The notes: generated from the letters alone by a model not told the origin. A DNA stretch of 64,000 bases from a virus (IMGVR_UViG_2889931527_000001); one strand, 5' to 3'; counted from the stretch's first letter, positions 1 through 64,000 are shown. Made by a program: numbers and translations.

Positions 1-1134
1 TTATAAAGCATCTGTCACGGTTCTCAGGTCATCAAAAGAAATGTCCTGATAATGCCGGAGCATCTTTGTGCTGGTGTGTCCGATCAACTCTAGCTTATCT
101 GCATCTGCACCTTCTACTCGCTTCATCATTGTGGCGAATGTATGGCGGCAGCTATGCGGGGTGTATTTCTTTCGCTTCACTCCGTCTTTCTCAACGGTCG
201 GATTTCCTATTCCACATTCTTCTAATACGTTATAGAACAGGTTTCGGTAAGCAGCAATACCCATCGCGCTTCCATCATCAGCACAGAATACCGATCCGGC
301 TATTTTACCCTCAACCAGCCGGTCGATGATTGGTTGAATCTTGGGCGATACTGTAACAATACGATCACGTCCTGCATCGGTCTTTGCGCCTCCCACAAAT
401 GCTCTTTCTTTGCGGTTATAGTTTTTCGCATCCAGCGCTAGAAACTCGGATGGTCTGAACCCCAGATAGCATTGGCATAGTACATAATCTGCTCCCTTGA
501 CTTTCCCAACATTCTTAGAAATGGTTTCAACATCTTCAATCGGTATTCCATCTTTCTTCCCTTGTTCACCACCACGAGCCTTTACATATTCGCCCATATT
601 AAGGGTCGCTATGTTTCTTGGTATGGCGTATTTATACAGCAAACCGCAAAGGGTTTTCATGTTCTCCCGCGTGCGTTTTCCTTTCGGGCAATCATCGATA
701 CACTCTTGCAGATCATCAACGGTAATATCAGCGACCTTCAAAAACCATACCGGCTGAAAATGCTTCATTGCCGCCGAATAACAATCCATCGTTGACTTGC
801 TGGCTTTGTGGGTCGGCATCCATGTATCATACAGCTTTTGGAATGTAATGGATATTTCTTTCTTTGCAGTCGATAACTGCGGTAGATACTCTACTGCATC
901 TTTTTTTGTCTTGAATCCAGACTTAGACCGGGTTATCCTGTGTGACTTGCCATCCGGTTCAATTCGGTATCCAAGTGTCTTAATCGCAATCCACGTCCCG
1001 TTTGGAAGCTTATACACACTTCCCTGTCCGTTCCCACGGCTCTTTGTCCGCTGCTGCACACTTTGTTTTGCGCCGCATTTCAGACAATACTTGCTTTCAT
1101 CAGGAATTTCAGCTTTGCATTTCCTACACTTCAT
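1..1134 (-). CDS. int: Phage tyrosine integrase
   Basis: Arm-binding N-terminus (RGNGQGSVYK), catalytic R (GFRPSE), HSCRH, GH and Y motifs; N-terminal Zn ribbon. Confidence 0.95.
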   Translation of the reverse strand: MKCRKCKAEIPDESKYCLKCGAKQSVQQRTKSRGNGQGSVYKLPNGTWIAIKTLGYRIEPDGKSHRITRSKSGFKTKKDAVEYLPQLSTAKKEISITFQKLYDTWMPTHKASKSTMDCYSAAMKHFQPVWFLKVADITVDDLQECIDDCPKGKRTRENMKTLCGLLYKYAIPRNIATLNMGEYVKARGGEQGKKDGIPIEDVETISKNVGKVKGADYVLCQCYLGFRPSEFLALDAKNYNRKERAFVGGAKTDAGRDRIVTVSPKIQPIIDRLVEGKIAGSVFCADDGSAMGIAAYRNLFYNVLEECGIGNPTVEKDGVKRKKYTPHSCRHTFATMMKRVEGADADKLELIGHTSTKMLRHYQDISFDDLRTVTDAL

Positions 1135-1299
1135 ACCTTTTCATTCCTTTTTTTGTTAATAATTAAGGTGCTTGTAAACCTTACGCAATATCCAATTGTA
1201 TTGAACTTTTACAAATATTGAATCTACACTATATACGCTTTGCCGATTTTAAATTTTAGTGCTTGCGTACGCCCCAAAAACTGTATAGAATAAGCACTA

Positions 1300-1382
1300 C
1301 ACCGGTTGCAAAGAGCGCTCTCCCCGAAATGGGGATGGTATTGGAGAACGCATGGCGGGGTATGCTCCCGCCACTCCTTTTC
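1300..1382 (+). promoter_or_regulatory. Structured leader with hairpins upstream of the BRO antirepressor
   Basis: GCGCTCTCC/GGAGAACGC stem with inner CCCC/GGGG hairpin, then GGCGGG/CCCGCC hairpin and T-run, downstream of a TAGAAT -10-like box. Confidence 0.5.
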
Positions 1383-1407
1383 ACATTTCAGTAGAAAGGA
1401 CAATATC

Positions 1408-2166
1408 ATGACGAACGAAATTCAAATTTTCCGAAACGAACAATTTGGCCAGATTCGCATGTTGGATAAAGACGGCGAACCGTGGTTTGTGCTCAAAGAT
1501 GTGTGTGAAGCATTTGGAGAATCAAACTATCGCCGTGTTTCGGGTCGATTGGATGATGACGAAAAGGGTGTGTCGCAAATCGCTACCCCCGGCGGGAAGC
1601 AAAACATGACCATTATCAACGAATCAGGCCTGTACTCTGCGCTATTCGCTATGCAACCGGAAAAGGCGCGTGGAGTGGATGATGAATATATTGAATCCCG
1701 GCAAAAGCAGTTAAAAGCATTTAAACGCTGGGTGACATCCGAAGTCCTTCCCTCCATCCGCAAGCACGGACAATACACGGTCGATACCGAACGACACGAA
1801 AATTGGGAAATCGCAGAGCGCAACAGCCGTTCCCGCGAAGCTGCCCTGTGGCTTAAAATCGGTGAAACCGTCGGAACAGAGACATACAAGCATATCTGCG
1901 CCAGCTATGCAAGCAAGGCATTGGCAGGAAATGAAGTCATTCCGCTTCCCAAATCTGCACAGCGTCACTACACGGCATCCGAAATCGGAAATATGTTTGG
2001 TGTATCCGCGCACAAGATCGGAGCGATTGCCAAAGCGAACCACTTGAAAACCGAAGTGTATGGCTCCTGGTATCATGATAAGTCCCCGTTTTCGGCAAAG
2101 GAAGTTGAAACCTTCCGATACAACAACAATGCCGTCGAACGCTTTCGAGAAATTTTCGGCTCATGA
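1408..2166 (+). CDS. BRO-N domain antirepressor-like protein
   Basis: MTNEIQIFRNEQFGQIR...EPWFVLKDVC...FKRWVTSEVLPSIRKHG; RBS AGAAAGGA. Confidence 0.9.
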   Translation: MTNEIQIFRNEQFGQIRMLDKDGEPWFVLKDVCEAFGESNYRRVSGRLDDDEKGVSQIATPGGKQNMTIINESGLYSALFAMQPEKARGVDDEYIESRQKQLKAFKRWVTSEVLPSIRKHGQYTVDTERHENWEIAERNSRSREAALWLKIGETVGTETYKHICASYASKALAGNEVIPLPKSAQRHYTASEIGNMFGVSAHKIGAIAKANHLKTEVYGSWYHDKSPFSAKEVETFRYNNNAVERFREIFGS

Positions 2167-2522
2167 AGCATCGTTCCGATTTTTCAATCTGCGCTACCCC
2201 TGCAAAGATTGAATCTCCCTGCATTGAACATATTCGGCGCAACGAAATTCTGTATGTCAAAAGCGCAGAATTCCAAGGGAGTGCGCAATGGAAATTTAGC
2301 CTAGACAAAACCATAAATGCCGACATTCAAGACGAAGATTTTTTAAACCGGGTGCATTCCGGTGAAATCTCAATAAGCTCCAAAACCTATCTGATCGCTG
2401 ATGTGAAAGTTACCATCCCGTTAAAACCCGATGGCTCACCGAATGAGTCCAAAGTAAAATATTCGATTATAAAGGTTCTTTCTGTTAAAACACCTGATGA
2501 CAAAAACCAAATCAAACTTTGA
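2163..2522 (+). CDS. Hypothetical protein
   Basis: ORF coupled to the upstream stop and followed by a terminator. Confidence 0.55.
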   Translation: MKHRSDFSICATPAKIESPCIEHIRRNEILYVKSAEFQGSAQWKFSLDKTINADIQDEDFLNRVHSGEISISSKTYLIADVKVTIPLKPDGSPNESKVKYSIIKVLSVKTPDDKNQIKL

Positions 2523-2525
2523 TAT

Positions 2526-2560
2526 AAAATCCCGACCAATTTTGCATGGCCGGGATTTTG
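2526..2560. terminator. Intrinsic terminator
   Basis: AAAATCCCG...CGGGATTTT inverted repeat. Confidence 0.7.
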
Positions 2561-2598
2561 TTTGGATATTGCTTGTAAATATATCCTTTAAATGTTAT

Positions 2599-2620
2599 TA
2601 TAATTCAAGAACGAACGTTC
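2599..2620 (+). promoter_or_regulatory. Promoter -10 (TATAAT) with Gram-positive LexA (SOS) box
   Basis: TATAAT 2599-2604; GAAC-GAAC-GTTC 2609-2620 matches GAAC-N4-GTTC. Confidence 0.7.
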
Positions 2621-2709
2621 GTTTTCCTTCGGTAGATCACGCTATTAGTTTATAGTGGTGACTGCACTATTTTTACAAAACTGTTTATTTTTGAAAGGAA
2701 GCAAACGTT

Positions 2710-2895
2710 ATGAAAAACATAAGACGAGTTGCGGTACAAATCAGCACATGTAAACACAAAGAGCCTATCAAGGCTATACTGTCATCCATTCCCAGCAATC
2801 CAAGCGTCAAGCAACCCAATCCAATGAATCAAGAAATCAGCGTCACGGTCACTGATGTCCTCTCCGGGCTTAATATATCCCTTACTTACAAGTAA
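2710..2895 (+). CDS. Small ORF downstream of the SOS box, convergent with and overlapping the repressor
   Basis: RBS GAAAGGAAG; 61 aa. Confidence 0.4.
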   Translation: MKNIRRVAVQISTCKHKEPIKAILSSIPSNPSVKQPNPMNQEISVTVTDVLSGLNISLTYK

Positions 2896-3162
2896 ATCTG
2901 TGAGCCATTTTTCACATTCTTGAACTTCCTCCGAATCTATTACTACGGGTTCGGGGGATTTTTTTGTGTCTATTCCAAGGATATAGTCGGTTGTAACACC
3001 AAATTTTTTAGCTATATCAATGATATAGCCATGTCCTGGCTCACGTTCTCCAGTTTCATATTTTGTTACTGTAGCATACGGTCTTCCCAGTTCTTCACAC
3101 AATCGTTTCCTGGTATATCCGTTCTTTTCTCGTATTTCAACAAGCCTTTCTGGTAGTCCCAT
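2782..3162 (-). CDS. XRE-family prophage repressor (CI-like, no S24 peptidase domain)
   Basis: HTH (YTRKRLCEELG..YETGEREP..FGVTTDYILG); RBS GGAGG; divergent from the Cro-like gene. Confidence 0.9.
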   Translation of the reverse strand: MGLPERLVEIREKNGYTRKRLCEELGRPYATVTKYETGEREPGHGYIIDIAKKFGVTTDYILGIDTKKSPEPVVIDSEEVQECEKWLTDLLVSKGYIKPGEDISDRDADFLIHWIGLLDAWIAGNG

Positions 3163-3225
3163 TCCCGCACCTCCTTTCCTTAAACACATTATACACACAC
3201 GTTCAATTTGTGTCAATAAAATTTC

Positions 3226-3314
3226 ACCCATTTCGGGTTAAAAATTATCTTTTACGCCTTGACATTTACCCGATACGGGTGTATCATAATAACGCGATTT
3301 AACCCAATTTGGGT
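3226..3314. promoter_or_regulatory. Lysis/lysogeny switch: three ACCC-N5-GGGT operators around a TTGACA-17-TATCAT promoter
   Basis: ACCCATTTCGGGT 3226-3238, ACCCGATACGGGT 3268-3280, ACCCAATTTGGGT 3302-3314; -35 at 3259, -10 at 3282. Confidence 0.85.
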
Positions 3315-3338
3315 TAAAAGAAAGGATGTGATTGTATT

Positions 3339-3542
3339 ATGTTTCCAAACATCGACGCTGAACGTGCACGACTTGGCATGAGCCGAGCATGCCTTGCAAG
3401 ACAGCTAGGAATTTCGTATAGCACTTTAAAATCTTGGATGGCTGGAAAAACCGAAATTCCATGTTCCAAGATTGTAGAAATGTCCAAGCTGTTTAATGTG
3501 TCTACTGATTATCTGCTTGGCATGGACAAGCCCGCGTCCTGA
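3339..3542 (+). CDS. Cro-like HTH regulator
   Basis: 67-aa XRE HTH; first gene of the early operon. Confidence 0.9.
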   Translation: MFPNIDAERARLGMSRACLARQLGISYSTLKSWMAGKTEIPCSKIVEMSKLFNVSTDYLLGMDKPAS

Positions 3543-3738
3543 GCGGCGCGGGCTGAAAGGAAGGTGAGAAACAGAATGCAATTCGTAGCAGCGGCATTTA
3601 TTCTAGGTTTCGCCGTAGGATTGGCTACATACAGACTGGCCATTGCTCTTTATATGAGGGAATGGCCTGACACGAAATGTACCTATTGTAAATACAGATA
3701 TGAACAACAAAACCGCCACAAATTGTGACGGCAGATGA

Positions 3739-3885
3739 TTATTTCCCATTTGCTCTTGGCTGTTGTTGCGAAGTTGGTTTTTTCTTCGGAGCCGGGATTT
3801 TGAATGTGGGCGGTGGTACAGCGTTTCCACGGATATTGACTTTTTTATTAAGGTTGATTTGATTTGGGACATGCTTGTCATTCAT
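3739..3885 (-). CDS. Small basic, proline-rich peptide (MNDKHVPNQ...VPPPTFKIPAPKKK)
   Basis: Own translation; overlaps the stop of the upstream 2-TM gene. Confidence 0.45.
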   Translation of the reverse strand: MNDKHVPNQINLNKKVNIRGNAVPPPTFKIPAPKKKPTSQQQPRANGK

Positions 3886-4390
3886 TTAAGTCTACCTCAC
3901 TGGTGTCGTAATAAAGGCTCATGTAATTCTTACACTCGATTTCTGCTTTTTGGGCGCAATTTTGCACGAGGGGTAAATATAGAGCACCGATATAAGTGCT
4001 TTCCAGTTTGTTGTACTCGTTCCGGTATTTTGCGATGAGAGAGATGATTGTTTGATCGTCATATGCGGTGCAATCTATCTGCTCCCAATCATGTTCAATT
4101 CGTACGAGCATATTAGAAAGTGCTGGAATTATGAACTTGAATGCAATAAGCTGATTAGCTTGAGGGTGTAGAGGCTTTGTGACAATTAGGACTTGCGCGA
4201 ACGAGATGATGATGGCCCATACAAGCGGATACTGATCCCATATGCTCCAAGCAGCAATGGACGAAGCAGAAGCTATCATGCAAACAGTGCTTACAATTCC
4301 GTCTATACGTTTAGAGCGAATTTGGTAGTTCCAATAATACCGCTCTTTGTATTTCATATCCACCAGCATAGCCCAAAATTTTTCTCGCAT
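3878..4390 (-). CDS. Two-TM membrane protein, SLATT-like moron
   Basis: Helix-TM-TM-helix layout; antiparallel to the early operon; flanked by a 16-bp direct repeat. Confidence 0.55.
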   Translation of the reverse strand: MREKFWAMLVDMKYKERYYWNYQIRSKRIDGIVSTVCMIASASSIAAWSIWDQYPLVWAIIISFAQVLIVTKPLHPQANQLIAFKFIIPALSNMLVRIEHDWEQIDCTAYDDQTIISLIAKYRNEYNKLESTYIGALYLPLVQNCAQKAEIECKNYMSLYYDTSEVDLNE

Positions 4391-4489
4391 AAATCTCACC
4401 TGACAAGATTTTACCACTTTTCCAATCATAAAGCAACAATTAAAGACAATCCTGCGCTTTAATTGCGCGGGCTGAAAGGAGGTTGAAGT

Positions 4490-5125
4490 TTGAGGAAATT
4501 CACGCAAGCTGAGTTCGATCTTTTCCACATCGATAGTAACGGATATAAAATATGTCCGACCGGAGATTATTCACAAATTAAATCATTTCATAATCGATGT
4601 AAATTTGAAGAATATTCTTACTTTGGAGATTATTCATGTTTCGGAAATGAATGCGTTTTCGGAAGAAAGTGCTCTTTTGGCGCATTTTCATTATTTGGTA
4701 AACGATGTACTTTCGATGATATGTGCATATTCCAAATTGGGTGCGAATTTTTAGATTCATGTTCATTTGGTATCCGTTGTATTTTTGCTTTATGCTGCAA
4801 ATTTGAAGATAAATGCAACTTTGGAGCCATTTCTAGTTTTGGAAAGCAATGTAAATTTGGGGAAAAATGTAGATGTGAGTTTGGAGAGTTCCGCTATATG
4901 GTTTCATTTTGTGGAATATTTGAAGAATTGAATTCCACAGACGTTTTTCTTTTGGCTAACGATTCGATCTGTGTCAGACAGGGATTGTTTGGCGGAACGT
5001 TAAAGGAATTTGTAACATATTGTAAAACAAGATATTCGAGCGAAAATCATGGAAAAACCTATATCGATTTGATTTCCGCTATAAAATCGCAATTTGAAAT
5101 CATGAGAGGACGGAGCCTGACATGA
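4490..5125 (+). CDS. Cys/Phe-rich hexapeptide repeat (beta-solenoid) protein
   Basis: Repeating FGxxCx units; AT-rich. Confidence 0.7.
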   Translation: MRKFTQAEFDLFHIDSNGYKICPTGDYSQIKSFHNRCKFEEYSYFGDYSCFGNECVFGRKCSFGAFSLFGKRCTFDDMCIFQIGCEFLDSCSFGIRCIFALCCKFEDKCNFGAISSFGKQCKFGEKCRCEFGEFRYMVSFCGIFEELNSTDVFLLANDSICVRQGLFGGTLKEFVTYCKTRYSSENHGKTYIDLISAIKSQFEIMRGRSLT

Positions 5126-5469
5126 CAAACCAGTCTTTACCCAAAGGCCTTGAATCTTTGGCTATGCCTTTGGTCGAATACCTGAAATTAAACTACCACC
5201 CCCATGCTGCTATTGTCATTACAGATCAGAGGGTTGCAGTCGTGGAAGATTTGATTTCGGTTCCGGTGGGTGTTCAACAGAATAAGGTTGAAAACGCGAA
5301 TTCCCTATTGAGATTCCCGAATCAATCAAAAACCTTCCGGCATGCGAAAGAACTCAAGGAAACATCATCCATCCAAGAAGCGCAAATGCTCACAGAAAAC
5401 GGATGGCTGATAAGTAGTGTCTACTTTAAAAACGGCCAGTGGAATTATTCGCTGTTCCGTGTTGACTGA
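5122..5469 (+). CDS. Hypothetical phage protein
   Basis: Coupled ORF. Confidence 0.55.
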   Translation: MTNQSLPKGLESLAMPLVEYLKLNYHPHAAIVITDQRVAVVEDLISVPVGVQQNKVENANSLLRFPNQSKTFRHAKELKETSSIQEAQMLTENGWLISSVYFKNGQWNYSLFRVD

Positions 5470-5666
5470 TCGGAAGGTGGATGGATAGGCACTCCATCCT
5501 TGCTCCACAAAAGAACATAATGGATTTGTTGTTGATAAAAGGGCGGATATGCGCTATCAGTTAAATTCACATACTTATCCGCATAAACCCACCCTAAAGA
5601 AATATACTGATTTGCAATTTGATAGTCTGTAACATCAGCAATTTCTTTTACATTGTTTACATCCAT
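5445..5666 (-). CDS. Hypothetical protein (antiparallel moron)
   Basis: Strong RBS AAGGAGG. Confidence 0.6.
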   Translation of the reverse strand: MDVNNVKEIADVTDYQIANQYISLGWVYADKYVNLTDSAYPPFYQQQIHYVLLWSKDGVPIHPPSDQSTRNSE

Positions 5667-5747
5667 TTGTACTCCCTCCTTTCCGTACCCAGTATATCAC
5701 GATGGAACGCGATAGGACAAGACTAAGAGAAAGATAGGTGACTGAGA

Positions 5748-5969
5748 ATGTACCGGTACCATAATCGCATCAAGCAACGCATCAATAACGACGAGTTGGT
5801 TGATTATCGCTTCGTCGATGACTACCCCCGTATTGGCGAATGTTTGGTGCTTATTTTTTGCACAAATCCAATTTTCCGCCCCATTCGTCCCCATCGGTGG
5901 CCGGAATATCGCGGAATCTTGGAACAGTGGAACGCTCAGACAGGAGGTAGCAAGAATGCAATGTTATAA
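5748..5969 (+). CDS. Hypothetical phage protein
   Basis: RBS; coupled to the next gene. Confidence 0.6.
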   Translation: MYRYHNRIKQRINNDELVDYRFVDDYPRIGECLVLIFCTNPIFRPIRPHRWPEYRGILEQWNAQTGGSKNAML

Positions 5970-7245
5970 AGGTTTTGACAAGGATTTGAAATGCCGTGGA
6001 TTCCAATACGAAGTCGGGAAAACCTATGAAACCGATAATGCGGATATTTGCCGCACTGGATTCCACGCATGCGAAAATCCTTTGGATGTATTTGGGTATT
6101 ATCCCCCTGCTGATTCTCGGTTTTGCATGGTCGATCTTGATGAAAACAGTCAAACCGAAAATGATAGCAAGCGTGTTGGAAAACGCATCCATATCGAAAC
6201 AGAAATCGGGTTGCAAGGAATTATCTCCGCAGGAGTGAAATTCATCCTTGATAAAGTTGATTTTTCTAATGTGAATTCGAATTCAACCAACACGGGTGAC
6301 CAATCCGCTGCAACCAACACGGGTTACGGCTCCGCTGCAACCAACACGGGTGACTGCTCCGCTGCAACCAACACGGGTTACGGCTCCGCTGCAACCAACA
6401 CGGGTGACTGCTCCGCTGCAACCAACACGGGTGACCAATCCGCTGCAACCAACACGGGTGACTGCTCCGCTGCAACCAACACGGGTGACTGCTCCGCTGC
6501 AACCAACACGGGTTACCGCTCCGCTGCAACCAACACGGGTTACGGCTCCGCTGCAACCAACACGGGTGACTGCTCCGCTGCAACCAACACGGGTGACTGC
6601 TCCGCTGCAACCAACACGGGTGACCAATCCGCTGCAACCAACACGGGTTACGGCTCCGCTGCAACCAACACGGGTGACTGCTCCGCTGCAACCAACACGG
6701 GTTACCGCTCCGCTGCAACCAACACGGGTTACCGCTCCGCTGCAACCAACACGGGTGACTGCTCCGCTGCAACCAACACGGGTGACTGCTCCGCTGCAAC
6801 CAACACGGGTTACCGCTCCGCTGCAACCAACACGGGTGACTGCTCCGCTGCAACCAACACGGGTGACCAATCCGCTGCAACCAACACGGGTTACTGCTCC
6901 GCTGCAACCAACACGGGTGACTGCTCCGCTGCAACCAACACGGGTTACCGCTCCGCTGCAACCAACACGGGTGACTGCTCCGCTGCAACCAACACGGGTG
7001 ACCAATCCGCTGCAACCAACACGGGTGACTGCTCCGCTGCGGTAGTCAACGGAACAGACAGTATTGCTATTGTCACAGGACGTGATAGTAAAGCGAAAGG
7101 TTCTGTTGGATGCTGGCTTGTTCTCACCGAACGTGATGATAAGTTGCATATCAAAGAAGTTCGTGCCGTTTGTGTTGATGGCAAAGATATTCTGCCTGAC
7201 ACCTTTTACATGTTAGTAGACGGAAAAGTTGTCCCGGCTGATTGA
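5956..7245 (+). CDS. Phage repeat protein (DUF7666-like N-terminus + 9-aa repeats)
   Basis: YKGFDKDLKCRGFQYEVG...GFHACENPLDVFGYY; 28 x TNTGxxSAA. Confidence 0.85.
   Translation: MQCYKGFDKDLKCRGFQYEVGKTYETDNADICRTGFHACENPLDVFGYYPPADSRFCMVDLDENSQTENDSKRVGKRIHIETEIGLQGIISAGVKFILDKVDFSNVNSNSTNTGDQSAATNTGYGSAATNTGDCSAATNTGYGSAATNTGDCSAATNTGDQSAATNTGDCSAATNTGDCSAATNTGYRSAATNTGYGSAATNTGDCSAATNTGDCSAATNTGDQSAATNTGYGSAATNTGDCSAATNTGYRSAATNTGYRSAATNTGDCSAATNTGDCSAATNTGYRSAATNTGDCSAATNTGDQSAATNTGYCSAATNTGDCSAATNTGYRSAATNTGDCSAATNTGDQSAATNTGDCSAAVVNGTDSIAIVTGRDSKAKGSVGCWLVLTERDDKLHIKEVRAVCVDGKDILPDTFYMLVDGKVVPAD
6286..7041 (+). repeat. 28 x 27-bp coding tandem repeat
   Basis: ACCAACACGGGT-NNNNNN-TCCGCTGCA; only the central two codons vary. 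Confidence 0.97.
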
Positions 7246-7256
7246 GGTGATGTGAC

Positions 7257-7463
7257 ATGACACTTTCAGATTTGAAAACCATGGATGCTGAAACAATCAC
7301 TCCGGCTGTCGCCGCTGAATTGTTAGGGTGCAATCCGCACTATATTCGGGTGGCTGCCCACCAAGATAAGTCCTTGCTTGGTTTTCCGGTTATTCTTCTC
7401 GGCAACCGCGTGAAAATCCCGCGTGTTGCGTTTATCAAATTCATGGAGGGGGATTTAAATTGA
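7257..7463 (+). CDS. Excisionase-like small DNA-binding protein
   Basis: ITPAVAAELLG...RVKIPRVAF winged-HTH pattern. Confidence 0.7.
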   Translation: MTLSDLKTMDAETITPAVAAELLGCNPHYIRVAAHQDKSLLGFPVILLGNRVKIPRVAFIKFMEGDLN

Positions 7464-7732
7464 AAAAACGTGTTCGATTGGCTGGCAGATACCTTCTGCT
7501 GTATGCGATGGTTTTCGGCTTTACCGTTGGCCTTATCTCGCTTTCGTGCATGCCAGTCTGGATGACTCGTGCATTTGCGGCTGTAAGTGTGGGTTGGTTG
7601 GCATTCCGTTATATTGCATGGACGATCAATCGTCCCCGGCGGGTGCGCCGATGAAAATATCTTGGAACCGGCAACGGAAAATAAACCAGAATATAGCGTT
7701 ATCGTCCGCAGATCAAATCATGATTCGAGAAC

Positions 7733-8101
7733 GTGATAGGCGAAAACAACGCTATCTTAAATGGCTCAAGGAGGTGCATAAAAATAGGCATCCAAGATGA
7801 TGTAATGCGCAGACATGCGCGAGGTGAATCCTTGCAGAGTATCGCAGATGACTTTGATGTATCCAAACAATATATCGCTAGGCTTCTATTCGATGGGAAA
7901 AATCGCACGATTTATCCCAATTTGAATACATGGATGCGATTCAATCAATGTTCGTTGCGTCTAATGGCAGATGATATAGATACGGATACGGAAACATTGC
8001 AATATTATCTGAGCAAAAACACAACGCCAAAATGGATGATTGATAAGATTTTATCCTTGACTGGTTTGTCCTATGACGTTGCATTTAAGGAGCGTGATTA
8101 A
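7733..8101 (+). CDS. HTH protein (start uncertain)
   Basis: GESLQSIADDFDVSKQYI motif. Confidence 0.55.
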   Translation: MIGENNAILNGSRRCIKIGIQDDVMRRHARGESLQSIADDFDVSKQYIARLLFDGKNRTIYPNLNTWMRFNQCSLRLMADDIDTDTETLQYYLSKNTTPKWMIDKILSLTGLSYDVAFKERD

Positions 8102-8255
8102 CTGTGTCGTTGTATTCGGCAAAATCCATTACGCCAGCAACAATGCCAGAGTTACCCACGTCACCACCTGAGCGTCCAGATCAAGATGAAATCAATCGAT
8201 ACTTTTACAAGCATTGCGGATATAAATTTTTGGATTCATTGGAGGATGATAACGA

Positions 8256-9206
8256 TTGCGAAAGCTAGTTTCAACCACAAATATGAGCCGTGAAGAATGG
8301 CTCCGGTGGCGCAAGAAAGGCATCGGCGGAAGTGAGGTTGCTGCCCTGGTTGGTATGCACCCCTACTTATCTCCATTCTCAATTTATATGGATAAGATTG
8401 GAGAACTGGAACCGCAGGATGATAACGAAGCAATGCGAATCGGGCGCGATCTTGAAGAATATGTCGCGCAGCGATTCACCGAAAAAACTGGCATTCGAGT
8501 CCGCAAAAATTCCAGCATCCTAATGGATGATGAATGCGATTACATGATTGCAGATATTGACCGTTGGAGCAAAAAAGATGGAATCGGATTGGAATGCAAA
8601 ACCATGTCGCCAAACAGCAAGGCTGTGAAAGGTTTGGAGGACGATAGTGTCCCGCCACAATACTACATTCAATGCCAGTGGTACATGATGATTACCGGCT
8701 TGAATAAGTGGCATTTGGCAATTCTCGTTCTCGGTCGAGCGTTTTATACCTTTGAGATTGACCGCAACGATGAAGATATTACAGTCTTGCGTAAAGCGGC
8801 ACAAGATTTCTGGGTCGTAAATGTGCTCTCGCGTAAAATGCCACCGCCGGATGGGACGGAATCAGCACAGAAAGCGATCTCTCACCTGATTCAAGGCGTA
8901 GATAATGAAGCAACTGTTAGGCTGGATTCCGCTGTCGATGAAATCAAACATCTGCAAGAAATCAATGAGCAGATTGATACATTGAAGCAAGCAGCTGATG
9001 CAATCAAGCAAAAGTTCCTTTTGGAACTTGGTGCATCTGGAATCGGTTGGAACGATGGATATGAGGTTTCTGCTAAAGAACAGGTGCGCCGAACATTTGA
9101 TACAAAACGGTTCAAGGCCGAACATCCAGAACTTGACTTAGACCCATATTATAAATCTTCGGTCAGCAGACCTTTCAAGTACAAAATCTTCGATTGTGAA
9201 GAATAA
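8256..9206 (+). CDS. yqaJ: YqaJ-like viral recombination exonuclease
   Basis: EWLRWRKKGIGGSE, LECKT, YYIQCQWYM. Confidence 0.93.
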   Translation: MRKLVSTTNMSREEWLRWRKKGIGGSEVAALVGMHPYLSPFSIYMDKIGELEPQDDNEAMRIGRDLEEYVAQRFTEKTGIRVRKNSSILMDDECDYMIADIDRWSKKDGIGLECKTMSPNSKAVKGLEDDSVPPQYYIQCQWYMMITGLNKWHLAILVLGRAFYTFEIDRNDEDITVLRKAAQDFWVVNVLSRKMPPPDGTESAQKAISHLIQGVDNEATVRLDSAVDEIKHLQEINEQIDTLKQAADAIKQKFLLELGASGIGWNDGYEVSAKEQVRRTFDTKRFKAEHPELDLDPYYKSSVSRPFKYKIFDCEE

Positions 9207-9251
9207 AGATTCTTTCATACAAATTTATCCAAAAAGGAGAATGTATAAAAC

Positions 9252-10223
9252 ATGGCAGTGAAACAAAATGGTATCGTCGCAAAAGCCGCACAGCAAAACA
9301 CAGCGGTTGCAGAACACAAGCCCAAAGCCACGATCACAACAATGATGAACTCTTTGCTTGACAGCGAAGGTTATCGCAGACGATTTGATGAACTGCTTGG
9401 CAAGCGTGCGCCGCAGTTTGTCGCAAGCATCATTTCTCTTGTTAATGCTGATAAGAACTTGCAGGCGGCTTTCCAGCAAGCGCCTATTACAATTATTCAA
9501 TCTGCCCTTAAAGCAGCCACCTATGATCTTCCGATTGACCCTGCTCTCGGATATGCCTACATTGTTCCGTTCAACAACAGCATCAAGCAAGAGAATGGCA
9601 GCTATAAAAAGCGCATGGAAGCATCCTTTATTCTTGGATGGAAAGGCATGAACCAGCTTGCAATCCGTACCGGCGTATATCAAAAGATCAATGTAACCGA
9701 TGTCCGCGATGGTGAACTGAAAAACTATAACCGCCTTACCGAAGATATTGAAATCGAATGGATTGAAAATGAAGAAGAACGCGAAAAACTTCCTATCACC
9801 GGATGGGTCGGCTACTACCGTCTGATTAACGGCATGGAAAAGACGATCTATATGAGCCGCGAACAGGTTGTTACACATGAAAAGAAAAACCGTAAAGGCC
9901 AGTATATGGGCAAGGGCTGGCGTGAGTCATTTGATGATATGGCAGCAAAAACCGTGTTTCGTAAGCTGATTGGCAAATATGGTGTCATGTCTATTGACTA
10001 TCGCACTGCCACACCGGAAGCTCTCGCTGCCGCTTCTGCCCTGACGGATGATGCAATGGAAAGCATTCCCGAATCTGATTCCCAGTCCAATATTATCCCA
10101 GGTGAATTTTCCGATGTGTCCGAAAATCCCGCTTCCAACACACCCAATGAAGATACTTCGGCTACAACTACGCCGGATGTAGAGCAAGTGTCCGAAGATG
10201 ATTTGCCCGATTTCTTGAAGTAA
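9252..10223 (+). CDS. recT: RecT-family single-strand annealing protein
   Basis: LPIDPALGYAYIVPF, GWKGMNQLAIRTG, MAAKTV. Confidence 0.93.
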   Translation: MAVKQNGIVAKAAQQNTAVAEHKPKATITTMMNSLLDSEGYRRRFDELLGKRAPQFVASIISLVNADKNLQAAFQQAPITIIQSALKAATYDLPIDPALGYAYIVPFNNSIKQENGSYKKRMEASFILGWKGMNQLAIRTGVYQKINVTDVRDGELKNYNRLTEDIEIEWIENEEEREKLPITGWVGYYRLINGMEKTIYMSREQVVTHEKKNRKGQYMGKGWRESFDDMAAKTVFRKLIGKYGVMSIDYRTATPEALAAASALTDDAMESIPESDSQSNIIPGEFSDVSENPASNTPNEDTSATTTPDVEQVSEDDLPDFLK

Positions 10224-10277
10224 AATTCTACCTTACGGAATCATAAATTGCATAGGAAATAAGAAAGGAAATGAAAA

Positions 10278-10541
10278 ATGAAACTGAATTTTGATTTTGA
10301 AATGCCTGCAAAAAAGCTTCCTGGCCCTAGAAGCAAATACTTCGGTATCATTACCGATTTCATCAACAGCGGCAAAAAGATCGCTGAAATCGAAGATATT
10401 CCAGATCCCAAAAATTTTTATCCAAGAATTAAATCGTTTGCGAAAAGGCATAAGCTTCCGGTCACAATTCACCAGCGATCCGGTCGGTACTTTATCGAAC
10501 TCGATAAACGCAAGATGCGTAAAACAAAGGATGGAGTTTAA
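10278..10541 (+). CDS. Hypothetical phage protein
   Basis: RBS AAAGGA. Confidence 0.6.
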   Translation: MKLNFDFEMPAKKLPGPRSKYFGIITDFINSGKKIAEIEDIPDPKNFYPRIKSFAKRHKLPVTIHQRSGRYFIELDKRKMRKTKDGV

Positions 10542-10603
10542 CCTTCTTAATCGCATCATTTTGCAAGGCACATGAACTGATGTGCAAGAAAGGAATGGAA
10601 TAA

Positions 10604-11032
10604 ATGTTTGATAAAAACAAAATGCAAATAGAAATCCTAAAAGCCATGCTAGACAAAAATAAACATGTCCGAAAAATAAATATTGATGGGCGCATGGCTC
10701 TTACTCTCGACGGATTCAGTGCATATATTTTTGACGAGAAAGACCTTTTGGTTGATGTTTCAAATGTTGCTGTAACAACAACCATTAAATTTGACTCAAG
10801 CAAAAAAGTCGAAGTTTCCGATACTATGATTCGAAAAATCGAAAACAAAAAAACAATCGTTAAGCTTTCAAGCGCAGATGGTGAACTATCTGTATATGTT
10901 GACAGATCGTTTTTATCAAGGTTTTCGGGATGTTCGTATTATGCCACAAGTCCACTAGAGCCTTTAATTTGTTCTGATGGATTCGGGAATATGGTTGGCA
11001 TTATTATGCCGGTTAGAAATAAAGGCTTTTAA
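10604..11032 (+). CDS. Hypothetical protein
   Basis: RBS; 142 aa. Confidence 0.6.
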   Translation: MFDKNKMQIEILKAMLDKNKHVRKINIDGRMALTLDGFSAYIFDEKDLLVDVSNVAVTTTIKFDSSKKVEVSDTMIRKIENKKTIVKLSSADGELSVYVDRSFLSRFSGCSYYATSPLEPLICSDGFGNMVGIIMPVRNKGF

Positions 11033-11046
11033 GGAGGACATTTGAT

Positions 11047-11454
11047 ATGCTCAACTGCATCATATTGCAAGGCCGTCTGGGCGACACACCAGAACTGCGT
11101 CACACTCAAACAGGCACACCGGTAGCAACATCCACGCTGGCAGTCAGCCGCAATCGCAAAAACCCGAATGGCGAATATCCAACAGACTGGATTGAGTTGG
11201 TATTCTGGGGTAAAACCGCGGAGCACGCTTCCCGCTGGTTTAACAAAGGCGATATGGCCGTTGTCCGTGGTCGTCTTGAATCCCGTGACTGGGAGGACAA
11301 AAATGGTAACAAACGCCGATCTTGGGAAGTACAGGTGGAAACCATTGATTTCTGTGGAAGCAAAAACGAAAACAAAGCTGCTACTAGATCATATAATGTC
11401 GAATCCAACGACTTCACCGAACTAAGCGAATCGGACGATGATGTCCCGTTCTGA
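11047..11454 (+). CDS. ssb: Single-stranded DNA-binding protein
   Basis: OB-fold motifs and acidic DDDVPF tail. Confidence 0.96.
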   Translation: MLNCIILQGRLGDTPELRHTQTGTPVATSTLAVSRNRKNPNGEYPTDWIELVFWGKTAEHASRWFNKGDMAVVRGRLESRDWEDKNGNKRRSWEVQVETIDFCGSKNENKAATRSYNVESNDFTELSESDDDVPF

Positions 11455-11498
11455 TGGAATTTTGAAAGTTTACAGCACAGCATTGAAACGGTGATAAA

Positions 11499-12311
11499 AT
11501 GCTTGAAAATGGATACATAAAGACATTTAGGGCATTAAAACGCTGGGGATGGTACAAGGATGTGCCTACCTGCAAACTGTGGTTACACATCCTTCTCAGC
11601 GCAAATTATGAGCCTTGCATGTTTATGGGAAATGAAATACAAGTCGGCCAAATGGTAACGTCATATGTATCGCTTGCGGAAGGCTCCGGATTGTCTGTAC
11701 AACAGGTAAGAACCGCACTTGCAAAACTCAAGAAAACCGGAGAAATCATAGTGCAAACGAACCGGCATTATACGTTGATAACGGTTCCTAAATACCCTGA
11801 ATATCAACAGACCGATAACAGACCATCAACAGACAATCAACACACCGATAACACACCGATAACAGACAGCCAACAGACCGATAACAGTCAAGTAACAACA
11901 ATGGAAGAAAGCAAGAAAGCAAGAAAGCAAGAAAGCAAGAAGAGTAGTAAGGCGGCTACGCCGCCTAGCGCGCCCGCGCGCGAAGAACTCGTTTCCCGCT
12001 TTGGAGAAAATCTTGCTGATGCTGTCGCAGATTGGCTTTCCTACAAGACGGAAAAGCGCGATACTTACGAGCCGACCGGTTTGAAAGCCTTGCTGACGCA
12101 AATTAAAAATCAGGCAGCGCAACATGGAGAACAAGCCGTTGTTGATGTGATACGGCTTTCGATGTCAAACGGCTGGAAGGGAATTATCTGGGACAGGATA
12201 AAGTCTCAGCCTGTCGATCAGCCACAAAGCAACAACCCGTTCTGGGAAATGCTGCGAGAGGAGGAAGCGCGTGAACAGAGCAGATACGATGCGAATTATG
12301 GCAATTATTAA
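11499..12311 (+). CDS. Phage replication initiator (N-terminal wHTH, internal iterons)
   Basis: GYIKTFR...SGLSVQQVRTAL; C-terminal MSNGWKGI. Confidence 0.85.
   Translation: MLENGYIKTFRALKRWGWYKDVPTCKLWLHILLSANYEPCMFMGNEIQVGQMVTSYVSLAEGSGLSVQQVRTALAKLKKTGEIIVQTNRHYTLITVPKYPEYQQTDNRPSTDNQHTDNTPITDSQQTDNSQVTTMEESKKARKQESKKSSKAATPPSAPAREELVSRFGENLADAVADWLSYKTEKRDTYEPTGLKALLTQIKNQAAQHGEQAVVDVIRLSMSNGWKGIIWDRIKSQPVDQPQSNNPFWEMLREEEAREQSRYDANYGNY
11806..11942 (+). repeat. Probable replication origin: seven 11-bp AACASAC-type iterons then AAGAAAGC repeats
   Basis: Direct repeats inside the initiator gene, as in lambda O. Confidence 0.8.
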
Positions 12312-12900
12312 GCAGGTTTACCCGCGATATTATGCCAATCAAACACGAGATGACTTGCAGGTTGCCGTAAACCTATGGACTGACATGTTCAAGGACGATG
12401 AAGGAACGCTTGTTCTCGCAGCTGTGAAAGCTTTTGTGGCAACAGACACGAAGGGTTTCCCTCCGTCAATCGGGCAAATCAAACAGCGTCTTGTACGGCT
12501 CAAAGCACCGGATATGCCGGATGAAGCCGAAGCGTGGAGACAGGTGTGGGACGCTGTGAGAAATTCGGCATACCACGCCAAGGAAGAATTTGAAAAACTG
12601 CATCCTGTCGTGCAACGTGTAGTCGGCAGGCCTGAAATGCTGAAAAGCTGGGCGATGCTTACGCCGGACGAAGTTTTAACCGTTGTTGCGTCAAACTTCC
12701 AGCGGGCTTACCGTGTACGCGCTGCGGACGTTGTAGAGCGAATGGCGCTGCCTGCCGAAATTCAAGAATTGCTGAAAGCAACGGATGTAACCGTGAGCCT
12801 GCCGGAACCGAAAGACCCGGAGGAACAGAAGCGCAAGGCGATTGCGTTGTTACAGGCAGAACGGGACGAATACGCACGTGAGGTTCTTGGCGATGGTTAA
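12271..12900 (+). CDS. Replicative helicase loader/inhibitor (G39P-like)
   Basis: IIKQVYP...LWTDMF...FPPSIGQI; follows the initiator. Confidence 0.8.
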   Translation: MNRADTMRIMAIIKQVYPRYYANQTRDDLQVAVNLWTDMFKDDEGTLVLAAVKAFVATDTKGFPPSIGQIKQRLVRLKAPDMPDEAEAWRQVWDAVRNSAYHAKEEFEKLHPVVQRVVGRPEMLKSWAMLTPDEVLTVVASNFQRAYRVRAADVVERMALPAEIQELLKATDVTVSLPEPKDPEEQKRKAIALLQAERDEYAREVLGDG

Positions 12901-13066
12901 AATTATCATCCGCGGTACGCTGCCGGGGTTAAACGAAATGATCGAAGCGTACAAGCATGGCGCGTGCGAAGGAACACGGCTAAAACGCCGGTCGGAAACC
13001 GTAGTCATGCACGCAGCGCGTCGGTTTGGCAAGTGGAGGGCTGAGAAGCCGGTCTACATGATCTAT
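12893..13066 (+). pseudogene. 5' fragment of a RusA-like Holliday junction resolvase, cut by a mini-IS
   Basis: GTLPGLNEMI N-terminus; the 3' half does not resume after the element. Confidence 0.65.
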
Positions 13067-13236
13067 CAAATAGCGGCGTAAAACCCCTTCCTTCAGGTAT
13101 GGGGATATAAGCCGCCTCAATGTGGTAGGGCGGGACACGCCCAAACCTATACGCTCGGGGAGATCGTGTAAGACCTGCTTGCAGGCAATGGTCGCTGAAC
13201 TGAGAATCCCCTGCCTTTAGGCATGGGGAGTGTCAA
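13067..13236 (+). mobile_element. tnpB-less IS200/IS605 mini-element (left end + omegaRNA scaffold), copy 1
   Basis: After TCTAT; left-end hairpin CCCC..GGGG; 3' part closely similar to the RNA region after tnpB; ends TCAA. Confidence 0.9.
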
Positions 13237-13441
13237 TCATTCCAGACCAACAGTGAAGGAGCGATGAAGATTGAGTATCAAAGTCGGAACAAAAGTATCT
13301 GTCAAAGGAGAGTTTGGACGCATATCTGGCACTGTGATTGCTACTCCTGTCGGAAAAAATAAACGCATGGCAATCGTCAAAACAGATGCCGGATTTAACA
13401 CAACAATTCGAATCGATAATCGCGGAAATGTGGTGGATTGA

Positions 13442-15004
13442 ATGTTTGGAGTTCAGTTTTACCCTACCCCGTCGCAATTGGCAGCCCGAATGCTGGACAA
13501 GGTAGATTGGAGCAAGGTGCAGTTCGCACTTGAACCGTCTGCTGGTAAAGGCGATCTCGCAATGGGCATAAGAAATCGGATGAAGCAGGAAAAGAAGCCG
13601 TTTCAACTGGATTGCGTAGAGATCGACCCGGACTTGCGTGCGGTGCTGCGGGAGCGCGGTTTTGCGGTCGTGGAAAATGATTTCCTGAAATGGGACGCAC
13701 AAACGCGGTACGACGTGATTGTGATGAATCCACCGTTCCGGGATGGCGATAAGCACCTGATGCACGCGCTCGAACTGATGAAGCATGGCGGGCAAATCGT
13801 TTGCTTACTTAATGAATCAACGATTCGGAACGCAGAATCGCCGCTACGCAGGTCAATGGTAAAATTACTCGCCGAATATCAAACGACGATAGAGAGCGTC
13901 TCAGGGGCATTTATGGATGCCGAGCGAAAAACAGATGTTGATGTTGCTTTGGTGTATGTGGACATCCCGAAGGAAGCTGAAAAAGAAATCGGACTTGATG
14001 ATATGCGTGAAGCGGCAGACGTACCAGAGAGCGAAACAGAATGCAACGAATTGGTGGATGCTGACTTTTTCAAGGCCATTGTCCAGAGATACCAGATGGA
14101 AGCGCGCATTGGACTGAAAATGATTGATGGTTTCCAGCGCCTTAACCGGTTTGTCGGAGAAAGAGAAATCATAACAATGCACATAAATGGACCGGCGGAC
14201 GATATGTCAATGAGCATGCAGAACACCTATGTTCGAGAACTGAGAGCGCGGTATTGGAAAACCTTGTTTGAAGCAAAGGAAATGCAAAGCCTTATGACAC
14301 GCGAGGTTCGGGACGCATATCTTGCAAAGCTCAATACATTTCGTGGCCTTGATTTCACGATGGACAATATTCTGCAAGTCAAGATTGAGCTTTCCAAGAC
14401 TCTGATCGGAAATATCGAGGACGCGATTATCAGTATGTTCGATGATCTTACCTATGAGCACAGCATGGGAAAGAACAACAACATTCACTATTACAACGGA
14501 TGGAAAACGAACAAGGCGTGCCGCGTGAACAAGAAAGTGATTGTACCATTCTGGGGATTGTATGATGCTCGCTGGGGCGGCTCATGGAGTACATACAAAG
14601 CCCGTGATTACCTGCTTGAACTCGAAAAAATCCTTGGCTATCTGGACAATGGGCGTACAGATGGCGAGAACTGTGAAAGTGTAATCCGGGAAGCATTTGT
14701 ATCATCCTCCGAGAAATATGACGGTCGAAAACTGCATTGCAAGTTCTTTGATGTGGAGTTTAAGAAAAAAGGCACGGTACATATCTATTTTACGGATGAA
14801 CGCCTGCTCAAAAAGTTCAATCTATTCGCCGGTCGGAAAAAGAACTGGTTGCCTGATTCCTACGGGCAAAAAAGCTATGGTGAAATGTCTGCCGAAGAAC
14901 AGGAAATCGTTAAATCGTTCGAAGGAAAACAATCTTATGAGGACATAGTACAAGGTGCAGCATTTTATATCACAGCGCCAGAACTCTTGATGATTGGAGG
15001 ATGA
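13442..15004 (+). CDS. Amino-methyltransferase with DUF4942-like C-terminus
   Basis: FYPTP, LEPSAGKG, MNPPF motifs. Confidence 0.85.
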   Translation: MFGVQFYPTPSQLAARMLDKVDWSKVQFALEPSAGKGDLAMGIRNRMKQEKKPFQLDCVEIDPDLRAVLRERGFAVVENDFLKWDAQTRYDVIVMNPPFRDGDKHLMHALELMKHGGQIVCLLNESTIRNAESPLRRSMVKLLAEYQTTIESVSGAFMDAERKTDVDVALVYVDIPKEAEKEIGLDDMREAADVPESETECNELVDADFFKAIVQRYQMEARIGLKMIDGFQRLNRFVGEREIITMHINGPADDMSMSMQNTYVRELRARYWKTLFEAKEMQSLMTREVRDAYLAKLNTFRGLDFTMDNILQVKIELSKTLIGNIEDAIISMFDDLTYEHSMGKNNNIHYYNGWKTNKACRVNKKVIVPFWGLYDARWGGSWSTYKARDYLLELEKILGYLDNGRTDGENCESVIREAFVSSSEKYDGRKLHCKFFDVEFKKKGTVHIYFTDERLLKKFNLFAGRKKNWLPDSYGQKSYGEMSAEEQEIVKSFEGKQSYEDIVQGAAFYITAPELLMIGG

Positions 15005-15008
15005 TGCA

Positions 15009-15677
15009 ATGAAAGTGCTCGTTGCTTGTGAAGAATCACAGGCGGTTTGCAAGGCGTTTCGAGCGTTAGGGCACGAGGCGTATTCATGCGATATTCAGGA
15101 GTGTTCAGGCGGGCATCCAGAATGGCATATACAGGGAGATGTGCTGCCGATTCTAAACGGAAGATGTGAATTTAATACGATGGATGGCAAATGTCATAAA
15201 ATTATGGGACGGTGGGATATGATAATTGCTTTCGTTCCATGCACAAAGACGTCAAACGCAGGAGCAAGACATTTATACAAAGGCGGAGTCTTGAACATTC
15301 AGAGATATTATGAAGGGCTTTGCGGCAAGGCTCTTTTCATGGCGGTGTGGATGGCTGACTGCGAAAAAATCGTGATTGAAAACCCAACGCCGAGCAAAAT
15401 TTTCCAATATCCGAAACCGACACAGGCTGTTCAGCCGTACATGTTTGGGCACCCATATACTAAGAAGACTTTGCTTTGGGAAAAAGGAGTAAATCCGTTA
15501 GAACCAACTGACATTGTAGAGCCAGAAAGGACATGGTGCCCGTCTGGAAGTTATTCAAGAAATCACAACGAAAAACATCGTGGAATGTTTACAAAAGACC
15601 GAGCAAAAAACCGCTCTAAAACATTTCCGGGAATCGCCCGTGCTATGGCAGAACAATGGGGAGGTGACGTGCGTTGA
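15009..15677 (+). CDS. Phage C5-cytosine methyltransferase-like protein
   Basis: MKVLVACEES, PC motif, IENP, RSKTFPGIARAMAEQW. Confidence 0.75.
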   Translation: MKVLVACEESQAVCKAFRALGHEAYSCDIQECSGGHPEWHIQGDVLPILNGRCEFNTMDGKCHKIMGRWDMIIAFVPCTKTSNAGARHLYKGGVLNIQRYYEGLCGKALFMAVWMADCEKIVIENPTPSKIFQYPKPTQAVQPYMFGHPYTKKTLLWEKGVNPLEPTDIVEPERTWCPSGSYSRNHNEKHRGMFTKDRAKNRSKTFPGIARAMAEQWGGDVR

Positions 15678-15866
15678 CGCTGATTGAAGAACGCTGCGAA
15701 ATCAAATCGCCATGTGCATCGTGTACGAGAAAAGAACGGTGCAATGTGGGCATTGCGCAATCATGTCCAGCGTTTAAGGAATATGCAAGTACACATGTAT
15801 TGGACAGAAAAAAGGCTGCATACCGGCAGCATTTGAAATGGATGGAGAGGATGTGTGGATTTAAGC

Positions 15867-16301
15867 ATGAATAGTGAAGTTATGTTTTCAAGCAAAACCG
15901 ATATGTGGGAAACACCACAAGACTTTTTCGATGCGCTAGATCAGGAATTCCACTTCACGCTTGATGTATGCGCAACGCCAGAGAATGCGAAGTGCGAACG
16001 GTACTATACGCCGGATGATGATGGGCTGTCGCAACCATGGAATGGTGTTGTGTGGTGCAATCCTCCATATGGCAGGGAAATCGGAAGATGGGTGCTGGCT
16101 GGTTCGATTGCATCCGTGGCACAGAGAACGACGGTGGTAATGCTGCTTCCTGCCCGCACTGATACAAGATGGTTCCATGATTACATACTTGGGAAAGCAG
16201 AAATCCGTTTTATCCGTGGGCGATTGAAGTTTGGAGGAAGCAAAAACAGCGCACCTTTTCCGTCAATGGTAGTGATTTTTAGATGGAATGGTTGCGCATA
16301 A
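15867..16301 (+). CDS. Phage DNA N6-adenine methyltransferase
   Basis: WETPQDFF, WCNPPY, LLPARTDTRWF. Confidence 0.9.
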   Translation: MNSEVMFSSKTDMWETPQDFFDALDQEFHFTLDVCATPENAKCERYYTPDDDGLSQPWNGVVWCNPPYGREIGRWVLAGSIASVAQRTTVVMLLPARTDTRWFHDYILGKAEIRFIRGRLKFGGSKNSAPFPSMVVIFRWNGCA

Positions 16302-16322
16302 AATCCGGGGAGGTTTGGCACA

Positions 16323-16577
16323 GTGGACAAGCTCGACAAGGCCATTGAGCGCTTGAAATTGGCCGCGCAAATGAGCGAAACATATTACCAAAAACCGTTG
16401 ATCGTAACCACGAGCGGCGGGAAAGACAGTGATGTTTGCCTTGCGATTGCAAAAATCGCTGGTATCAATTGTGAGGTACAGCACAATCACACAACAGCAG
16501 ACGCGCCGGAAACCGTGTACCATATCCGCGAAACATTCCGCAAACTGGAATCCGATGGTGGCTGTGTTTCGGCCTAA
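16323..16577 (+). pseudogene. Truncated PAPS-reductase-family protein
   Basis: SGGKDS PP-loop but only 84 aa. Confidence 0.7.
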
Positions 16578-19368
16578 GATGGAGATGCTGGAGGGGATGG
16601 AATGACCTTATACGACATTTTGCGTGCTACAAGATACTGGCAGAGGTTCTGTTGTTACGTAACAAACGCCTATGACCAGAACGTCCCTATAGGATTTGGA
16701 ACACGCAGGGAACTCCTTGACGAGGAGCAGAACGATGAACTCTTTGATTACCTGATGTGCGATGTGGACAGCATCACGGTCGCAAAAGATAAATCGTTGT
16801 TAATCCGGGTGAGGGACGAACACTATAACAAACCGCTGGAAGAACAGTATGAATGCACAGGGGGATGGAAGGTATCAGACCCGAAAACCCGTCCCTTCAA
16901 GTTCAGCAACGAAATGGAGGATTGGGAATATCATGGCTAATCGTGGCGATGTAGTCAGTGTGGATAAGCTGTGGGATGTTTTCGAGCGGGAGCGTGAGAA
17001 AGCCTGGGAGGGTGTGGAAGCCCCCGTGGCTACGCCGGAATGGAACATAGCGGCAGGGAAGATTGATGTCATTAACAATATTTGCGAATCAGTGTACAAC
17101 ATGAACACATGTTCCCGCTCTGACGGGGAAAAAGCGGAAAAGCCCGTATGGAAAGAGGGAAAGAGCATTGTACACTCGGACTATGCAGACGGTACGGCAA
17201 GGACAGAAACACATCACTGGGGGGAATACTGTTGCCCGGCGTGTGGCTGGTTTGTGGGTAGAACGGTTGACGTTTTCGGCAGAAAGCACACACAGGAGAA
17301 GAAGAACTTTTGCGATAGGTGTGGGCAAAAAATCGACTGGGAGGGAATCAAGCGTGAATCGTGAGCTGTTATCCATCGAAGAACTAAACCTAAAGCCAGG
17401 TGAGTACGCAGTCTGCCTTGCAAGGCGAAACCCGTTCTCAGAGTGGTACCCAATGGTGATTAAGCGGGTGCGGAACGGATATGTATCTCCGGTGATGGAG
17501 CAGTATGTCACCGATATTTTTGGGGGATTCCGCATACCAGATTTAAAAAAAGCGAAGGAGGCTAAGCCATGAAGATGTGTAAATGCGAACGCTGCGGGAA
17601 AACGTGGGAATATTCGCCGCTTCAGAATGTGTCATTTCCGGTTGTATACTTGGGGATTGGTATCGAAGCTGATTTGTGCTCAGAATGCCGGAAAGATCTG
17701 CTAAAATGGCTAAATGGCAACGAAAAAACAGGAGAAAAATTCAAACAGGAATTAAGGGAATGGAGGCTTAGCCATGAGCATGACGAGGGATGAAGCAATT
17801 AAGCACCTGCTGCACGATTGGCACATAAATCTTGGATGTGATTTTGCAATAAAGCCGGGCAGGCTGGATGGTTTTTTGGATGCTTTGGATGTTGCCCTCT
17901 CCGCCCTCCGCCACCAGATATGGGAAGAGAAACTATGGCACGACGCTAAGACAGACCCACCCAAGACGCCGGGGCTGTACTATGGGAAAAAGAACGATAC
18001 CAACTCTATGTATCCCTGTTTGTACCGGGACGGCATATGGGTACTGGATGCGTACCCACAGACAAAAATGGACATTGTTAAATGGGCGGATTATACGGCG
18101 TTTGTAAAGGAGGACGATTGAGCATGACGAAGGAAGAAATTATAAAAAAATATGAGATGGTGGTTGAAGGAGGAGAGCTTGTTGCTCCTTTTATGGGTGA
18201 GGACGAAAAGGAAGTTTACGAGATGTTAAAAGCCGGACTTTCCGCCCTCCGCCCAATCACCAGGGAGCAGGTGGCAGAGGTGTGGAAGCCATGCAAAGTT
18301 TGCAATGGAAAAACAACGTTATATCAACACACAAATACCACAAAACTGTTTATGAACACATTTGGAAAAGCAACAACGCTTGTTACTGAGTGCAATGGTT
18401 GTCCGCCATATGCAGATTGTTGCATGAAAGGTATTTCGATGAATTCGGCATTTAGAATCAGCTATTGTCCAGAGTGTGGCCGACCACTTACAGACGAGGC
18501 CGTGGAAACCATTATGAAAAGAATGGAGGAAATGCGGAATGATTAGCCGGGAGCAGGTGGAGAAGGAGTGGAGGGGTGAGTGGATAGGCATACCAAACAT
18601 GGGGGTATACGACATTGCGTGTTCAAAGTGCGGGTATTCCACAGGAATTAGATTTTGGAGTTCTGATTTTTGCCCCAACTGCGGATCTCCCCTTACAGAC
18701 AAGGCCGTGGACATGGTGATGGAGAGATTGGAGGAAATGAAGAATGGATGATAAGTACCCGTTGCTGTTAGGCGTGGTTTTAATCATGAGAGGAAAAGCG
18801 TAAGCTATTAGAACTCATGAATTCAAGTTTGATTCACGCCTTTTCGCCCGATGATTATTACGCTGTTATGGGAGTGTTCAGCAGGATTGTAAACAGATTG
18901 GAGGAATAAGCATGTATGGGAGTTTCATTGATGACTGGAAAACACCAGATGAATACATAAGCCGAAAAGCCGTGATGGAAATGCTTGAAAATGCACAAAT
19001 CATTTCAGACGGAGAAAATTGCGGATATTGCACAGAGGATATTTCAATTAGTTCCATTCCAGCCGCCGAAGTTGCGCCGGTGGTGCATGCAAAATGGAAA
19101 TCTGTATATGGTACACATCGTCCAAGGGTTGCATGTACGAACTGCAAGTACGACGTAAAATCGCAACTCAAATATTATAAGCGTTGCCCGAACTGCGGCG
19201 CAAAAATGGATGGAGGTACACCGTGAGCGAAAATATAGCAAAAGCAATTACAAGCGTGGCGTTATGCGCATGTGCGGCTTATACAGCAGCATGCGAGTAC
19301 GGAGAGATTATGTGCATTTTTGCATTAGCTTTGGTTTGTGCAATTTGGATTGATTAAGGAGGAAAACC

Positions 19369-19888
19369 ATGAAATTCAGAAACCCGAAAACCGGAAAAGT
19401 TTATGACGTGAAATGCAATAACTGCAATGAATCTGGGTTTTGCGCAGATATAGAGTGCAAAAATTGCCCGATAGAAACAAAAACAACAAGATTGTGCTCT
19501 GATTGGGTAAATGCAAATCCGCACGAAGCCGCCCGCCTGATGGGCTATGAAGTCATCGAGGACGAAGAACAGAAAACAGACAAGGACAAGCCCACTCGAG
19601 CATCCATCCTTGACGAAGCGAAGCGCTGTGTGTGCGGCCAGCGCGAACAGGACTATGGAAAAGCGGAGGACAATTTCAGTCTGATCGCCAGCCTGTGGGA
19701 ACCATACATCCGTACACGGTGCGTGAGTGATGGCGCAGATGTATGCATCATGCCGGAGGACGTTGCTATGCTCATGGCGTTGCTCAAAATCGCTCGGATT
19801 TGCAGCGGTACAGGGACACAGGACAGTTTTGTAGATTTGGCCGGGTTATGCTGCATGCGGCGGCGAGATTGCAGGAGGTAAGGCATGA
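19369..19888 (+). pseudogene. DUF6378-like protein with a 1-nt frameshift near the C-terminus
   Basis: REQDYG..DNF..IA.LW..KIAR..DLAG; the expected YAACGGE follows in another frame after GCCGGGTTAT. Confidence 0.65.
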
Positions 19889-22800
19889 AAAGACCAGCGT
19901 ACTATAATTACTGTCATTCCAATCCGGACGGGAACGGAATGGAATATATTTCGTTTTTGGTCAAAAAGCCAATGATCGACAGTCACGGGCTGCTTAACGG
20001 CAGGGGTATTTACATCACAATGGACAACAAAAAACAAAAAACTGAGGTGTACAGCGATGTGTGGGTTGGAGGCGCACCAAAAAAACACCAGCGATTGCTC
20101 ACATTGAAGGATGAAATAATTACCGACATCGAGGTGCCTGCACTGATACGCAGGCTTGGAATTGAGGTCGATGAAATGGAAGTGGATAAACTATGAACGC
20201 AGTAGAAAATCAGGTACGCGAACTGGTCGCGGTCGAATTGGAATCGGCAAACCGCCAGTTTCCGCAGTTTCACAGCCCGCATGAAGGTTGGGCGGTGATC
20301 ATGGAAGAACTCGAAGAAGCCGAGGAAGCGTTGAGAATGATGCGGCTTGATACTGAAATCATGTGGCGAAATATCCGGGATAATATCGAGTGTAAAGTAC
20401 AAGCGAACTCTGCGTATGAACAATCAATAAAAGCCGCTTGCGAGGTCATCCAGTTTGCAGCCATGGCAAAAAAAATATTTGAATATGGAGGAAAATGAGA
20501 ACTGAAAAATGGGAAATATAATGGAGCTAATTGCAGAATATGGGGAAAGCACCCTCTTGCTTTTGAGTGCGGAAGCGAATACATTATGCAAAACGATGAA
20601 GCGCAAGTTGACGCGCTGGAACTGGTTTGCGAAATTTTCGATGAACTGATTCCGTGATATTTATTTCGGAGGATTAAACATGAAAATGGTACTCTGCGCA
20701 ACATGCGCCAAGAAATTAGAAGCAAAAAATCCTGAGAATAGCCGGAAAGATAAATGCCAGTGCTGCGGAATGTTACGTTGGTGTACTCGGTGGGACGTGG
20801 ATGGCTGAGTATTCGCTTGAAATCGAGCGGTATTTAAAGTGGAGGTACGGACGTTGAGCAAGGTAGTGCGTTGTGCCAAATGCCACAAGATATTGGCACG
20901 TAAATTTGGAGAGGACTATGTATCAAAACATCGTGGCAGAACTGTGATTATGCGCGGGCCAAGCATCATAGTATGCGAATTGTGCGGGCAGAAAAACACC
21001 ATCGGGAATGCAGCCAATTGGAGTATTGAGGATTTTGCAAATCGTTACCCTGTTACCGCAGAAACACTACGCGATGTTTGCCAGACAACATGCGAGTTCA
21101 TTTCATATACAAATCTTTCAAGCAAAGATATTGCGAAGTATTTCTTTGTCGATCAGGCGCATACACAGCCAAGACTATTCAAAAGGAAGCAAAATAATGA
21201 AAAGAAAAGTAGCTAAAGTAGTGTGCCCTAAGTGCGGAACAACTATTCTGGTAAATCCAAACAATTCGATGTTTACTTGCACTGAATGCGGAAAGCAAAC
21301 AGAAATACGATCCGCAAAAAGGCCAATCCGCAGAAACATCCAGATTGAATAATACAGGGGGAGTTGTTTTGGAAAAACAAGTGAACTACCGAAACAAATC
21401 AACATTGTGCTGGGATTGCAAACGTGCGACTGGATTATGCTCATGGTCAAGATACCACTCCCCTGCCCCGGTGCCAGGATGGATTGCTCAAGACACATCG
21501 TTCAGAGAAAAGATCGGTGGTATGTATTATATGCGCCAAAGATATTGTGTGCTGGACTGTCCCCTCTTTATCCCTGATGATGATAGCGACAGAGAATATG
21601 TGGATGATGACGGAATGGAGTGATTGGATTGAATTCGACCGTTTGCAAAGACAAACTGGACAAGTATTTTGAGGGACATGATTTGAAACGGAGCGATGCT
21701 TTGGAAATTTCAAATTGCATTAGTGCGTTGGAGCAAGAAAACGATTCACTCAAACGTAAAGTTTCTAACTTCCAAGGAGCGATTCAGTCGATCTTCGATA
21801 TTTCGAAAGGATATTCAAGCACGTGCAGAGAATTTGAGCAAAGCATCGCTCAATTAGAAGCAGTAAGCGGCTATTCCCTATCGCAGATCATCGACATGTT
21901 CAAGCAAGGATATACCTTGGAGTATCCAGAAGATACATTTCGAGAGCAAATGCAGTTGATTGCGTTGAAACATGAAATCGAAAAAATGCGCAAGGCAAAG
22001 GAAAAACTGTATCGCTAGAAGGAGAAATGATTTTATATGAGCGTGAAGCCGATTTTGTTCAACACCGAAATGGTGAAGGCTATTCTGGACGGGAGAAAGA
22101 CTCAAACGCGGCGAGTGGTGAAGTTTAAAAAGGGTCAAAACCCTAAATGGACAGGATATGTGCCGGATGGGGATGTGTTTGGGGATGATATGTTCCCTGA
22201 ATATGAATGTAAAAACGGAGGATGATTGAGGTGGAAATAAAATTATTGAAAGAACAAGCACAAACAACCGTGTCCAATCTGAGACATCAAGCAAGGGTTC
22301 TTGGTTCATCCGGCAAAGGATATGGAGAGTTCGCACGAGTGAATCGTGAAGCCGCAAGCCTGATTCAAGAATTGTTGGCACAAATAGAAACGAAAAATGC
22401 AGCAGTGAACTTTTGGTCCGCTCAATATAAGATGATGCAAATAGAAGCGTCTGCATGTTATTCGGAAATGAAACACTTTGAGAAAAAAGCAGCAAAAGCA
22501 GAAAAGCAAATCAAAAAAATCAAGAAGCATATGCCAATATTCTTTAAATGGAGGAAGCGCAATGGATGAACGCTGTTTGGACTGTAAGTATTTTGAATCA
22601 ACACATGAAGGTGCGTTCGGCGCGATTGGAGAGGATTTAGTTTCCTGTCGTATCTGTTGCGAGGATGAAAACCCATGTGGAGAATTTGAAGAACGGATAG
22701 AGTTGGAGGAATAAGCTATGGATAAACTTCCAAAATCTGAAAAAATATTTTATGCAGTGTTGCTTTTGATTTTTATTTTGTGCTGGGTTGCAATGATTTG

Positions 22801-24124
22801 GGATAGGGCAACATCAGAGGACTTGAATAGATTCCAACAAGTATATATGCATAACGGGAACGAAATCTACGTAGATACAGAAACAAATGTAATGTATTTC
22901 AAAAGATACGATGGGATGTCTATTATGACAGATGCAGATGGGAAACCTTTGATTTGGGAGGGTAATTAACATGGAATACAAAGAGCTGCTGAAAGATCAG
23001 GATTTTTCTTCCCCTCAAAAAATCGCTGATTGGATGCACAACGCGAAGGCAGCAATCGAAGAACTGCTTGCACGCGCCGAAGCAGCAGAAGCCAGAGCGG
23101 AAAAGGCTGAGAAGGAGCTTGACAGTTTTTTGGCAGAAAGTGAAAGAGTGATGTTTTACCCGTTTGGACGTAAGGAGGAATAAGCGTGGAGAAAACATAT
23201 AAACAATATTTGGAAGAAATCTTGTGCAGCCCGGTTTCCGATCAACTGACCGGGAGCCAAAGGAAAGCAATCGACGCAATGGCTGAACTTCTCGGATTCT
23301 GCGATTACGAAAAACTGTGTGAGCTGGCGAAAGCCGATAAGGAAAATCGGTGCGTGATTCACAAATTTGGTATTGGTTCTATCGCGTATGGAATATATCT
23401 CAGAATGTCTAAAAACAAGGAAATTAAGGCATATATTGTTAAACGTCGTTTAGATTCCTTACAAGAATGCTTAGCTGCTGAACGTGATGCATATTCCTAT
23501 TCTTCTCGCGAAGAAGCTGAAAAAGCAGCAAAAACTGAATTGGAAAAGATGAGGGCGTAACAGTGGAGCGCTTAACATATTTTGAAAACGGAAAATGGTA
23601 CATCAGAATTGGAGATACAGAGTTCAGCGGGAAATGGGTAAACAAACTAGCCGACAAAGAGAATCGGCTTATGCAGTATGAACGAATCGGAACCCCTTCG
23701 GAGATCAACCGTGTAATGGATGCCTATGGGCGCGGCATGACGCTAAGAACCGAAGTTGGTAAGAGACTTTCTTTGATGCGGGAAATTCCAACAAAACGAC
23801 TCCATGAGATAGCCGATGCCGAAAAAGATGGCCGTTGCATTATACTGCCATGTAAGGTCGGTGACAAAATGCAGTATATGGACGACGCAGATTCAATGGG
23901 GGTCGAAATCGTCGAGAAAATTGTTGTAGAGATCGAAACTGACAGCGGCATCTATTCTGTGGATGAATTGGGGCCAGAAGATTTCAAGTCACCACAACTA
24001 CCTGACCACGAAGGTAAAGAATCCGTTGAATGCGCTGACCAGATAAAAGAATTATCTCCAAGAGCCCAAAAGATATACTCCGATCTTGTGACCGGGAAAG
24101 CACTATATTGGGAAGGAGAACAAG

Positions 24125-24403
24125 ATGGCTGACCATGAATGCATCATTGGACTATATCAGTATGACGATTATGCAGATTTGATTACGTTGTCTGGTTTGA
24201 AACAGGAAATTGACGAACGGAAACGGATGAACGTTTTTTGAAAAAAAGAAAATACACATTATTCTAGTTACTTCATAGTCACAGAATACACGTTCGATCA
24301 GTATGCGGATCGCAGATTCAATACTGGACTATCGCATTTTAATTATTGTCCTGTTTGCGGGAAGAAGATTGACTGGAAGGAGTTGCGAGAAACAAATGGA
24401 TGA
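24125..24403 (+). pseudogene. Zn-ribbon gene with an in-frame TGA at 24239
   Basis: GTT TTT TGA AAA AAA GAA; the frame continues to FNYCPVCGKKIDW. Confidence 0.6.
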
Positions 24404-26620
24404 ATATATTAGCCGAAAAGCGGTAGAAGAAATGATTGAAGATGCACAAATCATTTCAGACGGAGAAAATTGCGGATATTGTACAGAGGATATTGAGATT
24501 AGCTCAATTCCAGCCGTCAATGTTATTCCTGTCAAACGCGCACATTGGATTATTTCGGAAACTGATTACGGTTTCTGCGAATCAATCGGAAAGAACTACA
24601 AAGAAAGGAAATATAAATGTTCGGCGTGCGGATACGAAACAGGGACGCAGGCAGAGAAGTTTATTTGCTGCCCGATTTGTACAGCAATGATGGAGGAATA
24701 AATAAAAATGAGTAAATCGCTTGAATTTTGTAAAGAAAGAGCGAAGAACAAAGAGATATCCTGCTTGTTTGACAGAAATTGGGACGATGCAGGAGAGGTA
24801 GAGTCGCTTGCTCTGTTTGAAAGAATCCTTGAAGGAAACAGGAAATATAAAATCAAGGGTGAAGAAGATGGAGAAGCGAGGGAGTTTACCATTTCTTTGA
24901 TCTTTGACCCTGATGCAGATTTTGATTATTTTACCAGTTCGCGCAGCATACATGATGGAACGATGGTATTCGTGTTTGAAAACATGGAGAATTGCGCGAA
25001 AAGAGTGATTTTAGCTGAAACCTATTACACAAAGAAGGGAAAGCCCCAACCCGGAGATACCATTCAATACACCATTGGAAACTTCGTGGTGCTTAACGAG
25101 TTTGACGAGAACAGGGATTTGTTTGCTCCGAAAGATAAACCTTATCTTCAAGAGAGAACAACAGTGTTGCTTCCGTTGAGATATGATTTGATTAATGGTG
25201 AATGATATGAAAAACGATGTTGAAAAGAAAGAGTACATTGAGAGATCGGAAGTAGAGAACGCGATTCGTGCGCTATACCCGTCTATGTCAACACCAGATG
25301 GTTCAGGTGAAAACGACGATTTGATTTTGGCAGCACAGGAAATGTGTGCCGATGCAATCAAGGCAGTGCGTGATGTTCCAACTGCCGACGTTGAGCCAGT
25401 GGTGCATGCAAAATGGAAATCTGTATATGGTACACATCGTCCAAGGGTTGCATGTACGAACTGCAAGTACGACGTAAAATCGCAACTCAAATATTATAAG
25501 CGTTGCCCGAACTGTGGCGCAAAGATGGATGGAGGTAAATAACCATGAAGTTCAGAGACCCGAAAACCGGTGAAGTGTTTGACGATATTATGAAAGCAAA
25601 AGACAGATATTGCAGATGTAAATACTGCAAAGATGATGGAGAAATTTCGAAAGAACGATTATGTAAACTACCAAACAAGACAACTGGGTATTCATACAGT
25701 TGCAGAGCGTTCTGTGTTGAACACCCAGCAGAAGCCGCACGCCTGATGGGCTATGAAGTAATCGAGGACAAGCAGAAGGAAGAAGGCGATAAGCCTAGAA
25801 TTTGTGAAATCCTTGGCGTTGATGTAGGCGAAAAATTTTGGTATCCAGGAGAAGCGGGACCATTAGTTGTAACGAAAGAGGGGTATGTTATGATCGCGGA
25901 AGAACAATATCAAATCAGAGATGAAATTGGAATATTTACAAACACTGAAAAGCTTACAAAGCACCCTGAAAAGATTATTCGGAAACCTAAATTGACTCCA
26001 TCAGAAGTGGAGGATATCAAAGTATTAAAGCGTCTGTTTGATGTAAAATTTGATAAAATCCTGTGCTTGTTTGCATGCAATGAAAGAATTATATTCCTGC
26101 AAGATAACGAATGCACTAAGATAAAGCTGAACAAAGACGCATTCCCTTCACTTGCACCCGGTCAATCAGTGCGTTTAGTGTAATTCGCTGCAATCAAGAG
26201 AATAATGCACATAAAATAAACTCACATAAATAATGTAGGATTTTGAGAAAATTCGTAAGTAGGTAGGAAAGGGTACGTGAAGCCGCGCAAAATCAAAAAG
26301 CGCTTCAAATACATACTATATTAAAAGGAGTTAAAACAAATGAAGGAAACTACTTACGAACACGAAGCAGGCAGAGAGTATTTCGCCATCACAGCAGCCG
26401 AAAGATGGAGTATCAGTATGATTAAGAAACTCCACGAAAAGCACCCAGAAGAAGTGGAGATCACCCAAAACAAGGACGGCTCCATCTATGCCAAAGTGCC
26501 GCTGTCCTGGATGCGGATTCACCCCAAACGCACTCGCACCATGACGGACGAAGAACGCGCAGCGGCAGCAGAACGGCTCCGCAAAGGAAGAGAACAAAAG
26601 AAACTGAACCAGTAAAACAA

Positions 26621-26660
26621 GAACCGGCCATTACCATTCAATCGGTAGTGGCCGGTTTCT
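26621..26660. terminator. Bidirectional terminator ending the early operon
   Basis: AACCGGCCA..TGGCCGGTT between convergent genes. Confidence 0.75.
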
Positions 26661-27096
26661 CTTTTGGCTTGGTCGGTGATTCTTCAATTCCTACCCTCAT
26701 GCTATGAATACGTTCCCAACTCCCCCTACCAAGAACAAACGGATTTAAAATATACGTCCCCTTCGCCACTCGGATGATGATGTGAGCAGCAATCAGCTTC
26801 TTCAAAGCATACTCGACATTGCCAACCGTGCATTCGGCAGCTTCCGCAATCTCTCGCTTGATATGGGAATTTACAATGACCTCCGGTTTCCTCCCCGTGG
26901 GCGCGCTTTGCTGGATGATGTACTGCAAGATCAAGCTTTCAGTCTTTGAACGTGAGAATACATCTACCCCGCTCCCAATGTACACCTTCACATAAGGCTG
27001 CTCCGGCTCCTTCCCCGAAGTAAAGACAGAGTATTGATTCGTTATCTCCCCCGTCAAATTATCAACCGTCGTATACGTCTGTATCCTCTTTCGCAT
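26638..27096 (-). CDS. RepL-like (Firmicute plasmid/phage replication-maintenance) wHTH protein
   Basis: VDNLTGEI, YVKVY, HTH, GTYILNPFVLGRG; RBS GGAGG. Confidence 0.75.
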   Translation of the reverse strand: MRKRIQTYTTVDNLTGEITNQYSVFTSGKEPEQPYVKVYIGSGVDVFSRSKTESLILQYIIQQSAPTGRKPEVIVNSHIKREIAEAAECTVGNVEYALKKLIAAHIIIRVAKGTYILNPFVLGRGSWERIHSMRVGIEESPTKPKEKPATTD

Positions 27097-27174
27097 GCCG
27101 ATTTTCGTCCACCTCCAAAATCCAATTTTCTGAACTTTTTCGCGCTCTAAACGCATATGGAAAATTTTGTGTTG

Positions 27175-27240
27175 TAGTCCAGACTACCATACTACCATAG
27201 TCTACACTACCATACTACCATAGTCCAGACTACTATACAG
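27175..27240. repeat. About three 23-bp iteron-like repeats upstream of repL
   Basis: TAGTCCAGACTACCATACTACCA / TAGTCTACACTACCATACTACCA / TAGTCCAGACTACTATAC. Confidence 0.85.
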
Positions 27241-28722
27241 TTTTTCAAAAAATCATTTACTGTAACCGATTTTTTGAGGTTTTTCCGAATCGCTTCCTCT
27301 TATATAATCTATGCCTACCTTTACCATCCGAAAAAGTTCAAAGTTATAAATTCGTTTTTGGTGCCTCCGCCCCTCACCCGCTCCCACGCTGCCACCTATC
27401 TGCAACGCCCCTGCCCCATGCCCGGACACCATGTGAACCATGCGTGGAACCTGTCCGATCTTCACCGGGGAAATCTGCCATCACGAAGAATTTACCCTCC
27501 GCATTGCCCTAGAACGCTGGTATCATGCTTCCTGATATGCAGTGCGGGGAAAATGAAATGTGGGTCAAGGGGTGTGTGGAGAGTATAGCACACACATGTT
27601 TCGTGTTTCCAAAACTGGAGGCTACTTGAAAACTACCCCCTCCCACAGCAGGCGAAATGTGAAAAAGTCCTCCTGTTCTGGAAAATTCAAGGGTGAGACT
27701 TCTCATTCCAATGTGTAATGAGAAGTTAAAAGGCCGGATTTTTGTATAAAATGACCACAAAATTATCGATTTCTGGAATGATTTCACTAGTTGCAACTAG
27801 CAAAATCACCAAAAGCCTATTTCATACTTATCAGGTATGAATTGATGACCCTCCGAGAAATGAGAAAATTTGTAAATATCCTGATTCTGTAAAATGGATA
27901 TAAATTCCAGACGAGTATTATCCCGAAATCCGGGTAACAGCCGATGTCATGATTTTACATACTTTTCCAAACCATTCTCACTTCATTCTCATTCTCATTC
28001 TCACCCGTTCTCACTTTTCACATCATTCCCCAAAAAATAAAATACAGGGCGTATGACAATCTGTATTTGCTCCGCACCCCAAAGACAAGGCCTGTACTGC
28101 TCCGCATACAAACAAGGTCTTTGCCTGGATGTCTTGTATATAAAGCGGTTTTCCTGCGCTGTATTTGATTTTCGCTTTTCGGGTATGTGTTTATATGCCT
28201 GTTTGGCTTACGTTGTTTCTGCGCGTTCTGCGCGGCTGTATGCGGTTGGCTTGTGTGTATGTACTGATGATACCATAATGATATGCTTATTGTCTATCCC
28301 TCTGAGCTGCCCCGTGGTTGCTCTACTCATACCCTATACACTCTGTACACAAGGACCGCACAAAGTGGCATATACGGGTCATGGGGTGAAATGCAAGGCC
28401 GGTTCGATCTGGGCTTGTGCCGTTGCTGCTGATCGTGGTTTGTGCTGCGCCCTGGCTGGCTCTCTCCCTATACGCTCTGCAAGTGGCTCTGTATATGTTG
28501 CGCGTATTGTGATAGCATGTTGGAACGGATGCAAGACAAAAGAAAAGCCGCCCCGGATGGGGCGGCGTACAGTTATGATATTTCAACGACTCCAAATTTC
28601 CGCTTGTCGGGGTCGTGTTCGTTGTTCCATTCCATTTCAGCGATAGCTTTGAATCTATCATCGGTCTGCAAAATACAATGGCGATAGCGCATAGAGTCCT
28701 CAACAAAAACCATATACATAGA

Positions 28723-28914
28723 TTATTCCTCATCCGTAGTATAAAAGTCATCCAGACTGATATTGAGTGCATCGCATATTATGCGCGCCGTAGATATGCG
28801 GCAATCTCCGCGTCGCTCAATATCTTCTATGGTTCTTCGTGACAGGCCACATAAATCTGCAAGCCTGGATTGTGATAGACCAGCCTGTTGGCGTAATTGC
28901 TTGAGCATAAGCAT
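28723..28914 (-). CDS. XRE HTH regulator
   Basis: LRQQAGLSQSRLADLCGLSRRTIEDIE. Confidence 0.85.
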   Translation of the reverse strand: MLMLKQLRQQAGLSQSRLADLCGLSRRTIEDIERRGDCRISTARIICDALNISLDDFYTTDEE

Positions 28915-28921
28915 ATGTGCA

Positions 28922-29077
28922 TCAATCCTTTCCGCGTGCCGCTTTTCGTATTACAAGCACAAAAACGGCTAGAGCGTTTATGATAACTAATGTCCGATTA
29001 GCTGGTTGCCATTGACACGCGACAGCAGCGATAAGATTCGCTATCAGGAGTAAGACAAGGAATTTTCGTTTATTCAT
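28922..29077 (-). CDS. Small hydrophobic peptide (51 aa)
   Basis: Own translation MNKRKFLVLLLIANLIAAVA... Confidence 0.5.
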   Translation of the reverse strand: MNKRKFLVLLLIANLIAAVACQWQPANRTLVIINALAVFVLVIRKAARGKD

Positions 29078-29147
29078 ATTGATTTATCCGGTGGAATAGA
29101 ATAGAATAAAGAAGTGGAGGGCTTCCGCCCTCCGCCCTGGCTGTCAA

Positions 29148-29255
29148 CTAAGACTTTAATGCTGTAATCAAAGCCGCTAGTGCAAATACTGCTTCGATTA
29201 TCAGTTCAATTATGTCTATGGTTGATGGCCTTTTCTTTTTTGTCCTTTTGCCCAC
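29148..29255 (-). CDS. Probable type I toxin peptide (35 aa, basic N-terminus + TM)
   Basis: GTG start after AAGGAGG; MGKRTKRKRPSTIDIIELIIEAVFALAALITALKS; convergent promoter. Confidence 0.6.
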   Translation of the reverse strand: MGKRTKKKRPSTIDIIELIIEAVFALAALITALKS

Positions 29256-29330
29256 CGGACTACCTCCTTTCCTTTAGTATGGTTAAATTATACCACGTAT
29301 AGACGTGGCAGTCAATAGGAAATCCAAAGT

Positions 29331-29834
29331 TTATTTTGCATTTTCCAAATATTTTTTTGTGCGTCCTCTTGCCTGCTCAATCCTGCGCCAAGTGGTGGAT
29401 GGTGCTGCGCCTATGTGCTGTGATATTTCTGTGATCGTGTATCCATAGGACAGCATTTGCACCAGCTCGCCGCCCCTGTCTATTGCGTCGCGTATTGCGA
29501 TGGCATCGACCATTGTATCGGGTTCGGGGGCGTCGATGTCATCGAGATCTAAATAATGGGTATGTTTTTTTTGTGCCCTGATAGCGCGGCGCACTGCTTC
29601 ATATGCTGCCCGCCGGATTTTTGAATCTGGTGTATCGTCTGTCTGGTTCGATGACTCCTGCATAATAATGTATGCGTCCGCGGCTAGATCGGCGTAAGTT
29701 GTGTATGTGCGGTTTAGCTGGCTTCCCGTGCGTCGTGCATAATTGGAGGCCGCAATTTTTACGGCCTCCACAAGTGCGTTATATTGCCGCAACTCTGCGG
29801 CGTGCCTCTCCCGCTCGGCGTTGTAGTCAATCAT
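29331..29834 (-). CDS. Sigma-factor-like / C-terminal HTH protein
   Basis: GYTITEISQHIGAAPSTTWRRI region-4-like HTH. Confidence 0.55.
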   Translation of the reverse strand: MIDYNAERERHAAELRQYNALVEAVKIAASNYARRTGSQLNRTYTTYADLAADAYIIMQESSNQTDDTPDSKIRRAAYEAVRRAIRAQKKHTHYLDLDDIDAPEPDTMVDAIAIRDAIDRGGELVQMLSYGYTITEISQHIGAAPSTTWRRIEQARGRTKKYLENAK

Positions 29835-30034
29835 TTATCCCACCTCATAGCCATTGATGCCGACAAAATATTCCTGGCCCATAGTGTTTACAAATGCGCT
29901 GTCCCCGTCGCCGTCGGTCTGGATGTCCAGCGTTTTGATGGTTGCAAGGTGTCCGGCGGTGAATGCCATAGCGGCGGTGATGATGATAGCAATGATGGTC
30001 TTTTTCATGGTTTTAGCCCTCCATACAAAATTTT

Positions 30035-30385
30035 TTAGTGATTGTTATTTTTAGTGGCGGTCCAATGCTTGCCACACTGGCGCACAAAATAAAGGTGTCG
30101 CCCATAATCTTCGATTGCATCGCCGGACGGGTTCAGTCCGTGCGACAGCATTGCCATAATACAATGCTTTTTCAGTTCTCGCAGTGCTGCGAAATAATCG
30201 TCTCGCCTTGCGTCAATATCGTATTCGACAAGCAAAATAACTTGGTGCAAGTTATCAAAAAATCCGTCAAGGTCGAAATCTACGGAAACCACGCCCAGAA
30301 TTTTCAAAAGATCGTTTTCGAGCGCTTCACACTGATTCAAGATGCCGAACCGCTGCGCGGTTTCTTTTTGTTTGTTGTCTTTCAT
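30035..30385 (-). CDS. Hypothetical protein
   Basis: RBS; co-oriented operon. Confidence 0.6.
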   Translation of the reverse strand: MKDNKQKETAQRFGILNQCEALENDLLKILGVVSVDFDLDGFFDNLHQVILLVEYDIDARRDDYFAALRELKKHCIMAMLSHGLNPSGDAIEDYGRHLYFVRQCGKHWTATKNNNH

Positions 30386-30389
30386 CGCT

Positions 30390-30665
30390 TTATATCTCCA
30401 CTCTGACTATCTCTAATCCTTCGTCTGCTACATCGGGCAAAAATGTCCCCAGCATTTCCGGAGTTGTATAAATTTTGTAACCGTCCGCGCTTTCAAAACA
30501 TACAAGCTCTGTTTCTTTGTCGCACAGATGTAAAACATATTCGCGCCCGGCGTACAGATAACGCGCCCCATCGATATAATAAGCAGTCGCGTCCGCGCGC
30601 GTTTCTGCGGCTAGTTCCTCTATTGTTTTCGTAAGCTTTCCGCTTTTGTCTCTGTATCTTTTCAT
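30390..30665 (-). CDS. Hypothetical protein
   Basis: RBS; co-oriented operon. Confidence 0.6.
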   Translation of the reverse strand: MKRYRDKSGKLTKTIEELAAETRADATAYYIDGARYLYAGREYVLHLCDKETELVCFESADGYKIYTTPEMLGTFLPDVADEGLEIVRVEI

Positions 30666-30679
30666 TAGGTACTCCCCCC

Positions 30680-32575
30680 TTATTTCCCGTTATAGTCAAT
30701 ATAGATTTTCGCGCCATGCTCGCGCAAATACTCGCGTACCGCTTCCATTGCTGCCGGGTCGCATGATGTAAAGCGGCTTTTCCGCATTGTTACGCCTTCC
30801 ATAGTGCCGGGCAAATCCTCCCAAAAGAGCGAATCAGGTAAATTGATATTACCGGACACAATTAGCACGGACGGCCCACGGTGCAGCGTCATGTAATGCA
30901 ATCCGCGCTTGTGTTTGGGCTTGACGATGATTTTAGCCGCGTCATCATATTGCGCATAGCGTACAGGCTCCCAGCTCGACCACGTTGCAGCCGTAGTCGA
31001 TACGCCACCGAATTCACTTTCTTTGATGATCGTCACCCGCTCGCCGGTGGGAATGTTTGCGCGTGTAAGCCGTTCGCGGATTGAGTTGCGTTCAGACATG
31101 CGGCGATAAAGCCACATTTTAAGATCATCAATAGATACCGCTTGGACAATTTCCCTTGTGATCGTGTCCATATGCGGCTCCATTGCGTTTTTGTAGTCCT
31201 CTGACGTTTTCCAATCGCCGCCGCATAAGTCTAATTTTTCAATGGTTTCTGCGCTGATGTCCTCAATGCAGCGCGCCGCGTCGAGAACCTCCGGGTTTTG
31301 TTCCGGTTCGGCGGGGATGGGCAGACGTTCGGCGCAACCATCCCACGGCGCGACGGCGATATAACGGGCATAGTTATAGCCTTCATCATCTACAACCGCC
31401 CAAAGTTCGCCGGTCGTGGTATAGATAGCGGTTGCGAGTGTATACCATTTCACGCTTTCGCGCTCGTCTGCGTCCATGTTATGGCAGTCAATCATTGAGC
31501 CAATACGGGCGTCAAATGTGCGGCTACCGCCTACGGCGCGGAAAAGTTCGGGTACATCATGCAACAAAGCTTTTTCGCCCCATGCGTTGAGCAGTTCGGC
31601 GGGTGCGGTGATTTCTTCCAAAATAATGCAATCAGAAATATCAACCGCGTTTTCTTCTGCGGCTTCGCGAGCTTCATTCAGATCGGACGCTTTACGCGTA
31701 AGCGGTGCGCTGGGGATGATATATTGTTCTGATTCTTCCAGCGCGCGGACGGTCGCCGCTGCTTTCAATGCTTCAATAGCTGCATGGGCTTCGGCTTCCC
31801 GCCGTTCAAATTCTTTTGCGGCTTCTGCGCGGCGTGCTTTTTCTTCTTCCCATTCGCGTTTCTGGCGTTCTTCTTCCTTGCGCTGTTCTTCTGCAATTCG
31901 GGCGCGGAAAGCTTCGATTTCCTGCGTCTGTGCTTCGGTGGGTTCGGTCTGTTTGTAGTTGTAAGCGATTCCGACAGTCTCATAAAAGTTAACATCAAAA
32001 TAGTCTGTCATGCTGTCCGAATCATCGTAGTTATAAGATTTCAGCAGTTGGCGCGCGTAATCTTCAATAGCAGATAATTCCGGGGACTTTTCAGCCCATT
32101 CCCGCATATTTTCACAGCCTTTAGCGTTTTCGTAGGGGGCCGAAACAAGATAGACATTAACGGAGTTATAACCCGCCGTCGTCACGCTCCATTTTGTACC
32201 GGGAAAACGCTGGGACAGATGCTTTTTGACCGTTGCGGCAATTTCCTTGTTAGACATGCCGCGCTTGTAGTTGCTGCCAACAAAACGCGCGTGGCAATCA
32301 TCGCCACCAGGGCCGGGGGTCCAGCGCGTGCGCTCCCAAAGATCGGGAATGCTTTCGGCGGTTACGCTTGTAACGGTTTCCGCGCTCTCAGCGTTTGCAA
32401 TCTGCATTGCGATTTTCAGAGTCTTTTCAGACTGCCGCGCCCACCATAAACGCTGCGCGCGGCTCCACCGATAACCGGCGGCCTTGATTGCTTCCAGCAC
32501 ATCGGCGGCGGGCTTTCTGTCAAAGCGGATTTCTACGCCATTCTTTTCGGCGTTCAGTGTGTATGTTGCGTTCAT
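30680..32575 (-). CDS. LPD29 (large polyvalent protein-associated domain) protein
   Basis: KEIAATVKKHL...KWSV...SYNYDDSDSMTDYFDVNFY. Confidence 0.75.
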   Translation of the reverse strand: MNATYTLNAEKNGVEIRFDRKPAADVLEAIKAAGYRWSRAQRLWWARQSEKTLKIAMQIANAESAETVTSVTAESIPDLWERTRWTPGPGGDDCHARFVGSNYKRGMSNKEIAATVKKHLSQRFPGTKWSVTTAGYNSVNVYLVSAPYENAKGCENMREWAEKSPELSAIEDYARQLLKSYNYDDSDSMTDYFDVNFYETVGIAYNYKQTEPTEAQTQEIEAFRARIAEEQRKEEERQKREWEEEKARRAEAAKEFERREAEAHAAIEALKAAATVRALEESEQYIIPSAPLTRKASDLNEAREAAEENAVDISDCIILEEITAPAELLNAWGEKALLHDVPELFRAVGGSRTFDARIGSMIDCHNMDADERESVKWYTLATAIYTTTGELWAVVDDEGYNYARYIAVAPWDGCAERLPIPAEPEQNPEVLDAARCIEDISAETIEKLDLCGGDWKTSEDYKNAMEPHMDTITREIVQAVSIDDLKMWLYRRMSERNSIRERLTRANIPTGERVTIIKESEFGGVSTTAATWSSWEPVRYAQYDDAAKIIVKPKHKRGLHYMTLHRGPSVLIVSGNINLPDSLFWEDLPGTMEGVTMRKSRFTSCDPAAMEAVREYLREHGAKIYIDYNGK

Positions 32576-32682
32576 TGTTGTTTTCTCCTTTCTTAAATCC
32601 CCCACGCCATGCACAGCAGCGGCGCGGCAATAATAAACGTGAAAAGTAAAAATACTAAAATGTTTTTCAACTGTATACCCCC

Positions 32683-33054
32683 TTATGCCGTCAGTTCGAT
32701 GTAAAATGAGCCGTCGCAATCTTCGACGCACCAATGGTACCCGCCAAGGTAATACTCGCAGCGCCCAGTGCTTTCGTTCCAATACGCTTCCCGGTCGTTC
32801 CAACAACCGTTTTCAATGCTTTCGATGATTCCGTCTTTCCATCCGACAAAATGCTCGGCAAATTCGGTTTTCTCAATCGCGTTAAAAAAGCGATTTACTG
32901 CCGTTTTCCAGCGTTTGCAATCCGTCATCAGGTCTGCGCAAATTGTTCCGTATTTAGGATTCTTGACGATGGCGACCAATTCATAGTCTTGTTTATGTTC
33001 GCATTCGCAAAACGCATCGAAGTTTTCAAAAATCATAGTTTTCATTATTCGCAC
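32683..33054 (-). CDS. Hypothetical protein
   Basis: First ORF after a minus-strand promoter. Confidence 0.6.
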   Translation of the reverse strand: MRIMKTMIFENFDAFCECEHKQDYELVAIVKNPKYGTICADLMTDCKRWKTAVNRFFNAIEKTEFAEHFVGWKDGIIESIENGCWNDREAYWNESTGRCEYYLGGYHWCVEDCDGSFYIELTA

Positions 33055-33094
33055 CGCACTTTCTGTATTGTGTTCTGTTCTTTCGTTGTGTCTA

Positions 33095-33202
33095 TATTAT
33101 TACATGGTTTAACCATATTATCAAGTAGTAAATTTGCACAAAGTTAAACCATGTATTTTGCATAATTTATGTATTGTTAAGTTAATGAATAGCGTGTATA
33201 AT
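33095..33202. promoter_or_regulatory. Divergent promoters with ATGGTTTAACCAT-type operators
   Basis: Palindrome near 33105-33117, half-site near 33143; TATAAT near 33197. Confidence 0.6.
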
Positions 33203-33221
33203 GTTGCCGGGAGGTGATACC

Positions 33222-33401
33222 GTGGCTTTGACAGAATCACAGCGACGCGCAAACAATAAATATATTGCCAAACACATGACCGTTTTAGGTTGTAAGGTTC
33301 GCAAAGACTATGCCGAGACGGTACGAGAAAAGGCGAAAGCAGAGGGAACGACAGTGAATGCGATATTGAGAAAAGCGCTTGATGATTTCATGCAAGAATA
33401 A
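33222..33401 (+). CDS. Arc/RHH-like small regulator
   Basis: SQRRANNKY...KAKAEGTTVNAIL. Confidence 0.7.
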   Translation: MALTESQRRANNKYIAKHMTVLGCKVRKDYAETVREKAKAEGTTVNAILRKALDDFMQE

Positions 33402-33434
33402 GAGCAGCCCGGCGAGTGATCGCCGGGCTTTGTT

Positions 33435-33599
33435 TTAGTCCTGCGCGCGAGAAAGCGCGGCGGCATAGCTTTTAAAAATGTATTGTCCTGCTTTTCGCAT
33501 CTGCTCGACTTCTGCTTTGGTCAAGTGAATTTCTTGCACATCGCCGGAAGGCTGGCCGAAAGCATCTAGCGGGAGAATATACCATTTACCTTTGTGCAT
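33435..33599 (-). CDS. Small hypothetical protein
   Basis: Own translation MHKGKWYILPLDAFG...; RBS GGAG. Confidence 0.5.
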   Translation of the reverse strand: MHKGKWYILPLDAFGQPSGDVQEIHLTKAEVEQMRKAGQYIFKSYAAALSRAQD

Positions 33600-33660
33600 T
33601 GTTATCGCTCCATTTTATATAAAGGCGTCTTGATTTCGTTGCCTTACTTGGTTTATAATC

Positions 33661-33745
33661 AAGGTAGCCGGGGTAAGGCTCCCGGCTTGCCTTGTGCGTT
33701 GGCTTGCGGTGTTGCTTTGCGGGCGTTACCGCAAGCCGTTATTTA
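33661..33745 (+). ncRNA. Putative antisense sRNA
   Basis: TTGATT/TATAAT promoter at 33630-33659, two hairpins, T-rich tail. Confidence 0.55.
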
Positions 33746-33868
33746 ATTTGTTTTAGCCTGCCGGATGATTTCAGCGGCTTCGCTTGGCGTCTTGGCGGTT
33801 GCTTCGATCAGCTTCGCCAAGGTTTCCAAGAATGCGTTGAACTCTGCATTCGTCATGCCTTCGGTCAT
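33743..33868 (-). CDS. 41-aa peptide MTEGMTNAEFNAFLETLAKLIE...
   Basis: RBS GAGG; own translation. Confidence 0.55.
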   Translation of the reverse strand: MTEGMTNAEFNAFLETLAKLIEATAKTPSEAAEIIRQAKTN

Positions 33869-34063
33869 TACCTCACTTCCTTTCATAAGAGGTTTGCGCC
33901 TCTGCCTTACAAATATATTATAGTCTATTTTATGACTACACGCAATAGGTAATAGATATTTTTATGACTATATTTCTGCTAAATATATAGCTATAATTTT
34001 GTCTATAATGACCAGAAAAAATGATGGGTGCTAATGGCTATATATAGTGTAAGGGTGATGTAA

Positions 34064-34276
34064 ATGATTAGATATAAGTTTGACGTGCTGGAAAGTTTGA
34101 AGAAAACCGGAATCACGACGTATTCACTAACAAAAATCTATAAAATGTCCCCAGCAATAGTGCAAAAGCTGCGGGAAAACGATTGCAATATTAGTGTATT
34201 GACGATCAATAAACTATGTGGAATGTTACAATGTCAACCAGGCGATTTGTTGGAATGGTTGCCCGATGATAAATAA
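34064..34276 (+). CDS. Cro/C1-type HTH protein
   Basis: TINKLCGMLQCQPGDLLEW; TAGTC..GACTA-type operators upstream (33920-34010). Confidence 0.85.
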   Translation: MIRYKFDVLESLKKTGITTYSLTKIYKMSPAIVQKLRENDCNISVLTINKLCGMLQCQPGDLLEWLPDDK

Positions 34277-34849
34277 TGGTATATGTGTAATTAAATAGAA
34301 TTTTACGAAAAAAATTACATGTTTGATGGAAAATAATTCAATGGAATAAATTAGAAATAACCTTGAATTTCTCGCGCTTGCGCGTAGGGGTAACACGCGG
34401 TTCAAAAATCCCCCCGGCACTGGATATGATATATTGTTTTCGGGATCGAACCGGTGAATATATCGTTAGGGCGCGATAAAAAATTCCACGGGACTTTAAT
34501 GTGTTTCCAACACAAAATCAAAAAAATCAAAGTTTGATAGGAAATATTAAAAGTGTACTTAGCATTTTTCGTAAGAATTTTGCAAGTACACTTTCCGATT
34601 TTATGGAGGTTTGATGATATGGATTTTGTAGGATGTTGCAAGGTATGTGTTTCAAATGCGGAATTTGTAAAGCAATTCAATCGCATTACTGGAAATCATT
34701 TGGGAGAACGCCGAAATCCAATCGAGATTGCGATAGATCAAGCATGCGGATACGACCCGGATAAATCGTTAATGCAAGCCTTTTGCACATTTGTGTTTGA
34801 GTATGTATGGGTTCCGATGACTGCGCAATGTGGAACGGAGATGGAATGA

Positions 34850-35518
34850 ATGTCTGAGAAAACATCCAATTGCATTTGTACGCGCTGTTTCCATAGCTAT
34901 GTTTGCGAAAAATACAATGCGGATAGAGATGCAGCCCGTGACAGATGTGCATATAATAACGATCACTTTGTTGGATTCGATGCAATAAATATCAATGTGC
35001 AAGACTCCAAAGCGAGTTCATCCGATTATCTACGTGGTACGGCTCCATACAAAGTAAAGCATATCGCGGGCTACATTATATTACGACACAATCAATATCG
35101 GATTGCGATTCAAAATCTGCGATTGCAGTACATATTGTATGCAGCATGGATTGAGTATTCATACCATAATAATAGGAGTTTGTTCAACGAAGATTTCTAT
35201 GCGATGAATTTTGGGCCAGCGTGCCTTGATGTATATTGGAAATACTGCGCATGGGGCGGGATGGATATATCTGTGAGCGAAGCTTTACTATATGAAGATA
35301 GGCTGCACTTAGATACCGAAGATATAGATTTCCTTGACCGAATTGTTGGAAAGTATGCGCATATATCCACTCATGATCTGAGTGAATGGACGCGCATGGA
35401 GGGTTCGCCATGGCATCATATATATAAAGAGTTGCATAGACCGAATAGAAGGATTCCATTCGATATGATAAGAAGAATGGGGCAAACATTTAATTCATAT
35501 AATAATACTGTGAATTAA
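34850..35518 (+). CDS. Panacea (SocA/DUF4065)-like antitoxin domain protein
   Basis: NLRLQYILY, LFNEDFYAMNFGP, LSEWTRMEGSPW. Confidence 0.75.
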   Translation: MSEKTSNCICTRCFHSYVCEKYNADRDAARDRCAYNNDHFVGFDAININVQDSKASSSDYLRGTAPYKVKHIAGYIILRHNQYRIAIQNLRLQYILYAAWIEYSYHNNRSLFNEDFYAMNFGPACLDVYWKYCAWGGMDISVSEALLYEDRLHLDTEDIDFLDRIVGKYAHISTHDLSEWTRMEGSPWHHIYKELHRPNRRIPFDMIRRMGQTFNSYNNTVN

Positions 35519-35526
35519 AAACAAAA

Positions 35527-35660
35527 GTCGCTCCGCCTACGATCATAAACAAAAGTACCTATAAAGCTTGACTCGCTCCGCATACTGCTATAACCAAAAG
35601 TGGGGATAAGACCGACTCCCTCCACTCACGATCATAACCAAAAGCGGGGGATAGGTTGTA
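35527..35660 (+). repeat. Three degenerate 44-45 bp tandem repeats
   Basis: Shared TCSCTCC...ATAAMCAAAAG...ATA core. Confidence 0.7.
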
Positions 35661-35971
35661 AGTAATTCGATTGTGTGGTATAATCAATCGTGTAGAGAAA
35701 ACGGCGCTTGTATCAGTTTTGACTGATCTATGCACAAACGAAAAGAGCAACATCCTACGACTGGTACTTGTGGGATGTTGCTCTTTTTATTTTTGAATAT
35801 AAAAAGGACCTTTCCGAATGGTGGAATACTCAGAAAGACCCTCATGCTGATACAGAAAAATGAACTCTATTCATAACACTATGAACAATCAAAGAATCCT
35901 GTAGCTTGAATATGTAGCTTATTTATATTATACAGCATTCATATACAAAAAGCAAGCGATTGCAGAAGATT

Positions 35972-36730
35972 TTAAGCGACTCCTACCATCAAGAGTCGGA
36001 ATGTCTCACGCCCTTTGGGCGTGACCATAGTTTGCGTACCGCCCCATTGTGTTTTTTCATTGTAGCATTCTTTCAACTCAAAAATTTCATCATCCACATG
36101 GGTCTGATACGGCATTAGCTTGCCTTTCCTGTCTCGGTACAAATACTTTTTCTCTAACAGGAATGAAACAAACTTATTCTGCTGGATGCCAAGTTCTTTT
36201 GCGGTTTCACGCAAACCGGTCAGCAAATTACGATCAACCAGTTCATCAAAGTATGCAGCTTTGGGAGCCATGATTTGATTTTCTACTGTCAGTGCAGAGA
36301 TACGGGCTTCGCGCTCGGCCAGCGTCTTTTGCGCAACCATCAACGCCTTTGCCATTAGTTCTTCGGCGCTCATTTCCTCTTGACCAGCGATATATCCACC
36401 GTGCTTGCGGATGGAAGGAATAACTTCATCTGCGATCTTCGCTTGGAAAGCTTCGGCTGCGGCGTTCTTCGCTTTCATCGCAAGGCGATAGAAAATGTTT
36501 TCCGGGATGAAACCATCTTTCGCCCACTTGTGGTCGAAACCAAATTCATCCAAAAATCCAAAGACGCGCTCCCAACGAATCGTGTTGTACTCAACCCCAT
36601 TTTTGGTTTCCGTCTTAGTGAATCCTAATCCGCGTGCCACACTTTCCAGTTTGAGATAGGCCGTGCCATCTTTTTCAAAGCACTCGACCCCACTGATGTT
36701 GATAATCTCGGTGATGTAATTTTCTTCCAT
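35972..36730 (-). CDS. Antirepressor (BRO-like + KilAC/ANT)
   Basis: EVIPSIRKHGGY; PKAAYFDELVD...TPKGRETF. Confidence 0.9.
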   Translation of the reverse strand: MEENYITEIINISGVECFEKDGTAYLKLESVARGLGFTKTETKNGVEYNTIRWERVFGFLDEFGFDHKWAKDGFIPENIFYRLAMKAKNAAAEAFQAKIADEVIPSIRKHGGYIAGQEEMSAEELMAKALMVAQKTLAEREARISALTVENQIMAPKAAYFDELVDRNLLTGLRETAKELGIQQNKFVSFLLEKKYLYRDRKGKLMPYQTHVDDEIFELKECYNEKTQWGGTQTMVTPKGRETFRLLMVGVA

Positions 36731-36771
36731 ACTATTTTCTCCTTTCAAGTGTTTCATTTTTTTTGGAAATT

Positions 36772-36845
36772 AAAAAGGCGCGGAACACACCAAATCATAC
36801 TCAACTACTACTTAGCTAGTATGGTTTGGCGCGTTCCGCGCCGTA
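36772..36845 (-). promoter_or_regulatory. Attenuator-like leader of the antirepressor
   Basis: GGCGCGGAAC...GTTCCGCGCC-TTTTT downstream of a TGATATAAT promoter. Confidence 0.65.
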
Positions 36846-36950
36846 ATAATCATATTGGATTACACCCATTATATCATAAGTGGAGCATCCGGGGCAAGAA
36901 AAATTTATAAAATATCGTGTGATGCAAATTCTTTGTGGATTGTCGTGGTA

Positions 36951-37991
36951 TTAGTCATTCAGGGCAACAACAGCAAAGAATCTTGAATCTATAATCCCTA
37001 CCCCAATCGAATATTGCCCATCTGTATAACATTCTATCGGGCCATTACCACCCTCAAAGTCGCCGACATAAATAAATCCGCATTTCAGTAAAAGGGAATG
37101 GTAATCAATTAAAAGGTTTTCATTCTGTGAAAGTGCGTCATCCAGATCGAGTACATCATAATAATATCCATCCAGACCGGCAAGTTTACCAATATCCGAC
37201 TCTGGAATACCCGCAAACGCTCCAAAATCAGGAACACTTGGATATCGACTATAATAAGCTATATCCTCTGTTCCTGCACTCTCTCCCATATAAAAGAACG
37301 TATTGCCATCTGTTTGATAGGTGGAAATCATCACAGAAAACGTGCCTTCTGGAGAATACCCAAACGAAACATACAATCCGTCCTTTTTATACTGATCGAC
37401 CTTTCCGACTTGAACGACTCCCCATTTTGTATCAAAATCGAATTTATTTACAAACTGGAATCCAGCAGATTCCAACAACCTTCGATACGGTATGGTGCCA
37501 ATGGTTCCGGAAGTACCGTTGTAGACATACACCGTTGCACTTCCATCATTGGATGTCTTAATATCTTGTAATGTTGTATCATCTGGATAAAGCGTTGCAA
37601 AGTCAGGAACAGAGGGATAGTCTTTGTATCCAGAAAAATCACTTGTCTCATTTTGCGGGATATCGCTGGCTCCGTCACCTACTACAACCGCATTCTGGCT
37701 CTCATTCCACCCAATTTCGACACCCAATGTTTCGGATAATTTACGTACAGGTAAATATACCGTCCACCCTCCATTTTCATCCTCATACGTAATACTTCCA
37801 GGAGCAGATGTTCCATTTTGAAGTGTATAATTTTCTCCTTCTTTAGAAATTGTCTTGCCATCAGCTATTACATTCACTAAGTTTGGAGTCATTGAGCCTG
37901 TTACGGCAGCAAATGCCGGGATTATTAGTCCGGATATAGCACATGAGCAAAAAATCCCCGCAAAAAAACTTTTTCTGTCAAAGTTTTTCAT
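36951..37991 (-). CDS. Secreted/surface moron protein (signal peptide, Cu-amine-oxidase-N-like stalk domain)
   Basis: Signal peptide; YLPVRKLSETLGVEIGWN. Confidence 0.7.
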   Translation of the reverse strand: MKNFDRKSFFAGIFCSCAISGLIIPAFAAVTGSMTPNLVNVIADGKTISKEGENYTLQNGTSAPGSITYEDENGGWTVYLPVRKLSETLGVEIGWNESQNAVVVGDGASDIPQNETSDFSGYKDYPSVPDFATLYPDDTTLQDIKTSNDGSATVYVYNGTSGTIGTIPYRRLLESAGFQFVNKFDFDTKWGVVQVGKVDQYKKDGLYVSFGYSPEGTFSVMISTYQTDGNTFFYMGESAGTEDIAYYSRYPSVPDFGAFAGIPESDIGKLAGLDGYYYDVLDLDDALSQNENLLIDYHSLLLKCGFIYVGDFEGGNGPIECYTDGQYSIGVGIIDSRFFAVVALND

Positions 37992-38191
37992 AATAATACC
38001 TCTTTCAAACCCTAATTTCCTTGTAATGATTTACATGTATTTGATATACCTCCAATATCATATTTTTATTTTACCATATCAAGAATCTATTTCCAATACA
38101 AATACAAAGAAATATTTTCTAAAAACACCTTGACTTTTTGTGCTCCAACAATTATACTGTATTTAGAGAGTGCAGAAAGTAGGTGATTAAA

Positions 38192-38365
38192 ATGAGCCCT
38201 CGCACAGGGCGTCCAAAAGCAGAAAATCCATTAAATGTAAATTTAAAGGTGCGTTTTGACCAAGAAACCAATAATCGATTGTTGGATTATTGCGAAAAGC
38301 ATGGGGTTACACGCACAGAAGCGATTCGTCGTGGGATACATTTGCTTTTGGAACAAGAAAAATAA
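38192..38365 (+). CDS. CopG/RHH small regulator
   Basis: MSPRTGRPK...TRTEAIRRGI. Confidence 0.8.
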   Translation: MSPRTGRPKAENPLNVNLKVRFDQETNNRLLDYCEKHGVTRTEAIRRGIHLLLEQEK

Positions 38366-38425
38366 GGTGTCGGCTCCCTGACAAAGAATACGACACCTTA
38401 GAACACCAATCCCGAAGGGATGGTA
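38360..38425 (-). ncRNA. Putative antisense sRNA
   Basis: Minus-strand TTGTAA / TG-TATAAT promoter; terminator AGGTGTCG..CGACACCT-TATTTTT. Confidence 0.55.
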
Positions 38426-38479
38426 AATCTATTATACCATATCCTTCGGGGTTTACAAGACACCAGGAGGAAAAGCAAA

Positions 38480-38740
38480 ATGAAAAACAGACCCTTTCCA
38501 GAGATCATAAACGCGCACCATGCGGATGCACTAAGCCGAATGGAAGAAGATGCAGAACTGAATGCGTTGTACGAAGCGGAATGGTCGTTGCCGTGCGAAG
38601 ATGTTCGCAGCATGCTAGATAGCGGCGACGTGAACGCGGCTTCTGATTTCATCGCAATGCACCAAGTCAAGACCGAGCGCATGGGATTCCTGCTGGGCTA
38701 CCGCTACGCCATGCAGCTTGCACGGGAAATCTTTGTATAA
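38480..38740 (+). CDS. Hypothetical protein (identical to 50535-50795)
   Basis: Duplicated ORF. Confidence 0.7.
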   Translation: MKNRPFPEIINAHHADALSRMEEDAELNALYEAEWSLPCEDVRSMLDSGDVNAASDFIAMHQVKTERMGFLLGYRYAMQLAREIFV

Positions 38741-38760
38741 TTCACACAAAGAATATACCC

Positions 38761-38870
38761 TTGACTTCGGCTGAAAAATCGCATATACTATGACCACACA
38801 AACGGCGCACTTCCGCGCCACTCATACAGTCAAACTGTATTGGTGGTCGGGGTGCGCCGTTTTTCGTTTT
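38761..38870 (+). promoter_or_regulatory. Promoter (TTGACT-17-TATACT) plus attenuator leader
   Basis: ACGGCGCAC...GTGCGCCGT-TTTT stem. Confidence 0.7.
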
Positions 38871-38890
38871 CTCAGAAAGGAGCATGCTAT

Positions 38891-39646
38891 ATGAATGAAT
38901 TGCAAATTTTCCAGAATGCAGAGTTTGGAACGATTCGAACAATCGAGGAAAACGGCAAAGTGCTGTTCTGCGGGTCGGATGTGGCTAAGGCATTGGGATA
39001 TAAGAATCCTACAAAAGCCATTGCAGACCACTGCAAAGGAACTGTGGAGAGACGGGCTAACGATTCGTTAGGTCGTCAGCAGAATATGAAATTTATCACC
39101 GAAGGCGATATTTACCGCTTGGGGGCAAAGTCTGAGTTACCGGGTGCAGATAAGTTTGAATGCTGGATTTTTGATGAAGTCCTCCCCTCTATCCGCAAGC
39201 ATGGCGCATACATGACACCTGAAACACTGGAAGCTGCAATCATGAATCCTGATACACTTATCAAGATTGCAACTGCGCTCAAGGATGAACAAGAGAAGCG
39301 CAAGGCATTGGAAATCGCCAATTCCGAACTAACTGTTGACAACCAGATCATGAAACCCAAAGCGGACTATTTCGATGAAATCGTAGATAGGAACCTACTT
39401 ACCAATTTCCGCGAAACGGCAAAGCAACTTAATGTGCCGCCGAGAAAGTTTGTAAGCTTCCTGATCGAAAAGAAATATGCCTATCGAGATAAGAAAGGTA
39501 AGCTCCAACCGTACCAGCAGTATGTGGAAAGCGGCCTGTTCTGCCTGAAAGAGTGCTTGAATGAAAAGACCGGATGGGGAGGAACACAAACACTCATTAC
39601 GCCGAAGGGACGTGAAACGTTTCGGCTGCTGTTTATTGCTGCGTAA
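38891..39646 (+). CDS. Antirepressor (BRO-N + KilAC)
   Basis: LFCGSDVAKALGY, EVLPSIRKHG, TPKGRETF. Confidence 0.92.
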   Translation: MNELQIFQNAEFGTIRTIEENGKVLFCGSDVAKALGYKNPTKAIADHCKGTVERRANDSLGRQQNMKFITEGDIYRLGAKSELPGADKFECWIFDEVLPSIRKHGAYMTPETLEAAIMNPDTLIKIATALKDEQEKRKALEIANSELTVDNQIMKPKADYFDEIVDRNLLTNFRETAKQLNVPPRKFVSFLIEKKYAYRDKKGKLQPYQQYVESGLFCLKECLNEKTGWGGTQTLITPKGRETFRLLFIAA

Positions 39647-39713
39647 CCTATCATAGAATTTTAGCATTGAATATAGCCACTCAATATGCATTTTCTATGA
39701 AAGGAGCACAGAA

Positions 39714-40021
39714 ATGAATCAAACGTCTACGTTGCAAATTTTGAAGTCCGAAACATTTGGAACAGTAAAATGTGATTTCTATGGCGACGGAAATCAAGTA
39801 TACATGACCCGAGAGCAAATCGGAACTGCTTTAGGATATTCCAACCCCAAACGCGCCATTTCAGATATTCACAAGAGACACAAGGAAAGACTGGACAAGT
39901 TCTCAAGGGTAACGCAGATTGCGTACCCCTCCGGTGGAAAACAAGATGTGTATATCTACAACAGAAAAGGCGTTATGGAAATCTGCCGATGGAGTCAACA
40001 GGAAAAAGCTGATGCTTTTAT
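39714..40021 (+). pseudogene. BRO-N gene interrupted by a mini-IS
   Basis: MTREQIGTALGY...EICRWSQQEKADAF then the element. Confidence 0.75.
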
Positions 40022-40190
40022 CGAAGGCGGCGTAATACCCCTTGCTTCAGCTATGGGGATATAAGCCGCCTCAATGTGGTAGGGCGGGACACGCCCAAAC
40101 CTATACGCTCGGGGAGATCGTGTAAGACCTGCTTGCAGGCAATGGTCGCTGAACTGAGAATCCCCTGCCTTTAGGCATGGGGAGTGTCAA
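40022..40190 (+). mobile_element. tnpB-less IS200/IS605 mini-element, copy 2 (chimeric)
   Basis: After TTTAT; left end matches the full element, body matches copy 1; ends TCAA. Confidence 0.9.
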
Positions 40191-40247
40191 GTGTGGCTAA
40201 GGAAGCGCAAGAACAGTGAAATGAGTATTGAGAAAGAGGGTTTTATT

Positions 40248-41171
40248 ATGCCTACAATTCAAGATTTCGAAAAAGGGATTCAAAAATATTTTCGGTCGTG
40301 CGCTTTTTTAGCTGATTCATCCGTAACCCAACGTCGTCTTGTATGTGATAAACTGATCGAATATATGAGCGACAGAAAGAATGAGCAAATCACCGTCGAA
40401 ACATTGATTGACTTCCGCAACAGCATGGATGAATTTAAGCCCAGCACGATAAACAAATATATGCGTATCCTAAAATCTATCTTCGCTTGGATGCTTGATA
40501 TGGGTATATGGTATGGAGGAAATCCGGTGAGAAAGAACATGGAAGTTCCTCAGCATCAGCACGAAATCAAGAATGTTCTGAACGATAACGATATGATGCG
40601 AATTGTCAGGAGACGCGAAGATGCAGAAAAGAGTATTGTATACTTACGTAGACGTGCTATTACTCTGCTGCTTGTCACATCTGCCATGCGCGAATCTGAG
40701 TTGATCGAATTGCGTCCCATTGATTTAAACTGGGATAAAGGCACAATATATATTGCTAATGGTAAAGGCGGAAAAGATCGTACTGTGCTATTTTATAGTG
40801 TTGCGCAGGAAGCCGTAAAGGAATATATGAAGTTTCGTCCCGAATCTGCCACAGACCAAGATGCAGTATTCTTGGCAAATGATTGGAGAGGTGCACATAA
40901 GTTGGACCGGCGCAGCATCATTACGGATGTAAAAGAATACATTCGAAGCACAACAGGACGGACGGATATTTCTCCCCACTCGCTTCGTCATACTGCTGCT
41001 AGATATATGTTATCGAATGGTGTTCCAATGGCAGAGATTCAAGCACTGCTTGGACATTCTACAAGTGCAATCACAGAACATTATGCGAAGCTTCTCGCGC
41101 CCGATGTCACTCCGATCAATTCAGCATCAACAGCGTTTGACAAAGTATATCCCCACGGAACATCTGTTTGA
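40248..41171 (+). CDS. XerC/D-like tyrosine recombinase
   Basis: MRESE, GKGGKDR, PHSLRH, LGH, Y; no arm-binding domain. Confidence 0.92.
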   Translation: MPTIQDFEKGIQKYFRSCAFLADSSVTQRRLVCDKLIEYMSDRKNEQITVETLIDFRNSMDEFKPSTINKYMRILKSIFAWMLDMGIWYGGNPVRKNMEVPQHQHEIKNVLNDNDMMRIVRRREDAEKSIVYLRRRAITLLLVTSAMRESELIELRPIDLNWDKGTIYIANGKGGKDRTVLFYSVAQEAVKEYMKFRPESATDQDAVFLANDWRGAHKLDRRSIITDVKEYIRSTTGRTDISPHSLRHTAARYMLSNGVPMAEIQALLGHSTSAITEHYAKLLAPDVTPINSASTAFDKVYPHGTSV

Positions 41172-41190
41172 GTTCCGTGGGGATTTTTTT
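41149..41190. terminator. Terminator between the recombinase and tail genes
   Basis: ATCCCCACGGAAC..GTTCCGTGGGGAT-TTTTTT. Confidence 0.8.
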
Positions 41191-41195
41191 GTGCG

Positions 41196-42248
41196 TCAAG
41201 ATGTTGGCATATTGTTTGAAACATAGTTGTTTGTGCCATTGTCTGTTACGCCAGACCAATGTGTGAATGATGTACCACCTTGATATGCCACACCGCCATT
41301 GCATGTAACATTATTATACGATGTTCCTGTTCCCAATGTAATTCCGTTTCCTGCTGCAAAAGTATTCCCCATAATGTTGTTGCAAGCACACACATGGTTT
41401 GTAGTTGAGCCTGATCCTGATTGCAAAGAAAGCGAACCATAAAAAATATTTCCGATCAAAGTGCATTTTTGGCAGTCAGTCATAGTTACATTTCCAAAAA
41501 AACTATTGAAATGCATAAATGTATCCGTTTTTTGAGCGATTGCACCACATTCAACAAATGAAATTCCATTAAGTGAGCAGTTTTCAATATATGAATTGCT
41601 GAGTGAAAGCGTACTAGATATTAGTGCGCTATTATATGCATGGAGAGAAAATTCATCGGAAGGCGGAATGATGGCATTCACACTTTCTCCTTCCATATAT
41701 ACATTCGAAAGATATAAAATTCCTGTGGAAGTTCCATATTTAATTAAAAACTGTGACGGAAATGAAAGGTTAGATAAAGTAATCCCCCTCATATATAGAG
41801 TATTGTCAAATGAATTGTCCATATATATAAGCGAAGAAACATTTTGATCTGATGATGTAATCTTCACAGTGTTTGGGAAATATGTTCCACCATCATTTTT
41901 TGAACCATATTGTTGTCCTTCAATCATAATATTCGATAGTGGTAAGATTGGATTGGAAACAGTATACGTGCCATCAAGAAGTAAAATGTTTGCTCCTATT
42001 TCTGTCGCCTTTTGAATAGCTTGGTTGATCTCCACTTCGTCCGAAGCCCCGTCACATATATAATCACAAGTAGAAAGCGTGGCACCGCTTTGTGTTGTTC
42101 CGACAATAATATATCCTCGTCCAGATCCGCCGATTCCATCCAAATTTTGCAATGTATCAGTGATTGCTTGTAACTCTGATGCATTGATCGGTGGCGATTG
42201 ATTGTTTATCCATGTAGGGCTTATATATCTTCCGTTTGAAATTGGCAT
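41196..42248 (-). CDS. Beta-helix tailspike-like protein
   Basis: DGASDEVEINQAI..LLDGTY pectate-lyase-like start. Confidence 0.7.
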   Translation of the reverse strand: MPISNGRYISPTWINNQSPPINASELQAITDTLQNLDGIGGSGRGYIIVGTTQSGATLSTCDYICDGASDEVEINQAIQKATEIGANILLLDGTYTVSNPILPLSNIMIEGQQYGSKNDGGTYFPNTVKITSSDQNVSSLIYMDNSFDNTLYMRGITLSNLSFPSQFLIKYGTSTGILYLSNVYMEGESVNAIIPPSDEFSLHAYNSALISSTLSLSNSYIENCSLNGISFVECGAIAQKTDTFMHFNSFFGNVTMTDCQKCTLIGNIFYGSLSLQSGSGSTTNHVCACNNIMGNTFAAGNGITLGTGTSYNNVTCNGGVAYQGGTSFTHWSGVTDNGTNNYVSNNMPTS

Positions 42249-42271
42249 GTATAATTCATCCCTTTCTGTTC

Positions 42272-42568
42272 TTAAAGCTGATCGCCTATTCCAAAGCTGA
42301 CTGCAATTGCATTACTCATGCCATACCAATATTGCACCAAAACCATATCGCCAATTTGAGCAGATGATAGCGCTGCTACATATGGAATATTAAATATCTG
42401 GGTATCATTTGGCTGCATAACTCCAAGTGTTGTACCATTAGGGGTAGTAACAACAGTCACCTTTTTCATGCGAATGCAGTTTTTTGTTTGATTTTGAATT
42501 TCTTGAATAATCTTAGGTCGCAATTCGTTCCATGCTCGTACTGCTTCCACCTGATCTTGATTTTGCAT
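42272..42568 (-). CDS. Small tail-associated protein
   Basis: Position; OB-like beta pattern. Confidence 0.55.
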   Translation of the reverse strand: MQNQDQVEAVRAWNELRPKIIQEIQNQTKNCIRMKKVTVVTTPNGTTLGVMQPNDTQIFNIPYVAALSSAQIGDMVLVQYWYGMSNAIAVSFGIGDQL

Positions 42569-42582
42569 GTTGTGGTATCCCT

Positions 42583-44076
42583 CTATTCGTTTGCAATCAA
42601 AGTCACATCTACGGTATAAAGCCCCGGATTCCCAACGTTCACTGTGGTAGCACCGCTTTTATCGGGTGTCTTGGCAGATACATTCCACTCACCATAGGTA
42701 GGAACTGTGAATGTAGCTGTTCCGGTTGAAACCGCTGTTAATGTGGTGTCACTTAATGTAAGTGTTACTACTGCCCCGGCAGTAACAGTAACTACGACTG
42801 TTGCATAAATCTGTGTGGACGGGAGTGGATATGGGGATGCAGACGGAAAATCATTCACGCTGGTACAGTTGATCTGCATTTTACCACCTTGCGCGATGGA
42901 GCGCGTAAAACCTGTAATCAAATGACGTTCTATTGGATTACCGCTTTTGTCCATCCTGCGAACCGTCGCCAAATTGTTTTCGGTGATATGGAAAAGCTGG
43001 GATGATTCGATAGTAACAGATTTTTTGAGTACGGTATTTCGCTTCAAATAGTATTCAGCGAGTTCTTGACATTGCTCGTCTGCGTAATAGCTTGTTTCAT
43101 CAAATATTTTGGTACGCATTCCTAAAATTCCAGTGTTGGTATCGCTCGAAGGGTCTTGATTTACTGCACGTCCGGACGGAACATGATTTCCATTGATGGC
43201 CTGTCCAATAACAATAATGTCATTGAATACTTCTGTGTTTTGAACGGCATAGGTGGCTCCCAAAAACTCGCCAGTCATGGGGGAGAAGTTCCATATAATA
43301 GGCTTGTCACTATCAAGAATATCTTCATAGGCTGCATCAACACGAAGTTGACCGTTTTGATCGTATCCAATCCAACCCACAAGCATTTTGTTGAGTTCAA
43401 GCAATATATCCGCAAATGTAACATTGTTGCTATCGAAACGTGCAGTATAGGGCGCATTTACCCACGGTTGTGTGGTGCCATCTGCTAATGTAATTGTTTT
43501 GTTGTTGTAGTATGTGGTGTATATCGGGGGTAAACTGTCTATCGGTAGACCATTGCCACGATCTCGTTTCAATATTCCCGAAATGCCCGTTAAAATATTT
43601 TCTCCGCGCTCAATCAGCGCCCATCCCTCAAGATTACCAAACAATGTTCCATCTAACATTGCCCACTTATCCACCAATGTATAACGCACTATTTTTTGGT
43701 TTGGAAGAAAGCTTTCTTCTGGATTTTTGACATAGAACACGCCTTGAGGAAGATAGAAGTCTGACCCGTCTGGCATAACAAGACCTTCCATCAGGCGTAT
43801 TTGTGTTCCAAACCACACGTTATTGACATTGTAGTCATACTCTTGGTTTATGTTGGAAAGTGTGACCGTTGCTTGTCTACGCTGCCCATTTTGGAGATTT
43901 ACAGCCAGTTCCCCTTCTTGTATGAATGCTCCCGATCTAGGATTTTGAGGATTGTTTGAAACAGAAAATGCAATAGACCCGTCCGGCTGTAAAAAATCCA
44001 GCCGGGCGAGTTTGTAAAAGCTACCGCCTTTAATTGCATTTAAGTACATATCCCATGTGGTTTGATTGATTGCCAA
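42583..44076 (-). CDS. Tail hub/baseplate protein with C-terminal Ig-like module
   Basis: LPQGVF, LVDKW motifs; position in the tail module. Confidence 0.65.
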   Translation of the reverse strand: MAINQTTWDMYLNAIKGGSFYKLARLDFLQPDGSIAFSVSNNPQNPRSGAFIQEGELAVNLQNGQRRQATVTLSNINQEYDYNVNNVWFGTQIRLMEGLVMPDGSDFYLPQGVFYVKNPEESFLPNQKIVRYTLVDKWAMLDGTLFGNLEGWALIERGENILTGISGILKRDRGNGLPIDSLPPIYTTYYNNKTITLADGTTQPWVNAPYTARFDSNNVTFADILLELNKMLVGWIGYDQNGQLRVDAAYEDILDSDKPIIWNFSPMTGEFLGATYAVQNTEVFNDIIVIGQAINGNHVPSGRAVNQDPSSDTNTGILGMRTKIFDETSYYADEQCQELAEYYLKRNTVLKKSVTIESSQLFHITENNLATVRRMDKSGNPIERHLITGFTRSIAQGGKMQINCTSVNDFPSASPYPLPSTQIYATVVVTVTAGAVVTLTLSDTTLTAVSTGTATFTVPTYGEWNVSAKTPDKSGATTVNVGNPGLYTVDVTLIANE

Positions 44077-44082
44077 TCTTCA

Positions 44083-44640
44083 TCACCCGTTCAAAATCTT
44101 ATCGCGTTCTGCCAAGGTAATGTCCCCTTTTTGAACAGCTATATCAACCAATGATTTTGTCCAAAGTCCACGAGTATAATTCTTCTGAACTCTTATCGCA
44201 GCGCTGGAAAGTTCTGTTTCAGCGGAAATAGTTTCCGAAGTCATAGTCATTGCCATAACTTGAGGCGTAGCTTCTGAGGCCGGCAATGCCATCATTACTT
44301 GCGCTTCCAATGCTGCGGCAATACGTTCTTCGTTAGTAGGTTCATTAGCAAAAGGAGGATTATCCTCAAAATCACTGATTGCCTGTAAATAGTCATCGTC
44401 AGATTGACATTGGCTGAAATCGCATCCGATCCGCTTGTAATGCTCAACAGTTGCATTGAATTCCATCGCAACAGAACCATTGATAACGCTATTTGAAATT
44501 ATCATTTTGGCATCTGGATTCTGCGCCCATGCATATCGTTCAAGCCATTCTTCCGCAGTAAAATGATTTTTACCTGTATCCTTATCCCGCCCCGGTGTGT
44601 AAATGTCAGATTTTTTATCCCAAAGTTTGTACTTATTCAT
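44083..44640 (-). CDS. Tail-fibre-associated protein (XkdX-like C-terminus)
   Basis: NYTRGLW..AVQKGDIT. Confidence 0.55.
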   Translation of the reverse strand: MNKYKLWDKKSDIYTPGRDKDTGKNHFTAEEWLERYAWAQNPDAKMIISNSVINGSVAMEFNATVEHYKRIGCDFSQCQSDDDYLQAISDFEDNPPFANEPTNEERIAAALEAQVMMALPASEATPQVMAMTMTSETISAETELSSAAIRVQKNYTRGLWTKSLVDIAVQKGDITLAERDKILNG

Positions 44641-44661
44641 AGCGTCCTCCTTTTGTTATAT

Positions 44662-46656
44662 TTAATTTCCTGTATATACTTCAACGATATTTGACCAATA
44701 AGCATTTGGATTTCCTGAACTCGATCCACTCTTTCGTCCTCCGGCGAACAAGGCGTAGTATCCATTAGAAACGGATGTAAGTAGGTCCCTTGGAACTTGC
44801 AATGATGTTGGAGTAGAACGTGTCAATGATGAATTGAAAGCATAAGCAATATCTTTTGAGCAGAAAATAGAGTAAAATCCGCAAGTGCTAGATGCTCCGT
44901 TAGTTCCTATGTTTTTGGGCAATTCGTTTAATATGGTACGAGTCAAGGACGAGTCATATACATTTACAATTTGTTCGGACACAAATATTACATTGTTTCC
45001 GTTTGTGGCAGCAGTTAAATAACTCAATGGTTCACTGAGGGGCATGCATGAAGTTTGTGTAAGGTTTTCATCATAGGATATTGCATTATCTAGTGGGGTG
45101 CTTCCAAAATACCCTCCTACAAACAATGCATAATTCCCTACATGACCGCTAGAGTTATTTACCCGTAATGTTGAATCCGATGCGGGGGTTGTCTTTGTTA
45201 AATTATCATCATATGCAGTCGATGCTCCAGCATAATTGTTAGATTGCGCTGAAACAAATAGGGCATATATTCCTACTGGTTCTGCGCTCGACTGAAATGC
45301 CCCTCCATTTAGACTTTCTGGTTGTGTTCGCGTCAAATTTGTATTATAAGCTGTTACATACTCAGATTGGCCTATAATTCCATAATCCGAATTGTAAGTT
45401 GCTGCCCCATTTGCAACGGAATATCCATAAAGATCGGATGCAACATTTTGTGTGAGAGACGAATCGTATGCCACAGTTTCAATTCCTAAACCTGAATTAG
45501 CCGTAGATGTGAGACCTCCGGTAATTATCATATATTCTCCTGCTAATGTACTTACCGAATTAGTTCTGCCAGCAGTAAGAGACGTAGCCCGTCCATAATA
45601 TTGTGCCGTCGGAACTGGCTCCAATGTTGCGGTATAGGAGGCGGGAACACTTATATTTACAACATTCGTTGATCTTCCATCCGCAAGCTGCGCAGAGACT
45701 TCCCAATCTCCTGGCGATGTAAGTAGAATAGTTGCTGTTCCATCCGAAACTGCGGTAAGTTCTGTTGCGCCATTTATAGCAGTAACGGTTGCTCCTGAAT
45801 CCACCGTTACCACTAGTGGGACTGCAAAGGTATTTCCTTCATAGGTTCCTTGGACTCCAAAAATGCTAATTCCACTTTTTATATTAGCGGGAAGCAAGTT
45901 TGTATCGCCCTCAATCGTTTGCACACCAGTAAGATACTGTTGAGCAGCGATGGTTTGATTTGACGTGGATGGAGTGATGGTTTGTGCGCCTTGGACTGCG
46001 AGTTGTTGAGTGGCACTTTCTGTGCCTTGCTCCACATACCCAGCATCTTGTGTTGCACTTGCTGTAATCAATCCGCTACTATTAACAGTGATCGATGGTA
46101 TAGCTTGCGAAACGGTATCAATTGCTTTTGATACGGCTTGCGCATAGTATCCAGCAGGAACGGAAATGGATGCGCCACTAATTGTTACACTTTCATCATT
46201 ATTTGTTGGTATTGTTCCAGTAATTTTGCCGCTTCCAACATAAGCTGTATATGGCGAAAGTATGGTATTTGCTGTGGCGGTTGCATCAGATGCCAGTGAA
46301 CCGGGGGTCACGTTTCCTGTAATTTGTTGCCCATTGACCCAAGCAGTTTCGCCAGATAAAATACTATTTTCTGTTGCCGTTCCTTGGGTTTGGCTCTCAA
46401 GGGATTTGGAAGATATCTTCCCCTCTCCATCATGATATCCATATGGAATGTCAAACGATTCTCCGGCATTCAATTCTGCCGATACTGCGCCGCAATTTGG
46501 CATAGTTCCGGTGACAGGCGAGTTGTTGGCCAAATAGAATTGTTTTCCAAGCAAAACATCTGCATCCGCGCCTGCGTTTTCAAGTTGCGGCAAATTCGGG
46601 TCAGCGGCTATGATATATTGTCCAGGACCCGGAACTTCAAATGTTACTTGTCCCAA
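44662..46656 (-). CDS. Tail fibre / receptor-binding protein with Kelch-like C-terminus
   Basis: ILSGETAWVNGQQITG repeats, YALFxGG repeats. Confidence 0.75.
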   Translation of the reverse strand: MGQVTFEVPGPGQYIIAADPNLPQLENAGADADVLLGKQFYLANNSPVTGTMPNCGAVSAELNAGESFDIPYGYHDGEGKISSKSLESQTQGTATENSILSGETAWVNGQQITGNVTPGSLASDATATANTILSPYTAYVGSGKITGTIPTNNDESVTISGASISVPAGYYAQAVSKAIDTVSQAIPSITVNSSGLITASATQDAGYVEQGTESATQQLAVQGAQTITPSTSNQTIAAQQYLTGVQTIEGDTNLLPANIKSGISIFGVQGTYEGNTFAVPLVVTVDSGATVTAINGATELTAVSDGTATILLTSPGDWEVSAQLADGRSTNVVNISVPASYTATLEPVPTAQYYGRATSLTAGRTNSVSTLAGEYMIITGGLTSTANSGLGIETVAYDSSLTQNVASDLYGYSVANGAATYNSDYGIIGQSEYVTAYNTNLTRTQPESLNGGAFQSSAEPVGIYALFVSAQSNNYAGASTAYDDNLTKTTPASDSTLRVNNSSGHVGNYALFVGGYFGSTPLDNAISYDENLTQTSCMPLSEPLSYLTAATNGNNVIFVSEQIVNVYDSSLTRTILNELPKNIGTNGASSTCGFYSIFCSKDIAYAFNSSLTRSTPTSLQVPRDLLTSVSNGYYALFAGGRKSGSSSGNPNAYWSNIVEVYTGN

Positions 46657-46671
46657 ATATTTTTCCTCCTT

Positions 46672-49074
46672 TCATGGTACTTGCTGCGTTTCGGTATACT
46701 CTCCCATTGCGACTGTAATTGTGGTTCCGCTGGGAGCAGTTACAGTAAGATATGCGTAAACAGGTCGAATTTCAAGCCCTACATAATAGGTTTGTCCTTG
46801 ACTTATGGTAATTGTTTTGGTTTCAACCGACCCGTCTAACATACCGGATACCGTCCATTCTCCGGCCGTGGGCGGATCATATTGAATCGGAGCAGTATAG
46901 ATAGAAACAAACGAATAAGTCCCATTCGATATTGTGATTTCACTTCCAACGGGAGCAGTAACAATGATCTGTGTATCGCTTTGAGGCTGTACGGGTGGCA
47001 CAAGATCATTCCATCCGTTATCTCCACTTTGACAGATTACAGATGCACCATTTATCGGCCCACTTTCCATCCATGGAATAGACCCGAAATACGGCTGTGG
47101 CGCTTGATTATCTCCTGTCTGCATGGTGATCGCTGCTTGGGTTTCTATTCTCCAAAAGTTTCCTTTTCTGTCTCGCAGGAACTTAGGGTCGGTGCTGGTA
47201 GATAACTCCCACAATGCAGTGGCTTGCTCAACTGTATCAATATAACGATTGTTTACCATATCTACTTTCCCGATATATCCGGTTAATGTAGACGAAATAT
47301 AATTATACGAGGTAGGTTGGCGAGTCGGATACGGAGTGAAATTCTGTAACATATTCGGTGTATTGTTGTTTGTAAGTGCATCCGTAGACACATTGTTGCG
47401 GAAAATATGCACACCATTGACATGATACACACCATCTGAATTTTGTATGCAGTCTAATACGGTCCAGTTCCAGTGCATTGGGAATACTATATTGGATGGC
47501 AAAGCATCTGATACATACTGTGTTTCTCCTAGCGCAAACACATAATAGGTATAATTCACCTGATTTCTATATCCTTCATCCACAATTTCTGTGGTAGATA
47601 TGTCTAAGTTTGCTACCAGAGATAGAGCGCTGTCACCTTGCGCTTGCCGATATAATGCCACGCCTACCAAATTTTCATTTGGAGTTATGTTCCCAGCATT
47701 TAGGCCGGTATCGTTGAATGTGGCAAGAAATAACGTATCAAGCCCCCATGTGGGTTCATATTGCAAATCATAGAGTAGGTCATGGAGTGAATCACCCGAA
47801 ACCTCTCCATCAAGGGCTGTTATCCATTGGCATATTTGTTGTCCATAGAGTGTAATGCTTGATATGTTCGGCTGCACCCATGTCAATGGGGACTTGACAG
47901 CATTCCATATAATCATTCCAGAATCAGGATACAATATATTGGACGGATATAGCGATTCGCTAGGGAACAGCCCTCCTTTATAGGTCGCATAGTATACATG
48001 AAGTTCTCTTGGTGTAATTACAATGCGGAGCGGCAGCGACGATTGAATAGAATCGATTGTTACAGAACCAACTATGACATCTCCATTCATGATTGAAATG
48101 GACTCTGGCGTTACGTTAACATTGATCGTTCCGTTTATGGATAGAGCCGGAGATGTTCCGTTTGGTGGATAGAACGATGACCACGCAATCGACCACGGAG
48201 TTTCGAAGTCCATAGGTGCGCCGTTCTTTTCATCCCAAGTCACAGACGAACCTAGCGGAAGATTCAAATTGCCGTTTTCAATCGTATAGTTCCCATTAGC
48301 TGTCCCAGGGATGTACGACACACGCGACCACCGAACCAATATGCCGTCATAAATTCCCGGACAGGCTTCGACATATCCGGTGAAGTCGCTTACTGCATAT
48401 TGAACAGTAAATTCTTGCCATCCCGTATCTGCTTGCATTCCATACTCGGTCTGAATCTGGCAGCGTACTTCATAAGTAGTTCCAACCAACAAACCGTCAT
48501 AAGTGACTTGGATATCCTCTGTTCCAAAGATTTCTCCTGAATCTTGGATCGGAGAATCTTCGCTTCCTTTAACTGCAAGCTGCCATCGGAACCAATCCAG
48601 AGAATCGCCTTGCGCTTGAGAGTAGTCGGCTGTAAATGTTGCCATTCGGCTTGTAACCGGTGACGTAAATGCTTGAATTGAAATGGTCGGCTCTGATCTT
48701 GTCCAGAAGAAGGATGGCGAAATCTGTTCGAGCGACCCTCCACTCCACCATTGCGTGATAAGCATTTTATATCCGCTTTCGAATCCGTTTGAAAGACCGC
48801 TCAGTGCTGATGCTTGGACCGGAACATTATAAAACTGCACTGTTCCAGTGCTGCTTGTGCCGTAAAATGGTGGATTGACTGGCGTTTCTCCGCTGTCGAA
48901 CACTTTAGATGATTCTTCTGTGTTCTCGAAAATTTGAATCTGGTATGCTGTCAACGCAGACGAACCATTGACTTGCCATGATATTGTTAAGTCCTGCGTG
49001 ACATCAATAACGCCACCACCCACACCCGCGAAAGAGGACGGAAATATGTTGGTCGGCTGGAATAGTGGCATCAC
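46672..49074 (-). CDS. Large tail/baseplate protein (Fn3/Ig-rich)
   Basis: Beta-rich composition; position. Confidence 0.7.
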   Translation of the reverse strand: MMPLFQPTNIFPSSFAGVGGGVIDVTQDLTISWQVNGSSALTAYQIQIFENTEESSKVFDSGETPVNPPFYGTSSTGTVQFYNVPVQASALSGLSNGFESGYKMLITQWWSGGSLEQISPSFFWTRSEPTISIQAFTSPVTSRMATFTADYSQAQGDSLDWFRWQLAVKGSEDSPIQDSGEIFGTEDIQVTYDGLLVGTTYEVRCQIQTEYGMQADTGWQEFTVQYAVSDFTGYVEACPGIYDGILVRWSRVSYIPGTANGNYTIENGNLNLPLGSSVTWDEKNGAPMDFETPWSIAWSSFYPPNGTSPALSINGTINVNVTPESISIMNGDVIVGSVTIDSIQSSLPLRIVITPRELHVYYATYKGGLFPSESLYPSNILYPDSGMIIWNAVKSPLTWVQPNISSITLYGQQICQWITALDGEVSGDSLHDLLYDLQYEPTWGLDTLFLATFNDTGLNAGNITPNENLVGVALYRQAQGDSALSLVANLDISTTEIVDEGYRNQVNYTYYVFALGETQYVSDALPSNIVFPMHWNWTVLDCIQNSDGVYHVNGVHIFRNNVSTDALTNNNTPNMLQNFTPYPTRQPTSYNYISSTLTGYIGKVDMVNNRYIDTVEQATALWELSTSTDPKFLRDRKGNFWRIETQAAITMQTGDNQAPQPYFGSIPWMESGPINGASVICQSGDNGWNDLVPPVQPQSDTQIIVTAPVGSEITISNGTYSFVSIYTAPIQYDPPTAGEWTVSGMLDGSVETKTITISQGQTYYVGLEIRPVYAYLTVTAPSGTTITVAMGEYTETQQVP

Positions 49075-49092
49075 ATCACCGCCTTTCTATAA

Positions 49093-49170
49093 TAAAAAAA
49101 GGCCGCAACCTGCCCAATGCAGATTACAGCCCCAATCGACTTTCTTCTATCCCCAACCGGAAAGAAACTG
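49093..49170 (-). promoter_or_regulatory. Late-module terminator/antiterminator element, copy 3
   Basis: Same architecture as 56971-57050 and 63711-63795. Confidence 0.55.
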
Positions 49171-49242
49171 AAAAGGCGCAGAACTCACCAAAGCATACCT
49201 AGACTTGTATTCTGGTACGTTTTGGCGCGTTCCGCGCCGCAT
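49171..49242 (-). promoter_or_regulatory. Attenuator leader paralogous to 36772-36845
   Basis: CGGCGCGGAACGCGCCAAA...GTTCTGCGCC-TTTT. Confidence 0.6.
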
Positions 49243-49297
49243 CAATCATATTATTTTATATTATTATATCACACATAAACGGAAAATGCAAGAGCAA

Positions 49298-50077
49298 TTA
49301 TGAAGGAGGGCCAAATGATACGGTCAAACCACCGCCGATCTCTACCTCACCGCCGGTCATTAACTTAGCATTGCGATATACCGCGATATGTCCGGTCTGT
49401 GAAGTATCGCCAAATATCTCATTCACGACGCTTCTACCATCTGGCTTTCGTACAAAGCAGTTGCCGCTTCCGGACACCAATGTGATATTATACACGCCAG
49501 GTGCAATATCTTTACCAATCTCGTAAACTCCCGCTGAAAATTCATAGCTTTGTGTTGAATCTTCTAACCCCGAACCGTTTGTTCCTTCGGTTGGGTCAAC
49601 GACAGGCCCATTGTAATCAATGTGTCCAAAATCTGATGATATTTTCAAAAAATCCGTATTCCCCGATTCATCTGTTTGTACATCAGAATCATCCGATTCT
49701 TGGCTACTAACCGCAGGTTCATCCATGCTTGCGGCGTTCTTGTTTGAAAGAAAGTCTTTTAATTTTAATGCGCCAAAAGCACCACCGCCAATAATCGCAA
49801 GAGCCAATATGGTGACTATGATTTTTTTCATAATGGATTTTTTCTTCTTTTTCACGCGCTTCTTATCGGGCTGGATACTTTCGGATTCTTTTGTACGTTG
49901 TTGGGCAACTATTCGCTGCATGGCATCACGATTTAACGCCGGGTCTGCCTGATAAATGTTTTCTGGAAATTCTACGCGAGTTCCGCATTTCGGGCATGTT
50001 CCAGCCCCGCCAAATTCGCACCGCAGTTTTTGTCCGCATTTCGGGCAGGCTACAACCACTTTATCTCTGTTTTCCAT
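49298..50077 (-). CDS. Membrane-anchored moron protein (Zn ribbon + TM + extracellular domain)
   Basis: CPKCG x2, TM helix, AGVYEIGKDIAPGVY. Confidence 0.75.
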   Translation of the reverse strand: MENRDKVVVACPKCGQKLRCEFGGAGTCPKCGTRVEFPENIYQADPALNRDAMQRIVAQQRTKESESIQPDKKRVKKKKKSIMKKIIVTILALAIIGGGAFGALKLKDFLSNKNAASMDEPAVSSQESDDSDVQTDESGNTDFLKISSDFGHIDYNGPVVDPTEGTNGSGLEDSTQSYEFSAGVYEIGKDIAPGVYNITLVSGSGNCFVRKPDGRSVVNEIFGDTSQTGHIAVYRNAKLMTGGEVEIGGGLTVSFGPPS

Positions 50078-50235
50078 AGCTATCCTCCCTTTTAATCAAT
50101 CTCTATACCCTACTTTTATTTTACCATATCAAGAATCCATTTCCAATACAAATGCAAAGAAATATTTTTGGGAAAACGCCTTGACTTTTCAGGATATCCG
50201 ATATATAATTTGGATATCCAGAAAGGAGGTGCAAG

Positions 50236-50418
50236 ATGTCACCAAATATTGGGCGACCGAAATCAAATAATCCAAGAGATTTGCAGTATCGTTTGCGCTT
50301 AACCGAAGATGAAGTTAATAAACTGAATTTTTGTTGTAGGGTATTAGGTCTTACAAAAGCAGAAGTGTTGCGGAACGGATTGGAAATTATGTTTGAAAAA
50401 GCCCAAAGTTCCAAATAA
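50236..50418 (+). CDS. CopG/RHH small regulator
   Basis: MSPNIGRPK...TKAEVLRNGL; GGATATCC repeats in its promoter. Confidence 0.8.
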   Translation: MSPNIGRPKSNNPRDLQYRLRLTEDEVNKLNFCCRVLGLTKAEVLRNGLEIMFEKAQSSK

Positions 50419-50485
50419 ATTAGGCGTTCGTTGCCGTGACAAAGCTTGACGAACGCCTAGTGTATCAATCCTAAAGAGGATGATA
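50415..50485 (-). ncRNA. Putative antisense sRNA
   Basis: TTGATT-17-TAGAAT; terminator-like TAGGCGTTCGT..ACGAACGCCTA. Confidence 0.55.
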
Positions 50486-50534
50486 AATCCATTCTATCAT
50501 CCTCCTTGGGGAAAATCAAGGAGGAAAAGCAAAA

Positions 50535-50795
50535 ATGAAAAACAGACCCTTTCCAGAGATCATAAACGCGCACCATGCGGATGCACTAAGCCGAATGGAA
50601 GAAGATGCAGAACTGAATGCGTTGTACGAAGCGGAATGGTCGTTGCCGTGCGAAGATGTTCGCAGCATGCTAGATAGCGGCGACGTGAACGCGGCTTCTG
50701 ATTTCATCGCAATGCACCAAGTCAAGACCGAGCGCATGGGATTCCTGCTGGGCTACCGCTACGCCATGCAGTTGGCACGGGAAATCTTTGTGTAA
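50535..50795 (+). CDS. Hypothetical protein (duplicate of 38480-38740)
   Basis: Identical protein. Confidence 0.7.
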   Translation: MKNRPFPEIINAHHADALSRMEEDAELNALYEAEWSLPCEDVRSMLDSGDVNAASDFIAMHQVKTERMGFLLGYRYAMQLAREIFV

Positions 50796-50944
50796 TTCAC
50801 ACAAAGAATACACCCTTGACTTCGGCTGAAAAATCGCATATACTATGACCACACAAACGGCGCACTTCCGCGCCACTCATACAGTCAATCTGTATTAGTG
50901 GTCGGGGTGCGCCGTTTTTCGTTTTCTCAGAAAGGAGCAATAAC

Positions 50945-51697
50945 ATGAATGAATTGCAAATTTTCCAGAATGCAGAGTTTGGAACGATTCGAACAATCGA
51001 GGAAAACGGCAAAGTGCTTTTCTGTGGGTCGGATGTGGCTAAGGCATTGGGATATAAGAATCCCAGTAAAGCACTTTCAGACCATTGTAAGGGTATAACG
51101 AAACGTTATACCCCCACTAAGAGCGGGACGCAAGAAATGAATTTCATTCCAGAAGGCGATATTTACCGCTTGGCGGCAAAGTCTGAGTTACCTGGCGCAG
51201 ATAAGTTTGAAAGCTGGATTTTTGATGAAGTTCTCCCATCCATTCGCAAGCATGGAGCATACATGACACCGGAAACACTCGAAGCCGCAATCATGAATCC
51301 AGACACCCTTATCAAGATTGCAACCGCGCTCAAGGATGAACAAGAGAAGCGCAAGGCATTGGAAATCGCCAATTCCGCACTAACTGTGGACAACCAGATT
51401 ATGAAACCCAAAGCGGACTATTTCGATGAAATCGTAGATAGGAACCTGCTTACAAATTTCCGCGAAACGGCAAAGCAACTTAATGTGCCGCCGAGAAAGT
51501 TTGTAAGCTTCCTGATCGAAAAGAAATATGCCTATCGAGATAAGAAAGGTAAGCTCCAACCCTACCAGCAGTATGTAGAAAGCGGACTATTCAGCCTGAA
51601 AGAGTGTTTGAATGAAAAGACCGGATGGGGAGGAACACAAACACTCATTACGCCGAAGGGACGTGAAACGTTTCGGCTGCTGTTTATTGCTGCGTAA
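50945..51697 (+). CDS. Antirepressor (BRO-N + KilAC)
   Basis: Paralog of 38891-39646 with a different central BRO segment. Confidence 0.92.
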   Translation: MNELQIFQNAEFGTIRTIEENGKVLFCGSDVAKALGYKNPSKALSDHCKGITKRYTPTKSGTQEMNFIPEGDIYRLAAKSELPGADKFESWIFDEVLPSIRKHGAYMTPETLEAAIMNPDTLIKIATALKDEQEKRKALEIANSALTVDNQIMKPKADYFDEIVDRNLLTNFRETAKQLNVPPRKFVSFLIEKKYAYRDKKGKLQPYQQYVESGLFSLKECLNEKTGWGGTQTLITPKGRETFRLLFIAA

Positions 51698-51764
51698 CCT
51701 ATCATAGAATTTTAGCATTGAATATAGCTACTCAATATGCATTTTCTATGAAAGGAGCACAGAA

Positions 51765-52072
51765 ATGAATCAAACGTCTACGTTGCAAATTTTGAAGTCC
51801 GAAACATTTGGAACAGTAAAATGTGATTTCTATGGCGACGGAAATCAAGTATACATGACCCGAGAGCAAATCGGAACTGCTTTAGGATATTCCAACCCCA
51901 AACGCGCCATTTCAGATATTCACAAGAGACACAAGGAAAGACTGGACAAGTTCTCAAGGGTAACGCAGATTGCGTACCCCTCCGGTGGAAAACAAGATGT
52001 GTATATCTACAACAGAAAAGGCGTTATGGAAATCTGCCGATGGAGTCAACAGGAAAAAGCTGATGCTTTTAT
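51765..52072 (+). pseudogene. BRO-N gene interrupted by the tnpB element
   Basis: Same sequence as 39714-40021. Confidence 0.75.
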
Positions 52073-53394
52073 CGAAGGCGGCGTAATACCCCTTGCTTCA
52101 GCTATGGGGATATAAGCCGTATATTAAGAATTGCGATCATAAGGAGGTGAATCACTATGGAATATTCGTATCGGTTTCGAATCTATCCGACAAAGGAGCA
52201 AGAAGCACAGATTGCTAAGACGCTTGGTTGCTGCAGATATGTTTACAATCACTATCTTGCCATGAGAACACAAATCCACAAGGACAAAAAAGAATCTATG
52301 AACTACAATGCTTGTTCTAAAGATATGACAGAACTCAAAAAATCTTTGGATTGGCTGAAAGAAGTGGATTCTACGGCTTTACAATCTGCATTGAAGTTTT
52401 TGGATACGGCGTATCAGAACTTCTTTCGCCGCTTGAAGACGGGCGAAAAACCTGGATATCCCAGATTCAAAAGAAAACACGACCCCAGACAAAGTTATAC
52501 CAGCAAATGTGTGGGCAAGAGCATTCAGGTTCTTGAACATGCGGTGAAGCTGCCAAAGTTAGGTAAAGTCAAATGCTGCATTTCCAAGCAGGTGCAGGGA
52601 CGGATTTTGTCTGCCACTGTAAGTCGAAACCCAAGTGGTAAGTATTTTGTTTCTTTATGCTGTACGGATGTATCCATAGATGCTTTGCCTTCAAAAGGTA
52701 AGTCTGTCGGAATTGATCTCGGCATAAAAGCTTTTGCCGTTTCTTCTGATGGTTTCACATATCAGAACCATAAGCATCTTACCAGCAACCAGAAGAAGCT
52801 TGCCAAGCTCCAACGTCAGTTGTCCAGAAAAACAAAGGGCAGTAAACGCAGGGATAAGGCAAAACAAAAGGTTGCACAGCTGCACGAACGGATTGCAGAC
52901 CAAAGAAAGGACATGCTACACAAGCTATCCACAAAGCTAATTCGTGAAAATGATATCATTTGCATGGAAGATTTGGCTGTCAAGAATATGGTCAAGAATC
53001 ATAAACTAGCAAAATCTATTGCAGATGCTTCGTGGGGCGAGTTTCGCAGACAGCTAACCTATAAGGCAGAATGGTATGGTCGGAAGCTGGTCGTCATAGA
53101 CCGATTCTATCCTTCCAGTCAGATGTGTTCTGCTTGTGGTACATTGTGGTCTGGCACAAAGGATTTGGCTGTTCGAAAATGGACGTGTCCAGATTGCGGC
53201 ACGGTACATGATAGGGATGTCAATGCAGCGAAGAATATCCTTGCAGAAGGACTTCGCATGTTGGCATAAATTTTGCATGGTAGGGCGGGACACGCCCAAA
53301 CCCATACGCTCAGGGAGACTATGTAAGACCTCGCAGGTGCAGGCAACGGTCGCTGAACTGAGAATCCCCTGCCTTTAGGCATGGGGAGTGTCAA
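52073..53394 (+). mobile_element. IS200/IS605-family (IS1341-type, tnpB only) element
   Basis: TTTAT target motif, left- and right-end subterminal hairpins, TCAA end, no tnpA. Confidence 0.92.
52157..53269 (+). CDS. tnpB: RNA-guided endonuclease TnpB
   Basis: HTH_OrfB N-terminus; RuvC D (GIDLG), E (MEDL), D (HDRD) intact; CxxC..CPDC Zn finger. Confidence 0.97.
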
Positions 53395-53410
53395 TGTCCA
53401 GATTGCAGAT
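53275..53410 (+). ncRNA. TnpB omegaRNA (reRNA) scaffold plus flank-derived guide
   Basis: Conserved structured right end shared by all three elements; 5' boundary uncertain. Confidence 0.75.
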
Positions 53411-53652
53411 AGATGGGGCGGTGCTGCACATATACAGGACATACATAATGAACTCTACCGACTGCTTGAGCAAACAGCGCATGTGGACTTAAAGCGCAGA
53501 GTGGAAAATCGTAGGCGGCGTATGGCGGAAGAGGGTATATGCAAATCAAGACGGGGAAAGCTGAACCGCCTAGATATTATCGCAGACGACCCGAAACTGA
53601 TGCCGATTTATTTGGATTTGGTGAAGCGGATGGCAATTAAGAACAATGTAGA
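53395..53652 (+). pseudogene. C-terminal fragment of an antirepressor-like gene
   Basis: RRRRMAEEGICKSRRGKLNRLDIIADDPKL pattern; no start codon. Confidence 0.6.
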
Positions 53653-54340
53653 TAGCCTGGGTGTACAGTGCCATGATCTTGGAATACATGCCAGCCATGA
53701 TTGCGTTGTAGTACCAGCCGATATCCGTATCGTTTGCGACCATCTGATACCACTTGATGGTTGCATTCGCTGTATACCAATGCGGATTGAGTGTTACCGT
53801 GCCATCGTACAGATAGTTGGTGGATGCCGAACGGTTTGCGCCCGGTGCAGAATCCTCAAACAAGAAAATGTCGTTGCTGTGAATTGTGATTTCCTTGGTC
53901 TGTCCCATGGGAACAGTAGTCATTTCCAGCAACATACCGCCCGCATTCGCAATGGTGTACGGCAGAAGCGGGGTGATGACCTCACGAACAACGCCCGCCA
54001 TAGTAGCGAGAAATGTTCCGTTGCGTTGCAAAGAAACATCATTAACGACCTCTTGGTAGGAGGACGGCGGTTGCTTGCCTTGCTGTGCATATGCGCACGC
54101 TGCGCAGAACATCATGAGCTTTTCTTTATGGCCCTTTGCCATAGTCGCGTATGTAAGCTGATCTTTCAGTACCGGCTGATATTCATTGTTCTTGCGCACC
54201 TGATTGCTCATGCGTCCTGCATATTCCATTGCCACCAGGCGACCGCCTGCAATCAGGTCATCGCGGGAAATACCCGCCGTTTGATTTCCCTTGTGAGAAA
54301 CAAAAATTTCATTGGAAATGCTGTTAAGTTTCAAAGACAT
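53570..54340 (-). pseudogene. Major capsid protein, 3'-truncated near 53650
   Basis: Follows the protease and decoration genes; the frame runs into the antisense strand of the antirepressor fragment. Confidence 0.6.
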
Positions 54341-54359
54341 TCTTTATTCAACCCCTTTC

Positions 54360-54977
54360 TTATGCACCAACTTGCGGAGCGTACTGTGCAATCATGCGAT
54401 AGCACTGACCGCCGTTCCAGGTTGCAACCGTATAGTTTTCAGCACCAGAAGCATTGAGGATTTCGAAGTAGAATCCAGTACCCGCAGCCGGTTTCGAGTT
54501 GGATGCAACCAGCAGACCGTTTGCAATCGTTACATACTTGTATGCTGGAAGCGAAGTCGGCGTAGTAGAGAAGTTGCCGGTTCCAAATCGATAAATCTCG
54601 CCCGCAATAATCTTGGTAAATGTACCAATCTCGCCTGCCGGGAGTTCAAGACCTGCGGTTTCTGCACCAAGTCTCCATGTATTTCCATTGGAACCGGTAA
54701 CGGTATTGATGTCATAGCTGTTGAATGCATAAATTTCCGGCGCGGTGCCATTGCTCGCCGGTGCGCCGCTGGTGGCTGCGTTCATCACCCATTGGTTGCC
54801 GTTGTTGATGTTTGTATATCCGCTGCACGGGATGAGTTCAGTCTTTACGCAAAGAAAACCAGCCGCGCAAATGTCCGGTTCGCTGGACGTTTCAAACGTA
54901 CCGGCAATATTCTGCATTGCGTTATTGATAAGATTCGAGTTTTTAACCTCGAAGAAGGTATTTGCAATAGAAGCCAT
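54360..54977 (-). CDS. Head decoration/structural protein
   Basis: Position between scaffold and capsid genes. Confidence 0.6.
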   Translation of the reverse strand: MASIANTFFEVKNSNLINNAMQNIAGTFETSSEPDICAAGFLCVKTELIPCSGYTNINNGNQWVMNAATSGAPASNGTAPEIYAFNSYDINTVTGSNGNTWRLGAETAGLELPAGEIGTFTKIIAGEIYRFGTGNFSTTPTSLPAYKYVTIANGLLVASNSKPAAGTGFYFEILNASGAENYTVATWNGGQCYRMIAQYAPQVGA

Positions 54978-54999
54978 GTACTTTTACATCTCCTTTCAT

Positions 55000-56370
55000 T
55001 TAATTGCAGGTGCGTTGCACCAAAGAATCGATGGAATCTACAATGCCTTGGGCACTGTTTGTCTTAATGAAATCCGGGTCAAATGAGTAGTTGATGACCG
55101 GCTTTTGGTTCTGCGCTTGGTTTACTGCCATTGTGCCGATCTTTGCCATTACAGCTTCCACGGCTTTTTCAGCGCCAATCCAATCTCCGTCCGCATTGCA
55201 AATGGATGTATACTTGCCAGATTTGATATCTTCCATGACTTCGTTGGCAATCGTTTCATCCATTCCCATGCAGACTGCCTTCTCTGCGGCATCCTTGACA
55301 GCATCCTCGCATGCTTTCATGCGGCGCGCGGTTTCCTGCTTCTTCATTTCTTCAACTTGGGTTTCCAGTTCCTTTACGCGGCCTTCTGCGGCTTCACAGC
55401 GTGCCTTCATCGTTTCGCATTGTTCGTTTGTTTCCGTTACGGCTTCGGAAAGCATCGAGAAAATGTCCACGGAAAGCGCTACATCGTCATCAAACTGGTG
55501 CTGTGCAGACAGGGTAATGGGAGTAATCCGGTCGGGGATAACCACACCATGTTCCTCTGCGTTTCCCTTATATGCGCAAGGCGAACCGTCTGCCGAAAGC
55601 AACAGGACATGCGTTCCATCATCGTTCATGTTAAGAACACGATAGTCCGGGAAACGCGCCTGTACCGCTTTCAACAGCTTTTTGTTGCTCATTGCATTCA
55701 CAGTGTTCTTCACTCCTTTTTCGTTATTGGTTTGCGGCTTTGTTTGGAGCGCGGCGGCTCTTAGTTGCAGTTCATGGAACTTTCCTTGGATTTCCTTCAT
55801 GGCGCGAATATGTGCGCCGGGAACTGCGGGAGCGACGCCATCGCCCAAGATGGTTACGCCAAGGCCAACCCATTCCTCATAAATCTCACGATCTGCGGCA
55901 CGGACAGCCTTTGTGACGTTGGTTTCGGCAGACACATCCATGCGCCCCTGTCGCGCAATCTTGTCTACCAATTCAGGATTATAGAAACGCCAAAGTTTTC
56001 CTTTAGCGATAATCCACGTTTCCCCATCGCGTTCCTCCAAACGGATTGCGTCGGGTCTATCGTAAATTTCACCTACAATGCGTTCAGCCGTAGGTGCTAA
56101 AAAGGAATAAGATGCTTCTCCGGTTAACGGATCAATCTTTTCCTTCATGTTGTGGCCGTCCCCGATTTGTTCACCTACATAGGCGCATAAAATCGGAGTC
56201 CCACGAAATGTTTTTGCAAATTTATCCAGATTGCGATAATCCCAGTTGTTGTCATTCAATCCAGACCGCATTACATCCATTTCAATCTCGTAGTTGAGAT
56301 TTTTGTCTTGGCTCAATACACGGATTTGTCCAACCGAATCTGGCGTTTTTTTGGTTTTTATGCCCATCAA
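55000..56370 (-). CDS. Prohead protease-scaffold fusion
   Basis: GHN, SAET, LGVTILGDGVAPA; coiled-coil C-terminus. Confidence 0.75.
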   Translation of the reverse strand: MMGIKTKKTPDSVGQIRVLSQDKNLNYEIEMDVMRSGLNDNNWDYRNLDKFAKTFRGTPILCAYVGEQIGDGHNMKEKIDPLTGEASYSFLAPTAERIVGEIYDRPDAIRLEERDGETWIIAKGKLWRFYNPELVDKIARQGRMDVSAETNVTKAVRAADREIYEEWVGLGVTILGDGVAPAVPGAHIRAMKEIQGKFHELQLRAAALQTKPQTNNEKGVKNTVNAMSNKKLLKAVQARFPDYRVLNMNDDGTHVLLLSADGSPCAYKGNAEEHGVVIPDRITPITLSAQHQFDDDVALSVDIFSMLSEAVTETNEQCETMKARCEAAEGRVKELETQVEEMKKQETARRMKACEDAVKDAAEKAVCMGMDETIANEVMEDIKSGKYTSICNADGDWIGAEKAVEAVMAKIGTMAVNQAQNQKPVINYSFDPDFIKTNSAQGIVDSIDSLVQRTCN

Positions 56371-56948
56371 TCGTCATCCTCCCCAGAATCCGGCAAGTCG
56401 TATCGAGATTTCACCCACTTATCAAAGCTGGATGCGCTCGGCTGATTCCCCCACATGGCCCATGATTCAAGCAGTTTGGTGCGATCTGTGCTGTTGTCGA
56501 TTTGCAGTTGTTCTGCCTGCCGTGCCAGCGCTGGGAATTTCCCTTGCATTTCGCTGGGCGCTGTACCATTCGCCCCTCGACGTTTATCTGCAACGTCGAT
56601 AAACATTTGCAGCCTGCGGTCAATAGAATCCGTAAGTTCTACACAAACACGGAAAACTTCATCCAACGACTCAAGCGGTTCGGCTAGTTCTGCGGTCCCT
56701 GGATACTCGATTTCCAATCCTTCCTGCCGCATTGCATCCGAAAACTGGTCAATGCGCGGCGGCTGTTTGTGTTCCAGCGAGTGGATTGCATCAGCCAGAT
56801 ATGGCATTGCATAACGTCCCCAAACCACTTCTTTGATTGCTGCGAAATAACGCTCTGCGTCCAAGAATGCTTTCATGACTTCACGCATCGGGTCGCGCAA
56901 AGCGTAAAACTTTGGGTTTTCATAGTTGAAATAGTCTCGTTTTGTCAT
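56367..56948 (-). CDS. Helical-bundle (ferritin-like?) head-module protein
   Basis: All-alpha pattern with HxxEH. Confidence 0.45.
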   Translation of the reverse strand: MTKRDYFNYENPKFYALRDPMREVMKAFLDAERYFAAIKEVVWGRYAMPYLADAIHSLEHKQPPRIDQFSDAMRQEGLEIEYPGTAELAEPLESLDEVFRVCVELTDSIDRRLQMFIDVADKRRGANGTAPSEMQGKFPALARQAEQLQIDNSTDRTKLLESWAMWGNQPSASSFDKWVKSRYDLPDSGEDDD

Positions 56949-56970
56949 TTTCACCATCCTTTTGTGCATG

Positions 56971-57050
56971 AAAAAAGGGGCTGCAAACCACATTTCTGTG
57001 ATTTACAGCCCCGATTGGCTCTACTCTCAATCCAATGTAAGAGAGGGTTC
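56971..57050 (-). promoter_or_regulatory. Late-module terminator/antiterminator element, copy 2
   Basis: AGCCAATCGGGGCTGTAAATCACAGAAATGTGGTTTGCAGCCCCTTTTTT. Confidence 0.65.
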
Positions 57051-57073
57051 AATATTGAATTGTTGCTTTCGCA

Positions 57074-58801
57074 TTATTCTGCGTCTTTGAAATCTTCGGT
57101 TCCTTCGCTCGTCATATCAGATACATCAACTTGGGCGCGACCACCCTTATCATCCGTAGGCGATGGAGGAAGTTTCGGATTGCCATTTTTTGCTGTATAA
57201 CTAGAAATCAGCGGCATTCGTTTATCCAAAATTCCACTTGCCTTTACTGCGGCGCTCATGCTCATATCATCCAATAGCGATCTATCCATCAACGCATTGT
57301 ATACATACAAATCTGGAAGCAATCCTAGTGTCATAGATTTCTGCATTTCCGCCCGCATTTTTTCATCGTTATAGATGTCACCAAACATGTGGAATCGCCA
57401 TTCATATTTCAAGTTCAGTCGAGAATATAGATAGTTCATCATTTTTTCAAACTGCTGATAGATTCTCAGGCAGTAACGCGCTTCGATCTGAATTGAAATG
57501 TTTACCGTGCCCGCACGCGGATTATCGCTAATCGGAATAAGACCGGCCAGTCCAGATTTTTCCACTGTGTATGCATATCCGTTGGTTGAAATCTCAGTGG
57601 CGCTTGGTGCTTCGGTTAGCTGATGCAGTTTCAAATTCGCCGCCGGTGCCAAGTACAGTCCAATTCCGGACGTATTGTTCTGCGCAAGCATTTGATACCA
57701 AAGATACTCAAACAGTTCTCGTCCGCCGTTTGACAGTTTATACAAGTCCTTTTGCTGACTTGTATTATCATTGGAGTATGGAATTTCACCGGTCATAACC
57801 GATACAAGGGGGTTCTGTACTAATTCAAGCTGCACTTGCTCATACTGAGCAATAGCCTGCATAGACAAATACAATCCAGTCATTGGAGAACATGCGAACG
57901 GGTTTGTATCATCGATCTCGAATACAAACACACGGTCAACCGGCAACGTCACCCAGTATGCCCAGCGTCCATTTTGCATGTATGGATCAGGGTTTCCGGC
58001 AAGGCCACCTTGTGCATTCTTTTTGAGTTTGTTGAATCTTTCCAAATTGATCCTATATGAGCCATGAGACGCATAAACCACTTTGGACGGAACTTTTTCT
58101 ACAACATTCTTAAAATCTCCGATATACGGTTCTAACAAATCTCCATATTGCCGCCAGTCTGTGCCCGGTTGCAGGAAATAGAACATATTGAAAGATACTG
58201 TATACCCTGAAATATTGTTAAACCCTATGATTTTTACCCAGTTTGAAGGCAGTTGTTGCGGGAAAACATAATTCACCTTATTATGTGCCTTGTCTACACT
58301 GTATCGTATCGCATAGAAGGCTTTCCCTTCCTGCAATGCCTGTCCTGCCATCTTGTGCGCTGTCGCTTTCGGGTCCATCTCTTGATTGAATTTATCCAAA
58401 AGCTGCATTTCCCGTTGAAACATTGGGTCTTTCGCATCGGTTTCAGTGATATAATGGGGAGAAGTATAATATCGATATGTCATAATATCTGTATATACTT
58501 TCCGAATCTTGAGCATAGGATATGCAGTCGCTTCCAACGCATGGTGCGTCTGCCGAAGCATCAATTCATGTTCTCCGGGTGATCTGATTGCGTCTGCTAC
58601 ATCATCTTTGCTGTACTCTGCGGGAAGTGACGAAATCTGCTTGACACGACGATTTTGTATCCAAGGATTGTTTGAAGCTCGGTCATATGCTTGCATAATC
58701 CATCCCATAGGAAGCTGGGAATATTGATTTGTTATCTCATTAAATCGTGCAAGCACTTTTTCATATACCGTCTGTGGTGCATCACTTTGATTCGGCAACA
58801 T
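57074..58801 (-). CDS. Portal protein
   Basis: Size, position after terminase, QQLP motif, GGR tail. Confidence 0.75.
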   Translation of the reverse strand: MLPNQSDAPQTVYEKVLARFNEITNQYSQLPMGWIMQAYDRASNNPWIQNRRVKQISSLPAEYSKDDVADAIRSPGEHELMLRQTHHALEATAYPMLKIRKVYTDIMTYRYYTSPHYITETDAKDPMFQREMQLLDKFNQEMDPKATAHKMAGQALQEGKAFYAIRYSVDKAHNKVNYVFPQQLPSNWVKIIGFNNISGYTVSFNMFYFLQPGTDWRQYGDLLEPYIGDFKNVVEKVPSKVVYASHGSYRINLERFNKLKKNAQGGLAGNPDPYMQNGRWAYWVTLPVDRVFVFEIDDTNPFACSPMTGLYLSMQAIAQYEQVQLELVQNPLVSVMTGEIPYSNDNTSQQKDLYKLSNGGRELFEYLWYQMLAQNNTSGIGLYLAPAANLKLHQLTEAPSATEISTNGYAYTVEKSGLAGLIPISDNPRAGTVNISIQIEARYCLRIYQQFEKMMNYLYSRLNLKYEWRFHMFGDIYNDEKMRAEMQKSMTLGLLPDLYVYNALMDRSLLDDMSMSAAVKASGILDKRMPLISSYTAKNGNPKLPPSPTDDKGGRAQVDVSDMTSEGTEDFKDAE

Positions 58802-59114
58802 GTGTCACCCCCTTTGATTTTTGTATTTGACTTAACTCCGATTCAAAGCAATCCAAAAATCGCATCATCGAATCCGCTATATTTGGATTGCTTTTTATGG
58901 CATTCTGGATGATTGCATCATTACATTGCTGCACCCACGATTGATCTCGCGCGTTCAACATTTCTCCTGATATTCTTTTCCCTCCACGCACACGTTTGTT
59001 TGGTGTATAGATTAGGATATAATCAGGGGATATTAAGCTGTATATTTGCTTTTTTGCATACATAATATTGTTCTGCGTTGTCGGCAGAAGAAAAATCTTA
59101 TACTGTGTAGGCAT
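58782..59114 (-). CDS. Hypothetical protein
   Basis: Coupled ORF. Confidence 0.6.
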   Translation of the reverse strand: MPTQYKIFLLPTTQNNIMYAKKQIYSLISPDYILIYTPNKRVRGGKRISGEMLNARDQSWVQQCNDAIIQNAIKSNPNIADSMMRFLDCFESELSQIQKSKGVTHVAESK

Positions 59115-60931
59115 TAAAACAACCTTCCTCGTTTATGCAGCACTCGTGGGTGATAGTTCTGGTATTGCGGAGCAAATTTCTTCTGCCTTGCAAGCTTTTC
59201 GATCATCGGCGTCCAGTCGGATTCTTTTCGCACAGATTCAATAAGCTTTTTTCGCTCTAAAAGTTGAGCGAAACGCAAGGCATATTTGAAAGCTGACCAC
59301 ATATCGCGTTGAATTGATTTTGAAATGCGCGTTTCTGACCAGTTCATTGCGCTTTGCTTTTTCTTCAAATTCGAAATTTGTCCACACATTTCTCGACATT
59401 TAGCATAGGGGATAGCAAATGTCGCATCTTCATCCGAAGTTTGCAAATGGTGATATGTTTTATAGGCTTCTATGCCCTCATAGATGTTCGTAGTTAAAAT
59501 TTGGACATTCCCTTGTTCAAACTGCACTTCTGCATATTTCAGCATTTCGCCGTCAGGGTCGCCATGTCCTGTTTCACGATAACCATTACTTGCGACAACA
59601 GGATAAATAACCGGAAGCGCGTCCGGCTGCTCCAATTCAGGATAATCATGGTTCCAGCAGCATATTGGCTGCCCATCTCCCATGTCCTTCATTAGCTGCT
59701 CTGTAACCGATTTTCCGTACTGTTTGTTATCGATTGCAATAAACGTACCAGCGCCGCCCTCCATGGAGTATCGACGCCATAGTTCTTTCAGATATTGTGC
59801 TTGTAGAGAAGCTTCTTTCGGACGCATATCCTGCACATACACAAGCTGCTTGAGATACGTGTCTTGCTTTCCGCGAAGATGCTGGGTCGTCAGTTTTACG
59901 ATTGCTGCTGCACACATTGCGTGCCGCGCACCTTCTTCGTGGGATACGTCATATCCAATAATGTATATGGCGTTCGGGTCTTGGCAATGATGGCGTTCCA
60001 TGACCATGATCTTTTTTGATTCCGTCAGAACTTCATCACGAATTACAGAGTTTTCGCTTACGCCAGTATATCTGCTCTCCATTTCGCGCATCCATTCTTC
60101 GGGGGTAAGCTTTCGGCGCAAATCTTCTGCCCATGCCAAATCGCGTATACCTGATAAAACCGCCACTTCCCACGGATAATCGATTATAAATGCGCTTTCT
60201 CCATTTTGCATTGCCTTTAACACATCACATCTGTATTGGTATGTTTCATTCTGTTGCCGACACGCAGATGTAATATACTGCTTTTTAAAGTCAATGTGCA
60301 TCGGGTCCGGTTGGCGGTCCACCTGATGGCGCAAGCGGATAGATGGTAGGATAATATTTCGATAGTTTCGGTGATCGAAAACTGGCTGTTCTTCCTGCCC
60401 CACTTCTTCACACAAAACTTGGTGCGAGTTATCGCCACGCATGGTAGTAATGGTGAATTCCGAACCGGTTTCGGTTTTCATCTCGAATGTCTCTTTGGCA
60501 TTCTGTGTTTTCAACCAATGGTCAGCGAGAGCCGGATAATTTTTTCGAATCTGAGTGAATGTAGCATCTGCAATTTCTGCTGTTTGTTTGAGCGATGGTC
60601 CGAAATATCGCATCAATTCCCCCGGCCACAAAACGCCTTCACTCATTTTTGACAAGAAGGATGAATAAGTCTTTGTTGTGCCACGCGAACCAGTAATGAA
60701 AACCTGCTGATACCGTGCCATAACACGAATATTGATCGCTTGAATCAGCGCCAGTGTATAATCGCTATCCTCCCCTTCCAGAACGGCAAGCATTCTATCG
60801 GGATACCATCGCCAATATGAGAGTAAGAGTGCCCAGTTGTCGCCACTGATTTCATCATAATTAGCAGCTCGCGCTTGCCCTCTTTTTACCCATTTATGTA
60901 ATGTTGGATTCCAGTATTTACCCGCAGGCAT
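59114..60931 (-). CDS. terL: Terminase large subunit
   Basis: SRGTTKT Walker A, VLCEE Walker B, YITSA, IGYDVS nuclease, RDMWSA. Confidence 0.9.
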   Translation of the reverse strand: MPAGKYWNPTLHKWVKRGQARAANYDEISGDNWALLLSYWRWYPDRMLAVLEGEDSDYTLALIQAINIRVMARYQQVFITGSRGTTKTYSSFLSKMSEGVLWPGELMRYFGPSLKQTAEIADATFTQIRKNYPALADHWLKTQNAKETFEMKTETGSEFTITTMRGDNSHQVLCEEVGQEEQPVFDHRNYRNIILPSIRLRHQVDRQPDPMHIDFKKQYITSACRQQNETYQYRCDVLKAMQNGESAFIIDYPWEVAVLSGIRDLAWAEDLRRKLTPEEWMREMESRYTGVSENSVIRDEVLTESKKIMVMERHHCQDPNAIYIIGYDVSHEEGARHAMCAAAIVKLTTQHLRGKQDTYLKQLVYVQDMRPKEASLQAQYLKELWRRYSMEGGAGTFIAIDNKQYGKSVTEQLMKDMGDGQPICCWNHDYPELEQPDALPVIYPVVASNGYRETGHGDPDGEMLKYAEVQFEQGNVQILTTNIYEGIEAYKTYHHLQTSDEDATFAIPYAKCREMCGQISNLKKKQSAMNWSETRISKSIQRDMWSAFKYALRFAQLLERKKLIESVRKESDWTPMIEKLARQKKFAPQYQNYHPRVLHKRGRLF

Positions 60932-61986
60932 TACGTATCAGGCCTTTCATATTTCATGGGCGGCAACTCCAAGCTTTCAATCAGTTTCTTTTCGGCTTCT
61001 GTGCTTCCTTCCTGAAATTCGCCCTGTTGAGGATCAATTTGCATTTCAACCGGCAAAGTGTCTGTCTCGCTCATACCCGAATTTCGACGGTATGCGTTCC
61101 AAATGGCAAGTAAAATCTGATCGATAATGTCCTTCCCCATTGGGTATACCGGATGATCTGCGCGTAGAATCGGAAGAAGTTGATCGTAAGGCAACAACTT
61201 TCCGTTCTTCGCATAGCCATTTCGTTCAAGAGCCGCCATCAATGTATCAATCTTTACTGCTGCAACCGGTGCTTCATCGCGCTTGCGCATCAGGTTATCA
61301 GCTTTCATCTTGGAAATCATGCCGTAGATTTCTTTCGCTTCTTTTGTATTTCTGGAAGCGCATTGCTTTTGATAGTCCAAAAGCAGTTTGCAGATTTCCC
61401 GGATATTGAATTCCATTTCGGCATCAATGCCGTTTGCTTCGTATGATTTCGATTGGATGGAATAAAGCCGATCCAGTTCGTTGTAATCTGCCTTTGTCCA
61501 GTCATCGCGCTCGCCCCAGTCGCGTCGCTGCCGTTTTGTTCCGGCCTTCTCATATTGCAAGTTGTCTGAAACAATTTCACGATTCAGCTTTACCTTTTGC
61601 GTGATTCCGAACAGTTTTTCCACATCGGTAATCCCATCTGAGAACGCGCACGGTTCGCCATCAATTCGCGTTCCTTTTTCCGCAGCATCGATATTTTTTA
61701 GGTATACATCCCACGAATAATCATCAAACACTTGTTCCATATTTGGTACGAGTTCAGGAATGAAAGGAATGTTATATGCAGCACAGCACAGGAAGAATGC
61801 CATATATGGAGATACAAGGAACGCAAATTCTGAGAACTGTTCTCGCTGACATTTTTTGCAGTAATGAACAAATCGTGTATCACCGTACCATTCGGGTGAC
61901 GCCACACGTCCGGTTTCATCGGTTAATTCTTCACCGCATCGCACGCAATGCACCGCAACATCAAGCTCCATTTCTTCTGCGTTCAA
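60931..61986 (-). CDS. Putative terminase small subunit / Zn-finger protein
   Basis: Coupled upstream of terL; CxxC..CKKC. Confidence 0.55.
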   Translation of the reverse strand: MNAEEMELDVAVHCVRCGEELTDETGRVASPEWYGDTRFVHYCKKCQREQFSEFAFLVSPYMAFFLCCAAYNIPFIPELVPNMEQVFDDYSWDVYLKNIDAAEKGTRIDGEPCAFSDGITDVEKLFGITQKVKLNREIVSDNLQYEKAGTKRQRRDWGERDDWTKADYNELDRLYSIQSKSYEANGIDAEMEFNIREICKLLLDYQKQCASRNTKEAKEIYGMISKMKADNLMRKRDEAPVAAVKIDTLMAALERNGYAKNGKLLPYDQLLPILRADHPVYPMGKDIIDQILLAIWNAYRRNSGMSETDTLPVEMQIDPQQGEFQEGSTEAEKKLIESLELPPMKYERPDT

Positions 61987-62027
61987 TTTTGTTCACCTCC
62001 TCGTATAATAAGATTCAAAGTTAATAA

Positions 62028-62305
62028 TTTCAGGCATCAGCAGGCATTGAGATGCCCGTGATACAATAGCTGTAGGACAGCAGGGTCAAGCTCTCCACCT
62101 CCTTGTTGAGCCACAAGGCTGCTTCATTTTTAGTCTGTTCCCCTGAGCCGGAAGTCAGCTGCAAACTCATTGGCTGTTTGCCGGAGGCAAGGCCGCCCTT
62201 TCAGCAGTGAGGGCTTTCGCATTGGTCTGCCCCGGAATGATTCTGATACGCGAGGTTGCGGATGCTTCGGTTATCATGGGTATCTCAAAGCCTGCTGGCC
62301 TGAAA
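62028..62305 (+). ncRNA. Putative IS110 bridge RNA region
   Basis: Closed by a long stem 62028-62063/62272-62305; internal hairpins. Confidence 0.6.
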
Positions 62306-62329
62306 TCTCCATGTGGGGAGGTGAAAATT

Positions 62330-63553
62330 ATGAACCCACTATTCGTTGGCATTGATGTGAGCAGCAGAAACAATGTGGCCTACCTGATGAAACCCGACGG
62401 CAGCAAGCACTCCAGCTTTTCCATACAGAACAACCTGGGTGGTGCTAAACTGTTATCAGAGAAGATCGTGTCGGCACTGCGTTCCATGCAGCTCAGCGAT
62501 GTGGTGATCGGCCTGGAGGCCACCTCCATCTACGGAGACAGCTTGGTTTACGCTCTCCGGGAGGATGGCAGCCTGGGCCGGTTCCAGCGGAAGATCCATG
62601 TCCTGAATCCAAAGCAGGTCAAAAAGTTCAAGGAAGCCTATCCCGACCTGCCCAAGAATGACTTTGTGGACGCCTTTGTGATTGCCGACCATCTCCGTTT
62701 CGGCAGGATCGCCAAGGAGGTCTATATGGACGACTACCGCTACCAGGCGCTCAGGACCCTTACCAGGGCCAGGTTTGACGTGATCCAAAACCTGACCCGG
62801 GAGAAACAGAGATTCGCTAACTACTTATTCCTCAAATGCTCCGGCATAGCCCAGGACAAGGACATCCAGAACACCAGCGCCACCACTATCGCGCTCATGG
62901 AGCGGTTTGAAACTGTGGATGATCTGGCAAACGCCGACCTGGACGAACTGACTGCCTTTCTGGATGAGAAGGGCAGAAACTTCGCTGACCCGGCTGCCAA
63001 AGCCAAGGTTATTCGAACTGCCGCCAGAGACTCTTACCGCCTGCCTGTTACTGTGAACAATTCTGTAAATCAGGCGATGGCAGTCTCTATTGCCTCTATG
63101 CGGGCTCTGGAAAAGCAGGTCAAGGTGTTGGACAAGGCCATTGAACAGCAGTTTGAAATCATTCCCAACACCCTGACCTCTATCCCCGGGATTGGCAAGG
63201 TCTACTCCGCCGGGATCATCGCCGAGATCGGCGACATTCACCGTTTCAGCTCTCAAGCCTCGGTTGCCAAGTTCGCCGGCCTTGTCTGGACACAGCACCA
63301 GTCCGGTGAATTTGAGGCTGAACACTCCCGGATGATCAAGTCCGGCAACCGCTATCTCCGCTACTACCTGCTGGAAGCCGCCAACTCTGTGAGAAGATGC
63401 GATTCCGAGTTCCGGCGCTACTATGACCTCAAGTATCAAGAGGTCAACAAGTATCAGCATAAACGCGCACTCGCTCTCACTGCCAGAAAACTGGTTCGGT
63501 TGATCTTTCGGCTGCTGAAGGACAACCGCCTGTATATCCTGCCGGAGGGCTGA
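62330..63553 (+). CDS. IS110 DEDD transposase/recombinase
   Basis: VGIDVS, LEATS, KNDFVDA, SIPGIG, QSG, KSGN. Confidence 0.96.
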   Translation: MNPLFVGIDVSSRNNVAYLMKPDGSKHSSFSIQNNLGGAKLLSEKIVSALRSMQLSDVVIGLEATSIYGDSLVYALREDGSLGRFQRKIHVLNPKQVKKFKEAYPDLPKNDFVDAFVIADHLRFGRIAKEVYMDDYRYQALRTLTRARFDVIQNLTREKQRFANYLFLKCSGIAQDKDIQNTSATTIALMERFETVDDLANADLDELTAFLDEKGRNFADPAAKAKVIRTAARDSYRLPVTVNNSVNQAMAVSIASMRALEKQVKVLDKAIEQQFEIIPNTLTSIPGIGKVYSAGIIAEIGDIHRFSSQASVAKFAGLVWTQHQSGEFEAEHSRMIKSGNRYLRYYLLEAANSVRRCDSEFRRYYDLKYQEVNKYQHKRALALTARKLVRLIFRLLKDNRLYILPEG

Positions 63554-63710
63554 GCGTACCGCTTGCCGCTCTGGCGCATAGGCCCTGTTTCAAAAAACTC
63601 AGGGACAGGGCTTGGATTGGTGTTGTCTTTTTCCTGCCTACATGGTCCTTTTTACTCATTCCCATTTGAAATTTTCTTGCATCACCTACTTGACTTCATA
63701 CCATTGGACT

Positions 63711-63795
63711 AAAAAACAAAAAAGGGCTGCAAACCACATTTCTGTGATTTACAGCCCCGATTGGCTTTTACTTTCTACCGATTAAGAAAGCAATG
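63711..63795 (-). promoter_or_regulatory. Late-module terminator/antiterminator element, copy 1
   Basis: About 40-bp core identical to copy 2. Confidence 0.65.
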
Positions 63796-63803
63796 TTCAG
63801 TTT

Positions 63804-64000
63804 TTATGCAATGTTTCTGTCCATGACAGCCTGGATGCCGCGCCGCGTCAGAATTTCGTGAATCATCATTCGACCCTTCTGCGTCCATTGTGTGTGCAGT
63901 TTGGTATCCGGCGAACCATCTGACCGCGTGATATTAATGGTTTTGGATTTTGTGTATCCCATGCCCATATACTTGCGATACAGAATCCATTGTCCGTTGA
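63804..64000 (-). CDS. KilAC antirepressor C-terminus (partial)
   Basis: NGQWILY...HTQWTQKGRMMIHE. Confidence 0.85.
   Translation of the reverse strand, partial: NGQWILYRKYMGMGYTKSKTINITRSDGSPDTKLHTQWTQKGRMMIHEILTRRGIQAVMDRNIA

Follow-up and report, generated by a model that had tools for sequence, protein, structure and literature searches.

Elements in the prophage region and their family

The analysed window is a stretch of 64,000 nucleotides of viral DNA, whose prophage region carries one TnpB-only transposon of the IS605 family and two gene-less mini-elements of about 170 bp, each with a guide-RNA scaffold:

13067–13236, plus strand: mini1, a PATE-like element with the left-end (LE) foot and hairpin at 13067–13114, an 8-nt linker, and the right-end (RE)/omegaRNA core at 13123–13236, ending in TCAA
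40022–40190, plus strand: mini2, a PATE-like element with the LE of the full element and the linker and RE of mini1
52073–53394, plus strand: tnpB-only IS605-family element with the LE at 52073–52119, tnpB at 52157–53269, and the RE/omegaRNA scaffold at 53278–53394

In both minis, sequence reads and alignment place the LE hairpin directly against an RE that terminates in ...GGGGAGTGTCAA; the RE terminus of the full element is at 53394. Mini1 (170 bp) and mini2 (169 bp) contain no ORF, lie in different flanks, and have one LE–RE junction in common in the alignment, GCCG/CCTCAATG. According to the repeat search, they are 98% identical over 164 nt; within the RE, a 54-nt block is 100% identical and a 58-nt block 98%. 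The sequence-only reading had called the mini REs nearly identical to the one following tnpB, and the same two blocks indeed match it at 91% and 98%. The 42-nt LE block of mini1 is 93% identical to those of both other window copies. Genome-wide, four RE and four LE matches were found, i.e., a fourth copy exists outside the window; this copy and the 98% identity over 164–170 nt make a chance resemblance untenable. Since the LE of mini2 matches that of the full element while its linker and RE match those of mini1, mini2 is a hybrid copy.

The coordinates, TCAA ends, three distinct 3′ flanks, and T(T/C)TAT motifs of the sequence-only reading were all reproduced, and its anatomy of the elements (an LE hairpin plus an RE scaffold, the 3′ flank as the guide, and a TAM close to TTTAT) was borne out. 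All three window copies lie on the plus strand behind plus-strand phage genes, that is, co-oriented with phage transcription, again as that reading had it.

The tnpB gene (52157–53269) encodes a protein of 370 aa with the Pfam domains HTH_OrfB_IS605, OrfB_IS605, and Cas12f1-like_TNB. Its residues 5–366 align (E 5e-102) with TnpB of ISDra2, an element of the IS200/IS605 family from Deinococcus radiodurans. The RuvC triad had been described as intact, and D187, E271, and D354 do align with the catalytic positions D191, E278, and D361 of ISDra2; the four zinc-finger cysteines (CCCC) are C324, C327, C344, and C347. The RuvC D/E/D residues combined with a zinc-finger TNB domain are those of an OMEGA nuclease. 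The sole Y1_Tnp gene of the genome (136 aa; 151.8 bits in a profile search) is located on another contig, C8, between an LE (94–98% identical) and a tnpB gene whose product is 66% identical to the window TnpB. This copy, preceded by TTTAT, is an autonomous tnpA+tnpB element, and only through it do the ends go with a Y1 (HUH) TnpA, as in the IS605 group; the window copies are non-autonomous. Other features of the group are present as well. Subterminal imperfect hairpins with compensatory changes occur at both the LE (CCCCTT(C/G)C-TTCA-G(G/C)TATGGGG) and the RE (CCCCTGCC-TTTA-GGCATGGGG), the repeat search for terminal inverted repeats returned 0 inverted pairs, and insertion takes place 3′ of a short motif, TTTAT, with no target duplication. 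The minis, which combine an IS200/IS605 LE and RE with the lack of an ORF and occur more than once and in differing flanks, belong with the PATEs.

Related REs or LEs were found in 14 of 164 genomes of the family, including similar minis in G054 (two copies) and G008, while LE–RE minis in other flanks are present on contigs of sequencing run X1. Almost all distinct RE matches (23/25) end in a sequence of the GT(G/C)TCAA type followed by unrelated flanks. We therefore consider it likely that the genome holds four members of one IS200/IS605-family (IS605-group) lineage, namely, the autonomous copy, the tnpB-only copy, and two PATEs, and that one deletion event gave rise to both minis, which were later moved or recombined. 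The sequence-only reading had proposed a dispersed multi-guide system without seeing the tnpA+tnpB copy; because of this copy, the elements are better described as a usual mobile family of the IS605 type and its PATE derivatives than as a dedicated system.

The omegaRNA scaffold

The conserved RE core is 114–117 nt long, and the minis keep a core of 114 nt. The RNAalifold consensus of 20 REs contains 28 pairs, with 95% of cells paired and compensatory changes in 12 pairs. None of 500 shuffles reached the pairing or the compensatory value, and slid controls paired at 29–48%. A conserved structured RNA scaffold thus lies directly 5′ of the flank, as in OMEGA systems. Part of the covariation, that of the terminal hairpin, could just as well reflect its use by TnpA at the DNA level. 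The Rfam searches (the whole window at gathering thresholds, and 52900–53500 at E up to 5) returned no family matching the RE.

The closest experimental parallel is ISDra2, in which the omegaRNA is likewise encoded at the RE, the guide comes from the 3′ flank, and a five-base TAM precedes the LE. Scaffold nucleotides −116 to −1 are reported to suffice there (PMC10097598), a functional length of 116 nt comparable to the core described here. The differences are in the TAM (TTGAT in ISDra2, TTTAT here), in the absence of tnpA from the window copy, and in the length of TnpB, 370 aa against 408 aa. The window protein lacks the C-terminal tail of its ISDra2 counterpart; hence the scaffold is situated wholly downstream of the stop codon, whereas in ISDra2 it overlaps the gene.

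Three mini lineages with differing LE–RE linkers (in this genome, G054, and G008) have all kept the whole core. By analogy with IS608, TnpA should need only the terminal hairpin. This retention bears on two alternatives. It is in line with a domesticated defence, in which three RE-flank RNAs together with TnpB would destroy element-free related phages in a CRISPR-like manner with no array, to the advantage of the lysogen or prophage. It argues against the view of the minis as DNA parasites that are either inert or dependent on TnpA alone, with no stable or loaded omegaRNA and with functionless guides, and of the window copies as decaying recombined remnants. The latter alternative, which we regard as a lesser but real possibility, gains from the sequence of the minis themselves: their RE is 9% diverged from that of the window tnpB copy and 14% from that of the copy on C8, and no sigma-70-like promoter is predicted within or just upstream of either mini. 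Promoter and terminator scans near the elements gave nothing beyond the shuffle expectation, so that expression would depend on read-through. On the other hand, both minis are embedded in plus-strand operons that should be transcribed through, the near identity of the two mini REs points to recent activity, the 114-nt covarying scaffold is complete in independent lineages, and PATE omegaRNAs are described as common (PMC10055086).

Run X1, a gut metatranscriptome, contains contigs from related elements in other flanks, for which DNA carry-over is possible. Word depth in X1 is higher at the RE than over the tnpB body; since these elements have other flanks and depth over contigs is no measure for comparing segments of one gene, this difference is not taken as a sign of expression. 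Nor does missing coverage of parts of the stretch in X1, X17, and X18 indicate absence.

Insertion sites and guides

The sites of the three copies and the adjacent guides are as follows:

12893–13081, plus strand: truncated RusA-like resolvase gene, with the first 58 codons kept before the frame reads into the LE of mini1
13062–13066, plus strand: TCTAT, a TAM-like pentamer at the left junction of mini1, a secondary junction and not the original target motif
13237–13256, plus strand: guide 1, the 3′ flank of mini1, TCATTCCAGACCAACA, also found behind TTTAT in an element-free relative
38055–40068, plus strand: copy 1 of a 2-kb direct repeat, with an Ant gene, truncated Bro-N (39714–40064), TTTAT (40017–40021), and the LE of mini2
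40191–40210, plus strand: guide 2, the 3′ flank of mini2, GTGTGGCTAAGGAAGC, at the tyrosine integrase gene (ORF 40191–41171), just upstream
50105–52119, plus strand: copy 2 of the repeat, with Ant (50945–51697), truncated Bro-N (51765–52115), TTTAT (52068–52072), and the LE of the full element (52073–52119)
53395–53414, plus strand: guide 3, the 3′ flank of the full element, TGTCCAGATTGCAGAT, inside a 256-bp segment (53395–53650)

In the metagenome contig L106, both flanks of mini1 are present at approximately 99% identity, mini1 itself is absent, and TTTAT stands directly 5′ of the exact guide 1 sequence; guide 1 therefore has a real natural target in an element-free relative, which is a new finding of this work. 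The homology with L106 continues for 370 bp beyond TCTAT up to the true TTTAT target. In other words, mini1 replaced 370 bp relative to L106, truncating the RusA-like gene, whose intact form in L106 encodes 122 aa (PHROG 1682, E 1.6e-30). The TCTAT motif reported at the left junction of mini1 is thus present, but by comparison with L106 it is a secondary junction that arose together with the 370-bp deletion. Elsewhere, blastn of 12300–14200 against INPHARED revealed no related phage, the only matches being two short LE-like ones at the ends of contigs, and exact 16-mers of guide 1 occur at 12 loci in IMG/VR, none with TTTAT or TCTAT upstream.

Mini2 and the full element have a common left flank, a Bro-N gene cut at TTTAT within the 2-kb repeat, the last ~500 bp of which are 100% identical between the copies. 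An empty Bro-N allele, found on a contig of run X13, reads through the TTTAT at 52072 and continues as an intact Bro-N frame, in agreement with intact relatives of 266–268 aa that read ...ADAFMDWVWE.... It resumes right after TTTAT, just as the TTTAT of L106 abuts the right flank of mini1; no target duplication is seen. Besides the Bro-N sites, TTTAT precedes the LE on C8, in G008 and G060, and in one of the G054 minis.

Beyond TTTAT, the empty allele has no match to guide 2 or guide 3, and no TAM-flanked target for either was found in the genome itself. In IMG/VR, exact 16-mers of guide 2 occur at 11 loci, none with an upstream TTTAT or TCTAT, and those of guide 3 at 40 loci, one of which (L048) has TTTAT upstream; this match is in an unrelated gene and was set aside as chance (rough expectation 0.03–0.15). 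At none of the IMG/VR 16-mer loci for the three guides did the homology to the window flank extend further, with 16 or fewer of the 44 following bases identical. For the right flanks of mini2 and of the full element, exact 20- and 21-mers had 0 matches each in the same database, and each of the three right flanks was found in 0/163 other genomes of the family, with three candidates scored per genome. A search of the genome_contigs set with the integrase protein gave no relative. Related phages lack the segment 53395–53650 and have their break at approximately 53651. Given these results, two or more of the three guides may be without any DNA to cut. The earlier prediction that the guides match element-free phages beside T(T/C)TAT accordingly stands for guide 1, through the TTTAT in L106; for guides 2 and 3, no such match was found.

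Rearrangements adjoin all three window copies. The 57 loci related to the 256-aa ORF at 53570–54340 have 38–64% identity, a divergence too great for conclusions about guide 3. A 12-nt identity between guide 3 and the zinc-finger codons of tnpB (53186–53197) was considered as nested or self-targeting and rejected, as it has no TAM and no collinear similarity beyond the 12 nt.

These sites weigh differently on the two alternatives introduced above. The perfect TTTAT-flanked match of guide 1 in L106, amid flanks of ~99% identity, would suit a domesticated multi-guide defence, as would the intact RuvC triad and the co-orientation of all copies with neighbouring phage genes. We nevertheless judge such a defence quite improbable. 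Each guide is simply the flank at the landing site, as in any IS605 element; no target could be detected for guides 2 and 3, not even in the empty Bro-N allele; and the insertions damaged phage genes, truncating the RusA-like and Bro-N genes. The arrangement shows no sign of conservation, with flank homologues in 0/163 other family genomes, and the autonomous copy with its near-identical ends makes the elements look mobile rather than fixed. Nor is there an adaptation mechanism: CRISPR-like adaptive immunity implies a repeat-spacer array with spacer acquisition aimed at invaders, whereas here no array exists and the guides are insertion flanks. The rearrangements at all three sites, the hybrid structure of mini2, and the two guides with no target found speak, for their part, for inert minis.

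Regulation of host genes by an RNA of mini1 directing TnpB to the conserved signalling-domain motif of chemotaxis receptors was also considered. Guide 1 matches this motif at 15 of 16 positions, and its positions 2–16 match the MCP genes at C6:420418 and C6:202823 with 1 mismatch each and that at C6:259806 with 2 mismatches. These sites have ATATT or ACATT in place of TTTAT, with the mismatch at the TAM-proximal position 1, and guide 1 is native phage sequence: as it is also present in L106, it was not selected for the MCP match. A functional match to the receptor genes was therefore rejected. The precedent would be TldR, prophage-encoded nuclease-dead TnpB-like repressors with a guide RNA; as described, they lack the nuclease residues and target host flagellin promoters, while the TnpB of the window retains the RuvC triad, appears catalytically intact by its residues, and lies between transposon ends. 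We consider such regulation exceedingly unlikely.

Proposed mechanism and biological meaning

The most likely function of these elements is selfish retention and homing; the explanation as a whole, comprising the four-member lineage, the common origin of the minis, and this function, has in our estimate a probability of about 0.8. The Y1 transposase encoded on C8 would mobilise every copy as single-stranded DNA. Phage read-through transcripts over each RE would be trimmed to omegaRNAs, whose last ~16–20 nt correspond to the 3′ flank, and these would be loaded by TnpB of the window copy and/or of C8, in the case of the minis in trans. The complex would then cut DNA that carries TTTAT plus the flank, i.e., the element-free allele, and recombination with an element-bearing copy would restore or spread the element. 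In a prophage, the targets would be excised sister copies and superinfecting element-free relatives such as L106; any exclusion of element-free phages would thus come as a by-product of selfish homing and not from dedicated immunity.

That gene-less minis must borrow TnpB in trans had been proposed from the sequence, and the idea gains support. The action of TnpB on PATE omegaRNAs in trans is stated in the discussion of the Meers et al. 2023 preprint (PMC10055086), which also states the homing and retention role of TnpB, so trans use is already in print and not new here. Given the divergence of the mini REs from both tnpB-linked REs, cross-loading in this genome is an assumption. The Geobacillus stearothermophilus PATEs of the same preprint are similar in that gene-less LE+RE elements accompany tnpB-only and tnpA-bearing relatives. 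Compared with that description, the minis reported here are in a prophage, one guide matches an element-free relative, and each copy is tied to an adjacent deletion or recombination.

Under selfish homing, the predicted outcome of a mixed infection is the same as that caused by the free-standing homing endonucleases SegF, SegB, and Mob of T-even phages in marker exclusion. There, as summarised in a review (PMC13565253), the phage genome without the element is cleaved and then repaired on the template of the one that carries it; flanking sequence is co-converted, or the competitor is lost. Recognition would here be RNA-guided and not protein-based, and the nuclease is encoded apart from two of the three guides.

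A stronger version, in which the prophage TnpB and the dispersed gene-less omegaRNA minis form an RNA-guided gene drive and exclusion device against the phage's own element-free relatives, seems unlikely to us. If it were true, an entering or co-infecting L106-type phage would be cut at TTTAT plus guide 1 by trans-loaded TnpB, and the incoming genome would be lost or converted to the resident allele, including mini1 and the 370-bp deletion. This would be the first natural RNA-guided phage marker exclusion with the nuclease and guides at separate loci. Otherwise, this is an ordinary IS605/PATE family, and the main lesson is the reshaping of a prophage through adjacent deletions and recombination between copies. 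A question of inheritance bias akin to that of the T-even homing endonucleases has been raised in the TnpB field and not yet addressed in phages. The pair formed by the window and L106 provides an exact target, TTTAT plus guide 1, in flanks of ~99% identity, which allows the experiment to be planned straight away. Should TnpB load the mini RNAs in trans, the locus would be a natural test bed for guide-RNA inheritance bias between competing viral genomes.

Setting and membership of the element family

Gene annotation identifies the window (G000:C4:487101–551100) as prophage DNA, laid out as follows.

1–1134, minus strand: integrase
Between the integrase and mini1: anti-repressor, repressor, RecE/RecT-like genes, SSB, DnaD-like loader and G39P-like loader
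13067–13236, plus strand: mini1, a gene-less PATE-like element
After mini1: DNA methyltransferases
Further along, before mini2: Ant and Bro-N genes
40022–40190, plus strand: mini2, a second gene-less PATE-like element
40191–41171, directly after mini2: second integrase
After the second integrase, minus strand: tail genes
Downstream of the tail genes: second Ant/Bro-N block
52073–53394, plus strand: full element, with tnpB at 52157–53269
Past the tnpB element, minus strand: head/portal genes
62207–63553: transposase

All three elements lie on the plus strand behind plus-strand genes, as the sequence-only reading had proposed, and its description of their coordinates, their three 3' flanks (guides 1, 2 and 3 for mini1, mini2 and the full element) and their 5' pentamers (TCTAT, TTTAT and TTTAT) agrees with the sequence. 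Other repeats in the prophage include a 27-bp tandem repeat of approximately 28 units (6149–7177) within an ORF of unknown function (5800–7245; PHROG 4433), and short paralogous blocks of 80–96% identity shared by 18948–19218 and 24399–25537, involving two small PHROG 22543 genes. A 49-nt hairpin-containing repeat, 98% identical between its copies at 56972–57020 and 63718–63766 (6.7 kb apart), flanks the portal/terminase-side genes and the transposase.

In the repeat search, mini1 and mini2 are 98% identical over 164 nt. Both consist of the foot and hairpin of the left end (LE), an 8-nt linker, and the right end (RE) with the terminal ...GGGGAGTGTCAA. The same RE follows tnpB and terminates at 53394; a 54-nt and a 58-nt block of the minis match it with 91% and 98% identity, respectively. 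The alignment places a common junction in both minis, joining ...GATATAAGCCG to CCTCAATGTGGTAGGG, and hence they are progeny of one deletion derivative rather than two independent decays. Mini2 is a hybrid: it shares an identical LE with the full element, and an identical linker and RE with mini1.

A fourth copy, located outside the window and therefore unseen by the sequence-only reading, occupies C8:33621–35350 on another contig of the same genome. It contains the only Y1_Tnp gene of the genome (136 aa, 152 bits), followed by a tnpB gene 66% identical to that of the window. Its LE is directly preceded by TTTAT and is 94–98% identical to the LE of mini1, while its RE is 86% identical to the mini RE. 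Relative to mini1 and this copy, the LE hairpin of mini2 has a compensatory change from C-G to G-C. Since the fourth copy combines a Y1_Tnp gene with near-identical ends, sequence comparison establishes an IS605-group family with one autonomous, one tnpB-only, and two PATE-like members. Another, distant tnpB (34% identity) is found on contig C6. The RE or LE was detected in 14 of the 164 family genomes, G000 included. A ParA-like ATPase gene (2211–2972 of locus L007) adjoins the autonomous copy on C8, an 83-kb contig that may be a plasmid or other mobile element.

Ends, RNA scaffold and nuclease

BLAST of the RE core against loci fetched from relatives yielded 25 distinct matches, 23 of which reach an end of the ...GT(G/C)TCAA type and then pass into unrelated sequence. 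As at the autonomous copy, TTTAT stands 5' of the LE at the Bro-N sites of mini2 and the full element and in two other genomes (G008, G060); one copy in G012 differs.

RNAalifold analysis of 20 full REs produced a structure of 28 pairs in six helices, with 95.0% of cells paired (88.6% in shuffles) and changes on both sides in 12 pairs (5.9 in shuffles). Neither value was matched in any of 500 shuffles, and sliding the 3' partners by 1–3 columns lowered the pairing to 29–48%. The terminal hairpin may serve TnpA at the DNA level as well, while the 5' helices and the long-range ACGCUC/GAGUGU helix are more simply explained by RNA. In the minis, the conserved core spans 114 nt; behind tnpB, where it starts 9 nt past the stop codon, it spans 117 nt. 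The ISDra2 scaffold has 116 nt, PMC10097598 describing nt −116 to −1 as its only structurally visible part and its 5' region as dispensable for cleavage. The LE–RE linkers of the minis in G054 (two copies) and G008 differ from those in the window, and these minis thus represent separate lineages. Nevertheless, the core from GGTA(G/C)GGCGGG to TCAA is kept whole in every mini lineage compared (window, G054, G008). Going by work on IS608, the terminal hairpin alone should be enough for TnpA; the retention of the core across lineages fits selection on the RNA, beyond the TnpA hairpin alone. An Rfam scan of the RE returned no matching family, and promoter prediction found none within the minis. 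A metagenome contig from sequencing run X18 joins window position 52116 to 53361, i.e., the LE hairpin straight to the RE terminal hairpin with 1244 nt skipped; this one contig, with a 34-nt side, suggests that some organism carries a still smaller mini, lacking the bulk of the scaffold.

The 370-aa tnpB product contains the Pfam domains HTH_OrfB_IS605, OrfB_IS605, and Cas12f1-like_TNB, and its residues 5–366 align to ISDra2 TnpB (8bf8, 8h1j; E about 5e-102). Residues D187, E271, and D354 match ISDra2 D191, E278, and D361, given as the catalytic centre in PMC10097598, and all four zinc-finger cysteines are kept. Judged by its catalytic residues, the nuclease is intact.

Insertion sites, guide matches and rearrangements

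Searching metagenome contigs with the 22 nt that open the mini1 right flank identified one contig stretch only, L106. It is approximately 99% identical to the window on both sides and the element is absent. Between ...CATGATCTAT and the right flank, L106 contains an extra 370 bp missing from the window, in which lie a small ORF and the coding sequence for the C-terminal half of a RusA-like resolvase (122 aa; PHROG 1682, E 1.6e-30). The final five bases of this segment are TTTAT, abutting TCATTCCAGACC... on its 5' side. TAM and guide 1 are therefore matched perfectly, over more than 20 nt, in a natural element-free relative, and since TTTAT lies directly 5' of guide 1 there, this was the original insertion site of mini1. 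The expectation that guide matches in related phages would be preceded by T(T/C)TAT thus held for guide 1 (L106, TTTAT); no such target was found for guides 2 and 3 in IMG/VR or the family genomes.

The present TCTAT junction of mini1 is secondary, because in L106 the 370 bp, TTTAT being their last five bases, lie between the TCTAT-side sequence and guide 1. The left end of the loss is exactly 3' of a TAM-like pentamer, where a random endpoint would fall in an estimated 0.2% of cases (two pentamers of 1024). We infer that TnpA chemistry at a second site lies behind the deletion, most simply by way of another insertion nearby, at TCTAT, after which the two copies recombined. Positions 2–16 of guide 1 also resemble conserved signalling-domain codons of methyl-accepting chemotaxis genes in G000 (C6:420418, C6:202823, C6:259806, and C7:43737, all on the minus strand), with 1–3 mismatches in 16; these sites have no TTTAT TAM and mismatch at guide position 1, and the resemblance is probably due to chance.

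Mini2 and the full element follow the same TTTAT within identical 116-codon truncated Bro-N genes. These are part of a 2-kb direct repeat (38055–40068 and 50105–52119) that is 88% identical overall and mosaic, with blocks as low as 46–67%; its final ~500 bp, LE included, are 100% identical. Intact Bro-N relatives have 266–268 aa, with ...CRWSQQ.(G/K)A(D/N)AFMDWVWE... spanning the site. A contig from run X13 follows the window as far as 52072, where TTTAT ends, and then continues for 30 letters, in-frame as ...F M D W A W E V I D N...; it is the empty Bro-N allele. There is no match to guide 2 or guide 3 in its sequence after TTTAT, and therefore the right flanks that mini2 and the full element have at present did not originally belong with their left flank.

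The 256-bp stretch that follows the RE of the full element is foreign to related phages, and contigs from runs X13 and X17 join the window at about 53651, with other sequence before. For the ORF at 53570–54340, 57 viral relatives align only to residues 1 to 226–238, which indicates that the tnpB-element module replaced its native 3' end. The last ~20–26 codons (53570–53650) of this minus-strand structural ORF are absent from the 57 relatives and from the X13 and X17 contigs. Inter-copy recombination, of the kind proposed at mini1, would account for all these rearrangements of mini2 and the full element.

In IMG/VR, the exact 16-mers of guides 2 and 3 occur at 11 and 40 loci, respectively, none with extended homology, and exact 20- and 21-mers from deeper in the right flanks of mini2 and the full element gave no matches. 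These flanks were found in 0 of 163 other family genomes, and the genome contig collection contained no relatives of the integrase beside mini2. One IMG/VR viral contig of environmental origin (L048, 601–621, minus strand) has an exact TTTAT plus 16-nt guide 3 in an unrelated ORF, with no homology beyond, and is read as a chance match; F-I-V-Q-I-A-D-R is in frame both there and in the window. Nucleotides 1–12 of guide 3 also recur within tnpB (53186–53197, zinc-finger CPDC codons), next to GGACG on the 5' side rather than a TAM, and with no collinear similarity past 12 nt. Among G000 sites with up to four mismatches to any guide, none has a TTTAT or TCTAT TAM, the elements' own flanks, preceded by TCAA, being excepted; hence, no self-targeting is predicted in this genome.

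Expression and predicted role

Contigs of a gut metatranscriptome (X1) contain a 97%-identical tnpB, REs with other flanks (one being the flank of a G054 copy), and an LE–RE mini in other flanks. This shows that related elements occur in an RNA library; transcription of the window minis themselves does not follow. In the proposed scheme, the TnpA encoded on C8 would mobilise all copies, read-through transcripts would give rise to omegaRNAs, and the TnpB of the window, of C8, or both would load them, in trans in the case of the minis. Loaded TnpB would then cut TTTAT plus flank, i.e., element-free alleles, and subsequent recombination would restore or spread the element. Natural substrates in a prophage would be sister copies after excision, and element-free relatives that superinfect.

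Element retention and spread is the published role of TnpB, and PATEs are described as often encoding omegaRNAs that need the TnpB of other elements in trans (both in PMC10055086); the kind of element is already known, and the trans-guide idea is in print. In a limited search of the open-access literature, we found no description of TnpB or PATE guides acting between phages. Phage homing endonucleases cause marker exclusion, according to the review PMC13565253, and the outcome predicted here from sequence would be similar. The boldest reading, in which guides scattered at a distance from the nuclease gene serve RNA-guided exclusion or gene drive among phages, is unlikely on the present data, at a probability of roughly 15%. 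Two points are new: a PATE guide in phage DNA now has a concrete donor/target pair from nature, and every copy in the prophage is linked to an adjacent deletion or inter-copy recombination.

Follow-up and report, generated by a model that had tools for sequence, protein, structure and literature searches.

How do two paralogous genes of one prophage come to be broken by an insertion sequence at the same nucleotide? The question is raised by two antirepressor cassettes, A and B (Table 1), in the window, i.e. the whole 64,000-nt stretch of viral DNA that was analysed, whose neighbouring genes were assigned to tail, portal, antirepressor and integrase by PHROGs and Pfam. A sequence-only reading had explained the coincidence by TnpB homing. 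We examined the shared junction, the elements adjoining it and their flanks, and compared these with the intact alleles and the related genomes in public data.

Table 1. Coordinates of the cassettes, elements and flanking genes in the window.
Feature	Position	Strand	Description	Basis
Mini element, 170 nt	13067..13236	+	follows CTAT; source type for the body of the chimera at 40 kb
Cassette A	38407..40021	+	conserved small-ORF block; BRO-N/KilAC antirepressor gene, ATG 38891 to 39646; first 102 codons of a second BRO-N gene, start 39714	BLAST against cassette B; Pfam Bro-N and ANT domains; block divergence
Truncated BRO-N ORF, copy A, 116 aa	39714..40064	+		Pfam Bro-N profile positions 3-86 of 96
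Chimeric non-autonomous mini, 169 nt	40022..40190	+	left end 40022-40068 of full-element type; body and right end (candidate ωRNA scaffold) 40069-40190 of mini-13067 type; end ...GTCAA
Tyrosine integrase gene	40221..41171	+	directly right of the 40-kb mini	Pfam Phage_integrase, E 3e-32
Cassette B	50466..52072	+	small-ORF block; BRO-N/KilAC gene 50945-51697; first 102 codons of a second BRO-N gene, start 51765	BLAST against cassette A; Pfam; block divergence
Truncated BRO-N ORF, copy B, 116 aa	51765..52115	+		protein identical to copy A
Full tnpB-only IS200/IS605-family element, 1322 nt	52073..53394	+	left end 52073-52119; tnpB 52157-53269; right end and candidate ωRNA scaffold about 53270-53394	Pfam; PDB match; conserved right-end structure
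C-terminal fragment (~87 residues) of an ORF6N/P22_AR_N-type antirepressor, not BRO-N	53395..53654	+		94% identical to the C-termini of P0001 and P0002

A shared junction in two diverged cassettes

In both cassettes the second BRO-N gene is truncated after codon 102, where GCTTTTAT is joined directly to CGAAGGCGG. A search of the window for the 17-mer GCTTTTATCGAAGGCGG, allowing ≤1 mismatch (chance expectation 0.01 matches), returned two occurrences, at 40014 and 52065, both on the + strand, and the junction is present at these two positions only. The interruption of both cassettes at one and the same site, as originally described, was thus confirmed. Codons 1 to 102 of the truncated ORF in copy A are native, and the left end of the insertion sequence supplies the stop together with the 14 codons before it. 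The resulting 116-aa protein is recorded on 4 contigs in public data.

The two regions (38407-40068 and 50466-52119) align by BLAST with 94.1% identity over 1667 columns, and the differences are distributed very unevenly. Divergence between A and B amounts to 2.6% in the block 38482-38981, with 240 perfect nt at 38477-38716, then to 35% (38982-39081), 11.5% (39082-39289) and 3.8% (39290-39581), and finally to 0.2% in the 487 nt of 39582-40068. The one difference in this last block is a SNP at 39678, after which 390 perfect nt run up to 40068; apart from the left end, 343 nt of identical sequence flank the junction. The earlier statements that about one SNP lies near the junction and that KilAC holds several synonymous SNPs agree with these counts, the latter with 25 of the 32 differing codons in the KilAC part. 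The rise of identity toward the junction, which had been claimed as well, holds across the right-hand ~1 kb, but not for the profile as a whole, which is non-monotonic because of the second near-identical block at the far left. Differences at third codon positions amount to 13/47, 8/47, 2/47, 5/46 and 0/102 in successive stretches; toward the site they thus go from 4% up to 11% and only then to 0, and the distal block is near-identical too. SNP density, on which the sequence-only reading had wished to rest its decision, is therefore strongly non-uniform; a uniform density was to have spoken against homing, but recombination anchored in insertion sequences or phage mosaicism also gives a non-uniform density, so that this comparison does not discriminate.

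Judged by a third-position divergence of up to 28%, the cassettes are old paralogs. A simple recent duplication was rejected, the synonymous divergence being too high. Since the tract that holds the junction is 0.2% divergent, against up to 28% at synonymous sites in other parts of the cassettes, the alignment supports a recent transfer of the junction from one old paralog to the other through recombination or gene conversion. To this extent the recombinational copying between cassettes that had been proposed is upheld.

The elements and the genes that they interrupt

The full element encodes a TnpB of 370 aa with the Pfam domains OrfB_IS605, Cas12f1-like_TNB and HTH_OrfB_IS605, and in a PDB search it matched the ISDra2 TnpB structure 8bf8 with E 4.9e-102. 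In an alignment to the designed TnpB-like nuclease 9yyg (362 residues), GIDLGIK, MEDL, HDRD and CxxC...CxxC are kept; for the RuvC-like acidic triad we assumed the residue numbering of TnpB. This full copy is devoid of tnpA. A Y1_Tnp protein (E 9e-45) is encoded by a related element on contig C8, which is the one autonomous tnpA+tnpB relative in the genome (68-77% related) and carries the only tnpA among the family copies. Both TnpB and TnpA are thus present and look intact by sequence. The left-end hairpin adopts the same predicted fold in three copies, with a G-C/C-G swap, and its energy is no better than that of shuffled sequences (z about -1.2). For the right end 25 pairs are predicted, 6 of them with compensatory changes among 12 copies. 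Such a structured right end would fit an ωRNA scaffold, and we treat it as a candidate; an Rfam search for ωRNA gave 0 matches at E≤1. The candidate guide of the full element corresponds to the first 16 nt of the antirepressor fragment to its right. Each of the four resident guides matches as a 16-mer only itself perfectly, and no near-match (≤3 mismatches) to them was found behind TTAT.

The elements at 13067 and 40022 are reduced to their ends, ~47 nt on the left and ~120 nt on the right, and contain no ORF. The one at 40 kb is a two-template chimera in the assembly, as the sequence-only reading had recognised: its left end equals 52073-52119 of the full element in 47/47 nt, and its body and right end equal 13115-13236 of the mini in 122/122 nt, while the same 122 nt are only 91.5% identical to the right end of the full element. 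Left ends of the full and the mini type differ by three SNPs and in their first ~6 nt. Two of these SNPs form the compensatory G-C/C-G swap in the hairpin, which argues that two element lineages meet in the chimera. Over their last ~46 nt, the right ends of full element and mini align without difference. The 31-mers that cross the switch point have no second occurrence in the genome. The left junction is TTAT in 4/5 independent copies and CTAT in 1/5, a count that leaves aside the more distant sixth copy L075, and no target duplication is visible. Two other designations were rejected, namely a longer, composite element extending over the cassette as well, given the 9% difference between the two right ends, and an IStron, since a 5' part of intron size is absent.

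To the right of the elements, the two loci have nothing but 3-4 nt in common, and the integrase side (from 40191) is without similarity to the sequence from 53395 onward. These unrelated right flanks had not figured in the earlier account. The fragment at 53395..53654 is unique in the genome, and its homology with relatives ends at 53654. The proteins P0001 and P0002 (301 and 281 aa, both ORF6N/P22_AR_N) read ...SKKI and then IVQIADRWGG across the break point. The full element is thus bordered by pieces of two different genes, a BRO-N head on its left and an ORF6N/P22_AR_N tail on its right. In the related metagenome contig L057 the same junction of right end and flank is found without left end and without tnpB; the flank is 97.3% identical in nucleotides to the fragment, the right end only 86.3%. 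Rearrangements with an end point inside the element are thus recurrent.

The search for empty alleles that had been suggested was productive at the level of protein, as an intact BRO-N allele is available as the public protein P0020 (272 aa), which reads ...ADAF and then MDWVWEV... across the break and continues into a KilAC domain. The truncated BRO-N is identical to it in 102/102 residues and diverges thereafter. When the genome was searched with P0020 by tblastn, residues 1-104 were found at the two loci only, all other matches being paralogs of 25-32% identity, and residues 105-272 had no close match anywhere in the genome; neither right flank continues BRO-N. The N-terminal parts of P0001/P0002-type proteins are likewise absent from the genome. 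No remainder ORF was found 3' of the right end among the 10 members of the P0020 cluster examined, nor in the region search.

The BRO-N|left-end junction itself recurs in public contigs, where it is followed either by the tnpB interior (X1, X10) or by an interior of tnpA type (X4). It was found on three BRO-N haplotypes, each of which is also known intact (P0140/P0020, P0142/P0145, and the X1-X10 contigs/P0021). On contigs X4 and X15 there are also matches that end at 40018 and might represent intact alleles in which the codon is TTC, and X15 has 491 unaligned letters beside a match that begins at 40191. A search of relatives with 49100-55000 gave matches in 12 of 41 genomes, G000 included, the others being parts of the element, antirepressor genes of 65-78% identity and a few short weak matches. 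With 39700-41200, matches were obtained in 12 of 164 genomes of the family, again including G000, and in the other 11 they concern the element only. Right ends are matched in 11 of the 163 other genomes of the family, and similar minis exist in related genera. Phage records yielded 4 matches covering ≤2% of the query. Among viral contigs the BRO-N head matched 44 loci with identities of ≤57%, the C-part 2 loci (48%), and P0020 had a best full-length match of 46%. The integrase had no match in genome contigs or viral contigs, and P0001 none in genome contigs.

Possible origins of the shared junction

We favour, with a probability of roughly 60%, one TnpA insertion followed by recombination between the paralogous cassettes, with the ends of the insertion sequence acting as portable homology. 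As the intact allele suggests, an IS200/IS605-family element would have inserted once, behind TTAT, in a prophage BRO-N/KilAC gene. Recombination between two element copies would then have removed the rest of the BRO-N gene, so that the full tnpB element came to lie with the BRO-N head on one side and the ORF6N/P22_AR_N-type tail on the other; we infer this element-by-element deletion because the two flanks differ and both missing halves are absent. More recently, non-allelic gene conversion or crossing-over would have copied the junction of BRO-N and left end between the diverged cassettes. The copied tract comprises at least 390 identical nt, and its right endpoint lies inside 17 nt common to both left-end types (40052-40068), where it meets the mini-type body beside the integrase gene. 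The direction of copying and the prior state of the recipient can be inferred in two ways that fit equally well: the 40-kb locus may have held a mini beside the integrase gene and received cassette flank and left end from copy B, or a full element may have occupied it and then had its interior overwritten by sequence from the 13067 mini. A homology of 17-47 nt with three mismatches is short for RecA-type recombination, so that a phage recombinase or template switching must be assumed. TnpA and TnpB, being present and apparently intact, would be candidates for making the initiating break. A fall in divergence over the ~1 kb before the junction is what break-initiated co-conversion would be expected to produce, and a nuclease-made break at this place is therefore possible. 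The order of events given here is tentative, as a single genome does not yield it.

TnpB homing, as first proposed, states that TnpB and its ωRNA cut an empty BRO-N paralog, for whose repair the occupied paralog served as template until a switch to a mini copy. Its components are at hand, as TnpB looks intact, is close to ISDra2 TnpB and has the acidic and zinc motifs aligned, a TAM-like TTAT lies at the junction, TnpA is encoded in the genome, and divergence drops toward the junction. The mechanism is also established for excision sites, where copying restores the element from a sister copy (PMC10055086), and for identical plasmid copies, between which it spreads the element (10.1101/2025.02.20.638934). 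However, the guide should equal the 16 nt behind the TAM in the empty target, and the intact allele, compared as protein, goes on from F to M-D-W-V-W. The resident guides start TGTCC, GTGTG, TCATT and AAGGT, so none of them (0/4) can encode the D-W-V-W continuation. Nor is there homology on both sides of donor and recipient, with 94% over 1.66 kb on the left and 3-4 nt on the right. The recipient did not obtain a copy of the donor element, as the 47-nt left end is shared and the remainder is that of the mini; a switch to the 13-kb mini would moreover finish in the right flank of that mini, unlike the sequence at 40191. The gene remainder expected in an empty paralog is missing from the genome and was not met with 3' of a right end among the 10 members of the P0020 cluster or in the region search, and the far near-identical block at 38477-38716 would be left unexplained. 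We therefore consider this account distinctly unlikely, and do not retain cleavage of an empty paralog as the starting event; the TnpB nuclease as a trigger of the copying is possible but unsupported.

One sub-scenario of the favoured reading is set apart here since it fixes the order of events: cassette and full element would have been duplicated first, so that a full element stood at either locus, and the interior at 40 kb later replaced by the 13-kb mini via gene conversion whose endpoints lay in left-end and right-end sequence common to both. This order seems doubtful, although in X1 and X10 a contig leads from the cassette through the left end into about 1.26 kb of the interior of a full element at about twice the depth of the integrase contig (18 versus 8.1 and 67.4 versus 31.4), a contig of X10 runs from the last 28 nt of the right end into the integrase gene, and the identical ~46 nt of the right ends would provide a right-hand anchor. 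Contig depth is not copy number, however, 28 nt fall short of the 31-nt rule for bridging, and the X1/X10 contigs carry another BRO-N haplotype; why the duplication should have ended exactly at the right end is also left unexplained.

That TnpA inserted twice independently, at the same TTAT of both paralogs, is scarcely credible. TnpA does insert behind a short motif, which both paralogs would have possessed, but left end and 343 nt of flank are identical where the rest of the cassettes differs by up to 35%, left end and body of the 40-kb element stem from separate lineages, and the gene remainder lies to the right of neither locus. An artefact of assembly or polishing, in which repeat collapse or mis-mapped reads would have created the chimera or the adjacent near-identity, we hold to be very improbable. 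The region is repeated, and a 390-nt identical run would draw reads from both loci. The Logan contigs listed for four runs do not include the chimeric junction: their minis carry the left end of 13-kb type, none spans the switch point with a full-type left end, and none bridges the junction of right end and integrase under the 31-nt rule, which is to be read with the fact that Logan contigs break at repeats. On the other hand, the unique 31-mers over the switch point mean that a graph assembler would need reads to produce them, the contig of 1.55 Mb has its only N about 400 kb away, and the segment of 35% divergence was retained, so that the cassettes were not collapsed.

Returning to recombination between the cassettes, the occurrence of the junction on three haplotypes could mean repeated spread instead of patchy recombination to the left of the junction. 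A more far-reaching version, which we regard as unlikely, is that breaks made by the resident TnpA/TnpB seed non-allelic conversion, so that the truncated antirepressor allele with a short co-converted flank spreads between loci and haplotypes and chimeric elements are made on the way. The three haplotypes with their intact counterparts and the one-sided identity gradient would then be traces of TnpB-assisted ectopic spread.

Relation to known systems and implications

In its TnpB domains, left-end hairpin and insertion behind a short motif the element resembles IS200/IS605 members such as ISDra2, IS608 and the tnpB-only IS1341-like group. The target motif is TTGAT in ISDra2 and TTAC in IS608, whereas it is TTAT or CTAT here; the right end finishes in TCAA, as that of IS608 does. 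It differs from a typical IS200/IS605 element in that the full copy has no tnpA and that one gene contributes its left flank and a different gene its right flank. In prophages, insertion sequences are known to promote deletions and mosaic exchange by acting as portable homology. The present breakpoints at or inside element ends (at both loci and in L057) and the missing parts of both interrupted genes between the elements correspond to this behaviour, from which nothing essential differs. The locus is hence an ordinary IS200/IS605-family member in a mosaic prophage, to be filed under portable homology.

With TnpB recombinational copying the locus shares TnpB, a candidate ωRNA, a TAM-like motif, TnpA in trans and the fact that a junction was copied, but the guide-target match and the two-sided homology that such copying needs are both missing. 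Like palindrome-associated transposable elements (PATEs), the minis at 13067 and 40022 keep both ends and have no coding capacity; unlike PATEs, the 40-kb copy has its two ends from separate lineages. PATE-like minis are noted for Geobacillus elements (PMC10055086). The rise of identity toward the element over ~1 kb is reminiscent of the co-conversion gradient in the homing of group I introns and homing endonucleases (PMC13565253), but in our case the gradient is one-sided, the other side is without homology, and 1.3 kb off there is another identical block.

Provided that the ordinary reading holds, the locus serves as a clear worked example of how small IS200/IS605 elements and their minis reshuffle the antirepressor genes of prophages, with gene halves fused across an element and chimeric elements created. 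It also calls for caution, as the same insertion point in two paralogs together with an identity gradient is insufficient to call TnpB homing; guide-target match and two-sided homology need to be checked beforehand. Should ectopic conversion seeded by TnpA/TnpB be true instead, TnpB-assisted spread would extend from sister and plasmid copies to non-allelic sites in a genome.

Prophage setting and element copies

The window, which is prophage DNA, corresponds to positions 487101-551100 of contig C4 in the source genome (G000; 3.28 Mb, 11 contigs), and most of the sequencing runs containing this stretch are chicken-gut metagenomes. The features discussed here are listed in the table. The tnpB-only copy (full element) encodes a 370-aa TnpB with three Pfam domains that matched ISDra2 TnpB structures (E 4.9e-102), its acidic and zinc motifs being aligned in the structure search, and a related autonomous element on contig C8 carries Y1 TnpA as well as TnpB. 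As four of five independent left junctions follow TTAT and the fifth follows CTAT, all right ends compared terminate in GTCAA, and the right-end fold is conserved (compensatory change in 6 of 25 pairs among 12 copies), the element boundary drawn in the sequence-only reading is correct. An Rfam search with the right end matched no family. A pairing rule connects the target tetranucleotide to bases on the 5' side of the left-end hairpin; the TAMs of ISDra2 and IS608 are TTGAT and TTAC, respectively. In the full element, the opening 12 nt of the guide (53395-53406) recur at 53186-53197, within the zinc-finger codons of the same element's tnpB, probably by chance, since no TTAT precedes 53186. The guide of the 13-kb mini has two 15/16 matches (G000:C6:420418 and 202823, - strand), neither preceded by TTAT.

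Features of the window
Feature	Coordinates	Strand	Remarks
Replication and methylase genes	left half of window	+	
Mini element	13067-13236		~47 nt of left end and ~120 nt of right end retained
Mini element	40022-40190		~47 nt of left end and ~120 nt of right end retained
Integrase region	starts 40191		right flank at 40-kb locus
Tyrosine integrase gene	40221-41171		
Tail genes	41196-49074	-	
tnpB-only element, IS200/IS605 family	52073-53394		
In-frame gene fragment	starts 53395		right flank of full element; unique in G000
Portal and head-region genes	53570-62000	-	

Repeats also occur elsewhere in the window. An ORF of 481 aa (5800-7245) contains at 6149-7177 a tandem array of 27-nt units, nine codons each and at least 28 in number, and the early-gene region holds short direct repeats at 19057-19218/25376-25537 (96%) and 18948-19098/24399-24549 (80%).

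Divergence of the paired cassettes and the chimeric mini

In each antirepressor cassette a BRO-N/KilAC gene is accompanied by a second BRO-N ORF, 116 aa long, and by a conserved block of small ORFs; the two cassettes aligned with 94.1% identity (38407-40068 versus 50466-52119). Both are broken at the same 17-mer, found in the window only at 40014 and 52065, as had been noticed from the sequence. Divergence between them was strongly uneven: 2.6% at 38482-38981 (including 240 perfect nt) and, falling toward the element from 38982 on, 35% at 38982-39081, 11.5% at 39082-39289, 3.8% at 39290-39581 and 0.2% at 39582-40068, where a single SNP (39678) bears out the scarcity of SNPs near the junction. 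Third-position differences numbered 13/47, 8/47, 2/47 and 5/46, then 0/102 in the BRO-N head, and the synonymous SNPs reported for KilAC were recovered, with 25 of 32 differing codons synonymous. The uneven divergence and mostly synonymous changes indicate that purifying selection has acted on the cassettes, which are old paralogs, and that the identical tract adjoining the element is recent; a recent duplication was rejected on these grounds and on the third-position differences. The distal identical block at 38477-38716 shows that patchy exchange happens away from the element too. A third, inverted copy of the small-ORF block lies just right of the window (L077, G000:C4:551373-552056, - strand; 91-93% nt identity), carries a diverged BRO-N/KilAC gene and has beside it, at window 62207-63553, a gene that PHROGs identifies as a transposase (E 3e-76).

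The mini at 40022 is chimeric, as proposed: its first part (40022-40068) is the left end of the full element letter for letter, and the rest (40069-40190) matches the 13-kb mini at 122/122 nt but the right end of the full element at only 91.5% identity. Three SNPs and the first ~6 nt separate the two left-end types; two of the three SNPs exchange a hairpin G-C pair for C-G, so that they mark lineages rather than random changes. The template switch falls within 17 nt common to both types (40052-40068). An assembly-graph artefact is unlikely, as 31-mers spanning the switch point occur once in G000 and the contig's sole N is far off; a polishing artefact at the three left-end SNPs is conceivable.

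Flanks, gene remnants and relatives

The right flanks of the two loci share only 3-4 nt. The fragment at 53395 shares 94% identity with the C-terminal 90 residues of P0001 and P0002, proteins of 301 and 281 aa, which have ORF6N or P22_AR_N heads and read ...SKKI before and IVQIADRWGG after the breakpoint. An intact public allele of the BRO-N head, P0020 (272 aa, BRO-N + KilAC), is identical to it over 102/102 residues and continues MDWVWEV.... A tblastn search across G000 recovered neither P0020 residues 105-272 nor the P0001 and P0002 heads. Given these unrelated flanks and missing gene halves, neither locus is a simple insertion, the full element lying between one gene's head and another's tail. 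Most simply, two element copies would have recombined with loss of the intervening DNA. For P0143, an intact BRO-N/KilAC protein, and P0167, an intact one of ORF6N type, the longest contig is given as 94,830 nt in both cases, a hint that the two genes are neighbours in an element-free relative.

On metagenome contig L057 the small-ORF block (96%) is followed by other genes, a terminator and, further on, a solo right end, with neither left end nor tnpB, joined to the same C-terminal fragment. Its flank is 97.3% identical to the window and its right end only 86.3%, which shows that the junction between right end and flank is old and that its left side was replaced. The antirepressor tail remnant is a 100-aa ORF (L057 1658-1960; window 53381 onward) starting at an ATG within the element's right end (MGSVNVQIADRW...); recorded on 11 contigs as P0164, it is widespread and may be expressed. 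In G000 the remnant ORF (53395-54457) has lost the last ~10 codons and stop, and homology to relatives stops at 53654, pointing to another recombination breakpoint at about that position; the reading frame extends without a stop over 358 aa, in antisense orientation to a 256-aa ORF (53570-54340, - strand).

The junction of BRO-N head and left end occurs on three BRO-N haplotypes, each of which public data also contain as an uninterrupted gene of 267-272 aa: P0140/P0020; P0142, with the same 14-residue tail, and its intact partner P0145; and P0021. Logan contigs of runs X1 and X10 bridge the junction into the tnpB interior on a haplotype with a replaced segment shorter by 15 nt, as would fit P0021. 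In run X4, a low-depth contig (5.2) aligned at 39989-40068 continues from the BRO-N flank and left end into the interior of the tnpA-bearing type seen on C8; the site may thus hold an autonomous element in some strains. No ORF joining the right end to the KilAC remainder was recorded among the 10/10 cluster members read or in a region search.

Origin of the shared junction

According to PMC10055086 and PMC13565253, TnpB retention requires that the empty site have a TAM and match the flank-derived guide over 16 nt, and that a template homologous on either side of it be present; TnpB cuts excision sites, and recombination then restores the element. TnpB gene drive is described among plasmid copies (10.1101/2025.02.20.638934). 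Among the papers found by our literature search, none deals with TnpB driving conversion between paralogs of a chromosome or prophage. The sequence-only reading had TnpB cut an empty BRO-N paralog, with repair copying the occupied one and switching to a mini. Divergence falling toward the element fits recombination begun at or near it, and is silent on the break's maker. Against homing, the four resident guides begin TGTCC, GTGTG, TCATT and AAGGT, each matches perfectly in G000 only at its own site, and none can match the D-W-V-W codons after TTAT in the intact allele. The loci likewise lack homology on the right, and a switch to the 13-kb mini would finish in the flank of that mini instead of at the integrase. 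To save homing, one would have to add a simple insertion at an earlier stage and two deletions afterwards. With guide match and two-sided homology both missing, TnpB-triggered homing into an empty paralog is not supported; the other part of the proposal, recombinational copying of the junction between paralogs, holds on the sequence comparisons.

For such copying, the tract ends inside the element's left end, so the recipient must already have borne an element beside the integrase. It could have held a mini and received flank and left end from the cassette at 50466-52119 (copy B), or held a full element whose interior later gave way to that of the 13-kb mini. In X1 and X10, contigs that join cassette and element showed about twofold depth; this hints at the second course, although depth is not copy number. 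The locus is best read as an ordinary IS200/IS605 element family that supplies portable homology within a mosaic prophage.
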